Counted from the stretch's first letter, positions 1 through 64,000 are shown. The stretch: DNA of 64,000 nucleotides from Neoechinorhynchus agilis (GCA_051530055.1 CM121342.1:1026797-1090796); one strand, 5' to 3'. The notes: a model not told the origin generated them from the sequence alone. Program-made: numbers and translations.

Positions 1-756
1 AGAGGCTATCTGGTTAAGTATTGGCGATTTGCCCACTGCTTCAGAGAACGAATTCAAATTTGCGGAATGTAGAGAACTTAATTTACCTTTTGATAGCGAA
101 TTATAATAAAAAAAAATTATATCTTTTTTTATAATTGACGCTTTGTTTTCAAACAAACGAAACAAACACACAACAACAAAACGTTCCAACAATCACCACC
201 GCCCACGAAGAAGAGGCATCGCTCTCCCCTCAGTGGTCGCGACCACAATCGCTGCGTTTCCTCCTTGGATCGCTTTATTTGATAATTTTCGGCATCGCGT
301 AGGCCGTCTTCAGTCTAGTTTTTAGAGTGACAGTCTTTTTTTCCGTCTCGGCAAAGATTTTCCTCGATGATATGTGGAAAAGCAGCCCATGTTCCCACAT
401 TTGGCGTCTAGCCAAATTTATCTGCACTATTTTTGGATGAGTTGCGATTCACTTAAAGAGGGGATTTTGAGGTCGGTGACATGGAGAGGGGATTGAATTC
501 TATTGATCATACTCGTAAGATTAAGATGACACAAGGCAGACCATCGGATTATCGGTCGTTTCTGAATTCGTTTTTCAAAGTTAATCAGATCACGGATTTC
601 AGTTGGTATCGCAAAAAGGACAGTCACGCATCGAAAATTCCATTATCCTCGAATGATGAAACAAGCAATTTATGCTGAGATTCACATTACAGCAATAATT
701 TGCATATCGTAATTATTGGAGAAACGATTGGCTCTAGACGGAATGAACGCAATTTT
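1..756. repeat. Left arm of a near-identical inverted duplication (partner 19945-20700); may extend beyond the window start
   Basis: Position n pairs with 20701-n; ORFs 143..325 and 481..678 mirror 20376..20558 and 20023..20220; I noticed only two substitutions. Confidence 0.95.
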
Positions 757-1328
757 CGCTGATAATGGATAAGAGAAGCGATACCGAAAGATGATCTTTC
801 ACTAAATCGATATGAAGGAAAATTGTAGTTTTTTTTACATATATTTCTTTTGATGAATTTCCACAAATATCGAAATGCTATTAAAAGATATTGGCAATGT
901 CTGGATGTACCTACGTTTGTGAAACAGGATTATCTGGTCAAAAGTCAGTAGTTCAGCATATCACTAAAAAAAGTTAAAATCGTATTTCTCTGCTTGTTCA
1001 ATAGACATTCGTCGTCTGAATTGCTACTATTTTTGAAAATGTATTTACGTTTAATATTTTCATCGTAGCAAAAAATATGCAGTGATTGGGATGAGATGAG
1101 GGTGCAATACAGCTTTAAATAATTGAAATGCAACATAGTATTGATCTTCGTTAGAAACCCAAGCATACATTATCAATTCAGGTTTGGATGACATATATTT
1201 CTGGTGAATTTCTACAAATGGCGAGACGCCGCAAAAAGATATTAACAATTTTTGGAAGTACCTACGTTTGTGATACTGGATTAACTGGTCAAAAGTCAGC
1301 AGTTCTACACATCACTAAAAAAAGTAGA

Positions 1329-2230
1329 AGATGAGCTCCATAGTGGCCTTTGAAAGGATAACTTCAATCCAGAATGGTCTCGACGACAAAGACGAGATGG
1401 CAATCACGATATCGCTCAAGAGAGTGTCAGCAATAAGAATTTGCATACCAGGCAAAGGATATTCTTTGGTAGCGGTGTACATGGAAGATTATCAGAACAG
1501 TGCTTTGAAACTTCTGAAGTCAGACAAATTTGAGAGGCTAGCAAAAGATACAGCGCGAAATATAGTCCAATTTTAACAGTTTACTTGGTAACTTGTAAAA
1601 CCAGTCTCTTAAAGTTCAACGATTCTCAAATATGACCAGATCATCATTAACTGCGGAACCGTTTCTCTGTCTCCTTCCGAAGATTCACGAGCCCGTCCCT
1701 CGATACCGTCTATTTATAGCTTCCTATATGTGTGTTAATCAGCGCTCATCCAAAAAGATCAATGCATTTTTAAGATTAATTTTACAAATCTCCGCTTCAC
1801 ACATTAAAGATGGTTTAACGTTTGCGATTGAGATTAGGAAAATAAACATTGTGCACTACAGAATGTTTACGGTCAATGTGAACATCCACTTCACCAATGT
1901 TTTCAGCCGACGTACTCACTAAGCATTGCAGCGAACAATGTTTGGACCTTGGTATGTGGCATTCTTAATCCAATGGTGCATGAGCATGACAGCCTTTGAA
2001 TTTGAGGGTACCTTCTACGATCAAAAAGATGGCGTATCCTTGGGATCGCCATTAGCTCGACCTTAGCTGACATATACAAGCGTGAATGGCAGTCCACTTT
2101 CTTGGAACTCCATAATAATAACACGTTTATTGTTAAAAAAATATACAAAGAATAGGAGCGAATATTTTTTATGAATGATTATCACGCTTATTGGTAAAAA
2201 ATACAGAATAGGACCATGTACCTTTGGGTC
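1329..2230 (+). mobile_element. Degenerate Penelope-like element RT fragment
   Basis: Frameshifted peptides DEMAITISLKRV, FLCLLPKIHEP..YRLFIASY, HIKDGLTFAIEIRK, AFEFEGTFYDQKDG match the better-preserved RT ORF 25978..27003. Confidence 0.85.
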
Positions 2231-2269
2231 CTCATAAGCACTCAAGTTTACAGTTGTTCCAAAAAAGCG

Positions 2270-2410
2270 TATCCTCTAGGATGGGAATATCTGATTCGAG
2301 AGATGTCCATTCGGCTGGGACTATCCAGTCTTGGCATGTTCGTTCGGGTGAAAATCTGTCCCTTCGTTCGAGAATATCCGATTGGATTGGAAGGTCCGTT
2401 CTGGTGGTAA
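2270..2410. repeat. Diverged copy of the minisatellite family found at 38960-39520
   Basis: GGGAATATC / GAAAATCTGTC / GTCCGTTCTGGTGG motifs match the reverse complement of the 39 kb array. Confidence 0.6.
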
Positions 2411-3764
2411 TTGATGTTTATTGTTTTCAGGAGCGCTTATAAGGTAGGTCTTTCCTCAGGTTCATTTCCTCAAGTTAATTTTTCCACTTCTGTGAAGAAA
2501 GTCTCTAATCTGACACATTTCAGTGATGAAAATTGGCTTAACAAAGCAATTATCGGTTGATTAAAATTAATGACATATAAAGGCCCACACTTAACACCAC
2601 ATTAAAATTTAGTTTTCTTTGTTGAATTTTTAATTGTGATCTTATCATGCTCGCTGATAATTTTCACGGTGACACTCTTAGCTCATTCGGTAATTTGGAA
2701 AACTCTAGCAACCTACTTTTAACGACAATAAACAGATTCTTAAATTTAAAAATTAATTAATGCGGCTTTGGGCAATCAGAATTAAAGTTAGAAAAACCGA
2801 GAATTGCACGCAGAATAAATCCCAAGTAATTTTAAAGTTTGAACCTATTTAAGAGATCTGGTAATGTTCTTTAAAAGTTTAATCTTATTATGACTCGTAA
2901 AAATGTCGCTAAACCGAAATTTGCACGCAAGAACAGTTTGGATTAGCATGATTGTAAGATGTGCACAAAGGATTGAATAAGATTTAATAATCAAAAAATT
3001 TAGAATTGGCAAAGCGTAGTTTGTAAATTCAGGATAATCGAATTTCTGCCTACGATAATCAGTGGTGACGAAATAAAAGACGCAAAACTCATAATTGCGC
3101 TGGGAGTACGAAAGAAAGCAAAAATGGCACCTAATCGCATTTAGGGATGCGTACATTTCTGAAGCTCATGGTTTAAGTGATTTTTACGCCCATGCCGAGA
3201 AGATTGCAGCTGTCGTAAATAAATTAATAGTTATTTTTTAAGGCTCGTAATTTTTTAAGGCTAGTTATTTTTGCCATTTACCGACTGTTTTTGTCGTCGT
3301 TCCAATTTTCATAAATAGCGAAGTGATTCCGCGTAATTTTTTTGACGGTTCGTTTTTCGCTATTTCTTGTGCTCTGATTGGGGTTTAAATTGTTGCTCGT
3401 GCGAATGAAAAAAGTGTTCTTATAAACTTTTTGAGTAAAATGAAAATTTTATCAGGATCTGAGCTTTAGAACATCTTTAGCCTCGATTGCCTCGATGTTA
3501 CATCCAGCATTCCCTCTTGAATCGCGGAATAAGGAAACTACAAAAAAAATCGTTCTGTAGCAACCTATCAACGCTTTTTATCAGCTTCTTTCGAAAATGG
3601 GCTCAGAAATATTCAGTTAACTTCAATTTCATGAACATGTATTGGTTGTTTTGTAATTGTATCGATGAAAAGCTTTTGAAAGTAATCGTGTTTTGACATT
3701 ATTTTGATAATCTCTCTAAGCGCTTGCTCTGTCGCTTTCATTAAGTTAAAATTAAAGTTAAGGC

Positions 3765-3943
3765 AATTTTAGATAATTTAATTTGACAAATAGGACCTAG
3801 AGTTTATTTATTTGCCTAGCTTTCGCCGTTCTACTGCTTCAACTGAGCAATTGTTTGCGAAGAAAAATTCGCCGTAAAACGGCGAAAGCTAAACAAATAA
3901 ATGAACTCTAGGTTGCATTTGTCAAATTAAATTATCTAAAATT
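3765..3943. mobile_element. MITE-like element with ~65 bp imperfect terminal inverted repeats
   Basis: AATTTTAGATAATTTAATTTGACAAAT...CTTTCGCCGTT mirrors AACGGCGAAAG...ATTTGTCAAATTAAATTATCTAAAATT. Confidence 0.8.
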
Positions 3944-5368
3944 AAGACATGCGCCTGGGAAATCTAGCAGCGATTTACACTATCAATTGTCGGCCTTTAT
4001 TTTTTTAATGTTTTTCTAAATCCGTTTGTTAAAATCGAACAATTACGTAATTAACGACTATTTTTCCATTTACGATTCCGTGTTCGTCGTTTTGAGATGG
4101 CAGCGGTTTAAACGACCGTCATCCGCAAAACAAAAGGAGAGTAACGACGTTTCGCGATTACTCTTGACGAAATGACCTCAAATCCTTTCCTCGGCGGTAA
4201 CGTCAGCAGACGAAATTGATCGATTTTTACGTGAGTTTCAGACTCGTTGAATAGAAAAAAACTGCCGTACAGGTTCTGCTTTATTTGTTAGATGGTCGGT
4301 AAATTCGGCAATTTTAAGTTTTATTAAGACGAAAAGTCTAAGCCGAGATAATTGCTACCTATGAAACGGTATCGATTGATAGGCACAATATTTCGATTCT
4401 TTATTAAACTGAAAATTGGATATCCGAGATTCAGAAATTGAATGCTGGATGCATTCTCGAGGCGATGGAAGATTTATCGTTGTTCGCATTAAAACTTTGA
4501 GCGGGAAAAAAAGGAAATTTGAATATTGGAACAATTTTTTTATCCTTTACTTTTAGTCTACAAGTTGGAAAATAAGTAGTAAATTGTCAAACTGCTAAAA
4601 TTACGCGTGCAGAATCTTTCTTAGAGAACTTGAATTTCGTTCACTTCCAAGTAAATATTCTTTTCCAATTCGAATCGATTACCAATCGATAAGCCCAATG
4701 ATTTGAATTTCACAACTAAATTTTCGTTTTTTGGATTATCCTAAACGCAATTCGCTTGATCATGTCTAGATTGAAATAACAATATTCTCCGATCCTTCGA
4801 TTGCTTTGTGCAAATAAAAGCCTGATGGAGAAAAGGTAGACCTCGTCGGCCTCTACTTGTGAGTTCTGAGGGATAATTTTGTTTTTTACGAATTTGCCCA
4901 GTTTTTTTTAATTGTGACGCTCATTGCAGCATAAAGTTCAGCGCGATGAATGCGCTACTTCGATTTAAGTGCTAGTTTTTGTGTTTGAAGACAGCAGCTA
5001 TAGTGGTCCACTGGAAAGGTCGGTTTTTCTTAGTGGGTTTCAACGGTACCTGAAGGCACGAATTCTAGAAACTCGAACCTTTAATCTAACGGAATGTTCA
5101 TTTGATATACGGTTTTGTCTTTTCAGGGGCGCAAAATCCTTCAATCAAATTCTCTTTCAGGTGAGCGATAAAAATAGTGCAAAGAAATCTATAGCTTTCG
5201 CTATCGACGACGGGAAAAGTTTCAATACAACTGATTTGTCAATCTGCGATCTCTCATAGGCTAAAAGGAAGCAGCTCTTATGCAAAGTACTTAGACTGTT
5301 CGGAGAAATCTTCGTCAAATGCATCATAAGAGTTAGTCAATGTGAGGAAATCACGGAAGCAACGAAGA

Positions 5369-5513
5369 TGTAGGGAAGGCGAGCCTGGAAATCTGAGTGG
5401 AAGTGAACAAACTTATCATATTGCTTTATTAACAGCACACACAAACGTGCTGCCACACTACTACCATAATAATCAATGGCACACTCTACATACGTCACTC
5501 GTCACCGCACACA
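5369..5513 (-). repeat. Probable 3' LTR of the Gypsy element
   Basis: On the minus strand, polypurine tract GGAGGAGAAGAGA is followed by TG...CA (145 bp) containing AATAAA; no second LTR found. Confidence 0.6.
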
Positions 5514-8500
5514 TCTCTTCCTCCAATCAAACTTGAAACGTTGTGGAGGTCGTCTTATTCTTGTGCTTCTCCGCAGTAGCTTCTCTGGTTCCTTTTTAGC
5601 GATAGCTTCTCCTTTTTTGCCCGGTCGTCGACGGTCTCGCTTGCTTCTTTTTCAGGCACTGGTTTCTCCTCCTTCACCGAATCCCCTTCGTTCCTTGAAG
5701 ACGACTCCTCTTCCTCATCCGTCTCTGTGGATCTCGATCCATCCTATTCTCTGTGGTTCTATCTTAGCGAACTTTGTTTCATCCGACTCTGCACTGCTAG
5801 TCTCTTTTCACCATCTGTGCCGTAAATAGTCCCAATGAATCCTCTGCTCTTCACCGTTTTCGCCAACAACGCGATAAGATACCGGCCCTGCCCTGCGCTC
5901 TATCTTTCGTTCCATTTATCATTTATAGGTCGCTTATACCAAATTAAGTCCTTGTCTTGAAATTGGTGCTCTTTCTTCAGATCGAACTTCTCTTTCGAAT
6001 TTTCTGAGGCGTCTTTTTTTATCAATTGATGCATGCATATTGTCGAACAATGTGGTCAAACGTCTGCCTATTAATTTTTCAGCTGGTGTTATCTTGGTGA
6101 CATTGTTCTCGGAATTTCTCTAATTAAAAAGAAACGCCCATAATTCCTCTTGATTAATATCCCGATTTTGTCCATCGTTCTTCGTTTGAAAGTACCAACC
6201 ATTCGTTCTACTAACCCATTGGTCTGAGAGTGATATGGACTCGATTTAATATGCGGAATTCCCGGTTCTTTACGAAATACTTCAAACTGTTCTGACGTGA
6301 ATTGGGGACCATTGTCGGAGACAATCTGTTTTCGAATTCCGAATCTGGCAAAGCAATCTTTGAGTTTGGCTATCACACTACCGATTGTTGCTCAACTTCC
6401 CAATTTCCAAATCTCTGGCCACTTACTCGTGGCATCCACTAACAGAAAACATCTTACCATAGACGGGCCCTGCCAAATCATGGTGTTGCTGGAGTATCCC
6501 GTGGATACATCGGTTTTCCTTTCTTCAAAACTCTTCGCTTCTAGCAGTGTTTGCATTGATTGACGAAGATTTCCACGTCTGCTCCAATTTTCGGCCACCA
6601 AACATAATGTCTTGATAGGTTTCTCATGGCCTCGATACCCGGATGACCTTCGTGGAGCATACTCAACACCGCTGGGCGCAATTGCTTAGGAATTACAATT
6701 CTTTGCCGCATCATGATGTGCCGTTTTCCTCTGACAATTCGCTTCTTCGGTTCTAGTATTTCTTTTCATTTCCATTTATCTTGAGCTCCCAACCGTAATT
6801 CAAAAACCTGACTATTCTTTGAGTCTCATCATCGCATTTCGTAGCCTCGATAATCGTTATTATTGAAAGCTGACATTGTTTGGCACCTTCGTTCTGAATC
6901 GTGAACAACGTCCTGGCGTCGATAGTGTTCTCTGCTTCTAGACTTAATGGGTTGGGTAAGCGAGATAGACAATCGGCATACAAATTCGTTTTGCCCTTCA
7001 CATATCGTAATCGTACTCGCCCAAAAGGATCGCCCAACGTACTATCCGTTCATTGATCATCTTGCTTAATGTTCTGTTTTATCCAAATATATGCCTTAAC
7101 GGTTGATGATCCGTTTTGATCTTAAATTGTCGGCCAAAAAGGTATTTATGAAATCTCTTGACCCCATATACGATAGCCAGCGCTTCCTTATCCAACGTTG
7201 AATATTTTAGCTCTGCTGGGCTGAGTTTCTTGGAAGCAAACATGATAGGCATATTTTTCTGGTTTCGCTCGTCAAATTGGAAAATAGCAGCTCCAACTCC
7301 TTTCTCGGTAGCATCACAAGCTATGGTCACTGGTTTTGTTTCATCGAATAGGATCAAGCTGATATGATTCGATACGGCCTCCTTGACATCAATAAACGCA
7401 TTTTTTTCATTTTTGCCTTATTTCCACTTGGCATTCACTCTAAGCAAATCCTGCAACGGTACATAAATTGTTTGCAAATGTGGTATGAATTTGTCTAAGA
7501 AGTTCACCGCACCTAACAAAGATCGCAGCTCTTTTTTACAAACAGGATCTGCAGCTAGTTTCAAATTATCCACTCGTTCTGCACTTGCCTGCCGTTTCCC
7601 CTTCCCCAGAGAAATTTACATTTGTCCTTTACTCGCACTCCAGCCGATTCCAACCTTTAGAGGAATCTTCAAGTTCCGCAAATGATCCTCATCATTCGTC
7701 CCCGAGACTAATATCATCAAGATATGCTTGTGTCATCGGCGCGTCCTCAAGCAGTTCATACATGAACCGTTGAAACATCTTCGGAGCTGCCGAAATTCCG
7801 AATGGGAGCCTTTGATAACTGAACAACCCCCAGGGAGTTACAATCGTCAATAATCCCTTACTTTTCTCGTCGACTTCCAATTGTAAATATGCATCAGCCA
7901 GGTCTAAGATAGAATACTTCTCACCATTGACCAATTTACCCGCTAGTTCCTCCATACTTGGAATTTTTGCTAGCTATCCATCTTCATGAATTTATTGACA
8001 GTCACCTTAAAGTCTCCCCAAATCCGAATCGTTCCATCGGGTTTCTTTATGGGTACAATCGGTGTTGCCTATTCGATTGACTGTTCGGCACCCTGCACTG
8101 GTTTTAGAATTCCTTCGCCTTCCAGACTGTAATTCTTCTTTGATCGGTTCAATCAATGCGAATGGTATCCTACGAGCTGGCAGAAAAATAATTTCGGCAT
8201 TCGTCTTCAGTGGGAATTTTACTTTATAATTCTTGATCGGGTATTGTGCTTTTCGAAATACATTCGCATAATCATCAACAAGCTTTTGTAAACGTCCGTC
8301 CGTTGATCCTTCGTTAACGGTATTTACGAAAACCTGATCAGTCAGCTTCATGTCGAATACCCTGCACCATGGTAGTCCGAACAAACATCGGGGTGCCCTA
8401 TCTATCACAGTTAACCGGGGCCTTCTTCCTTTGATTTGCAACTTTCACCCGTACTTTGCATTGCCCAAAATTTGGTATCCTCGATCCACTGAAACCGGTG

Positions 8501-9300
8501 AATGATTGGTCGCCTTCCGGAGCTGGTTTCTCTATGCGATTCCAAACGGCTTTACTTATTGTACTGACATCGACACCTGTGTCAACTTGTATCGAAACTC
8601 TAGAACCATTTATCCTGACTTCCACCCATGCTTGCTTTTGGATCGGTATTTTCTCAATTTTTGTAACCTGAAATTCTTTCTCGCTCGAATCGGGGCTGAT
8701 TCGCTATAGCATGCTCACATTTTGACTCCGGCACTTTCTAGCGACATGGTCATATCTTCCACACTAGAAACACTTGATCATCCGTGCTTTACATTGGTAA
8801 TTTTGACCATGACCTAGTCCACATTTAGAGCATTCGTTTCTCCGATTTTTGAGGCCTCTTGAATTTCTTTTTATCGGCCACACGTGCTCTTCGATCTCAG
8901 CTGCAGGTTTCGGGATCATCTCCATCGCTCTTGCCGTTGCTTCGAATTTAAGAGATATTTCCTGAAGCATTTCAAACCTAAGATTCTCCGCCTGTAACGC
9001 AGCTCTTCTGACTGCTTCATATGATCCCTCAACCTTTCTGACAAAGCCTGCTCTTCCGTTTCTATCTCTTTTTTTATATAATTTGCAGTCTTCTGCAGCT
9101 CTCTTTAGTTCAGCAAACCATTCAGAATAAGTTTGTTCTGTCTTCATCAAAACTTGACCGAACTTATATCGAGCCGTCATCTCGTTCCCGAGCATTCCCA
9201 GCAGACTTAAAAGCGTGTTGCAAATTTGCTCATAACTCACAAGCTCAACTTATCTCGGGTCAGAATATTCGTCAATTGACGAAACTTCAACTCCCTTGTT
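5369..9300 (-). mobile_element. Degenerate Ty3/Gypsy LTR retrotransposon (gag-ZnK, PR, RT, RH, IN); 5' end cut off by a non-LTR insertion
   Basis: Gag with Cys/His knuckle 8764..9240; protease VDTGVDVST 8398..8625; RT YLDD 7692..7955; RNase H IACDATEKGVGA 7079..7357; integrase IVSDNGPQF / SSPYHSQTNGLVER 6089..6376; PR-RT-RH-IN order; many frameshifts. Confidence 0.93.
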
Positions 9301-10760
9301 GTTAAAAAGTGGCCAGAAATAGGAGTTCAACAAGGGTATCCCTTGGGCCCAATAGCCTTTTCACTTACAGTCAATCCCGTCGCGCACTCTCTTCAGTCCA
9401 GCTTTAACGGCTGGTACCTTGATGATTTAACGCTCGCAGGTAACCCTTCTGTAGTACTGCGCGATTTGGAAACAATCCTGAAGAAGACGGTGAAAATTGG
9501 CATTGAATTGAATACTGCGAAATGCGAGATTTTAGTAATGAACGTGGAAGATGAGGCGTCCAGACAAACTATCGTGAAAGTTTTTCAGAACCTGATCCCG
9601 GGATTGAATTGATCACTCTAGACCGGTTGAGTCTTTGTTGAAGAAGAGGTTGCCAATCTTCAACCGCAACTTTCGGCGCTGTGCGAACGATTTAATGAAT
9701 TATCTTCACACGAGGCTCTGTTCCTGCGCACAACACCTTTTCTAGACATAAGGATAAGCTGGCTGCGTCCTTGTCTGTGTCGTCCGGCGGTTTTTGGTAT
9801 TCGAAAAGCAACCGATATTTCTCTGCCAGCTTATTTGGAATCATATGAAGCAAGTCGCAAAATAGTTCAATCCTTTGTTGGCGAGAATTACACTTTGGAT
9901 GAAGATTTCGTTGAGGCTCTCAATCTTTGATGTGGAGATTCAGGCGGTGAGCAGGTACCCGTCAATGGTTGCAAACAATCAGTTTGTGATTCAACCCTAA
10001 TTGCGAGAATTCATAACTCTTTAATTTCAGATTTTCGTTACTTGGTGAACCGAACTCGATTGGCGGCGGTCTCTACAAAAGAATCGGGTGATTGGCTCAA
10101 CGCTATCCTAATCGCTTCTTTGTGTACCCTTCTCTCCGACGAGACAGTAAGAATTGCAGTATCTTTAAGACTTGGGGTACCGATGTACACATCCCATCGC
10201 TGCCGTCGCGGAGGGACCGTGGAACCATCGGGACGCCATGGTATCGTTTGTCGGTAATCAGGCCTGAGGTACTCACGACACGCCGAAGTGAACGCAATTC
10301 TCTTAGTTACTGTGAATAACATCCTAGAGCCGAGCAATCTTTGCCGACTCAATAGCCGTAGACCGGACGGTGTCACATTATTCTCCACGCGAGAAGGCAA
10401 ATGCCTTCCCTGGAACGCCACGTTCGCAGCCAGCAACATAAAATTCGCCACAATTAAACCAGGGGAGCAGTAACAGTCGATGAAGAACGCAAAAAGACAA
10501 AATACCGGGCCTAGGTCGAAATCATTATTTCGTTCCTTTCGGCGTCAAGACATTCGGTTCGTTTGGTACCGCGGCGCAAGACCTGATCAAGCGATTGAGA
10601 CGAATCACTGGCGATCCAAGATCAGGAGAATTCCTCCTACAAAGCATAAATCTGACTCTGCGACAAGGGAACGCTGCATCAGTCCTTTCGACCGTTACAC
10701 CAGGACGGCAGCTGAATGATCCAGAGCGTTGGTGTGAATGATTTCTGCTCCGGGATTAAG
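9301..10760 (+). mobile_element. 5'-truncated CRE-clade-like non-LTR retrotransposon (RT, zinc knuckle, restriction-like endonuclease), degenerate
   Basis: GVQQGxPLGP and WYLDD RT motifs; CRRGGTVEPSGRHGIVC knuckle; RRPDGVT REL motif; QGNAASV-like C-terminus. Confidence 0.85.
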
Positions 10761-10889
10761 TGAACCTTTATAAGATCTTTTCAAATAAAAAATATATTGT
10801 AGTTTCGATAACCCACAAATAAAATGTTATGAAATATCATTTTCTTGTATTTATCAGCTGATTTTTTCGACCGCATGTACATATTTATA

Positions 10890-11185
10890 TTGATGCGCAT
10901 TAGCAATTTCGGCGGTCGGAGGAACTTTGTTTTTACATCAAAGAAGTGACGTTACCTCTTTAACTCGGATGAAACGTTAAGAGTTCGTACATCTCTCCGG
11001 ATCCTCAGATACCTCCAGGAGGCCGGACTCATCAGTGAGTTTCATCCCTTCAGCGGTATTTCGCCCCCTTTGGTTGTGCGTCATTGGCGATCGTGGATTC
11101 GAACCCTTTGACCCTGAAACAAGGATTCGGGGCACGAGTCCACTTGACCACCTCTACACAACTACGAAATGTACAAACCCAGCTG
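10890..11185 (-). mobile_element. tRNA-derived SINE copy (left arm of an inverted pair)
   Basis: Minus strand reads GTAGTTGTGTAGAGGTGGTCAAG (A-box-like)...GGGTTCGAATCC (B box), then the ribozyme core and the shared tail. Confidence 0.85.
11004..11068 (-). ncRNA. Putative non-circularly permuted hammerhead ribozyme (second copy)
   Basis: GGGC GAAA TACC ... CTCA CTGATGA GTCC ... GGTA TC TGAG; stem II keeps pairing through a G-U wobble. Confidence 0.6.
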
Positions 11186-11243
11186 GCGAAATCGGTCTGC
11201 TCAACCACATGTCTTTATCATTTTGTTGCATTTGTCAGCTGAT

Positions 11244-11440
11244 CAGGGTCAAAGGGTTCGAATCCACGATCGCCAGTGACGCACAACCAAAGGGGACGAA
11301 ATACCGCTGAAGGGAGGAAACTCACTGATGAGTCCCGCCTCCTGGAGGTATCTGAGGATCCGGAGAGATGTACGAATTCTTAACGTTTCATGTAAAAACA
11401 AAGTTCCTCCGACCGCCGAAATTGCAAATGCACATCAATA
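11244..11440 (+). mobile_element. 5'-truncated SINE copy (right arm of the inverted pair)
   Basis: Reverse complement of ~10890-11115 with few differences; starts just before the B box. Confidence 0.85.
11292..11356 (+). ncRNA. Putative non-circularly permuted hammerhead ribozyme; predicted cleavage after C11352 (AUC)
   Basis: GGGAC-GAAA-TACC (11293-11305), CTCA-CTGATGA-GTCCC (11321-11336), GGTA-TC-TGAG (11347-11356); all core nucleotides present and stems I, II, III pair. Confidence 0.65.
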
Positions 11441-11834
11441 GAAATGTTATGAAATATTTAAATGTCGATAGACTTATTGTCTAGGTCTACATTCGGTTAA
11501 TATTTTTTTGAACGTTTCGAACCAAAATAGCTTTTGTCTACAAAGTTTCTAGTAACCAATACAACATCAATTACGTTTGACAAGCAGGCCGGAATCTGAA
11601 GATAAGATTGCATCGTCGAATTTCGCACTACACGTGGTGCAAACTAGCCGTGTTGTCAATTACAACCCAAAAATGGTTTTAGCAAGTGAACATAATAACT
11701 TTCGAAAGAACAGAAACCGGATATAAATTACCAACGAGATTACAAACCTTGTCTTCAACACTAAAAAAATGGAACAACACAATCAACGATACGCGCGCGT
11801 TCGAGAGCAGAATAACCATTCAACTACTTGTATT

Positions 11835-11880
11835 TTAAAACTGATGATGAACCCGACGAGGCTCGAAACGTTTTTAATAA
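11835..11880 (+). ncRNA. Minimal Penelope-type hammerhead motif, probably degenerate, in a pLTR remnant
   Basis: AAAA CTGATGA T GAACC..GGCTC GAA ACGT T TTT with palindromic stem III; upstream GCAGAATAACCATT is shared with the Penelope 3' flank at ~37059. Confidence 0.5.
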
Positions 11881-13394
11881 AATATTATTTACCCGGTGAA
11901 AACCTAAACAAAAGGTCTATGAAGTATTTTCTTAGGTGGGAAATAATGCGTTTTACTTTGGAGTCTCTTGCAGGATTCAATTTATCATCTTTGTGTCGAT
12001 TTTTCCTTGTTAAAAAGGTTATATATTAAAGTCATTTTGCAAATCGAATGATATAATTAATTTTTTGAATCTAACAATTATATGCATTAATTGGCCGGTG
12101 TCGAAACAGCAATAGTGCGAGATAACTCGGTGAAACAAGTTAATCGCTTTTGTTGTTTAAGAGCTTTGTCAGTAACCGGGAGGGGGATTTATTTCACGTT
12201 GAAGCTTTTGAAAGTGTATTTCACTTTTAACACCGAGAAATGGGCGATAAATATTCTGCGATATCCAAACCTGGGATACGATCATTCAAATCATAGGTGG
12301 CGTTAAGCAACTTTCAAAGTACATCATTTTTCCACAAATCGGTCGGTCAGAGGCAGATACTAAGCGAACACTTAAAAAAAATCTCAAATGCCATGAGTAA
12401 ATTTAAAATCACATTGATTGAAAAATAAGCGAATTATTACAAGAACGACGAATCTTACATAGAAAACTCTAATAACATTTCATCGCTGCACTAGAGCTAT
12501 TTCATAAGTTTCTCGATTTGGTCACCTGCCATCGTCTGAGATGGATGCAATTATTTTATATTTTTTTCTTATCCTTTCGCAGATCTGATGATGGAGCCAC
12601 GCTAATCGAATTTGCGAGCACTGAGTATTCTTCATTTAAAGCATTGGGTTTAACAGATGGTAAGAAAAATGAACATTAGAAGAATCGCTGAACAAAGTAG
12701 TTCACTTGTGTCTAAATCCCAGAGCAGATAACTTTTATTGTTCCAATTATAAATGAAAATAGTGATGCTTCTCAAAGGCGATCGTATAAAAATGAGGTGA
12801 GAAAGGAGCAGACACTTTACGGTGTCGGATTCGTTCAGTGTAAGATTCTTATACATGGAGATGGGCAATGAAACGAACAGAATGAAAAACACCGGAAAAG
12901 GCATATTTCAAATGATGAGAATATTTGCGATTCGAAGAACTTAGCGAATCGTCAAAGTGCGTAAAATGAATTTGATTCCACTATTAACGCCATCGATGCG
13001 AAGTAGTTAAATTTGCGGAATAAAGGAATTCCGTTTGAAATAAAAACTAAACGTCCATTGTCGAAATAGAGTAAACGATTTGAAGAACGACAACAAACTG
13101 ATTACTTCGCAATTGTTCTTGGGCCCTTATATTAGCAGACTGTAACACATTGATCCAATCTCCTTGAATAAGTTTACTCTATCAACACCTCCGTCCAACA
13201 TGAACTGTAATAATATTGTCAAAACAATGGAGCAGCTCAGATCAATGCTTTTAAGACCGTGTGAATTAAAGGATCCGCTCACGAGCTCTATGAATCGAGA
13301 TTAGAATTTCAAACTCATCTTTTCGTTCATGATTCAAAATCACGATCGAGAATATCAAGCGAGCGGAAGTTCTCGGGCACGATAATAAGGTTTA

Positions 13395-13760
13395 TATCCT
13401 GGGAAACTTAATTGATGAGGGCAGCTTCGAGCAAATCCTCAAACGCAAACAAAGAGGATCCAAATGCAACCTTGCATTTAAGATCTTAAAGGATGCGATT
13501 GGAAACATCGAGATGGATGATTGTGAAGTCGACATACTCAAGGCAACAGAGGCCGATGGAGCACGAGCTAATATCGCAATCGGTTGCTCTCATTGAGATA
13601 CCAATGGTTGCAAGCTTTAGAGAAGCTAAAAGATCTGAATATTGTCCATGGAGATCTAAAACCAGGCAAAATTATGATAGTCAGTTGTGTAAAATTAAAA
13701 AATTCAAATTCATTGATTTTTGCCTGGCCGTAAATATGAAAACGGAGTTTGTGCGAAAAG
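13395..13760 (+). pseudogene. HIPK/DYRK-like (CMGC) protein kinase pseudogene fragment
   Basis: Frameshifted peptides YILGNLIDEGSFEQILKRKQRG..LAFKILKD..EVDIL, LEKLKDLNIVHGDLKP and KFIDF; internal deletion and stops. Confidence 0.7.
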
Positions 13761-14506
13761 CTTAAGTGGCATTTGTATTCTAAAAGGCTGAAGCCTAAAT
13801 TTGAGTATTAATTTCCATCTGCTTTTATTTTCAAAATATTAGAAATCGAACTTTCTTCCAAACGCAACAATAAATTAGAGTTTAAGAATATTTAGAAGCG
13901 ATTTAATTGAATGAAAGGAATCTACATATTGGGAAGTGTTCTTGTCGATATCCAAAACGCTAATCGAAATAATTCCTTGTGGTTTACAAATCTAATCACC
14001 TTTAGAATTCACTTTATTTGGCTATAACCTTTATGGATTCCAATATCGTATTGCCTAAAGTCACGTTACAAATTTCAGTTAAAGGCATGAGCAGCGAATG
14101 ACCTTGTAAATACTCAGCGAGCTAAAACGCTAAATGATATTTTGCGGTATCACAAATATAATAAAGCATAAATCTCAGAAAATCTTTAAAACGTAATTGC
14201 AAACTTGCTCATCTCCTTGCATTACAGTCCTTCTATTTTTATTTATACCTCCGTAAGAATATTTCGTATAAATTATGTAAAATGATACTATTTCTTAGGC
14301 TTTAAAGAGTTGGTTTACTTTATCTTCGTGAATTTCTTCATCAAAGCGTTCGTTTAAGCCCCATAACAAGGTGGGCATTATAATTAAATTGACTAAAATT
14401 TTATCTTGGTTCTAAAAGCATCTCTTTAGTGAAGTTGAGAAATTTAAATAAAAATGCCACTATCTGATAAAACAAGCGGATCGTAGCAAATAAAATGCGA
14501 GTGCTA

Positions 14507-15045
14507 GCTCAATTTTGAGAGATTGATAGTCATGTCGTTGTGCAGATTAAACACTAAATTGTGAAAGGACCTTGTTATTGATGGCTACTGTCTTCTAATA
14601 ATATGAAGGCACCGTTGAAAATATGGCGACCATAGGTGATGTTGTAACTTGGTTTGATTTGTCGGGTCTTCGCAATTCTTAAATCATGCTTTCGCAATAT
14701 TTTCTCAAAGCGTTTATGGATTCGAGGGATTTCAATTTATCAATTCTCCGGATTGATTGCATGTGAGAAGAGCTATTATGTTTCGTACTTATTTTCGAAG
14801 TTCAAATTACAGCTCATTTCTCTGTTAAGCTTACTTTTGAGAGATTGATAATCATGTCGTTGTGCGGATTAAACACTAAATTGTGACAGGACTTTGTTAT
14901 TCATGGCTACTGTCTTCTCATAATATGGGAACACCCAAGGTGATGTTGCAACTTGGGTTGATTCGTCGGGTCGTCGATAGACTTAACTCATGCTTTCGCA
15001 ATATTTCCTAAAAATGTTTATGGATTCGAGGGGTTTCAATTTATC
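14507..15045. repeat. Local direct duplication (~14507-14745 repeated at ~14832-15045)
   Basis: TTTTGAGAGATTGATA.TCATGTCGTTGTGC.GATTAAACACTAAATTGTGA... occurs twice about 325 bp apart. Confidence 0.85.
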
Positions 15046-15699
15046 TCTTCTCCTTATTCACATGTTATCTCTTCTTTTACGTGTTTATGCTTTAAATATT
15101 AGAAGACTACGCACCGACTGCCGATGTACTGACTCAAACTTGTGGATTTAGCATTGATTCTAAAGGATATAAATCGAGACATCAGAATTGTCAGTTAAGT
15201 TACGATGTTCAAATATTTATGTTCAATACTTAAAAGGCTTATTAATTCAAAATCAAATGCAATATAGTGGACAAGGAGTCCAGTAGGATGCTTGTTAATT
15301 TAGCAACAAATTTAGTAGTAAAATTAATTAGCGGCTTGTACTTATTTTTTAAGGATTGCCGTTCCAAATTCTACAATGTATAGAACGTCGTAGTACTTTG
15401 AGCAATAAATTTCCGACGTTTAATGAAAGGATCGCTGAAAGTTTTTCCTTTGGACGACAATTCTCATATTGTCGGCTTTGCAAATCTATTGAAAATCAGT
15501 GAAAATTGTTGTGTCCTAAGCAACTTGAAATGATTTTCAGTGCTTTCTCTACAATTCTCTTAATACTTTCGACCATGCAAGTAAAAAACGACGCAAGCTA
15601 ACGAATAAGAACCTTTGCAATCTGCAACGTGTTCTGCGCTTTCAAAGGGCTGAAATTTATGATTTAAAAAATGATTTAAGATGTTTCGTTCAGTAAGTT

Positions 15700-16930
15700 C
15701 AATTTTTTTAACTTTTCTAGGTTTTACAATAATAAAGCACAAAACGTGCAATCACCACCGTCCGCAAAATTGGCGCTTCTCTCCTTCCTCGGCTGCCGCC
15801 ATCACGCTAGCAACATTGCCTCGTTGTACTGCGAGCGAGATATTTTGTCGCAGGAATACACCTGCTCGTGCGTCGCCGGTCGTTTCTCTCAATTTCTTCT
15901 AAAGATCCTGGAGCAGAGTGAGTGCCGAGCTGCCAAGCGCTCCATACGTCTCAACCCCGAAGGGGATTAAATCTGTATCTCCAGCGATTTCGAGAGAGTA
16001 GGGAATGTTGCTTACTGTGAAAGTGCCCACAAACGTTGCGTCCCAGAGAAGGCATTGCCCTCCCGCCACGGAAAGACCGAAATTCCGTCGACAAAGATGG
16101 GCGGGTTCCAAGATGTTGGGGAAGTTCGCCGTTCTCAACGCCCGAGAAATTACGCTCTGCAAACGAGACCGTGTGGGGCGTGCATATCGGGAGAATAAAT
16201 CATAAGGACACTGCGATCATCGTTACCTCATAAGTGAGAAGAGTTCCCACATATGCCAGAGGAACAGCCTCCAACCACGCTTCCCCATCGCGAGAACCTG
16301 AAAGTAGAGACCTGTGAGCTCTCGCGACGAGAGCTTTGTCCCAGGTCGACTGTCTGAGGCCATTCACGGGGCAATATTCTTCAACTGCCATCACAAAGTC
16401 TTGGTCAAGACAAAACTCTTCCCTCAGAATTTTCGTCGCTATTGGTTGACTCCCCTCATACGATCCAAGGAAGGCTGGCAAGGCAAGGTCTACTAGCGCC
16501 CGAATGCCCAATCCCCAGATGACATAGGCAATGAAGTTTGTTGCCACGCCTCATCTGGGAGCTGGACATTTAAAATACGCTTGAGACAAGCCCTCACCTT
16601 GTCGTCGAGCTTAGCCAATCCTTCCTTATGTTTGAAGAATGTTGTTGTGCGGACTTTATATAACAATTTCGGGATAAAGAGTGCGTTATTTATCAGAAAT
16701 AACGCTTCGTGAGCCGAGAGAGCGCTCACCCTATCGCACAGCAACGAAAGTTTCGGTAGCGGCGTGTATATCGGGAGACCAAGCCTTAAGGACACTGTGA
16801 TCCTCGTTACCTCATCAGTGAGAAGAGTTCCCACAGATGCCAGAGGAACAGCCTCCAACCACGCCCCGATTCTCGTGTCGAAACTGCCAGCAATCTAGCT
16901 CAGACGACCCAATTGCGAGAACCTGAAAGT
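15700..16930 (-). mobile_element. CRE-like REL non-LTR element, second subfamily, internally rearranged
   Basis: WLEAVPLAYVGTLL, CLLWDATFVGTF, LIPFGVETYGALG, QRGNVASVMAA; 16205-16285 is duplicated at 16787-16865. Confidence 0.8.
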
Positions 16931-17901
16931 AGGGAGCGTTCAATTAAACTACTTGGTGCGAATACCTTAAAGTGCGTACAATTTTGCCATTTTACGCTAC
17001 AGAAATCAGTACTCTTTCTCCAGAAAATAGACTTTGTACGAGGACGAAATGTCCTCCTAAAAGACTTCATATGCCACAGGAAGGCAACGTTATTCACAAA
17101 TTTCCGGTAGAATGAAAGGAAAATTACTTGAAAGATTTAAATTAGGAGGGAACGTCGTCTTTTGTTCTTGCGAAAAGCCATGAGATTTATTTTGAATGAT
17201 TACATCTGAGGATGCAAGCAGAGCTGTACTTTAATTTCTGCCTTTTAAAGTCAAATGTTGACTGAAATCTAAATTATATTCTCTAGAAATATAATTTGTT
17301 GTCGATGGAGCCATTTTAATGAATGCAAAATTTTTGTCGTATTGATAATGTTGTGTTATTCGCTTGGTAATAAATGATGTTGAATTTATGACATAATTTT
17401 TTGAATGTTACAGTAGTCGATTATTGGATTTTCATTACGCAACCAAAAAGGCAAACGTCGTAATCATTGAATTTTCGGTTTGCTGTCGATGACTTCAAGA
17501 ACAATTTATAAATGATTGCGATGTAGATGTCTCGCTACAATGCGTGCTGCGGAGTTTTTAAATTCGATGACCCGTCATGCTTTCTACTCTAGACTATCTT
17601 TGCCATTTCGAACCGCAGTTTTAAGAAAAGATTCACACGAGTTTAAAGTTGGTCATTACATTTCCCTTCCTAAAATGCATCAATGCAACGTTTACTTTTA
17701 TTAGAAAAGCGAGGGAAAGTACTTTTTACTATTTTGTTTTCCTAATCTTAAATCTTACACGATTTGTGACTTCTAAATTCACTATGGATCATGTTAGTCT
17801 GTGTTTTAATATTTTTAACCGCCCTCGAAACGAAAGTGAGAGTGTGACGCATCAATTACTCAGGATATTTAAAACTTTCATCATTTGAAAGAAGTTCGCC
17901 G

Positions 17902-18588
17902 ATGTTTTCGTTTGAGCGCCTCGTTTTTTCCGTGATTTATATTTACCAAATTGTCTTCACCTTGTACATTTTAATTCACCGAAAGGCTCGACCGATTGTG
18001 TTCCTACTTTACACTATCCTTCCAGTTCAAATCCTTTTGAATTGGATAGACGCATCTGCAGAAATCAAACCGGCTGAATTAAAGTCCCCAAGATCACATG
18101 AATGCAGAATCTGCAAGGTTAATATTCAAAAAAGATCGCACCATTGCTTTTTCATTGGTCGCTGCATTGGGCAGGACAATCAGGCTGCATTTATCAAGAC
18201 GATGATTTGGGTTTCGATCGGAATCGCATTTGCAAGTTGGGAACAAATTACATTTCTAATTGACGCGGGCATCTTCATTCTAAATATTTATAGTAATATC
18301 ATCCCGTTATTCATATGGTTGAAATGGATCCTCGGAGAATTCACATTTATGGTTGCACTTGCGAATTCGTCCATAATTGAAAGTTTATTATTATGCGCAT
18401 TCGCAATTGTCACGGCTTCAGCTCAATTATTCTTGGTATGGAAAGATCAAACCGAATACGAATTTACACACGAAATTCCTGGGCCTTTAAGCAACAAGCC
18501 GATATTGGCCAGGCTCCGATCAGTGTTCGGTGATCGTTTATTGAAGGGTATAACACTTCCATATTGTACTTTCCGTACTCGGGAATAA
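17902..18588 (+). CDS. DHHC-family palmitoyltransferase (ZDHHC22/24-like), uninterrupted
   Basis: 228 aa ORF with Cys-rich PRSHECRICKVNIQKRSHHCFFIGRCIGQDN and flanking hydrophobic helices. Confidence 0.85.
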   Translation: MFSFERLVFSVIYIYQIVFTLYILIHRKARPIVFLLYTILPVQILLNWIDASAEIKPAELKSPRSHECRICKVNIQKRSHHCFFIGRCIGQDNQAAFIKTMIWVSIGIAFASWEQITFLIDAGIFILNIYSNIIPLFIWLKWILGEFTFMVALANSSIIESLLLCAFAIVTASAQLFLVWKDQTEYEFTHEIPGPLSNKPILARLRSVFGDRLLKGITLPYCTFRTRE

Positions 18589-19944
18589 ATCATTTTATCT
18601 GATTGCTTCTATTTAAAAGTGGTAAGCCGGGTCGTTTTGCGCATAAAGCCACAATTAGCTTTATTTCCTTCCATTGTGTTGGACGATGTGTAAGGCCTCC
18701 AAAACAAGCCGTCTTTTTAAGTTTTGCTCTATTGCTATAAAGTTGGTGCCACCAAGGGCAGATGAATGGTCAGAGTTAGCGGGGAGAGGAAGTTTGGAGG
18801 TGATTTATTGCCTCTAGCTCGACGTTATCTCAAGAAATACTTCGTTTTAAATGAACCTTCAACGGATGATCGAGACGCACAACGACCACGGCATCCCGGG
18901 AAATTCTTCTATAACCCAACGATAGGATGGGGTGTACAACATTTACGGTATAACGAGAAATCCTTCGTTTCAGAGAATCCCTTCACCCCAACTAAGGATT
19001 GGGATGCCGCACGAATACGGCATCCCGAGAAATCCGGAGTTATATTTGTCGCTTCTATGAAACTTTCAAAGCTAAGGTTGATTTTAATAAATTGATCAAA
19101 AGTTGTCATAGCGAATAAGTCATTCGACTGCAAACAATTTGTTTTCTTCTTCTATTCGCAAATATTTTGCTTTATTGATACGCGAGTGTAACGGTGAAGA
19201 GTTAATCAGTTTTATAATATCTTCTACAATCCGAGGCCATCTTCCTAACGGACGGTATTTCTAGTGGATAATTTTGAGCGTAACTATATAAAGTCCTTTG
19301 AAACTTCAAGTATATTTGAATACTTCTGACGGAGTGATATTTGACCTTTATTTAGAGTACTTTCAAAAAAAGGTTAAATCCAAGGATAGGAATAGCTGTA
19401 GTCATACAGGAGGAATGTTCTTGAGAGAAAGCATCGCCTAAGAGGGTTTCGAGTGAAAAATAGATTTTCTGTATAAATAGAGATTCTACGAGAACAATTT
19501 GATTAATGCGAAAATGTGTTGATCTCTCTTATTCCAGGCGGTTGAGGGAGGCTCATCCGACACGTTGAGGAGGAGTGGAGGGAGAAATGAGTATTGTGCA
19601 ATGGCCTGTACAAACTCTGTCTTAAAATGGCTAACAAAATGTAATAATACAACCAAACACAAAGCGGGTATAATAGCAGAATAACTAGGTTCAAAACGCC
19701 TTTATTAAAAAATAATCTACTGAGTGAAGACTTAAACAATAATTGTAATCATATAATCCGGTACCTCCTTGCATATCGACATTTTGATATTGAGGCAGTT
19801 TTTGAACACGAGATGTGAGTTGTGGCGGATAAGAAGTTTTACAAACTGGACGAGGTCAAGTAGAGATATTGGTCTAGAAATAATATTGAAATCATCAATA
19901 ATGATGATATGTTCAACACCAGAGAGTGTATATTCATTATATGC

Positions 19945-20700
19945 AAAATTGCGTTCATTCCGTCTAGAGCCAATCGTTTCTCCAATAATTACGATATGCA
20001 AATTATTGCTGTAATGTGAATCTCAGCATAAATTGCTTGTTTCATCATTCGAGGATAATGGAATTTTCGATGCGTGACTATCCTTTTTGCGATACCAACT
20101 GAAATCCGTGATCTGATTAACTTTGAAAAACGAATTCAGAAACGACCGATAATCCGATGGTCTGCCTTGTGTCATCTTAATCTTACGAGTATGATCAATA
20201 GAATTCAATCCCCTCTCCATGTCACCGACCTCAAAATCCCCTCTTTAAGTGAATCGCAACTCATCCAAAAATAGTGCAGATAAATTTGGCTAGACGCCAA
20301 ATGTGGGAACATGGGCTGCTTTTCCACATATCATCGAGGAAAATCTTTGCCGAGACGGAAAAAAAGACTGTCACTCTAAAAACTAGACTGAAGACGGCCT
20401 ACGCGATGCCGAAAATTATCAAATAAAGCGATCCAAGGAGGAAACGCAGCGATTGTGGTCGCGACCACTGAGGGGAGAGCGATGCCTCTTCTTCGTGGGC
20501 GGTGGTGATTGTTGGAACGTTTTGTTGTTGTGTGTTTGTTTCGTTTGTTTGAAAACAAAGCGTCAATTATAAAAAAAGATATAATTTTTTTTTATTATAA
20601 TTCGCTATCAAAAGGTAAATTAAGTTCTCTACATTCCGCAAATTTGAATTCGTTCTCTGAAGCAGTGGGCAAATCGCCAATATTTAACCAGATAGCCTCT
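19945..20700. repeat. Right arm of the inverted duplication (partner 1-756)
   Basis: Reverse complement of the window start. Confidence 0.95.
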
Positions 20701-20789
20701 CCTCATCAGTCATTATTAAAGTATTGAGAACTACTAAAGAAAGTTATGCGACTCTTTAACAATTAAAGTTCAACATTAGTATAAAAAAT

Positions 20790-21250
20790 ACGTCATGTAA
20801 AAATAATAAGACAATTCATTCGATGCTACAATTTGTTGTCTTCAAATGTTATGTTTGTTCGGCAGCTTCCTTGATGGCCGCGGCATTGCCGCGTTGAATC
20901 GCCGCGCTGATTCGCTGCAATAGGAAGCTCCTGGATCGCATATCGCTGGTGGCATGTTTTAGCATCCCTCCCAGTCGTGAGAGGAAATAATCGGCTTCTT
21001 TTCCGAGACATCCAAGTGTTTCCACCGCAATCGGGATGAAAATATATTGATGCCCATCGAGCGAGGAATACTTCTGCCGCTTCTTTTCCACGCTGAAGCT
21101 GGCGACTGCTCCCGCCTTTGAGGTGGCATCCCGTAAGTGGGATGATGCGAGCGTGTTGGAGCAGGTAAAATCCCAAACCAGTATTTTCCCGGAGCACCAT
21201 GGGAGGAGAGTCTCTCCATCAGGGCGTTTACCGTCGTTCCGGGAGAGTCC
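20790..21250 (-). mobile_element. 3' fragment of a CRE-like REL non-LTR element
   Basis: YIFIPIAVETLGCLG..MRSRSFLLQRISAAIQRGNAAAI in ORF 20849..21091. Confidence 0.85.
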
Positions 21251-21879
21251 AACTGAATGTTTTTTTAAATTCTTTCGTGTAAAGTTATACAGAATTCACG
21301 TATACCCGCTTATTGCCGTCGACGAAATTATAGCATTCGCTCTGCCGTTGAATTGAAAGAGGTGGATTGAGCGTCTTGTGTATTTGTGAGCATTTTTGAA
21401 CTTTGGAGATGTTCGTTTTAGTTGCACTTTTGCCTATAATTCACTGATATGTTGTTTTGCTTTTTCCCTTTATATCATTAAGGTGGCGTTTTCGAAGTTC
21501 TGTAATTGATGTTGGCGTCATTTTTAAAATATCAGAACGGAGAGTTCCTATATCTAATTAAAACGCTTGCATTTCAGAGATATATTTTTTATTCATAACT
21601 CATCACTTGGCAGATTGACCGAACGACAAGTTTTTTAACCATATTTGCAAATTGTCCAGTTTATTCAATTCGGAACCCCCACTTTCGGAACTCGGGTTAT
21701 TCTGAGCTTCTATTAGAGAGAATTTTTTATTTTTCGTCCAAATTAATGCTAGTCGCATCCTTACATTTTCCTATTAATCATTGCTTCGATATGGAAGAAA
21801 ATACTTCACCGACGTCACTTTGTCAATCCAGTAATCCATAAAATCGGTTGATCTCACTACCGAAAGATTGAAATTTTAG

Positions 21880-24380
21880 AATGAAATTAGAGTGGCAGAA
21901 TACTAAAAAACGAGGAGCGAGCAATTTGTCTATTTGAAGAACAGCTTCAATGTGAGCATCGACGTATTCCCATTTGTCAGCGAGTAGCTGCTAATCTACG
22001 AAATCGGTGAATATAATTTAATGGTTTTCAAACTTACACGAACAACGATTGGAACGTTTTCTCTATTGATGGGGAATCCCACACTATAATTCTTCAACTC
22101 GAGACTGACCGCTCTTTGTCGGTTCAGTTCATCGCAAATTCTATTGTGAAGTTCAAAAACGTATAATTGAACAACAGCGAAGGTGAATTGACTGAAGCAC
22201 AGAATTCGCATAGTGAACTTATATTGCACTTAAAACTAGTACTTGCGTTATTTATTTTTTAAGGGAAGGCAGGTCGCTTTTATTTGCTTGCCATTTTGAA
22301 AAATAAACACAAACAATGTCGAAAAAAATCTGTTACGCTTTCTAAAGTAAGATCGATTCGACCACAGAAGCTTATATTTTGCACCAATGATGGCAATGAT
22401 AATTGTTGCTTTTAAACTATTGAAAATACGAAATTCTTTAATGTCTACTGACAAGCCGATTATATTGATTCAGTGTTTTTGGAACATCCCTTAATCGGCT
22501 TATTTTCCCTTTTAGGCACAAGATATTCTAAAAATCCTGAATAACCGGCTTGCCAAGAAGCATAAAAGAATTCAACACTTATCGCGAGGTATAAAACTGG
22601 CTTAGTTTGTACATTCCGTAGTTGTTCCGAGATGGTCTAGTGGACTTCAGCTCCGAATCCCTGCTTCAGGGTCAAAGAGTTCAAATCCACGATCGCCTTC
22701 GATAACAATTTTCCTAAAGCGCAACCAATTTATTTTTCGATATTATTTGTGTTTATTCTCGAAAATGACAAGCAAATAAAAGAGACCCGATTTCCTTAAA
22801 AAATTGATGCTGCAAGTACTTGTTTTAGGCTCAATATAATCCAATTGTGTATTTTTTATCTTAAATCGCATGTACTCACCTCGAAAGGACAGGGTCAACC
22901 CTCTTATGGAGCCAGTGGGCGATCTCAAACCCTGACCCTGCCCTTACCGCAGCCTCGCAACCGCCGTGGAACCCAGCGACTAGTGGACTTGAAACAGCGA
23001 CATATCGAGCGCGTTCTGAACGCGCACCACTAGGCCACTGGGCCCAATTATGTAAGTACCACGCTTGAGTCAATTCACTTTCGCCTTTGTTCAATGTTAC
23101 ATTTTTGAACTCCACAACACAATTTGGGATGGACTTAGGCGAGGAAGTTCGGCCATTCTGGAGTTGCAAAATTACAGTGTACCCGAATAAAATTCCTGCA
23201 GACGTTCTTTGTTTTGTATTCGGTGTTATGTTTCTGTAGCTCAAAAGGAATTGATCGCGCATTCTTATTTCGATCGCTGCTGATTTACCACCGATGCCAG
23301 CAATTTTCATACTCTCAAACTGAAAAAGCGGACCGTGTTTTAAATTCCAAGCATTCGGTCATTTATGCTAAACGTATTGTAATATTTTTGCATCGAATTT
23401 AATTTTCTTTTTCAGATATTTTAGCTCATTAAGTAATCTAAACACAGAATATTTATATGTAAAAACTATCTAACTTTCCATGTATCTCAAAAATCAACTG
23501 ATCTCTTTTACAACTTTTGCTATGAAACTTCCCTAATGTTATAAACAGTGCGATGGGTATTCATTTAATGATCTGCCTGTATTAAACTTAGAGAATATCC
23601 TTAAACAAAATCGATTAGAAAGCGAATAAGCACTCTTAACGTACATGCGTGATTGTGTTGATCCTTGATGTATGTGTAAGCTAAAAAATAAAGATCCAAG
23701 CAGATTAGTATTTTATCGCAGTTTTTTAATCCAAAGAGGACGATGATTTAAAAAGATATATCGCCGATATTAGAAAGGGAGTGAAAACAGTGGGGATTTA
23801 TGTTCGATTGTAACGGGACGCTTATTTTTCGTATCCAGCGATTTGTCGACACTTATTTGATGATTTAAACAATGGATTAAGTTTAGCAATCGAGGATTCA
23901 CGTCTCATATTAACAAATCTGAATAAATATTTTATTTGGTTAAATTTTATAAAATTCTTTATCTCCTCATCTGGCAAATGTATCCGTTTTCCGTTGGAGT
24001 TGGAAGATGAGCAGATGGATGAAATTGACGTGCCAGAATCCTGACAAAACGAGGTTCGAACAATCTGTCTGGTTGAAGAACAGCTTCGATGCGAGCATCA
24101 ACATATTCCCATTTGTCAGCGAGTAGCTAATCGATGAAATCGGTAAAAGAATTTAATGTTTTTTAAACTTACCCGAACAACGATGGGAACTTTTTCTCTA
24201 TTGATGGGGAATCCAACATTATAATCCTTCAACTCAAGACTGACCGTTCTTTGTCGTCTAAGTTCATCGCAAATTCTATTGTGAAGTTCAAAAACGTATA
24301 ATTGAACAACAGCGAAGGTGAATTGACTGAGGCACGGAATTGGCATAGTGAACTTATATTGCGCTTAAAACTAGTACTTG
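21880..24380. pseudogene. Three degenerate paralogous copies of an unidentified coding sequence (~21880-22260 +, 22876-23310 -, ~23980-24380 +)
   Basis: 21.9k and 24.0k are direct repeats; their + frame ILQLETDRSLSVQFIANSIVKFKNV matches ILQLQNGRTSSPKSIPNCVVEFKNV of the minus ORF 22876..23310. Confidence 0.6.
22605..22700 (+). mobile_element. SINE head (tRNA-like part only)
   Basis: TTTGTACATTCCGTAGTTGTTCCGAGATGGTCTAGTGGAC...GAGTTCAAATCCACGATCGCC matches the SINE 5' region. Confidence 0.8.
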
Positions 24381-24547
24381 CATTATCCATTTATTGAAGG
24401 AAAGGAGGTTGATTTTATTGATTTGTTATTTTCGAAAATAAAAACAAATAATATAGAACAATAATTTATTACGCTTTAGGAATAATGTTATCGAAATGTT
24501 GCACGTCAATAATCACGATACTTCTAAACGATAAAAATGTCAACATT

Positions 24548-24930
24548 TTAGAATTTAACAAAATGTACTATATTTTTTATTTGTTTAAAGGCAAAATATA
24601 TCATTGTCCTCATTTCTATAAAATGTAATCTCCTGTGGTTGATTTGATGGCGCACTTCGGTGGACAATCTGGAAATCCATTCTCGATCGTCGCAGCCAAT
24701 TGTTTCTCCGATAATGATGATGCGCAAACCAGTGCTGCCTGTGCATCTCAGCATAAGTTGCCTGTTTCACCATTTAAGGATGATGGTAATCTCGATCTGA
24801 AATCCTTGACCTTATTTACTTTGGAACAGAAATTGAGAAACGACAGATAATCCGATAGTTCATCTCGCGTCATCTTAATCCCACCAGTGGAGGATAAAAA
24901 GCATAAATCTGGCTCATGCGCAAGTGCCAC
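24548..24930 (-). pseudogene. Diverged paralogue of the sequence in the 1-756 / 19732-20700 repeats (unknown gene family)
   Basis: GATTAAGATGAC...TATGCTGAGAT...ATTATCGGAGAAACAATTGGCT aligns to 518-735; shared peptide IIIGETIG. Confidence 0.65.
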
Positions 24931-25229
24931 TCAGAAATCGCTAGTTGATTACACCGAAGTAGTAAAGACAAGAGAAAGTGACTTAGAGAAAATCAGTACT
25001 CAGCACGCACAGCTATCGATGGAATGTCAGTGCAATTACGAGCAATACGAAAAATATCATAGATTCGATATGAGTAATAAAGGCCATTGCATTCATTTCG
25101 TCAATATATACGTTTCTGTGATTGATTGGATCTTAGTTTAGCTTAGTTGATTTTTCTTCAAAGTCTAATTTTATTATTTAAACAGGACATTTTTTTAAAT
25201 CTTGATTTATCATTTCATTATGCTTAACC

Positions 25230-27003
25230 AGTGGGGGCTCCCGGTCTACGCAACCCTGATCCCTTCCCAAATTTGATCTTCACTGAATTCAAACAGGTTT
25301 TAGATTCCATCAATCAGAACCTCGGCCCGGACTCAAATTACAATCGTTGCTCCACATCAGACATGTCAACTCTCCTGTACTCCCTTAGTTTCGTTGTTCG
25401 AAATCCGTCCTCTCAATATGAACGAGTTCCAGCCTTCTTACTCATAATGGAGTAGATCATTTGATTTGTTTCATCATCAATGAAGTTCACTTTTTCGAAA
25501 CATATAAGCTCTGTGGGCGATTTTTGGTTGTGGTTGTTGTGTGGATGGTACTTCCTGCTTTTGATTCCGCGGTCTATAATCCATTTGGGATATCCCATCA
25601 TTTTTAGCTTCTGGACTATCTTCTCCCTTTCTTTACTCCACGCCCATCGAGTGGATGAGATAAGAGAGGCTCTTCGGAAGTATGAAGAGACCGCCGAGAT
25701 TTTATGCCTTATCGGTTGGTGGGTTGACCAGTGTGGTGGTACGAAAAAGTGAGGTGCTAACTTTGCCTTGCGATGAGCGCTTGACAAGGACGTCCAGGAA
25801 CGAGACCTCACCGTCCATGCCCTCTTCATTGACTGTCCACTGCATGTGTGAATCTTGAATATTCAGATCAGCATCTAGTGAATCTTCGTTGTGGTTTGAA
25901 TCAGTTAGAATGAATGCATCGTCTACATAACGCCAACATCGATTTACATAACTATGAAAATCCAAGAAAGTGGACTCTCAATCCCGCATGTAAATGTCGC
26001 ACAAAGTCGGAGCTAGTGGAGATCCCATGGCTACACCATCTTTTTGATCGTAAAAAGAACCCTCGAATTCGAAGGCTGTCATACTCGTGCACCATTGAAT
26101 TAGGGAATACCACGTACCACGGTCCAAACGTGGTTCACTGCAATTCTTCGATAGTAAATCAGCTGATAGTTCGATCGTTTTGGTCAACGGGACATTGGTG
26201 AAAAGAGCATTAACATCGGCCGTAAACATTCTGTGGAGCTTAACGTTTATTTTCCTGATCTCAATCGCAAACGTAGGTCCATCCTTGATGTGCGAGGCGG
26301 AAGTTGCTACAATCGATCTTAATAAAACATTAATCCATTCGGATAGGTGATGGTTGAACGACATGTAACTGGCTATAATTGGACGGTACTGCATGATTGG
26401 CTTGTGAATCTTCGGAAGGAGATATAGAAACGCACACTTAGCCGATGATGATCGCGTCGCGTTGTAAAATTGAAGACTGATCAGAGACCGGTTCAACAAG
26501 TTCCTTAGGAAATCGTTAAATTTAATTTCTCTGCTTCGCATGGGATATTTCGCCAGCCTCACGAATTTGTTAGAGTTAAGAGGATCGATAGCCCCCTTTT
26601 GATAACCTTCCATGTCCACCGCTACTAAAGCGCGTCCTTTGTCAGATTTGCAAATCATTATTGATGCCACATCCTTCACGGACTTCGCGATTGCCATTTC
26701 ATCATTATCATTGCGAACGTTCCGACTACGAGCTTTCCTGTCATAGGCCACAATTGAACTCATCAGATCTGGATGTGGGTTTATGAGCAGCTCTATATCA
26801 CATCGGATTTTAGTCGATGGAATATTATTCTTAATAATATAGTCGGGTCCCTTGTTCAGCAAATTCAGTTGCCTTGGGGAGAAGGTGTGTTTTGATTTAT
26901 TTACGAAGTAGCCGCGCTCTTCCCATGTTTTCGGTCTTAATTGTTCAAGCTTCCGTAAAGGTTCCGTTATTGTCAAGCCTTCTGCACAAGGCAAAGTTAG
27001 CAC
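25230..27003 (-). mobile_element. Penelope-like element RT region
   Basis: 341 aa ORF with YLLPKIHK, RPIIAS, MFTADVNALFTNV, QKDGVAMGSPLAPTLCDIYM; next ORF WRYVDD and FLDVLV. Confidence 0.93.
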
Positions 27004-27009
27004 GTCACT

Positions 27010-27995
27010 TTATCACAGGGCGAACCTAACATGGGGACCACCACACTGGTCAAGTCACAAACCGATGAGGTATAAAATCTCGGTGGTCACTTCGTACTTC
27101 CGAAGAGCTTCTCTTATTTCATCCACTCGATTGGCGTGGAGTAAAGAAAGGGAGAAGATAGCGCCGAAGCTAAAAATGATGGGATATCCCAAATGGATTA
27201 TAGACCGCGGAATCAGAGGCAGTAACTACCATCCACTATCTCATCTACTCGATTTGCATGGAGTAGAGAAAGGGAAAGAACAATACAGGAGCTGAAAATA
27301 AGGGGATATCCCAAATGGATTATAGACCGGGGAATCCGAGGCTGTAACTATCATCCGCAAAACAACAAAAAATCTTCTGCAGAACCTGTATGCTTCGAAA
27401 GAGTGAACTTCATTGATGATGAAACAAATCAAAATATCTACTCCATTATGAGTAAGAAGGCTGGAACTCGTCTCTATAACAATAAAGGAATCGCCCTCAG
27501 ATGCACATTCAAGAGGAAGAGTAAAACTGAGCCGATGCATGGGTTTTACAGAATGCACTGTGAACAGTGTGATAAAGTCTACATCGGACAAACGATGAAG
27601 GGCATTAAGATGAGGGTCTCGCAACACAAGCAAGCTTGCATTCGATTTCAGCATTCTTCGGCAATCTCAAATCATCAAGAGACTTTTAAGCATCGCGCTG
27701 ATTTTAATGGCACCTACTTTATAGAAATAGAGCAAAACTTAAAAAGACGGCTTGCTTTGGAGGCCTTACACGTCGCTGCGTCAAACACAATGGAGGGAAA
27801 TAAAGCTAATTTTAGCTTGAAACTTCCAACCAGCGACGTGTTAAAAATCAATGCTAAAATCATGGAAAAAACGTAGTGGTCCCGAACTTCGAGTTTGGCA
27901 ATCCCGCGCACTTGAGCTTAAAACCTTAATGTGCAAAACTCGTTTTTAGATGACTGATGAGGCGAGGTTACCTCGCGAAATATTTCCAATAAATC
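27010..27995 (+). mobile_element. Inverted Penelope 3' segment (pLTR-like) with GIY-YIG endonuclease
   Basis: 27010-27480 is the inverted homologue of 25420-25790; ORF 27403..27876 has GFYRMHCEQCDKVYIGQT..RVSQH and LEALH; head-to-head layout is typical of PLEs. Confidence 0.88.
27948..27990 (+). ncRNA. Minimal type I hammerhead motif after the GIY-YIG ORF (stem I eroded)
   Basis: CTGATGAG GCGAGG TTA CCTCGC GAAATATTTC; perfect 6 bp stem II and palindromic stem III. Confidence 0.55.
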
Positions 27996-27999
27996 AAAA

Positions 28000-28560
28000 T
28001 CGAATAGGTAATGACCGGGAGTATGTTCACCAAAATTATACTTTGACTTACCCGAAGGATTTTCTATCGATGGTTTCCTGTTATATCGGATCTTAAGGAT
28101 CAGTTTTTCTTCATATCGATTCCGCGAAGGATCAGCTTTCCGTTGGAACTGCATGGATCTCTTTATGTGTATATAAATTATCAGCATTTTTTCCCGAAAT
28201 GCCCCGCTATAAAGTTTGTAATCTAATGACATAAAATCGAGAGAATATCTCGATCAAATCGTGCTTTATAATAACCACATAAATTTGTTTTTACAGTTTT
28301 TTTGCGACGTATGATTTGGAGGTCTTCGCCCGTTTTCGAGTTGCTTCGGATGCGAGATCCAGCTCCTTTATTGTCTGATCCTGAATCAAATGAATTTCGC
28401 AATCTTCTTTTGTGGTTGTTTTAGACATTAAGCTGGAAAGTGTGTCACCAAGTTGGTTGTTTTCCCCTTTTATGAACTCGAATTCATAATTATATTGAGA
28501 TAATTCGATCCCCCGTCGATACAAAAGCTGATTAAACACTTTCGACACATTCCGGTTTAC
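28000..28560 (-). mobile_element. Gypsy pol fragment (RNase H end / linker)
   Basis: RRGIELSQYNYEFEFIKGENNQLGDTLS resembles the RW.LELSEY..IKGKENVVADALS motif. Confidence 0.65.
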
Positions 28561-30366
28561 ACCGAAAAGTAAATTTCATCGGCATATGGTCGCGGTAGCG
28601 CTAAAATCGCATAAACTTTTGTAGCACTCGGCGGTAGGCGGGATGACTAGCACTCATCTGTAACTGCATGCGCGGCGCTTGGGTTCGGAATCGGGTTTAA
28701 TTCGGAAAAAGTCAACCAATCCCAAGAAATCCCACTCCGTTTGTCTTTTCCGCAATTACCATTGGAGCTGCCTATTCGATAGGACAATTCCGTGCTTCAA
28801 CCGTTTCGAGAATGTTTGCCTCAACTTGTCGTTGTATTCCCTGCTCAATCTTTTCTTTTAATTCGAGAGGAATTCCTCTACTTTTATGACATCTTGTAAT
28901 TGCATATCGAGACACTCCGCATTTTAAAGCAATGAATCGAGTTGCAATTAAAATTAAAAAGGAATTTCAGCTCCGAAAGATCCAAGAAAACATGCAATGT
29001 CACTGCGGAGAACGTGGTTCGAAAAGAAAAAAGAGACTTCATTAAAAGGACAAAGAACCGATCGATGAAAGGAGTCCGGGGATGTGAAATCAGATAGTGA
29101 TTCAAGCATAGACAGCACGAATCCAGAAGTTTCCCGGGAGATCGATAGAAAAATTCAATCCAATTGTTCAGAATTTTTAGCTCTTCAACAAAGACTTCAG
29201 AAATCTATTAGACAATCAGCGAATGGCTAAGAGCGTTGAACTAGTTTATTCGAGATGGTATCGTGCCAGATGAGTCGGAATGAAGCAACAGAATCCCGAC
29301 TAATCAATATTCTTTACGAGATGGCAAATAACGAGTCGAATGCTCCACTAATCGTCATGATCGGAAAATAAGATCGAAGATCACCGAGTTTTTTACGTGC
29401 CCCGTTGCTGAGGTTTCTAAAAAGAGATAGATTGACTGACTAAAAAGCTTGCCAAGGAACTATTTCGAAAAATATATCCTGAAAACCGTCAGATGTTATC
29501 GAAGCTTTCCGTTGCAAACACGCTGGCGTCAATTTAAACATTGACGATGAACGGAAATTAAATAAGGAATACTTTTCTTTATTTGAGGAGTTAAAGTAAA
29601 AGAAATTTTTCTCTAGCATCTATGTCGGATCAGCTGCCTTCACCATCGTTCAACATTTTAAGCACCACTAATTTTATCAATAAATTAAGTTCCAACTTTT
29701 GCTGCTGGAGTTAAAAACAATTCCATAAGCGAGATGTCTTTTAAACTGTTGAAAGGAGCGCTCCTTCCACTTGTATGATTTTCAAATCATTCGATTATGA
29801 TGACCGTTACTGTCGCTTTAGTCTTGTCCGAGGGGCAAAGCCACATATTCAATTATAGAGAATAAATAAACTTACGAAATTTTCGAGAATAATGACATTT
29901 AAATTCGGTTTAAAAATTAATTTCTACGGAATTTTCCCCAAAGGTATTTATGCGCTTAGAAATTCAACAAAAACTTAAAGTCGTTGACGCAATTTTATTG
30001 CACATTTGAGGATGTGTAGACTGTAAGCACTTTTTTACAAATACATTTAAATTTCTGCACTTCATCATCAATCTACTCGTTGGCTATGATAGCTGCCGCA
30101 TAAAAGTGTTTTAAAAGTTTCAAACGAAGCCACATCACATTTTCTTTAATCGAAAAACTTTCGTCGAATTGCCTGAATGGTTTTGTGAGCTTGAGTTTTC
30201 ATCACTCACTAAAATTAAATCTACGAAAAAGAGAGGAACTTTTTACAGTCGACGCTAAAATGCGAAGCCTCGATTAGATCGAATTTCCTGAGTTAGGACA
30301 AAGTTTCTGATTGATGGAGTCTAGAACATCCAGAGCGGTAGTGTGAATGATTTCTGCTCCGAGATT

Positions 30367-31400
30367 CTAAAGGCTATGAAAGGAAATTATGAACACACTT
30401 CGTGAATGAAATTCAAAACATGTAAACTCTTTTCTAGGCAAAACTTGACTTATGAACTGCATCGTTTTTACATCAATGAGCTGCTCTTCTTCATTTGTAA
30501 GGTTTGTAGCTTCATTGCTTCCACATGAATAGCTGGCCCATCCATATTCATTACCTCCTACAGTTGGAAAGTAATGTTGCAATGCTAACTGCAGTTGTGT
30601 CAAAGTGTACAGAATTTCGAGGGTGATTTCTTTATTGGAAGCATATTCATTGTAAGTAAGAAAGTAGTCGAAGATTAAATTCGAGATTTTGCTTTGCCAC
30701 GACGACGATGATTTTTCATCAAATGACTTTAGTTTTGAGAATGCAATGATGTCCTTAATTTGCCGAACAAATTTTAGAGAAATTCATCTTAAGTCACTAG
30801 ATCTCGTTATTAATAGAAACTCGAAGGTATTTTTGTTCAGTATACAAGATTTAAATCAGCTCAGCCTTGAATTCGGTGACACGCTCTAACACTTTTCCCC
30901 TGGAGAGCCAGCGAACGTTTATTTGTAGTCTGAATTCATTGCTTCACAAAGCTGAAATAAAAAGACGGAACACAAGCGGACGAGATTTGATGAAATTTAC
31001 AGAATAGACACATCAAATCTTTTCGCAGTGATTTAAAGGCAAGATCTTCGCTGTGGATCATGCAATGGACAACTAACACCTTTGGATTATCTTGGCACGC
31101 GAGAGCGACGAATCTATTTCCATTTCCCTGCATTGAAGGACATCCATTGGTGCAAGCGCTGACATGATTTTTCCGCTGTAATTTGAAAAACAAATTTTTT
31201 CGTTCACCGCAGTTTTTTCAAAGTAGTAATTCGTTTACACATTACTCATCCTTTATGAATCGAATAAAAGTTAACAGTTGGACCTTGCTGCTAACGTCGA
31301 CGAACTTATCAACTTGAAGATACCAAGCAGAGACACTTCGTCTAAGTGTTCGTGGATTTGATCTTGCAAATCTGGCGCGAGATAAAGGAACTTTCTCAAC
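30367..31400 (-). mobile_element. hAT (Charlie/Buster-like) transposase relic
   Basis: CTNGCPSMQG..NPKVLVVHCMIHSEDLA resembles CTDGAPSM..HC..HRE.LA; downstream LQHYFP. Confidence 0.75.
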
Positions 31401-32241
31401 TTTTCTGCGGCATCAAGTCCAAGAATAGTTTAAACGACCATTACTAAAGTTTTTGCAATGACTGATTCAGCCCATTTATATGCTTTATTGCGCTTTGTTA
31501 ATAACTGAGAAACTTTACTACTTGCAATCAATCTCTTTTCGGTCAGCTTTAAGTAGTTCATAAGTTTCTTAGCTTATTTATTTTGTTGAGTCCTGATGTT
31601 TTCGAAGTATTCCTTCGGTTGCATTTTCGTATTGCTAAATGTTTTGTTTCCAATTGTATCTTCGATTTGCTTGGAACAAGGGCTCCACTCGACAGTGCTT
31701 TATTGCAGATTAGACAGAATAGCCATAGAGCACCTCCAGGTCCTGACTATATGAAACCACATCCGATCTAATCTTCTTTAAACCTTCTTTTATTTATTTC
31801 TTTTTCATTTAACGCTTTCAAAGTTTCATTCTTGCCAACGTATTTCTCCACAGGTAACAATGAATAATGCCTATTGATAATTTGTTCTTTGTGTAGTTTT
31901 CTGAAAAACCTGTTTAAATTTCAAATATTTGCAGGAACTTCCGCGCCGTTTAAAACCAGTTTAAAGATTGGTCATTGCGAAAAGGGAATATTAATTATTT
32001 GGATATCATCATACAAAAACTAATATCAAAAATTATTTGGAAGAGAATTTGGACGAATGTACTTTCAGTTATTCAAAATTTTACGAAATTCACCTCCCGA
32101 CAGTCACAAAGAGAGAAACTGTTGAATTTAACCGCAAAGAACTAATTATAAAATTCTCAAAACACAAACTAGAAATAAATGGGAAGAGAGGAACCACGAT
32201 CAAATTGAGGTGAATAAAACAACCGAATTCAATCAGAAAAA

Positions 32242-32541
32242 TCACGAACTCACTTTATCTTCACCAAATGCTTCAACTGTTCTCATAATAACAATCGCAT
32301 GATCAAAAAACACACTGCACATTGTACGGATCAATCTTACCTCGTCAGCTGACCAGCGAATATGTACAACGTTTTCGTCTGCCCAAACACTCGTAAGGAC
32401 GTCCGCGCGAGGTTCATCATCGACACTAACCGCATCCACAAACAATTTAGCGTGTTTGGCGCTCAAAAAACGAACACGAATTGTCCCAATGAATTTGTAG
32501 TCCGCCTCCAAACGCGGTCGCTTTCTACTCGCCTTTAGCAT
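32242..32541 (-). CDS. LAGE3: EKC/KEOPS complex subunit Pcc1/LAGE3
   Basis: 99 aa; RVRFLSAKHAKL..VSVDDEP..VHIRWSADEVRLIR..FFDH..MRTVEAFG. Confidence 0.85.
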   Translation of the reverse strand: MLKASRKRPRLEADYKFIGTIRVRFLSAKHAKLFVDAVSVDDEPRADVLTSVWADENVVHIRWSADEVRLIRTMCSVFFDHAIVIMRTVEAFGEDKVSS

Positions 32542-33814
32542 CCTCGTTTGTTTGATTTAATCTGCAATTTACGGTCAGCTTTTTTTCGAAAAATGTACAA
32601 TATTGTTGGTCACAATTTAGTAAGTCTTTTCTTCGATGTTTTTGTCGATTCAAGCGGAAACAATTTGTGTAAAACCCAACATTTTAAGGAGTTCACAAAA
32701 AGTGTGATATTTCTACTGGCAAGCCGGTTCTATTGATCCTGATTTAGGACATCCGGATGAATGCTGCAAACTCTTTATCGTACGTTTTTGAAAGTCTAAG
32801 TAATTCAATCAATTCTGTGATGAAAGAGATCGGTTTGGTTGTATGTCAAGAAGGAAAACTAATAAAGCCGAAGAAGGGATGTCCTAAATCAGCTTATGAA
32901 ACTGTTGATTATTTTTATTGACAAATACTTTGGGCGGGAGTTGTAAAACAATATAAAAGCGTACATTAGTTTGCGCCCGATCCAAAACGGAATAAGTCAA
33001 TCTCCTTCACCCAAATTCAGTGTCTCAAAAACCGACAGCCATGAGTTTTTCACCAGAGAAATTGCCCAACGGTGTAATTTTTGATGCACTGAGCGATGTA
33101 ATATCTTTCTAAACTAAAAAATTATCATCTAACAATTGTCCATTTTAGCTGCATCCAAAGATCTGTAGCGCTATTGGAATATGCGACTGCAATCTTACAC
33201 CAATCAGTTACAAGGAATTGACGGCATCTTCCTTACCCGTCATAGTTTTCGTCAAGGTATTTCTTTAATCGATTCAACCGAGTACTAAATCTCAGAATAG
33301 GCGATTGTGGCCAAGGACGATTGCTGCAACCACGAATGCGTTTGCATAATCAAAATCAGAGTGAACTTGACCAGTCCAGGACAACAATACACTCTCCTTT
33401 CGATAAAATGCAACGTTAAACTAGATGAAGAGATAATTCCGTTCTGAGTTTTACACAACGGATACTAGATTGTTACTTTAGCACCTTATGTGCTAATCAA
33501 TAGACTTAGTAGATAACTTTAGTGCGTGTGTTAGCCGGGTGCAATTTAATATAGAAAACAATGACCATTTCGTGAACCATCGAACACATAAAAACTTACC
33601 CGATATTCAACTTACCAAGGATATAAGTAATTTGAACATTGATTAACTGCGAAAAATGCATATAAGTGATCCAATGATCAGATTCATCTTCTTTAGATTC
33701 AAGAATAAACATAATTTTCCCGGGGAGGGGGCAAATGGTCCCAATTACACGGAAGAATTGAAGAGGATGGATTAAATGGTTTGAACATTCCGGTAGCGAG
33801 CAAACCCTGGTAGA

Positions 33815-34545
33815 GGGAATTCATAACTCTTTAATTTCAGATTCTCGTGACCTGGTGAACCGAACTCGATTGGCGGCAGTCTCTAGTAGAGAATTGGGTG
33901 ATTGACTCAACACAATCCTAATCGCTTCGGTAGGTACCCTTCTCTCTAACGAGACAGTAAGGATCGGAGTGTCCTTGAGACTTGGGATATTGACATCCCA
34001 TCGCTGTCGTTGCGGAGCGACCGTGGAACCATCGGAACCCCATGGTATCGTCTTTCGGCAATCAGGGGAAAGATAATCACGACCCGTCGAGGTGAACGCA
34101 ATTCTTAGTCGTGCCCTGAATACTGTGAATTCGCCCAACATCCTAGAGCCGAGCAATCTTTGCCCACTCGATGGCCGTAGACCGGACGGTGTCACAGTAT
34201 TCCGGGACACCCTTTGCAGCCAGCAAAATAAAATTCGCCGCTGTTAAACCGGTGGAGCAGCAATCGTCGCTGAAGAACGCAAAAAGACAAAATACCGGGA
34301 CTTGGGTCACAATCATTATTTCGTTCTATTTGGCGTCGAAACTATCGGGCCGTTTGGTACCGCGGCGCAAGACCTGGTGAAGCAATTGTCTAAGAGATTG
34401 AGACGAATCACTGGCGATCCGAGATCAGGAGCATTCTTCAAACAAAATATAAGTCTGGTTGTGCAACGGGGGAACGCTGCATCCGTCCTTTCGACCGTTG
34501 CATCAGGACGGCAGCTGAGTGATCCAGAGCGGGGGTGCCGTGCAT
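33815..34545 (+). mobile_element. CRE-like REL non-LTR 3' portion
   Basis: Close DNA match to 10010-10730; FGVETIGPFG..GDPRSGAFFKQNISLVVQRGNAASV. Confidence 0.88.
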
Positions 34546-34824
34546 GTTTATATTCTCTTTTTGCTGAGAAAAAATCGATGGCCCAATCGCGTTTTTCTTC
34601 ACTTTTCGTGATATCACTAATAAATGTCACTTCGCTAAAATTTGTAATTAGAAAGTGGAATTTTCTTTTTTAACGGCTTTAAAGGTTCAATGGACCAAGC
34701 ACTTTTTAAAAGTACGATTTTCGTTTGCTCTATGAACCAATTTTCAAAGTTTACATGATCATTTTTGCTCAACTTTTTTAACTTTTGAAATTTGATGGCA
34801 CAATCGCGTTTTTCGGCTCTTTAG

Positions 34825-35633
34825 ATGGTCGATCAAATCAATGATATTTCCGAGGAAGACTTTGAAGATAAAGCAGCAATTAATGACTTTGTCTACGAGT
34901 CAATAATGAGAGAGAAGGAAGTTGATAGGGCGAAGTTTGCAAGTCATTGGATGCGGGATGAAGAGAATCTCGATAAGCGATGCATGAGAGATTTGGTTTA
35001 GCACGTGTTGAATTTCTTTTCAAAAACATTGTTCTTGAAATATTCTCATGCATCTGCTGTACATGGACTACAGCGGAAATCAAAAGTGATATTAGAAAGC
35101 AATTTCTTGAGGCTGCTCGTACGAACGATCTCGTTAAGATCAAGGAATTATTAAAGAAGACGGATAAACCAGAAGATCTCTTAAGTGCAACCGATGATCA
35201 AGGCTATAGCTCCCTTCATCGAGCAGCGAGTGAAGACTCCATTTTAGTTGCGGAGTATCTAATCGATAAAATGAAAGATAGACTGGATGATCGGACAAAT
35301 GATGGCTGGACTCCTTTGCATTGTGCCAGTATTTGGAACCACGCTGAGATCGTTAGCATGCTACTAAATGCTGGGGCCGACGTTAATGCACTAACCAATG
35401 GTCATTTATCAGCTTTTCATCTAGCATGTAATCAATCTGACAATATAGAGGTTATTTCTTTACTGTTAATGCATCCATTATTGAAGACGAACAATAAAAG
35501 TAACGCTGGTGATACTGGTAAAGACTTGGGAATTAGGCATACTCAACATGGCGATCTTTTCGATGAAATATTTGATGATTCGTTGTATATTTCAATGTTA
35601 AATGTAGAAGACGAAGAAAATCTGTGTGATTAA
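34825..35633 (+). CDS. ANKRD49: Ankyrin repeat protein, ANKRD49-like; join(34825..34974,35061..35633), 240 aa
   Basis: Acidic N-terminal exon with KFASHW (58-codon ORF, below the track cutoff); ankyrin repeats GYSSLHRAA, GWTPLHCAS, HLSAFHLAC; removing 86 nt joins the frames. Confidence 0.75.
34975..35060 (+). other. T|A...T|A hairpin intervening sequence (86 nt)
   Basis: GAT|AAGC...GCTGT|ACA; perfect 11 bp inverted repeat GATGCATGAGA/TCTCATGCATC; contains an in-frame TAG. Confidence 0.8.
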
Positions 35634-35889
35634 GCAAATGGAAGTATTAAATTTATAAAATGATGAACATTCCAAAATTGTGGGGAATTACTGACTCCGG
35701 ATTTTAAAGGACTTATCATCTAATTTTTTTTATAAAGCTGCGCCATAGGGCGACTTTTAATAATCCTGTACCGATTCAACAAGAAAGGCAGGAAATTAGA
35801 ACGCTTTTATTCTTTAATGATAGTTTGTTTATTATCTTGACTGGATTTTAGTTCTAAGCACATTTCTATTTCTCCCTTTAAATACTAGT

Positions 35890-37080
35890 GCTTGAGTGAG
35901 GAGGGAATCCGTCGATAAACTGAGAGAGATCAACGTCTCTGAAAAATGCAAAATCTTTACAATGGATATTGTTTCCCTCTATAACAATGTCTGCGTTGAG
36001 GGTGCCATAAGTGCGGCGACCCACACCCTTCCGGTTATTCAGGGAATCGATCCCAAAATGCACCTAAAGAATCTGCTTGAGTTGGCTTGCGTTGCAAGCT
36101 TCGAGTTCGACAAAAAGTATTATCTTCAAAAGTGGGGATGTAGCCATGGGCCCACCTATTGCCCCAGTTCAAGCTAATCTCTTCAGGGATCACTAGAAAA
36201 AAGCGCAATGGAATCATTTGCGATTAAACCGGTTATCAACAAAAGATACGTATATGATATATTCGTGATTTGGCTCGGTGACGAACAGACTGCTAATGAG
36301 TTCATGGAACATCACAGCCGCTAAAAAAATCGAATCAAATTAACTATGAATAGGTCCGATGAAAATGGAAGGTTACCGTTTCTAGATGTATTAATTCAAA
36401 AAAATCAAACACGGATTACTACATCGGTTTACAGAAAGCCGGCCCAAAAAATAATTATATACTTTGGAATAGTGCTCATTGTAAAAGCGCAAAAGTTGGT
36501 ATATTCAAAACTTTCTGCAGTGAGGAGTGCCTCGGTGACGAAATCCAACAGTTGAAACGATTTTTTTATCAAGTTGAGGAACCCTAAAGATGTTCTTGCT
36601 TCAGCGCGAGAGCACGTAAACCGTGCGAGGCGGTCAGCCGTTAAAATGGCAATTTTATTTTCGATTCTCCATGAAGATAGGAAACCTCACTTCTCGGAAA
36701 TACCAGGAAGTAGAAAAGAGGGCTGTATTCTGCAAAGTTTCTTGTAGTCAATGGAACAGCAATTACATAGGACAAACAGGCCGGAAACTGAAGACGAGAT
36801 TGGCGGTACGTAAGCGGTTCAAGACGCAAAAGGTGATATCGTCCAATGTCGCGCAGAACGAGGTTCCAACTGGCCACGTTTTCAATTGCGATCAAACATT
36901 GGTTTTAACAAGTCAACATAATAACTTTCTGCGCTTAATTAAAGAAGCTCTCTTAATCAAGGAAATAAAACGGATATGAACGATCAACGAACTTAAAAAC
37001 TACGCCTTCATGACGAACAAAATGTGACAATACAATGAGATATAGGCGCATGTAAGGGCAGAATAACCATTTTACCTATC
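35890..37080 (+). mobile_element. Degenerate Penelope-like element (RT plus GIY-YIG)
   Basis: IFTMDIVSLYNNV, RYVYDIF (YVDD-like), LPFLDVLI, CKVSCSQWNSNYIGQTGRKLKTRL. Confidence 0.88.
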
Positions 37081-37767
37081 GTTCTTTAGAACTAATGATG
37101 AAATCGGCGAGGTTCTAAGCGTATTTAACAAAAAATAATTTACCGGGTGGCGACCTAAACAATACTTCTAATCATATACCGCGGTACTCCTAACATATCG
37201 ACATTATTTAGAACCGCATTTTTCAGTTCTTCAATTTTAAAACTGTTCTTAGTTTTTCAGCACTGCAATTCTAACATCGCCTTCTTTTTTTGTAAATTTT
37301 TACCTAAGGCTAATAAATTGGTAAGAATATTTTATTTCGAATGTCACCGGGCGGTGTTGTGAAACTCATGATGCATAGTAACGGATGCTTGAATTTAAAA
37401 TGGTAGTCTACTCGTTTAATTATCCGCTTATCAACTACATAAAACAAGCTCTTAATAAGATTTTCGATCTGACGAGTTTTCACCACCTACATTTGAAAAG
37501 TATTAGTGATTCCAAAGTACTCGTCTGGGAAGTAATGTTCATTTCCTTAGGTGAACAATGCACTTGTGTACCGAAATTAAAAGTCATTGTTTTAGATATC
37601 CTCGAAATTTCAAAGCGCTCATTTTCTTTGATGAAAGCAAGGTTTATGTGCTCCTAAGAGCACCCGTACGTCTTCAGCATCAAAAGTATCTGAAAACTTT
37701 TAAAAATGAAAAAGTTAGGTTTTGCGTATCATCCGTCATGCTTTTAACTTTCTTAAATATTTTAGAT

Positions 37768-38121
37768 ATGGCGACGGCCTTGAACGTTACCCGCTACGTC
37801 CTTGCATTCATAACCGCGCCGTCTCAATCGTGTGCTGCTCAAATTGCCGAAAAACTTGTTACGGACAGATTAGCTGCCTGCGTGAACATCGTGCCAGGCG
37901 TTGAGAGTGTATACCATTGGGATGGAAAGATTGAGAAAAGTCAAGAGGTCTTAATGGTGGTAAAGACAAAGTCAGAAATGGCGGATAACCTGAGAGAAGT
38001 TGTCAATTCTCTACATCCCTATGACACATGCGAAATAATATTCTCTAACATTGACGATCGCCTGTCTGATCAAAAGTATTTGCGATGGATTGACGATTCC
38101 GTTCGACATTTAAACGAATAA
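37768..38121 (+). CDS. CUTA: CutA divalent cation tolerance protein, 117 aa, uninterrupted
   Basis: AFITAPS..IAEKLVTDRLAACVNIVPGVESVYHWDGKIEKSQEVLMVVKT..HPYD; start placed at ATG 37768 after TTTTAG. Confidence 0.92.
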   Translation: MATALNVTRYVLAFITAPSQSCAAQIAEKLVTDRLAACVNIVPGVESVYHWDGKIEKSQEVLMVVKTKSEMADNLREVVNSLHPYDTCEIIFSNIDDRLSDQKYLRWIDDSVRHLNE

Positions 38122-38171
38122 AAATTGGGTTTTTTTTAAAAACAAAACGATATGTACACGCAATTTCACAA

Positions 38172-38528
38172 TCATCTTCTCCATAAACGAGAAGACCGTA
38201 ATCGTCTAAATGCTTTGGTATAGATATTGGGCCTTTCGAAGTCTTGTTCGTAGAGCATCATTGCTCCTGTGTAAACGAGTGGCGGAAAGTTAACTTTCCC
38301 ATGTTGTCCGAGAAGAAGTTCATTTTTCTCGTTTAAATTAATTGAATCTTTCCGAAAGAGCATATTATATCGCGGCTTTAAGATTGATTCCTGGAGTATT
38401 CTCTCTTTAGTCACGCGATCAGGTATCGGGGGCGCGTAGTATTTCACTGAACGGTACTGCTTAAATGAACCATTGAATAAAATAGGTGCATTTGGTATAA
38501 GATTCCGTTTTCCTACATATCGGAACAT
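38172..38528 (-). CDS. Hypothetical basic protein, 118 aa
   Basis: ORF lies tail-to-tail with CutA, 50 bp apart; AG|ATG start context; family not recognised. Confidence 0.5.
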   Translation of the reverse strand: MFRYVGKRNLIPNAPILFNGSFKQYRSVKYYAPPIPDRVTKERILQESILKPRYNMLFRKDSINLNEKNELLLGQHGKVNFPPLVYTGAMMLYEQDFERPNIYTKAFRRLRSSRLWRR

Positions 38529-38959
38529 CTCGATTATTTGAATTTTCCTGGAGTATGAAGATGAGAGCTGAACAACGAATGCTTGAAGTACGATCGCTCT
38601 TGGGGGTAGTAGTAAAAAAGTTCAAGACCGTGACTATGACCAAACGTAGGACGGTGTCAAAGTTCAGAACTGGAAAATTTTACTGTCTGGTCAAACTGTG
38701 AAATTATCCTGGCTGATTCGCTGAGTACTACTGTGTTTATATAAAAATATATTGGCTTCGCTCTTGTGTTGAGTGCCTTTCATGGTTTGAAACTCGCAGT
38801 TTCAGGCGTTTTAATAACTTTTTTTGCGAAAAGTGATGCCGTTTTCACCCTCCGACTCTAAGTGCCGTTAAAAACGACTTAGAAAGTGTTATGCTGTAAG
38901 CAAAGTAAGTCATAATTTCACCACGTTGTAGATATTATCGGTCGTTTTTGACATTTGCT

Positions 38960-39520
38960 TCATTCACCCAACCTCAGTCCCCACCAGAACGGACCATACA
39001 ACCCGACCGAATTTGCCCACACGAAAAGACTTCCTCCGGCCGGATTTGCCCATAAGAACGCGCTCCCCCTACCGGATATTCCCACCTGAACGGACTCCCC
39101 GCGACAGAATAGTCCCACCAGAACGGAATTCCCTCGACCGGATGTTCCCACCCGAACGTACTTCCCCCGACCGGATTTGCCCACCCGAACGGACATTCCT
39201 TTGCCGAATAGTCCACCACAACGGACTCCCCGCGACCGAATAGTCCCACCTGAACGGACTCCACCGATCGGATATTCCCACCTGAACGGATTTTCCCCGA
39301 AAGGATGGATATTCCCGCCAGAACGGACATTCCTTTGAAGAATAGTCCCACCAAAACGGACTGCTCGGACCGGATTTGCACACCTGAACGGACTCCACCG
39401 ATCGGATATTCCCACCTGAACGGATTTTCCCCGACCGGATAGATATTCCCACCCGAACGGACTCCATCGACCGGATATTCTCACCTGAACGGATTTTCCA
39501 CGACCGGATTTGCCCACCCA
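38960..39520. repeat. GC-rich minisatellite array of ~20 bp variant units
   Basis: Recurrent GGATATTCCCACCTGAACGGA / CCGGATTTGCCC / GAATAGTCCCACC units; related pieces at ~2270 and ~63090. Confidence 0.85.
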
Positions 39521-39845
39521 AAGGGACTTACAATTGAATTATGATTGAAGATATAATACGGACCGTCATGCCAAGGTTTACTTCTAAATTTTTTTGTGAG
39601 TGTTTTGAACGAATTTCGATAACAAGCTATAGAAAAAATACTCCCGAAAATAGGTCGACGCGCTCCAAATTGTCTTCATCAAGGAAGCAAAAAAAATCGT
39701 AAATTGATAAGACACGTCGCGACTACAGAATGCGTCGTTTTTAAAAGTTAAACGTGTGGACGGAATAAAAACAAACGAAGTCATCAATTCATGACGAAGA
39801 GACTTATCTCGGCGCACTACTGCATCCGGAATTAGGCTCAAATTT

Positions 39846-40660
39846 GAAACTTAATCGAGTGAATACCGTTGAACCATTGGGACGCCATGGTCTCGTCTGT
39901 CGGCAATCTGGCGGAAGGTACTCACGACCCGCCAAAGTGAACGAAATTCTTAGTCGTGCCCTGAATACTGTGAATTCGCCCAACCTCCTAGAGCCGGGCA
40001 ATCGCTGCCGACTCGATGGCTGTAGATCGGACGGTGTCACAGTATGGCAGTGACCTCTCGGAGACGCTCGAAGCCAGCAACATAAAATTCACCGAGTCTG
40101 TTCAAACAATGAGGCAAAGAAAGCGTCTACGGGATTTTTAGTGTCTGCGTCATTTGGTTACTTGAATTCGCAGAATGAGTACAAATACACTCACACCTCG
40201 CTTTACATAATAGATATGGTCCACGAAACTTGGCCACAAAGCTTCGTATAATCCCCATTCTGCTAATTTTCATAAATATTTAAAAATTTTCCTGAATAGT
40301 CTTTGGACGCATCGGCTTTTATCGTTTGTTGTTCTCCTCAATCTATTTAATCAACGGCTTTTCCGTTTTTCCGTAATCCCGTTTCGTGAGTTCTGGGTCG
40401 CCACGATCATGGACATGCTCGCAGCGAGCAACTTAAAGTTCGCCACTGTTAAATCAGGAGGAGCAGCAACTGCCGCTGAGGTCCGCAAAAAGGCCAAATA
40501 CAGAAAAGTGGGTCGAAATCATTATTTCTTTGACGTCGAGGCACTCGGGTCGTTTGGTACGTAAAGAATAAGTCTGGCTGTGCAACGGGGGAATGCTGCA
40601 TCCGTCCTTTCGACCATTGCATCAGGACTGTAGCTGAGTGATCCAGAGCGGTGGTGCCGT
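39846..40660 (+). mobile_element. Fragmented CRE-like REL element (39846-40095 and ~40395-40660)
   Basis: VEPLGRHGLVC knuckle and 3' end GCTGAGTGATCCAGAGCGG shared with the other copies. Confidence 0.8.
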
Positions 40661-41303
40661 GGGTGTTTTTCGAACTCTTTGCCTAAAAATCTTGCGTTTT
40701 TGTGAAAATTTTACAAATATTTTTTGTGTTCCGGAACTTTATTACAAATTATGAAAAGCGAATGTGCAGAGCCAAAATTAATTTATATGTTGAGAGAAAA
40801 ATAAAAAGGCGCTAGAATGTAAGACAACAATAAAATGAACGGTTATACGATTTCAAAAGGTCCAAACCATAAAAAGAGCAATGTCATGACTGATAGTGGA
40901 AAGGAAAAGATGTAATCCATAAAGTGGTGCCTAAACCAAAGGTTAAGAAGAGATCAAGTGTAAAACTGAATAAGATGAAAACGGCAAACAAATGAAAATC
41001 CTCGGATTGCCTTCAGTTGAGGCAACCCGATGGACCGCGGTCAGTGCAGCAATGCAAAGTTCTTAAAAGATTTTTGAGTCGATGAATCGCAATTTCTTTA
41101 TCAAAAGCACCCTCGTAATGGAGACAAAAATGATGTAGACGGTACTTCGATAATGAGCTTGCAAAATCACTTCTTGACAGATATGACTAGTTTCTTTGTG
41201 CATGATGTAAGGAAAACTTAAGACTGCTGGATGGAGTTGACGCGATGTACATTATCGATTCGCAATTAACGTTTCTTCTAAATTCCCGTTTGATTAAATA
41301 GTT

Positions 41304-41667
41304 TAATAACACATTTATTTGTTAATTAACAAAGAAAAGGATCCATGTATCATTGGGTCCTCATGAACACCGGAATTTGCAGGAAATTGTTTTCGATACT
41401 TCCTTAAGATTCATGCAGAGATTTGAAGAATTTTTGTTCTTAGGTACGTTTAATGTGGTCCGTTAGTTGGTTTTAGTTTATTTTGACTTTGGTTGGTTAA
41501 TTGCTAGTTATTGTTTTCCGTTCTCTCCTTCGAATCAATTCGTATTTGGAGGATTGAGCAGTAAAGGAGAAAGAGCGGAAGTAGGGATTTGTCGTATTAA
41601 CCCCTGCGCAAGATTTTCTGATGATATTATTTTTTAAATTTAATATTTTAACGGCCGTTTTGTTTCA
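41304..41667. repeat. Dispersed repeat, inverted partner at 52695-53057
   Basis: Near-identical reverse complement over ~360 bp. Confidence 0.9.
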
Positions 41668-42160
41668 CTCTGAACCAGGTCGGTGGGCTGTGTGCCCAAA
41701 AATTAACAGTCGTGTTATAAAAAGGCCACACATCGATATAAGTTACCAGCTGGCCAATCTTCATAAAAAATAAATCCTAATTCAATTGCCTTTGAATTAA
41801 TAAATATAAAATTGGCTGAGTTTGTACATTCCGTAGTCGTGTCGAGATTGTCAAGCGGACTAATGCCCGCGATCCCGATTAGGGGTCAAGTGGTTCGAAT
41901 CCGTTACTACCAATGACGCACAACCAAAGGGAACGAAATACCGCTGAAGGGAGGAAACTCACTGATGAGCCCCGCCTCCCGGAGGTATCCGAGGATATGG
42001 AGGAATGTGCAAAATCGTACCGGATGGTTCAGTGCTTTGAGTAATTGAATTTCTGCTCTGAACAAGATCGGTGGCTGTGTGCCCTAAAATTAACAGCCGT
42101 GTTATAAAAAGCCGCCACACATCGATATAAGTTACCGGCTGGCCAATCTTCATAAAAAAT
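41668..42160 (+). mobile_element. SINE copy with tRNA-Ser-like head (41833-41910) and decayed permuted hammerhead, between ~105 bp direct repeats
   Basis: GTAGTCGTGTCGAG..GGTTCGAATCCGTTACTAC resembles tRNA-Ser ends (GTAGTCGTGGCCGAG..GGTTCGAATCC..GACTAC); 41668-41770 repeats at 42055-42160. Confidence 0.8.
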
Positions 42161-42179
42161 GAAAAATTATAGTTCGAAC

Positions 42180-43465
42180 TCAACATTTTTGAATCCGACC
42201 GACGAATTCGCACACTTTTGTAACCATAGTTTTCATTACTTCTATTCCGTTAAGAAATTCTGCTTCAAAGCAGAACTCATCGGCCTCGTGCAATTTTACC
42301 GGCGTGTTGGCCATTGGCGTGAATCCTATACAGCAGATCCCAATCTTTCTCAGATACCTCGAATCTGTGCTTCCAAGGAACGCTGCGCTAAATATGGGTT
42401 TTTCTACGTGCAATCTGTTAATTACCAAGTTCTGCAATTCTTCTTTTAATTCCTTCGGTGAGTGATCGAATTCGGGTTCATCGATTTCTCCTACGATCTC
42501 GGCTTTTTCTTCCTCAATGACTTCAGTCGCTTTTTTAAGAACCTCGCAGTACCTCCATTGCGGGACACGGATATCGAACATTGCTTCCACTGAACTTGGA
42601 ATAATATTGCATTGAACACCGGCCTGGACTTGTGTGCAATTGACCGTTGTCCATCGACCGAGATCTACGCGAGAAGAACCAATATCGTCGTTGGCGACAA
42701 CTCCCTCGTATGGAGTTCTAAGTTCTGTCAGTTTTGCATACAATCGCTGGAATCGCTCCATTGCGTAGTACGGAAAAGCAGGCAGCGACCCGTGTCCACC
42801 AATTGAATTCAATCGAACTTTAAGCCAAAGGGGCAACCGCTCTTCGGTATACAATGCGTAAGCATCATTTGGAGACGGTATACCTTCGTCTAGGGCGATG
42901 CATACGTTCAAATCCAAAAACTCCTTCAAGGACTGAGATTTCCTAAGCCTCATGCAAATAGAACCCTAGAGATAAAAAATCCAGTCGTTATTTTGCAGAG
43001 AACCCGCATTCCATTGGAACCTCCGACTTCTTCGTCCGGTACGAAACTCAAGTGCAGATCACATGGCAGTTTTACACCGACTTGCTTCAATCGTCGTACA
43101 GCTTCAATTTGTTGAATAGCAACCGCCTTCATATCCTGAGTACCTCTTCCAAAGAGCTTACCGTCTTCCGAACGATAAAGCACAAATGGATCAGTTGACC
43201 ATTGCTGACCTTCGACAGGGACCACGTCCATGTGGGAGTTCAGTAGAACTGATCTATTCGGCGAATAATCGCTCTTCCAACTCACAATAACAGCGGGATA
43301 CTGCTTAGGTTCCAGGTACAAAACACGAGAATCAAGACCGATTTCTCGGGCATACTCACAAATGAACGACGCAGCAAGATCGTATTCCGCATTCGGATTA
43401 ACCGTCCTTATTGAAATATACTCCGATAGCTTTTGAATGGCGATGCGGTCCCATTCACTCTTCAT
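42180..43465 (-). CDS. ACY1: Aminoacylase-1; join complement(42180..42927,42990..43465), 407 aa
   Basis: LLNSHMDVVP, GRGTQDMK, FVPDEEVGG, ALDEG, GHGS, TDSRYLR, LHEADE. Confidence 0.92.
42928..42989 (-). other. T|A...T|G hairpin intervening sequence (62 nt)
   Basis: AAT|AACGACTG...CAGTCCTT|GAAG; stems GACTG/CAGTC and GATTT/AAATC; ends are in register with the outer stem. Confidence 0.75.
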
Positions 43466-43619
43466 ATGGATCTGAAAAACAATGGATACTAAACGTCAAT
43501 CTTTAAAAGGTTTTGAAACAATCAAAACCACACAGTGTGCTGTACATGTTGCCCAACACCTTTAGCGTCCACCAAAAAATGTTTCGTTTAATACCCTCTA
43601 TTGCTGTTCGTCCTTCTTC

Positions 43620-45222
43620 TCAAGGTTTCCAAACGTAAGAAGTGGAATAAACGAACCCTGCCTTAGCACAAAGATTGTCAGCAGCCTTAAGAGACCGCAC
43701 TCCGAATGGGTACTTGACGGGTTCCATTTGATCGGCAATCTCGAGTAAAGGTGTAAACAACTTCCAAGCTTCGTGCAACTCATCCGACCTAACAAAATTC
43801 GTCTGAACACCTGAGAAAACGTCCATTATAAGACGTTCGTATGCTCCTGGAAGATTTAGCTTTTTGTACCGCACTCTGTATGTAAGATCGAGTTCACTTG
43901 TCTCTGGACAGAACTCACGACCTGGTTTTTTGTTATTGATTTTCATATAAATCGCCTCGTCCGGTTGTACTCTAATGACCAATTCATTTCTATTCAGACT
44001 TTCACTCATGTTAGATTGAGTAAACAGGTCAGTGGTAAGCGAATCTCTAAATTGAATCCTAATCTCGGTTTTACGCTCATTTAGAGCTTTTCCACATTTC
44101 ACCATAAACGGAACATTGTCCCATCGTTCGTTCTTTATATAAAAAACAATACACGCGAACGTTGCCGTTCGTGAATTATCAGAGACTTGTGGATCGTCCG
44201 TATAAGAAAATGCAGCATCCCTGAACTGGTCTTTTAAATTATCATTCTTTACATATTGACCAACGACAATGTCTTCCTTTTTAACTGGCAAAATCTCTCG
44301 TATAACTCGCGTCTTGGCATCTCGGATGTCATCCGCCGAAAAACTGGCAGGTTTGTCCATTGCAACGAGACAAAGAATCTGAAGAAGATGATTTTGCATG
44401 ACATCTCTAACGATGCCATATTTGTCAAAATATCCTCCTCGACCATAAGTACCAATATCTTCTTTAAAATTGATGACGACATTAGATATGGAGTTTCGGT
44501 CCCATACATTTGAGAATATTCGATTGGCGAATCGAAGAATCAGAAGACTCTGAACCATCTCTTTTCCCAGAAAATGATCAATCCTATAAATTTCCTCTTC
44601 ATTGAGGAACTTCCGAACGGATACGTCGAGCAAGTCTGAGCTCGTCAAATCATGTCCAAACGGTTTTTCAATAATCATTCGCATACATCCTGGTTTTTGT
44701 GGACGCAGATGATGACTGCAAAGTTCGCAAACACTTTGAAAAACGGAAGGAGGAGTAGCGAGGTAAAATATTCGATCACATGAGTTGTTAGTGCAACGGC
44801 TCTTTACTCGACCATAAGTAGAGATTCGTTGTCGTAGAACGTGGAGCATCCAGGATTTTCCGGAACGATTTAAAGTCATCAGCATTATCGTACCGACCAC
44901 GGACGTATTTGTTCCGAGTCAAGAACAACTCGAAGTTCGCAGTATCATCTCGTTCTTCATCCGGAATAAAGGATGATATTTTATCATGGAGTTGTTCGTC
45001 AGACATGTCAGACCGAGCATATCCGAAGAACGTAGTCGAACTCGGAATAAACTTGTCACGAAATAAAAGCCACAGAGTAGGGTAGATCTTTTTGTGGGCG
45101 AGGTCCCCTGATGCACCGAAAACGATGAACTGATGGGTATCGTATTTACAAGTGCGAGTCATCATATCTTCCCTGATAGCTGCCATGGCTTCATCTCCGG
45201 TTTCACTTCGATCGTCGGGCAT
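43620..45222 (-). CDS. G6PD: Glucose-6-phosphate 1-dehydrogenase; join complement(43620..44789,44836..45222), 518 aa
   Basis: GASGDLA, RIFYLATPP, IIEKPFG, RIDHFLGK, DVMQNHL, RNELVIRVQP, AYERLI. Confidence 0.97.
44790..44835 (-). other. T|A...T|A hairpin intervening sequence (46 nt)
   Basis: TCT|ACGACAACG...CGTTGCACT|AAC; 14 of 20 in-register pairs; CTA direct repeat at the ends. Confidence 0.65.
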
Positions 45223-47158
45223 CTGAAATCAAGGTGCAATTATTCACTTCCAAAAATGTATTATTGCGTTTAGCTCAAAAAAAAGAAGCGAAATTAATGC
45301 TAACTTTGATGGGAATTTGTAAATAAGAGTCCGTTTGGATGTTCGAGAAAAAACGAATTTCAAGGAAAAAGAGTTTTAAAATTAAGGGTCATATTTAAAA
45401 AACCACAGCATTTCGATGCTTAAGCTTCGAATAAAAAGAAGATACAAAGAAAGGAAGAAGGGATCTCTCCCTGTCTAGTAACAAAGAATGGAAAAAAATA
45501 CGATTTGAACTAATATAGTAGAGCTTTTATCGCACTAAATTGAATTTGACAGTTGGTTGAACGCATCCAAGTTTTAAAAGAGGACTCTAACCTCCTCACT
45601 CTATTTCAAATGTATCTAAAGATCTAGATGCAAACGAGATTTGACGCAATAAAACGGAAACTGCATTTCTAAGTGGGAATAATCGAAAAAGTCCCGTTTA
45701 GCGTTTCCTTATTCCGATGTGAGATTAAGAATGGACCGCATATCATCGAATATTGCCACCAAGGAAAAAGATATAAAAGCCTAAAAGATATAGACATCGC
45801 TATTCCCATTGCAATTTCTTCGGAATGTCGCAGACTGGATTCTCCATAGGAGTCTGCGCATACAAACAAAATAGCGACGAAAGTTTGGGAAAAGTGAGAG
45901 ATCTGTGTAATTACATTGCGGGTAAAAAATAAAAGAAGATCGGCGGATTGCGATTCCATATCGCTAAAATTTAAAAAAGAGATTACTTGAACGAAAGTAA
46001 GACTTTAGGTCGTCGATTAAAACGATCGGAAAAATCGATCGATTTAAATTTAAAAACGCACTTATGGAATACTGAACAAACAAAAGAAAAATTAACAACG
46101 TGAATTTTATTGATGCCACTTTAAACACATTTCTGAATTGTAAAGGCAGAATCATTCTTAAACATTTTATAGCATTTTGACCACTTAAGCCACAGAAACC
46201 CATCTACAGGAAAGAAAATTCGAATTTCGAATGTACTTTTAAATACATTTTCCCTTGAAAATGCACAGCAGTGACATTTAAAGAAGGTTCATCTCGCTTA
46301 TGTTTTATTTGTGTTGTTTAAAACTTAACAGTTTTGGCGATTTTTAAAGCTCTTTTACTACGTTAATTTGTTGGTATAAAGTTTTGAGTTAAACATCGAT
46401 CAATTTCGAATTACTCATCGGTAAACTGCGAAAATAGCTTTCCATTCATTTATCCCCAGAATCGACGCAATTGGACATTTCTGTCCTAAATTCGTTCATT
46501 ACACCCGCAAGTATAACATAAAATATTTATTTTAAGGCTTTAAGCTTGGCCCAAAATTATGAGGTTGTAGAATTTTGTCGAAATTTGACCAACGCTAATC
46601 TCGATTTTTTTTACTTGTTGCCCAATCTGCGATTTTTAGTCGACTGTTTAGTCTATTCTTTAGAATACTCAACAATAAAAACCAAGTATTTGGAGTCAAA
46701 TTTTTGATAAAAGATTGAACAAATATTCTTCCTTTGTTCTTCAAATCTTTTTAAAATGCGATGTCATTAAATTTTCTGTGAATTTTGGTTGGTGTACGTT
46801 GGTTTTTTATTTGTTTGGATAGTCTTAAGAACTATTATAAGAGAGCGGCAACGTTCAATGTAAGAACCGTCTATTTCGGTACACTATTTGATGACTACTG
46901 GGTGATTGATTATTTTCAAATACTATTTGGAGAAAAAAACAACGTTGAACTTACCTTTTTAAATGTGGACGAGATCTTTCTCTTGATTTTATAGACAAAC
47001 TCCGTCTTGAGCATTCCGTCTCTTTTTTTCTTTGAATGACAAAAGATCTTTCGTCTGAATTCATAAAGTGAGTTCGGTACGCGTGATTCAACACCGGCTC
47101 ACCCGTTCTTGTGTTCGCACGCAACATTTATTCGGTCAAAACGATTCGACACATTTTC

Positions 47159-48960
47159 TCACCATCTTCTATTTCGTCTACGGCGATCGTAATAATGGTC
47201 ATCATCCGGTCCGTTCCATCCACTATCGTAATACCGACGACCACTTCTACCGCCACGGCGATTTTCGAACCATTCACGCCGGGACATTTTGGGAGCCGCA
47301 TCGTATTGAATAGTGCTAAATTTAGTCGTGTTACGGGAATTGGGTCTTCGTTTCCTAGACATCTCCCACTCGAGACGTGGGGGAGGCGTTATGACTCGAT
47401 CAGTTCGCCGTCTCCACGATGGCCATAAGCTCGAATGCATCTCGGTCAAAGGACTGTGAAAAAAGTCCTTTATGGCCTTTTGAATATTACTCAAATGGTT
47501 CCGAGTCGCCTTGTTTCCGACTGGAGAAGGCGAACGATGTGTAGATTCGATTTGCTTCATGTAATGCTGAGTAGCCTGACCTAGAAATTGGAGCTTAATC
47601 TTAAAAAGCTTGAACGTATCGCGGTCCAGTTCGTCGGTAATGAAAACGATTCTCTCATTGCAAGACCAGTGGAACGCTAGTAACGCTGCTTCGAGCATTG
47701 ATAAATCGAAGTCGGGATCGTCTTGGAAACTCACTGCATTGGACGTAGTTCAATGATTCTCTTTTCCTTTTCAAGTTCACCAAAGAACAAAAAGAATCAC
47801 TGCATAGTTTTGGACGTAGAAGGCTTTGATTCGTCTTCTTCTTCATTGTCTTGTTTACTTTCTTTAAGTTCATCAGGTTCAATTAAATAAGCATTGACAA
47901 TGTCGAACAGCAATTGTTGTCGTTCTTGTGTGAGATGTTCTTTAGCATTATCATAAGTAGGCGTCATATCGACTAAATCGCGCATGATTTCAATAGATTC
48001 GGCATTGGTGACACCGCTGTCTTTTCGTTTCTTCGCGTCCAATACTTTCGGACAGCCGTATTGGAACACGAAATCGGCGAATTTGTTCGAATGGACGTTT
48101 TTTGAGAAGAGTTTAAGGCCGCGAGTAAGGCATTTGAGTACTTTTCGGACCATAGCCACATCTCCTTGATGTTCAAAAGGGAGTCCAGCGTGTCTGCTAA
48201 GAATATCGACAAGTTCCTTCCGCCCTACCAACGTCTGCATAATCGGATACCGACCCATTAACTCGAAAAGATCAAAAAAGGTTTGATCGTCCCGGGATGG
48301 AACCCGATGTATTGAATCGCGGATTAGAGGCAACACAAGAGTCTGATTCGCAGGAACTTCCTCAGCATGAGCTTCCACTACCTTGGATTTAAGAAAGTTT
48401 AGAATAGGAACGTTATAGTTCGGGATTTCTTTAAAGAGACGTCGAAGAACCTGTTCTTGGTTCACGGTCATCAAGGCCAAAATCGCCTTTTGAACCAATT
48501 TACTCTCCACGTCATCTAATGAGTTAAATTCGGGAATAACAATATCTAATGAACGGTCAAGGAGATCAACGTTCACAACCATTCCCGGGAGGTCATGAAG
48601 CGCTTGTCGGCGAATACTTGTGTTCTTATCTCCACACAAACTTGCGACGGCTTCAAACGCCTCTCGAGCGTGAGATGGAAACTGGCGATGAAAACGAAAA
48701 ATAAGCTGACTTGCCAATTGACGCTCCTGATCAACTTCCGATCGGGAACTTTCTATCAGTTGAACGTACGCATTCTCACATTCAGGATTTGATGCGGCCG
48801 TCGCTAATTTCTGCTGAATTATAGAGGCTTGTTCGTAAAGGCTATCAATTGCTGGAGAACTTGGAGATCCACCGCCAATCACACTCTCGTCAGCAACAAC
48901 TTGATCCTTTTCTTCTGACGACATCGATTCCGGTACACTCTTTTTTCTCGCAAGTTGCAT
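47159..48960 (-). CDS. API5: Apoptosis inhibitor 5; join complement(47159..47746,47806..48960)
   Basis: LASQLIFRF..FP, LCGDKNTSIRRQALHDLP, LEAALLAFH, FKIKLQF, IKDFFHSP; RS/RD-rich tail. Confidence 0.88.
47747..47805 (-). other. T|A...T|A hairpin intervening sequence (59 nt)
   Basis: ACT|ATGCAGTGATTCT...AGAATCATTGAACT|ACG; 10 bp stem CAGTGATTCT/AGAATCATTG; AACTA direct repeat. Confidence 0.6.
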
Positions 48961-49077
48961 TCTACATTCACGGTCGATTCTTTCGGATAACGCGCGTTTT
49001 TTATTAGGAATCGATTTTATTTTTGGAGTAATTTAAAAACGAAAACCAAGAAACGATTTGGTGCCTTTAAGATTATC

Positions 49078-49392
49078 ATGATGCCGAGGTCAAAGGTACT
49101 CAAAATGCCATTACGTGGGTACAATCATCATTCGAAAGTGGAAACCGCACTTTCTATCGAACGTTCAGTCCCTCATTTGGAGATTAATGATCCACCAGAA
49201 GGGAAACTAATCAGTGAAAATCTCAAATCAATCGGATTTCGACCTGCAATCGTTAATGATTATGTCGTTTGTCCTTGTGATCCGACAGATGAACAAATCT
49301 CAATGTCCATGTCGGAGTTCACCGAATTCTTCGGCTTTAATGTAGTCGTCGAAACTTTCAATTTAGAATCTATCAGTGCCACCAAAAAATAA
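49078..49392 (+). CDS. Hypothetical protein, 104 aa, divergent from API5
   Basis: ORF starts 117 bp from the API5 start; TTTAAG|ATTATCATG context; family not recognised. Confidence 0.5.
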   Translation: MMPRSKVLKMPLRGYNHHSKVETALSIERSVPHLEINDPPEGKLISENLKSIGFRPAIVNDYVVCPCDPTDEQISMSMSEFTEFFGFNVVVETFNLESISATKK

Positions 49393-49535
49393 CTTAGTGA
49401 TTTCTTCTGACTTAAATGTGTTTTTGTGTGAAATTACAACTATATTTTAACCATTTGTTACATTGTCAGCTGATTTTCTCGACCGCGTGTATACATTTCC
49501 TTTTTTCATTCATTATTGCTGTTGGGTGAAACGAG

Positions 49536-49741
49536 ATTTGTTTTGTGCGGACACCCAGACGTTTTTTATTATGCAAATTTTCGAGAGCAAAGTCTCCCTC
49601 TTCAGGCTTTTGGTCATCTGAAAAAATTATTGTCTTGAGAATCTCTTTTAAAAAATGCCTCTTGCCCGGTTGCATCCTGGACCATGTTTTAACCTCTTCC
49701 GGCTGCAATAAAAAACGTCTGGGTGTCCGCACAAAACAAAT
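49536..49741. mobile_element. MITE with ~35 bp terminal inverted repeats; SINE head fragment follows at ~49770-49810
   Basis: ATTTGTTTTGTGCGGACACCCAGACGTTTTTTATT mirrors AATAAAAAACGTCTGGGTGTCCGCACAAAACAAAT. Confidence 0.85.
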
Positions 49742-50545
49742 TTCCATTCTTATGGATGTGCTTAGTTTGACATCCCGTAGTTGTGTCGAGGTGGTCAAGT
49801 GGATCTGGACGAGGATGTACAAACCTTTAACCGTGCATTAGAGACTATGTGGTTATATCACCCGACCGCCGAAAGTGCTCTTGATGAACCTTTTTTGAAC
49901 AAGAGGTATTTTCTAGAAAATATTTTACCTAAATTTTAAGACTCTTAATTTTCTAAAACAAACAAGAAATTGATAGAGAAAGAGCTTTAATAAAAAAAAT
50001 TAACTATATTTTGCTAAATCAACAACGATTTGGGACAACTCAATTTTTTTTTAGCAATACGCAATTAAATTTTCCTCATTTATTGCCTTTTTTCAAAACA
50101 ATCTCTTCCATGAATGTTCGAGAAGATTTTCATTGGCTAGAAGTGTTATTTAAGTCTTTACAAAGTAAAAAAATATTTCTGGCATTTTAAGTTTTCATGA
50201 TTGATAAGCTGTTTGATCACAACGAAAAAAATTGTGTTTTCAAAACAACTCAAAATCAAAGATCGGCATTTTTTAAACGGCCTTTAAATAACTTTCTGAG
50301 CCAATTGTGAATAATTCTTATTTATGTGTTCTTTGGTCATGAGAAAAATAGACATTAATTTATTAATTCAAAAATATTTCGTCCATTTCGTCGTACTTCT
50401 TCAGATTGTTTCTAATAGACGCAACTAACAACCTATTTTCGAATTAATAAAATTATTGTCTATTCTTCGTATCACCAGAGAACACATAAATAAATGAACA
50501 ATTCCTTTACAATAATTCTTATTTGCCAATCCATAGCCTTTGTAG

Positions 50546-51476
50546 ATGGAAAAAATATACCGGCTTCCATTAAGTAGATTTCTACACGTCTATGGAAAAG
50601 ATGCAGCATCCATCCTTCAGTCTAAATCGTTGGTTCCGAATCGCGTGGGACGATTATTTGGAACTTTGGTTATAATCTGACAAATGATATCACCAAACTT
50701 GATCTTAAAGCGAATTCACATCAGTATTCTTTAATGTTGACATCAACAGGAAACGTCAGCTTCGACATGTTCATCCACAGTCTTTCACAGGGCGACGGCT
50801 ATGTAGTTGAAGTGTTGGGTAAGAACGTCGAACATTTTAAAGGAGCACTCGAGTCAAAGCGATTCCGGAAAGAGTTGAAAGTTGAACACTTGCCTCAATT
50901 TCGTACACTATGGTCACCATATTTTCAAGAGTCATTTTGGGCCGACGTTAGACTTTCTCAACTTGGATAAAGGTGCTGCCTTGTTGGGTGCGTTTAGGCA
51001 AGACTGCTCCAAACAGACGAATATTGACTTCAGAGGAATGTGAGTTTGTTGGCACGGTGGTTTATAGGAAACATCTTTTTGAACACGGGGTCGCTGAGGG
51101 CAATGATCTCCTTCGGCGTGGTTCTGCTCTTACGCAGAACCTTCATTTATTGAACGCGTTCAGTGTTGAGAGAAAAGGGTGTTATTTGGGACAGGAGCAC
51201 GTTAATAGGATCATGAGTGGACTCTTGAAGATTAGGAAACGATTGACTCCGTTGTCGGTCGGAGAAATCGATGAAGATCTTGTTGATTGTGATTTAGTAA
51301 GCGGATTAAGTTATGTTGGTAAGGTTATCGCTCAACAGGGACATTACTGTTTGGCAATGGTTCAATGTGACGACTCAGGTAAAATTGTTAATAAGAACCT
51401 GCAAGTAATGACAAAAAGTTCAAAGATATTAAGAGCGAATGTCAAAGAACCTGATTGGTGGTTGACTGTGGGATGA
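50546..51476 (+). CDS. IBA57: IBA57/CAF17 Fe-S assembly transferase; join(50546..50623,50674..50968,51013..51476), ~278 aa
   Basis: LHVYGKDAASILQ, TNDI, DVRLSQLG, YRKHLFEHGVAEG, signature KGCYLGQE. Confidence 0.88.
50624..50673 (+). other. T|A...T|A hairpin intervening sequence (50 nt)
   Basis: TCT|AAATCG...GGTTAT|AAT; stem GTTCCGA..ATCG/CGAT..TTGGAAC; no AG dinucleotide between the conserved LQ and TND codons. Confidence 0.8.
50969..51012 (+). other. T|A...A|A hairpin intervening sequence (44 nt; 47 or 50 nt alternatives)
   Basis: GGA T|AAAGG...CTCCAA|AC AGA gives G-Y-R; stems TGCCT/AGGCA and GGTGC/GCTCC. Confidence 0.6.
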
Positions 51477-51693
51477 ACTAGACATAAAGAATAGATCTTG
51501 AATAGCGTTAACTTTTTTGGTTGAAATTCAATCGAACCTATTGAGCTCCTTTTCGAAAACATCTCCAGAACACAAATGTCGAGGTCAGCGTGATTCTTTA
51601 ATGCACATAAAAAACATAGTAATTTTTGGCTTTTTGGGAATGGACAGTTTGTTCCAAACTTATTAACTGTTCTTAATCCGAAATAACGCGCTA

Positions 51694-52440
51694 CAGTCAA
51701 ATCCGATTAATTGGACCACGGGGTAATTGGACCAGCCGCTTATAGAACCGAAACAAATGTATTTACATAAGCTTAATAAGAAATTTCGTTTAATCAGGCC
51801 ACGAAATGCGAGAACGAGGCTGCGTAGTGCCGAGGCTTTAGATAGCGAGCAGTTTGTCTCGCTCCCGAAACACTAAGGCAACGATAAGGCTTGACGTTAG
51901 CTGAAAAGATTGGTTTCCTGGATAAGATCAAGCAATGGTTTCAAAATACAAGTCAGCATCGGTTGGTGGAAATTAGCGGATAATCAAAGATTACAATTTC
52001 GCAATTGATAAAACAAGGGAATGGCGCAATGTAAAGAACGAGGAACATCAAACTGGCAAAGATTTAGATCTCGATGAAGTGCGGCCCGATGAATGCAAAG
52101 CAGAAGAGCTTGCTAAAAACCTGGGCCACGATGATTTCATAGCTACGGACGGTTGATTGGAAATCTAGACACGAAATAAAATTCAAAAAGCTTATGGCTA
52201 GAAGGAAACTAATGATAGTGAAGGTGCTGAAGTGTGGAAAGTAACAAAACTGAATGAGCTTCTTGAGAAATTTACAGCAGATGACATCTACGATGCCGAT
52301 GAAACCGGGCTGTATTATTGTCGTGCTCAACACCGCGCGCTCTGGCTAAAAAATGCGATAAACCACGTAACTTTTTTTGTGCTGCTCAAAAATATCACAG
52401 GAGCGCACAAGAGGAAGCTGTTGGTCACTGATGACCTCTG
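51694..52440 (+). mobile_element. Tigger/pogo DDE transposon relic
   Basis: CAGTCAAATCCG TIR-like start after TA; KLNELLEKFTADDIYDADETGLYY (NADETGL motif). Confidence 0.75.
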
Positions 52441-52694
52441 AACCGAATTTTGACGCACAACCTTTATTTATCTCTCGACTCATCCAAATCGACATTCATA
52501 AAGCTTCTGATTCCATCGATCCCAATCTACTCTTTTTGATGCATGATTAAATTTTGTTCTTGCCGCCTGGAAAATTAAATGGTTAAAATCCTTAATAAAA
52601 AATAAATTACACTATATCGTAATAGGGAGCATCGCCTCGAACACCTTAGCAATCAACAAGGGTCCCCGAAGGAGCTGTTTTCTCTCTCATTCTT

Positions 52695-53057
52695 TGAAAC
52701 AAAACGGCCGTTAAAATATTAAATTTAAAAATGATATCATCAGAAAATCTTGCGCAGGGGTTAATACGACAAATCCCTACTTCCGCTCTTTCTCCTTTAC
52801 TGCTCAATCCTCCAAATACGAATTGATTCGAAGGAGAGAACGGAAAACAATAACTAACAATTAACCAACCAAAGTCAAAATAAACTAAAACCAACTAACG
52901 GACCACATTAAACGTACCTAAGAACAAAAATTCTTCAAATCTCTGCATGAATCTTAAGGAAGTATCGAAAACAATTTCCTGCAAATTTCGGTGTTCATGA
53001 GGACCCAATGATACATGGATCCTTTTCTTTGTTAATTAACAAATAAATGTGTTATTA
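52695..53057. repeat. Dispersed repeat, inverted partner of 41304-41667
   Basis: Near-identical reverse complement. Confidence 0.9.
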
Positions 53058-53069
53058 TTAACAGTTAAA

Positions 53070-53470
53070 ATGTTCTTTATTTTTCAAAAGCTCTTTGTCC
53101 GTCATCATTTTGACATTCAATGGGCGCGTCCACATACATCTAAGAAACAGCAACCTTTCTTCAAGTGCTTCAAGGACTTGCCACAAGCATCTAACACAGC
53201 AATGCCTTCATCCCACTTTGTCACTTGCACCGATTTATCCGGGGCACCATCATCACGTTCCGGATCTTCTTTACCTTCCATTTTATTAGCCGCAGGGATG
53301 TGTGCAAGGCCTCAAGAACGAGACGCCTTCCAAGATTTGGCATAAATTCAGCGCCTTTAAAATCTATGCGATGTTGCATTCGGTCAAACAATGCAGGGCA
53401 TTCCGACGAGAGTCACTTAACATAAACAAGCCTGTCGACGGTTCGATCGCTCATTTGCGATTTCAAAATC
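53070..53470 (+). mobile_element. Possible mariner-like transposase relic
   Basis: WARPHTSKK resembles DNARPH; HHHVPDLLYLPFY loosely resembles HPPYSPDLAP.DF. Confidence 0.35.
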
Positions 53471-53580
53471 GACTGAATTTGGTAAAATGACGTCACACCT
53501 AGCACTTTTTGTATGTTCTTCCGTATTTCTTCGTGCATCGTCGGCCTCCCGTCTTTTGTTCTTAAACTCATCTTGGAACA

Positions 53581-54060
53581 ATGCCTGCAGCTCGGCGTCA
53601 CACTCGGAACCAAAAAGTTAAAAAAACTCGGAAGCTTAGAGGTCACGTATCTCACGGTCATGGCCGTATTGGTAAGCACAGGAAGCATCCTGGAGGTCGG
53701 GGAAAAGCAGGTGGTCTCACTCATTTACGGACGAATTTCGATCGGTTCCATCCCGGTTATTTTGGAAAACTGGGGATTCGGGACACTCACCTTTTGAAAA
53801 ACCGCCACTATCTACCGATTATAAACACAAACGTTCTTTGGAATCTTGTGCCCGAAGAAGTCCGTCTCAAGTATAGAAATCTTAACAATAATGACCTTAG
53901 CCATGTTCCAGTGATTGACGTCACGAAGTTCGGATATTTCAAAGTGCTCGGGAAAGGAAAGATGCCAAAGCAACCAATAATCGTTAAGGCTAAACTTTTC
54001 TCTAGGCGCGCTGAGGAGAAGATAAAATCCGTTGGTGGAGCTTGCATTCTTGTGGCCTAA
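53581..54060 (+). CDS. RPL27A: 60S ribosomal protein L27a (uL15), uninterrupted
   Basis: [56 protein letters not shown]. Confidence 0.98.
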
Positions 54061-54176
54061 AAATGCCACCTAGAAAAAAGAATAAAGGACGTGTTTGGAA
54101 GTGCTTGTAGGTTGAACCCTTGCTGATTTTTTTAAAGGAAAATCCTGTGATCTAAATTTACATCACTCACGAATTC

Positions 54177-54914
54177 TTATTCAAAATGAATTTCCTTCCC
54201 AATTTTGACAGAATCTTTTCGTTGTTCGAATCCTACTTTATACGTTTGGCGTATTCGCTTCCGTTGACGTATAGAGGATTTTATTTTCGTTGGGCAGATT
54301 CCATTCAAGCAGACGTTAATTATACCAATCGGTCCGGAGTGAAGTTCAATTGTCGTGTTTTCGTTTTCTGCGTCTACGATTTCGTCTTTATCGGCCTCTC
54401 CTCTCGATTGCGTTGCGATTTCATCGGTACTCATTTCGGTTTCATCCGTAATCATTTCGGTTTCATCCGTAATCATTTCGGTTTCATCCGTAATCATTTC
54501 GGTTTCATCCGTAATCATTTCGGTTTCATCCGTAATCATTTCGGTTTCATCGGTATTCATTGTTGTTGTTCGATCAAACGTTTTAGGTGAATAATACGGA
54601 ATTGTTGAGAACGATAACGACTCAATGCCCTCGGTCTGGTATTTGTGGCAAACGGTTCTCACTTTATCCACAAATGATTTTATGATAACACCAACACGGC
54701 TATTACTGTTAGGCATGTCGTACCAATCAACAGAATCCAATATTGATTTTAATTTAGCGCCGTCTTCATTTGACAGACCATGGGATACATGGAAGGCAAT
54801 CAAATGGATTTGGTCGATTTGTCGATTAGGCAATGAAATGCTAGGTTCCGTCATGCGATTCGTTGGAGTCGCCGAGTCCGGAATGCTTATGGATAAAATC
54901 CAAATTAATATCAT
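54177..54914 (-). CDS. Hypothetical protein with TDETEMI repeats
   Basis: 245 aa ORF whose 21 bp repeat preserves the frame. Confidence 0.55.
   Translation of the reverse strand: MILIWILSISIPDSATPTNRMTEPSISLPNRQIDQIHLIAFHVSHGLSNEDGAKLKSILDSVDWYDMPNSNSRVGVIIKSFVDKVRTVCHKYQTEGIESLSFSTIPYYSPKTFDRTTTMNTDETEMITDETEMITDETEMITDETEMITDETEMITDETEMSTDEIATQSRGEADKDEIVDAENENTTIELHSGPIGIINVCLNGICPTKIKSSIRQRKRIRQTYKVGFEQRKDSVKIGKEIHFE
54418..54557. repeat. 21 bp tandem repeat, about 6 units
   Basis: (CATTTCGGTTTCATCCGTAAT)n. Confidence 0.95.
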
Positions 54915-55057
54915 ATTCGCGCTGAAGTGGGTGGGCTATTTCGGTTGGGTAGGAACTAATAAAAGTCTTTAGGGTAGCTGTGACCTAAATTTGGTGTTTC
55001 AAAATGATTGACACGGATGTTTCTCAACGATTAAAGGGAGACCGGAACAAGCTTTTA

Positions 55058-55540
55058 TTAGAACGCAAACTCATCTTTTAGTGAACCCACGATTAGAACG
55101 TCGTCCAGTTCACACTTTTTTTCATATTTTTCGTGCTTTTGTTCCTTAAATGCAATTGCGTATTCGATCAACCGAGCCAGCTTTCGGCGTGGAAAAGGAC
55201 TCTTTGCACCTACACGGATTGGAGGTAGGTCTTCGAGGTCATCGTTGTAAATTTTATCAACTTGGTATAATTCGGCTAATAGATCGTTGTTCTGAACTGG
55301 GTTTTTGTCCAATGATGGTCCATCGCCGCCACTGTTGACTGTTTCGCCTTTCAAATTTGAATTTCGTCGTCTTGCGTCCTCGAATGAGTCATACCCGAAT
55401 CTATAATCTATTGAAATCGTTTCTTCGGATGAACTTTGAATGCACTTGCTCTTCAGTCTCGTACGTTGGATATTTATTGCAACGGACAACACTATTTTTG
55501 ATCGTTCCCCATTCCCTCTGCCGCTACTCCCTATTAGCAA
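55058..55540 (-). CDS. Hypothetical ORF; no in-frame ATG upstream, may be an internal exon
   Basis: 160 aa; its stop codon sits inside the left arm of a 10 bp inverted repeat. Confidence 0.4.
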   Translation of the reverse strand: MLIGSSGRGNGERSKIVLSVAINIQRTRLKSKCIQSSSEETISIDYRFGYDSFEDARRRNSNLKGETVNSGGDGPSLDKNPVQNNDLLAELYQVDKIYNDDLEDLPPIRVGAKSPFPRRKLARLIEYAIAFKEQKHEKYEKKCELDDVLIVGSLKDEFAF

Positions 55541-56239
55541 AATGATTTTTTTGAAGTCTGGCCGGCCGGTAACTTTTATTCCAAGGAAAAATATCGACCG
55601 TGAAGAAAGTCAAACATAGATACTGAATATTTAAATATATTAACTGAATTTTTGTGTCCTCAAAGCTACTTTATTATTTTTATTTTTGATAACGGAAAGA
55701 AAACTTAAGAATATTTCGGAAAGTACAGATTTTGGTTAAACTAATTGAACACAAATACGCCCTACGATGTGGCGATACTGCGACTTCAACGATTTTAAAT
55801 CATGCTCACCGAATCACACACACAATCGGATTCGACAAGACCGATGTCCTCTGCAAGGAACAGAGAAAATTCCATCGACTGATAAAAGAGTCGATATTTG
55901 TATTGAAATGGCCACCCTTCAAATACGTGCAGTTGGCCTAAATGCACCCAGGGAGGCTGGTCTTCGCCTGCGAGGTTGACGATCCCGGCTTCCCGAGTCA
56001 ATACGAAAACAATCATGTCGCTTGTTTTGTGACAAATTCCTCTGTAATTTTTTAGATTCAATTGATAAAATGACCGATTCAATCGGTCGAAATATATTTG
56101 TCTTTAATGCGATCTCCCTCGGGTGTCCACAAGCGACCTAAATAACAACGAAAAACTCAAAATGTTGGGCCAGTTTCGTTCGAGATAAACACGCACCAAT
56201 CGAAATTTAAAAGCCAAGATTTAGCGGAAAAAATTGTCG

Positions 56240-58422
56240 CTAAAAAAAATGAGTTGTCCATCGCTGTATTAAAAGCTCTGCACTAATTCTTAACAATTTG
56301 CATGACCATGCCACTTCCATAAATTGAATTTCCCATTTTTCGACCGGGAAGGATTTCACAGATCGCATGAATCGCTTACCGCTAACACATTTTATGGTAC
56401 TGACGTTTTCTATGTCTTTTTTAAAGATAAGATGTATTTGACCATGCTTTTCAGAATCCGGAACCGCGTTCATGTGCTGCTCTAGAATGCACAATGAAGG
56501 GATGTTTACCTCGAATCCATTTTCAGGCCAACTATGGCCTTCTTCGCTCAATAAAATGTTTTCGCCATTTTCAAATCGAAAAACGTAACACGAATCAATT
56601 GCCGTGGACTCGTGCCTTCCTTGTTCCTTCAATTCAACTTTACGCTCTTCAAAATCTTCTTTTACAAAGACACTTTTCGAGTCATCATGAAATTTGTGCT
56701 TTGGACCGTTATGGGCCACAGGGACACAGAATGTGTCGCCTTCGCTTTCGTCTTGCAGTAAAATGCTGTGTTCACCCTCTAAAAGGAATCTGAAGCACTT
56801 TTCAGGGGCAAATGTGAGCGGATCTTGTTCAAGGGCTTCGTGTACACGTACCTCCTCGTTTTCCATAAAACTTACTAGCCAGCCATCTTCTCTAAGTAAA
56901 CGGCTTTCATCTCCTTCTAGAAGTATTCGATAACATTGATCGTCTCCAACAAACTCATCTTTACCATTGTCTTTTATGTAAGTGGCGGGTAGAGTTTCAT
57001 CCGGATTCTCGGGCACGGTTTTCATTTCACATTTTGAAAAACTTTGGCCTTGTTCCTTCAACAAAAGACTTTTCTCATCTTCAAAAATGAAACGATGGCA
57101 CTCGAGGTCACCATCGTCTTTATCAATGTCGATTTTAGGTGATGATGAACGAGACTGTTTTTCAGCCGGATTCTCGGACACGGTTTTCATTTCACATTTT
57201 GAAAAACTTTGGCCTTGTTCCTTCAACAAAAGACTTTTCTCATCTTCAAAAATGAAACGATGGCACTCGAGGTCACCATCGTCTTTATCAATGTCGATTT
57301 TAGGTGATGATGAACGAGACTGTTTTTCAGCCGGATTCTCGGACACGGTTTTCATTTCACATTTTGAAAAACTTTGGCCTTGTTCCTTCAACAAAAGACT
57401 TTTCTCATCTTCAAAAATGAAACGATGGCACTCGAGGTCACCATCGTCTTTATCAATGTCGATTTTAGGTGATGATGAACGAGACTGTTTTTCAGCCGGA
57501 TTCTCGGACACGGTTTTCATTTCACATTTTGAAAAACTTTGGCCTTGTTCCTTCAACAAAAGACTTTTCTCATCTTCAAAAATGAAACGATGGCACTCGA
57601 GGTCACCATCGTCTTTATCAATGTCGATTTTAGGTGATGATGAACGAGACTGTTTTTCAGCCGGATTCTCTGAGACTGTTTTTCAGCCGGACTCTCGGGT
57701 ACGGTTTTCATTTCACATTTTGAAAAACTTTGGCCTTGTTCCTTCAGCAAAAGACTTTTCTCATCTTCAAAAATGAAACGGTGGCACTCGAGGTCACCAT
57801 CGTCTTTATCAATGTCGATTTTAGGTGATGATGAATGAGACTGTTTTTCAGCCGGATTCTCCATGTCGGATTCATAATTCGTAGAGACGATATCGTTTTC
57901 GACTGTTGACTCCTTATGAATTTCTTCATCCTGAAAAGAGCTTTGGTCTTTTTCTCCCATCACCGTTTCAAATCTTAGATCACCATTTAGTTCATGGACG
58001 TCGCTTTCTTCGTCTTCTGTTGACTTTATTGAGAAGATTTCCTTTTCGAGTTTGACCATTGACCGTACTTCAAGGGAGGCCCGGTAACACCCGCATTTTC
58101 CCCTTTTTTCACCATCCTCGGCTAAGGTGGTTGGATTTTTAGGCCATATATCGATCAGAAATACACTTTCTTCTTTTTCTCGAGGAAAACATTCAGTAGG
58201 GATCACAACGACTTGCGATAAACTTAACGTGGAAGATTGTCTAGAACAACTAAACGTTTCCTCAAATACGACAACGTTGGAGGTTTTCCGTAAAATTGGA
58301 TGTCTAAGTGTAGCTTTAAGACTTTTAAAGTATTCAATAATTGGAAAACCTTGTGTGCGATTGACGTTGCAACAATAGATTTCGTATTCTTCAACATTAT
58401 TATGAAGTTTAAAAGTGCGCAT
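56240..58422 (-). CDS. Acidic repeat protein, split by a 26 bp duplication near 57661-57686
   Basis: ORFs 57553..58422 and 56240..57559 share the 55 aa repeat; removing 26 nt fuses them. Confidence 0.6.
57001..57862. repeat. 165 bp (55 codon) tandem repeat, about 5 units
   Basis: CCGGATTCTC recurs at 57001, 57166, 57331, 57496, 57661 and 57852. Confidence 0.95.
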
Positions 58423-58908
58423 TATTGAACATTGAACGTCAACGATATTTTTCGATGTCTTGGATTATTATCTTCGGTATGGGGGGATAGAGACTTTCTT
58501 TTTCTTAGTTATACCATCGCTCGGATTTAGATTCACTAATTTATTTCCCCGGTATTTCACCTCTCGGATTATTCCGACATTTAATCAGAGTTTATTATTA
58601 AAAAGGAATATTGAGCGTCTTTTAATAATAAAAAATGACAAACCGAATCAGAAGGGTGGCGAAACTACCAAAGGAAGGATATTTTTTCGATTTGAAAGGT
58701 GTTAAACTATTAGAAAAATTCTCATGAATGGTTCTTGAACATAATCTCTCAGTTAAGGATTTTCCTTTACTATTATTGTGGAACCTCGTCTCATCAGTCA
58801 TTATTAAAGTGTTTCGAGATAAAAATGAAAATTATAAAGCTGTTTTCGCAGTTTCATAATAATAAAGGAATCTTGAACGTGGGATTATGTTCAAAAACCA
58901 TTCAACAT

Positions 58909-59433
58909 TTACCATCCCGAATTATCTTCTTTAGTCCCTCTCTTCTTACTGAAATGTTCAATTAAGCGCATAAATCTCATTGTTTTAAATGGTTTCTTAT
59001 ATTCCATGACACGATACTTTGCATTTATGAACGTCTTTGTAACTGGCACCAAGTGATATTCTTTATACTTTAAACTTCCACGACGCATTTGTTGCCTGAT
59101 TGTCGTTATCGAAAGCGAGGAGACTGTAATGGGTGATTGATTAGCACAAGACCAAGTCGAAGGTATGACGTAGAGTTCGCTGATTTCAAGTTTAAATAGA
59201 TCGCCATTGCTGATATAACGCATCACCGACGAAGAAGAAGAAGATCGGTCAATGGATTCCTTATTTTTCACAAATGGATGCCGAGGACTCAAAGGTGAAT
59301 TATCGATACTTTTGGCCTGTTGCACCAGAGAAGTTGACTTTTTGGGCGCTTTTGTCTTGAACGGGCCAGTCATTTTGACCGATTTTAAAAACAAGTTCTC
59401 TTCAGAATACTTTTTAGTTTGTTGCCATGGCAA
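58909..59433 (-). CDS. Hypothetical basic protein, 174 aa, divergent from PRPF40A
   Basis: ATG-initiated ORF 175 bp from the PRPF40A start; family not recognised. Confidence 0.5.
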   Translation of the reverse strand: MPWQQTKKYSEENLFLKSVKMTGPFKTKAPKKSTSLVQQAKSIDNSPLSPRHPFVKNKESIDRSSSSSSVMRYISNGDLFKLEISELYVIPSTWSCANQSPITVSSLSITTIRQQMRRGSLKYKEYHLVPVTKTFINAKYRVMEYKKPFKTMRFMRLIEHFSKKRGTKEDNSGW

Positions 59434-59607
59434 CGCATTTTAAACACTTTCGGCGGTCACTTTTGAGTTTAACAACAAAAAGAGGTTTTCAATTTTTGTC
59501 AGGAAGCGTCCACTTGTTTTAATTGAGACGTAAACACATCCGTCATCAATCGGAAAGAACGTCTGTTCGTCGCAGTTTCCGCCTAGAGCTGTGTGCGTGT
59601 TGGGTCA

Positions 59608-62427
59608 ATGACGGAAAATGAAGTTAAATGGACGGCTCACAAATCTCCAGCTGATGGACGGACCTATTATTACAATAACGAAACGAACGAATCTCGTTGG
59701 GATAAACCGGACGAGCTTAAAAGTGAGCCGGACACGACGACGTGCCAGAGTGTTTGGCGAGAGCTTCGGTCTCGAGAAGGGAAAACGTATTATTTTAATA
59801 CACAAACTAAGGAAAGTCAATGGACTCGTCCTACGGAATGCATCGAAAAACAAGAAGATTCAAATAGTCATTATAGTCCGAAAACTCCTCCAACCTTGAA
59901 CGATGACATGAGTGCTCGTAAGAAGGCAATGGAGGGATTTAGAGCTCGCGTGACTGATGCCCATAGGGTTTTAGTCTTTAAGATGTTTGAACACAACCAA
60001 GTCGCCATTTTCAATGCTTAAATTAGTCCATATTCTGCGTCTTTATTTTATATCCGTTTTCTTCGATCAATCGATTAGCCATTTGTTAAAAAAAAGATGA
60101 AAGTTGACAATTTTACGCTGAAAAAAAATTCGTCGAGTCAACCCATAGATTAAATAAACTTTTTTTCCTGCATTCAATCCTTTAGTTTTCATTATATCCC
60201 TCATTCCGCGCAACTCCATTGGGCCGTTGTTATCACGCTTGCCGTGTTGCCCCGTTGAATAGCCACACTCAAGCGTTGGATGAGGTAGTTCCTTTGTCTG
60301 TGATCGCCGCTGGTTTTTATGAGTAGTCAGCCCATCTCCGCGCAAAATTTCTATGCCGACACTCCAAACGCCCCATTTGTCTCCACACTGAAAGGAAGGA
60401 ATAGGTGAGTGGTTTCGATTCAACGTCTTTATTTTATATCCGCTTTCTTCGATCAAACGGTTTGCCATTTGTTAAAAAAAGATGAAAGTTGACAACTTTA
60501 CGCTGAAAACAACAAAGTCACACTTGTAAGTTCCGCCAAGGATTCGTCGTCCGAGACGAAAATTCGTCGAGCAAACCATCATAGATTTTAATATAAAGCG
60601 GGGAAAACAAGTTATCGTCGTTCGTTCCCCTAATGGCCAATTTTACCGGATAATAACAAAACATCCCTGGACCTCATGAAAAGTCTTGTTTTATCTTCTT
60701 TTTTACTTTCCAGCACTTTAGATTAATGACCTTTGTCATGTTTGAACATTGAATTAAAAAAAGTGATTGAATCCGAAAATCCATTACTGCCCAGATCGGC
60801 CCACGCGTGCTATAGAGAGCTTTTAAGAGAAAAGAATGTTCCAAGTACGAGTAATTGGGATCAAGTTTATAAACTCGTCTCTGGAGATCCTCGATATGAT
60901 CTTCTGAGTACGGTGAGTGACCGTAAGCAAGCATTTAACGGATACAAAGTTCAAAAGCAAAAAGAAGAACGTGAACAAGAACGAATGCGGTTAAAGAAAG
61001 CTAAAGAAGACCTTGAGAATTTCCTTCAAGCCTGTGAATACATGAGTTCCAATATTGTGTACAAGAAAGCTCATCAGATGTTCGGACATTTACAAGTGTG
61101 GGTTAATGTGCCGGAACGTGAGAGACGCGAGCTTTTCGAGGACGTTGTGTTCTTTTTGGAGAAACGAGAAAAGGATGAAATTAGACAACTTCAGCGAAGT
61201 AATATGACGAATTTGAAGAAGATATTCGAGCATTTGAGTCGGGTTGGTCACGAAACAACATGGACGCAGGTACAAGAGTATTTGTTGGCATCGAAAGCGT
61301 TCAAATCGAATGCGAATCTTCAGAAGATGGATAAAGAAGACGCTTTGGTTGTGTTTGAGGATCATATTCGACAGTTGCAGATTCGACATGACGAAGATAT
61401 GGAGCGGTATCGTCGGTTGGTGTTCAGGAGTGAAAGAAAGAACCGAGAAGCGTTTCTTGATTTACTAGATGAACTTCGAGATGCGAAGAAGTTGACATGT
61501 CGAAGTATGTGGAGAGAAGTTTATCCCGTGTTTAGATCGGATGATCGATTTTTGAACATGGTTGGACAACCGGGAAGCACTCCATTGGACCTGTTTAAGT
61601 TTTACGTGGATGCATTAAAGACTCGGTATGATCAAGATCGTAGATTAATAAAATCTATATTAAGAGACGCGGAATTCGAAGTTCATCCAAAGAAGACGGA
61701 TTATGAGGATTTCGTGAGAGTTGTAAAAGATGACAAGAGGAGTGATAGGTTGGACGAGGACAACATTCCACTTGCGTTTGCTAGTTGTGTTCAACGAGCA
61801 ATTGAAGAAGAACGAGAACGTATTCGGGAGCAGCAAAGGAAACAACGTAGAGCGGAAACGTCTTTTCGGCGGCGATTGAGACATTTGAAGCTTAAGGATG
61901 ATAGTCAGTATGATGAATTCGAGAAGGAGATTGAAGAGTTCGAGGAAGCTGACATGTTTAATCGTGAAGAACGGGAGAAAATGTTTTGCGAAGTGCTTTT
62001 ATCTCTGAAGGAAGCTGAGACGTTGATGAGAAAAAGGAAGCAGCAGCAGAGTGGACGACAAGTTGAACAGTTATTACCCGCTCCATCTTCTTCATCGGCC
62101 GATGAAGAAGAGGAAGGCGAGGTGGCTCGAAGAAAGAGAAAGAAGGAAAAGAAAAGGAGGAAAAAGAGCACAAAGTCAAGGAAAAAGTCGAAGAAAAGGA
62201 GGAAAGTGAAGAGGAGAAAGTCAACAACCAGCTCGGCGGAAAGCACGAGCGAGGAATCGGATGAGTCGAGTGAATCCGAAGATCTTACGAGTTCGTCAGA
62301 TGAATATAATAGCTCGGAGCGAGATTCAGGCGATAAAAAGGGATCGACTGATAGTGAAACAGAGTCGGTGGACGAGGGAAAAAAGAAGAAGAAAAGTAAG
62401 AAGTCAAAGAAAGCGTCCAAAAAATGA
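59608..62427 (+). CDS. PRPF40A: Pre-mRNA processing factor 40 (WW and FF domains); join(59608..59940,60814..62427), 648 aa
   Basis: Two WW domains ([19 protein letters not shown]; W......GKTYYFN..SQWTRP); FF repeats [26 protein letters not shown]; K/S-rich tail. Confidence 0.95.
59941..60813 (+). other. T|A...T|A intervening sequence with terminal inverted repeats (873 nt)
   Basis: TTT|AGAGCTCGCGTG...CACGCGTGCTAT|AGA; 10 of 12 terminal positions pair; removal gives F-R-E-L-L-R-E-K. Confidence 0.8.
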
Positions 62428-63169
62428 GTGGTTGTTATCATGTCGCATCAAAATAAAACTAAGCTCACAATGCCGAGTTGGAAAGTTTAATTCTATAAAT
62501 GGAAAACGGTTTTTTTACGTCGCAAATGTTAACTTGGGACGACACAAACCTATTTTTGGTTTTATAGATACGAAAACTTGATGGAAATGCCATTTGTATT
62601 GCCGTTGATTGGATGATCTGTCAGAATCGTCGGGTCAAGATTTTCTCTATGATTGATTAAGCTGCGAGATGTCTCAAGTTTTATACCGAGAGGAAATGTA
62701 AACATCGATTTTATTTGGGAAAATCACAGATGACTTAATTCTTGTCAGCAATAAATCGACGGTGTGAATTCCTCCTGGTACTTTAAAAGAACATCGCGAA
62801 GTTCAAATGGCGAAAGAAAGTTAAATTTTGTATGTATTCAACCGAAGTTATTTTTTGAAACATCGAAAAAATAAACGATTGCCTATTATGGTCTTTGTTT
62901 GTTATAGAAAAGTTCAAAGAAATTCTTCGATTAGGTTTAGGGAATTAGAAAAACGTTCGAGAACTCGTGAAAATGGGTCGGTTCAGATTTCAAGTAATTT
63001 TATTAATATTTTGTCCTTTTCCTTAGTGAATTATAATAATAACGCCTTTTATTTGTTAGTATGCAATTGTTGATTTATGTGAGTGAATTCCGGGTTCGGT
63101 TGGGTGGGCAAATCCGGTTTATGGGGATGTCCAACTCACATTCCCTAGTTGTTCTAAGTTTGTCAAATG

Positions 63170-63340
63170 TATTCGGGTCAAAGGGTTCAAATTTTTTTAA
63201 TCACCAATAATGTTCAATCAAAAGGGAACGTCGCTGAAGGGAGAAGGAAACTCACTAAGTCCCGATCAAAAGGGACCAATCGTTTCTGTGACCCAAATCG
63301 GTGGGTTGTGTGCCCAAGGAGGACAGCCGTGTAAGTCGTG
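63170..63340 (+). mobile_element. Decayed SINE copy
   Basis: GGGTCAAAGGGTTCAAAT..GCTGAAGGGAG..GAAACTCACT..GTCCC, then the ATCGGTGGG.TGTGTGCCC segment also seen at 41.7k and 42.07k. Confidence 0.7.
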
Positions 63341-63829
63341 TTCATTTCAACACTTACAATAATGAACAATTCAGGTACTTTCTGTTGAGGTGAACGGAAG
63401 GAGGAATCAACCCTGACGATTTTGTGCTAATTAACCACCATTTTGATTTTTTATTCGTGAACTGGTTCAACGGCTGACCATTAGAACGTATTTTCCAAAA
63501 TGGAAGGAATATCTCTTTAAATCCTAACGTGTAGAATTTGTTCCTTATATTGTGCGATTAATCACCCATTAAATACCAGCGTAGACTTCATTTACTTTGA
63601 CATCTTGCTCTCTTCCAAATGTTTTGGTAGACTATTAGAAAACAAATTCCTGTAGGAAACGCAGATTTACGATAAATCGGGTCGGAGAACGGATGGAATT
63701 ATGGTGTGTGTGTGTTTTTCTAAACGAAATATGATTAAATCTGATGGAAACTTAAAAAACACTTGTTGGTCACTTTAGTCGAGTTATTCGCTCAAATGAA
63801 TCCAATTTTTTCGCATTATTTGTTGATTT

Positions 63830-64000
63830 TGTCAGCTATTTTCTCGACCACATGTATACATTTCTTTTTTTAATATTGATGTGCATTAGCAATTTCGCCG
63901 GTCGGAGGAACTTTGTTAGAGTTTGTAAGGTATCTGAGGATCCGGAGAAATGTACGAACTCTTAACAACTCATCCGAGTTAAAGTGGTAACATCACTTCT
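63830..64000. mobile_element. SINE tail fragments in inverted arrangement, running off the window end
   Basis: Minus-oriented tail ATTGATG..GGAGGAACTTTG directly followed by plus-oriented GGTATCTGAGGATCCGGAG..CACTTCT. Confidence 0.75.

Follow-up and report, generated by a model that had tools for sequence, protein, structure and literature searches.

How are conserved genes expressed when their coding sequences are broken by inserts that do not have the ends of GT-AG introns? The question is raised by a 64,000-nucleotide stretch of the genome of Neoechinorhynchus agilis (GCA_051530055.1, CM121342.1:1026797-1090796; hereafter the window). A sequence-only reading of it had reported inserts of 86, 62, 46, 59, 50, 44 and 873 nt in ANKRD49-like, ACY1, G6PD, API5, IBA57 (twice) and PRPF40A, respectively, and all seven were found with the positions and lengths that it gave (Table 1). 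Gene identities were backed by Pfam profiles. The host, which that reading had conditionally taken for a fritillariid, is in fact a thorny-headed worm parasitic in fish (Acanthocephala, within Syndermata/Rotifera).

All six genes are mis-modelled in the public annotation. The ACY1 model carries 8 surplus residues, the G6PD model lacks 24, the conserved IFYLA motif among them, and the API5, IBA57 and PRPF40A models are split or truncated. Published counts of conserved genes "lost" in N. agilis may therefore be inflated.

Table 1. Exons, inserts and canonical splices of the six interrupted genes, in window coordinates.
Feature	Positions	Strand	Evidence
ANKRD49-like exon 1, 50 codons	34825..34974	+	Start codon adjoins acceptor-like TTTAG|ATG
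ANKRD49-like 86-nt insert, predicted junction	34975..35060	+	TA/TA repeat; 11-bp perfect stem near ends; MFE -28.6, z -4.5
ANKRD49-like exon 2, ankyrin repeats	35061..35633	+	Pfam Ank, Ank_2
ACY1 exon 2	42180..42927	-	M20_dimer (Pfam); 407-aa product
ACY1 62-nt insert	42928..42989	-	RNA joint 42927>42990 in X1, X2, X3; ambiguity 1 nt; z -2.4
ACY1 exon 1	42990..43471	-	RNA joint; Peptidase_M20 profile positions 1-80
G6PD exon 2	43620..44789	-	G6PD_N profile positions 106-182 and G6PD_C; 518 aa
G6PD 46-nt insert	44790..44835	-	CTA/CTA direct repeat; removed from RNA, joint 44788>44835 in three runs; ambiguity 3 (up to 3 further); z -2.5
G6PD exon 1	44836..45222	-	RNA; G6PD_N profile positions 1-97
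Canonical GT-AG splice AAG|GTAAGT...TTTCAG|ATG	45223..46954	-	RNA; API5 3' UTR to G6PD acceptor
Canonical 48-nt intron GTGAGC...TTCAG, API5 3' UTR	47055..47102	-	Minor form, run X2 only
API5 exon 2	47159..47746	-	API5 profile positions 322-502; 580 aa
API5 59-nt insert	47747..47805	-	AACTA/AACTA direct repeat; removed from RNA, joint 47745>47805 in three runs; ambiguity 5 (up to 5 further); z -4.2
API5 exon 1	47806..48960	-	RNA; API5 profile positions 1-323
IBA57 exon 1	50546..50623	+	Start codon adjoins TGTAG|ATG
IBA57 50-nt insert 1, predicted	50624..50673	+	TAA/TAA direct repeat; hairpin, z -2.3
IBA57 exon 2, divergent	50674..50968	+	No match among PDB sequences
IBA57 44-nt insert 2, predicted	50969..51012	+	1-nt repeat (T|A...A|A); weak fold, z +0.4
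IBA57 exon 3	51013..51476	+	Human IBA57/CAF17 structure 6QE4, residues 190-325; Pfam
PRPF40A exon 1, two WW domains	59608..59940	+	Pfam
PRPF40A 873-nt insert, predicted junction	59941..60813	+	TAGAG/TAGAG direct repeat
PRPF40A exon 2, FF domains	60814..62427	+	Pfam

Inserts of ACY1, G6PD and API5 are absent from RNA and present in DNA

At the ACY1, G6PD and API5 inserts, the window was compared with contigs from three separate public runs (X1, X2 and X3) and with raw reads from whole-animal genome sequencing (X9, ~15x). Depth between genes was close to zero in X1, X2 and X3, indicating that these runs represent RNA. The exons and UTRs of the window differed from the RNA contigs at 0 to 1 positions over more than 1 kb. 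All three inserts were precisely missing from the contigs, and the coordinates given by the sequence-only reading fell inside the allowed range of each joint. Per-bin depth in X1 and X3 fitted zero retention of the inserts at the contig level.

In contrast, the genomic reads carried the inserts at normal depth, with a SNP at 42952 inside the ACY1 insert, and not a single joined read was found at any of the three sites. Neither an assembly artefact nor an intact paralogue nor bulk excision at the DNA level is compatible with this. Thus, the earlier proposal that removal occurs in RNA rather than in DNA is borne out directly for three of the seven inserts. Translational bypass, as in T4 gene 60 or the byps of yeast mitochondria, would keep the insert in the mRNA and was rejected, as the RNA contigs are devoid of inserts.

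After joining, ACY1, G6PD and API5 encode stop-free products of 407, 518 and 580 aa, the first two as previously calculated, and the G6PD_N and API5 profiles run on over the joints. The other four inserts, in ANKRD49-like, IBA57 and PRPF40A, are predicted from reading frame, homology and shared anatomy. The repaired ANKRD49-like frame, starting at 34825, was stop-free and again gave the expected 240 aa. No in-frame GT/GC-AG solution was found for this insert or for IBA57 insert 1, and IBA57 exon 2 had no match among PDB sequences. The PRPF40A junction is unproven because 63 in-frame GT/GC-AG alternatives exist, so that a different canonical intron is formally possible. Within this insert a stretch of ~110 nt is directly repeated, and an ORF without Pfam match is presented as a gene by the public annotation.

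Canonical splicing also operates at this locus. The splice from the API5 3' UTR to the G6PD acceptor served as an internal control for the use of standard splicing signals. Spliced-leader acceptors are functional as well: the ACY1 mRNA begins at 43471, at a TTTTTCAG| acceptor, with a non-genomic leader, and the G6PD mRNA begins at the TTTCAG|ATG acceptor, also with a leader. The use of donor GTAAGT and acceptor TTTCAG 1-2 kb from the inserts indicates that the locus is served by a functional spliceosome. Thus, the claim that these genes have no GT-AG introns is correct for the coding sequences of ACY1, G6PD and API5 but not for the locus as a whole.

Shared anatomy of the inserts

Each insert is flanked by a direct repeat of 1-5 nt, and TA is contained in or touches all seven junctions. 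In the three RNA-defined cases the repeats measure 1, 3 and 5 nt, for which the joint probability by chance is about 1e-4 (hand calculation, quarter-per-base model). Helices begin 1-4 nt from both insert ends. Sequence comparison agreed that the inserts share no mutual similarity, and no second copy of any of them was found within the 64-kb window.

All inserts had been described as folding back on themselves. This was the case for five of the six short ones, whose folds surpassed those of shuffled sequences (z -2.3 to -4.5) and 97-99% of genomic controls, but not for IBA57 insert 2, which folded no better than its shuffles. There, base pairing is possible between the end of the upstream exon and the insert's 3' end; this predicted insert is the weakest of the seven cases. 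In the long PRPF40A insert, 10 of the first 12 positions pair in register with the opposite end. It had further been proposed that several stems rely on G-U pairs formed only on the sense strand. The sense fold was the more stable in five of six inserts, an asymmetry that is only suggestive (sign-flip p ~0.06).

The sequence-only reading placed every 5' cut at T|A. This rule is compatible with all seven inserts and is the sole register common to them, although sequence cannot place a cut inside a repeat. TA is present at both ends of five inserts, the others being ACY1 (TA/TG; T|AACG...CCTT|G in sense form) and IBA57 insert 2 (TA/AA), which together had been taken to fix the cut in the middle of the TA. 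T|A is indeed the only shared register, but this leans on the predicted IBA57 insert 2, and the mid-TA position is a convention imposed by two cases, one of them predicted. In all seven cases the downstream exon starts with a purine.

As had been claimed, the inserts are not GT-AG introns: across the allowed registers none of the seven could be read with GT-AG ends, and neither similarity to the 5' splice-site consensus nor a polypyrimidine tract was found in the inserts. By termini, consensus and tract, they thus fall outside the canonical U2 GT-AG class.

Origin of the inserts and routes of removal

The combination of TA-containing direct repeats and terminal pairing supports a resemblance to small DNA-transposon or foldback insertions. 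Each insert would have arisen as a unique small insertion at or beside a TA, its self-complementary ends and direct repeat of 1-5 nt being the probable footprint of a foldback element or small DNA transposon. The lack of a repeated family within the 64-kb window argues against this view, as it would be odd for the MITEs from which the sequence-only reading had suggested that the inserts may derive. In Pomphorhynchus laevis, G6PD has a single uninterrupted exon over the insert site, which, for the one gene compared, indicates a lineage-specific gain.

The insert would remain in the genome, be transcribed and leave the pre-mRNA together with one repeat copy, as seen for ACY1, G6PD and API5 and as presumably occurs for ANKRD49-like, IBA57 (both inserts) and PRPF40A, restoring the reading frame to the exact nucleotide. 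By analogy with Fritillaria borealis, the most likely machinery is the spliceosome helped by the terminal helix. The helix would hold the insert ends only a few nucleotides apart, and a U2-type spliceosome tolerating A...T/Y termini would cut and join there; the same spliceosome would splice these transcripts at their GTAAGT...TTTCAG introns and trans-splice the spliced leader to them. We lean, with moderate confidence, towards genuine unconventional introns that stem from insertions at TA sites and are removed from RNA by a tolerant, helix-aided U2-type spliceosome. Against a spliceosomal route, the inserts are unlike 5' splice sites, and the API5 insert is efficiently removed despite a purine-rich 3' end (pyrimidines make up just 24% of the last 25 nt); normal U1 and U2AF recognition would fail on such sequences.

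Removal from RNA might instead be non-spliceosomal, with a structure-guided endonuclease and a ligase, or a euglenid-like machine, cutting both strands of the helix base at T|A. We regard this as possible but doubtful. The inserts have only the terminal helix, the TA step and the purine of the next exon in common, and the missing splice-site consensus and polypyrimidine tract fit such a machine, as does the sense-strand bias in folding, non-significant as it is. The canonical introns of the locus bear strong standard signals, which argues that two sets of signals coexist, as in Euglena (PMC12501133). However, the Euglena code N3-CDG...CH'G-N5-6|R is unmet in every register, inspection of junctions and folds revealed no bulge-helix-bulge or IRE1-type CNG|CNG loops at the cuts, IBA57 insert 2 lacks a significant hairpin, and the nearest animal precedent, F. 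borealis, needs the spliceosome. Splicing of the tRNA-endonuclease (BHB) or IRE1 type was likewise rejected by inspection, the cuts lying at T|A, where the base of a single hairpin opens.

More broadly, and tentatively, a second route of mRNA splicing, blind to GT-AG, may have arisen independently in acanthocephalans. It would read the terminal helix of a TA-flanked insert and cut at the foot of this helix, whether non-spliceosomally or by a spliceosome dispensing with U1 and U2AF recognition. If true, this helix-guided route would be the first in a bilaterian outside the tunicates, and it would account for the many core genes that acanthocephalan annotations show as "missing" or broken.

Template switching by reverse transcriptase classically occurs at hairpins with short direct repeats on either side, and all evidence for the joined forms derives from cDNA. 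Such a jump in the test tube would imply that the mRNA keeps the insert, to be bypassed by ribosomes, or that the genes are dead. This is very unlikely: the skip is essentially complete at the contig level in three independent libraries, the ACY1 repeat is only 1 nt long, every skip yields a full-length conserved protein without indels, and the genes concerned are single-copy core genes that have no intact version in the DNA.

IES-like excision from the DNA of transcribing nuclei, as in Paramecium, would suit the TA at both ends of five inserts and their sizes, which resemble those of ciliate IESs. The boundary consensus of Paramecium IESs is TAYAG, which no insert shows at its 5' end in the registers listed, and the zero joined reads at all three sites make this explanation highly improbable. 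The genes of the window might also be pseudogenes or mis-assembled, with RNA made from intact copies elsewhere. Nothing besides the frame-breaking inserts speaks for this, and it is extremely improbable, given the near-identity of RNA contigs and window, the normal read depth over the inserts and the absence of an insert-free copy from every DNA read.

Comparison with known systems

To our knowledge, non-GT-AG transposon-like introns have been documented in one tunicate lineage, the only animals, and in a few protists; the searchable literature on N. agilis and P. laevis makes no mention of them. The inserts had been put forward as a new system. The animal lineage is new, but the inserts are better placed with the known transposon-like non-canonical introns, as a variant. 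With RNA-verified cases in a second animal lineage, unrelated to the first, both the extent to which splice-site recognition can drift and the mechanism of that drift become testable by comparison. The finding also fits the view that insertions into coding sequence can be tolerated by genomes with few introns and relaxed splicing. As the sequence-only reading had stated, no precedent is matched exactly, be it the YAY|AG...YAY signature of Fritillaria, the Euglena code or IES excision from DNA.

Paramecium IESs have TA borders, of which one TA is kept, similar sizes and a Tc1/mariner-like insertion origin. They are cut from DNA, however, whereas the ACY1, G6PD and API5 inserts stay in DNA and are missing just from RNA, and their TAYAG ends are not seen here in the registers listed. 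Introners of Micromonas, dinoflagellates and others are insertions that resemble transposons, with inverted terminal repeats and duplicated target sites, and they too leave the transcript as introns, but they form multi-copy families bringing or creating GT/GC-AG sites (PMC11282704), whereas the present inserts are unique sequences in the 64-kb window and have no canonical sites.

The nonconventional introns of euglenids, protists in which the machinery is unknown, share more features: non-GT-AG pyrimidine|purine borders, ends paired near the splice sites, junction repeats resembling target-site duplications, a purine at the start of the downstream exon (here seven of seven), no polypyrimidine tract, variable length and conventional introns alongside (PMC12501133; PMC11282704). 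In contrast to them, the code of CDG at +4 to +6 pairing with CH'G, followed by 5-6 nt and an exon purine, fails here.

The non-canonical introns of F. borealis derive from MITEs (Henriet et al. 2019, via PMC11282704; Soo et al. 2026, PMC13326754). They carry inverted terminal repeats as well as target-site duplications and require the U2 spliceosome (PMC13326754; PMC11282704), in a system that also features U2AF duplication and m6A changes in snRNA. N. agilis differs in phylum (Acanthocephala), in repeats centred on TA rather than on TAC or YAY, in the strong GTAAGT/TTTCAG consensus retained by its canonical introns and in having no multi-copy element family in the 64-kb window. The full YAY|AG...YAY| signature occurs in none of the seven inserts, and the RNA-verified ones do not start with AG: the G6PD insert can be read as TA/AC with CAC, and ACY1 and API5 are AG/AY in no register. 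The PRPF40A insert comes closer, with termini AG...AT, TAT as its last three bases and TTT upstream. In the common register the introns, like those of F. borealis, have A as their first base and T or C as their last, and they occupy lineage-specific positions (here G6PD against P. laevis, one gene) in genes otherwise poor in introns. Both systems combine terminal inverted repeats with a short border repeat of the target-site-duplication kind, and in both an animal host cuts non-GT-AG introns precisely from its RNA, here at three inserts.

Removal of the ACY1, G6PD and API5 inserts from RNA

Logan contigs of three N. agilis RNA runs (X1-X3) and raw whole-genome reads (X9) were aligned to window positions 42600-48599. 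As the depth of X1-X3 was 200-800 within genes and about 0-3 in the intergenic region at 45.4-46.8 kb, these runs behave as RNA. All three contained joints that skip the ACY1, G6PD and API5 inserts, and the cut positions proposed by the sequence-only reading lay inside the positional ambiguity of each joint (table). Bin depth in X1 and X3 equalled contig depth multiplied by the fraction of non-insert bases, indicating that insert-retaining contigs are absent from both runs. The X9 reads crossed the three inserts at a normal depth of about 15x, revealed a SNP at 42952 within the ACY1 insert, and included no joined, insert-free read at any of the three sites. As the inserts are present in the genome, missing from RNA and without an insert-free DNA copy, an assembly artefact, an intact paralogue and bulk excision from DNA are ruled out. 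Nucleotide-exact removal at the RNA level is thus shown for these three inserts. DNA-level excision of the inserts is unlikely given the lack of joined reads in X9, as is the view that the interrupted copies are pseudogenes, for which no insert-free DNA counterpart was found in the same reads; template switching by reverse transcriptase is likewise an unlikely source of the skips.

The RNA-supported joins gave the repaired ACY1 and G6PD lengths anticipated from sequence, and the Pfam profiles continue over the joints in G6PD (G6PD_N 1-97, then 106-182) and API5 (1-323, then 322-502). A 71-nt alternative for API5, prompted by a flanking duplication of 19-23 nt, was dismissed because the RNA skip is 59 nt. 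A minor 64-nt ACY1 joint in X2 was not retained as a second splice site, being the same splice with one altered base beside the junction.

All gene names were upheld by Pfam, and the reading frames are interrupted where the seven inserts had been placed, with the same lengths. Exon 3 of IBA57 also aligned to the human IBA57 structure (6QE4), and alignment of exon 2 to the PDB gave no match. NCBI proteins labelled N. agilis on CM121342.1 match the IBA57, G6PD and ACY1 segments at 100% identity, and a fritillariid host was accordingly rejected. The public annotation (GCA_051530055.1, CM121342.1) mis-models each of the six interrupted genes. Such wrong models may have affected the number of core genes published as missing in N. 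agilis.

Inserts and other features of the window, with positions, joined products and public gene models
Feature	Position (strand)	Insert (nt)	Direct repeat	Joined product (aa)	Identity or remark	Public model
ANKRD49-like		86	TA	240 (predicted)	Ankyrin-repeat protein, size as ANKRD49 (Pfam)	
ACY1	Joint 42927>42990, ambiguity 1 nt (X1, X2, X3)	62	T	407	Peptidase_M20 + M20_dimer (Pfam)	415 aa, with insert-derived residues
G6PD	Joint 44788>44835, ambiguity 3 nt (X1, X2, X3)	46	CTA	518	G6PD_N + G6PD_C (Pfam)	494 aa, without IFYLATPP motif
API5	Joint 47745>47805, ambiguity 5 nt (X1, X2, X3)	59	AACTA	580	API5 profile (Pfam)	Divided into two genes
IBA57-1		50	TAA	278 (predicted, whole gene)	IBA57/CAF17 (Pfam)	Truncated
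IBA57-2		44	A			
PRPF40A		873	TAGAG	648 (predicted)	Two WW domains + FF domains (Pfam)	Truncated; 133-aa ORF within insert annotated as a gene
Gene cluster	34.8-62.4 kb				Compact	
API5, G6PD, ACY1	42180-48960 (-)				Head to tail	
ACY1 leader acceptor	43471-43472 (-)				TTTTCAG|	
G6PD leader acceptor	45222-45223 (-)				TTTCAG|ATG	
API5 3' UTR donor	46955 (-)				AAG|GTAAGT	
Retroelement-rich part	1-34000				Largely debris, including reverse-transcriptase ORFs	
DHHC palmitoyltransferase gene	17902-18588				Inside retroelement-rich part	
Tandem duplication	about 57590-57645 (-)				26 nt; frame shift between ORFs 57553..58422 and 56240..57559	
TA-bounded foldbacks	3817-3891, 27768-27842, 9756-9832, 13068-13180				Perfect terminal arms of 8-14 bp	

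The closest non-self match to G6PD in a protein search was that of Pomphorhynchus laevis (61% identity). The P. laevis gene is uninterrupted at the insert site, its residues 3-561 being encoded by a single exon (7633-9309 of locus L002, contig WNNJ02000320.1), which makes the N. agilis insert lineage-specific. The P. laevis annotation also places a first exon upstream, at a distance of about 1.45 kb; as it codes for no more than two residues, it resembles an artefact of gene modelling. For ACY1, a representative search aimed at the P. laevis gene gave as its best match a transcript contig without genomic structure.

The 26-nt duplication in a lineage-specific repeat protein (table) may be a true frameshift, an error or a further removable segment without a hairpin. 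Within the retroelement-rich part, some ORFs resemble GIY-YIG (Penelope-like) domains as judged by eye.

Canonical splicing and leaders in the same transcripts

In X1-X3, the perfect consensus donor in the API5 3' UTR was joined to the G6PD leader acceptor at position 45222, and a 48-nt GTGAGC...TTCAG intron was found in one RNA run. The ACY1 and G6PD RNA 5' ends bear non-genomic extensions exactly at the acceptors; in sense form, these end in ...AAAAAACTTGCAAACA and ...AAAAACTTACAAGCA, the latter also written ATATTTAAAAACTTACAAGCA. The extensions have the appearance of a spliced leader in two variants and are direct transcript evidence of spliced-leader trans-splicing in an acanthocephalan. 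No spliced-leader gene lies within the window, and no report of such trans-splicing in acanthocephalans was found in the searchable literature. The layout of API5, G6PD and ACY1 is operon-like, and one RNA contig extends from the G6PD 3' end into ACY1.

Transcripts that lose the inserts also undergo standard splicing, so two sets of signals coexist. The claim of no GT-AG introns holds for the coding regions of ACY1, G6PD and API5, which are otherwise intron-free, but GT-AG splicing does operate at this locus.

Anatomy of the inserts and the predicted junctions

TA stands at both ends of five inserts, the remaining two having TA/TG and TA/AA. By a hand calculation under a simple quarter-per-base model, direct repeats no shorter than those at the three RNA-defined joints (1, 3 and 5 nt) would occur together by chance with a probability of about 1e-4. 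T|A is the sole register common to all seven inserts, as had been proposed, but the argument uses the predicted IBA57-2 junction, and sequence by itself cannot place a cut inside a repeat. GT-AG does not occur in any allowed register of the inserts, and the 3' end of the API5 insert is purine-rich (24% pyrimidine over the last 25 nt). Neither Rfam families nor tRNAs were found in the inserts, and comparison inside the window bore out that they resemble neither one another nor other sequence there.

Terminal helices start 1-4 nt from either end. Among the six short inserts, five form more stable folds than their dinucleotide shuffles (z -2.3 to -4.5) and than 97-99% of genomic segments of equal length. 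The claim of fold-back is upheld for these five, whereas IBA57-2 does no better than shuffles. The sense strand is the more stable in 5/6 (summed difference, -23.6 kcal/mol), as the claim of sense-specific folding would have it, but the sign-flip test gave only p of about 0.06, which hints at selection for RNA structure without showing it. Window-wide, TA-bounded foldbacks (19 versus 7.4 expected) and perfect short inverted repeats (72 versus about 42 expected) were both more numerous than expected, a suggestive but weak excess. Four small foldbacks lie outside the studied conserved genes (table).

Word-index protein searches yielded public genome models alone for N. agilis and no transcript-derived protein, and the ANKRD49, IBA57 and PRPF40A junctions are predicted ones. 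The predicted joins (34974>35061, 50623>50674, 50968>51013 and 59940>60814) give stop-free products, reproducing the 240 aa expected for ANKRD49. Start codons adjoin acceptor-like TTTAG|ATG in ANKRD49 and TGTAG|ATG in IBA57, and the RNA-verified G6PD 5' end is placed alike. The ANKRD49 and IBA57-1 inserts have no in-frame GT/GC-AG solution. PRPF40A has 63 formal ones (e.g., donor CTC|GTAAGA at 59918), against which its 5-nt repeat and ends that pair in register at 10/12 positions would weigh, as chance should rarely give such a combination. The predicted PRPF40A junction reads ...AMEGF|RELLREK..., which we take to resemble the start of the first FF domain of the human protein. IBA57-2, with a 1-nt repeat, is the weakest case.

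Origin, machinery and known systems

The repeats and paired ends suggest an origin by insertion at TA sites, whether of a foldback element, a small DNA transposon or a repair-generated segment; several exact origins are possible, as the 64 kb contain no repeated family and API5 has a flanking duplication. On balance, we favour removal by a tolerant U2-type spliceosome that would have help from the terminal helix, since the non-canonical introns of F. borealis, the one precedent among animals, were shown to need the U2 spliceosome (PMC13326754). A less probable yet serious rival is structure-guided removal without the spliceosome, a route suspected in euglenids (PMC12501133), which accords with inserts wholly devoid of 5' splice-site and polypyrimidine signals.

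The view that the inserts match no precedent exactly was borne out. Like the F. borealis introns they are removed from RNA, yet in no allowed register do they carry the defining YAY|AG...YAY| signature of Fritillaria. Their geometry is similar to that of euglenid nonconventional introns, but the Euglena code N3-CDG...CH'G-N5-6|R is absent from all allowed registers. TA borders are shared with Paramecium IESs, whereas insert removal acts on RNA. A literature search found no paper that describes introns of this sort in acanthocephalans, or that analyses acanthocephalan introns at all, and we class the inserts as extending a known kind of non-canonical intron to a new animal phylum.
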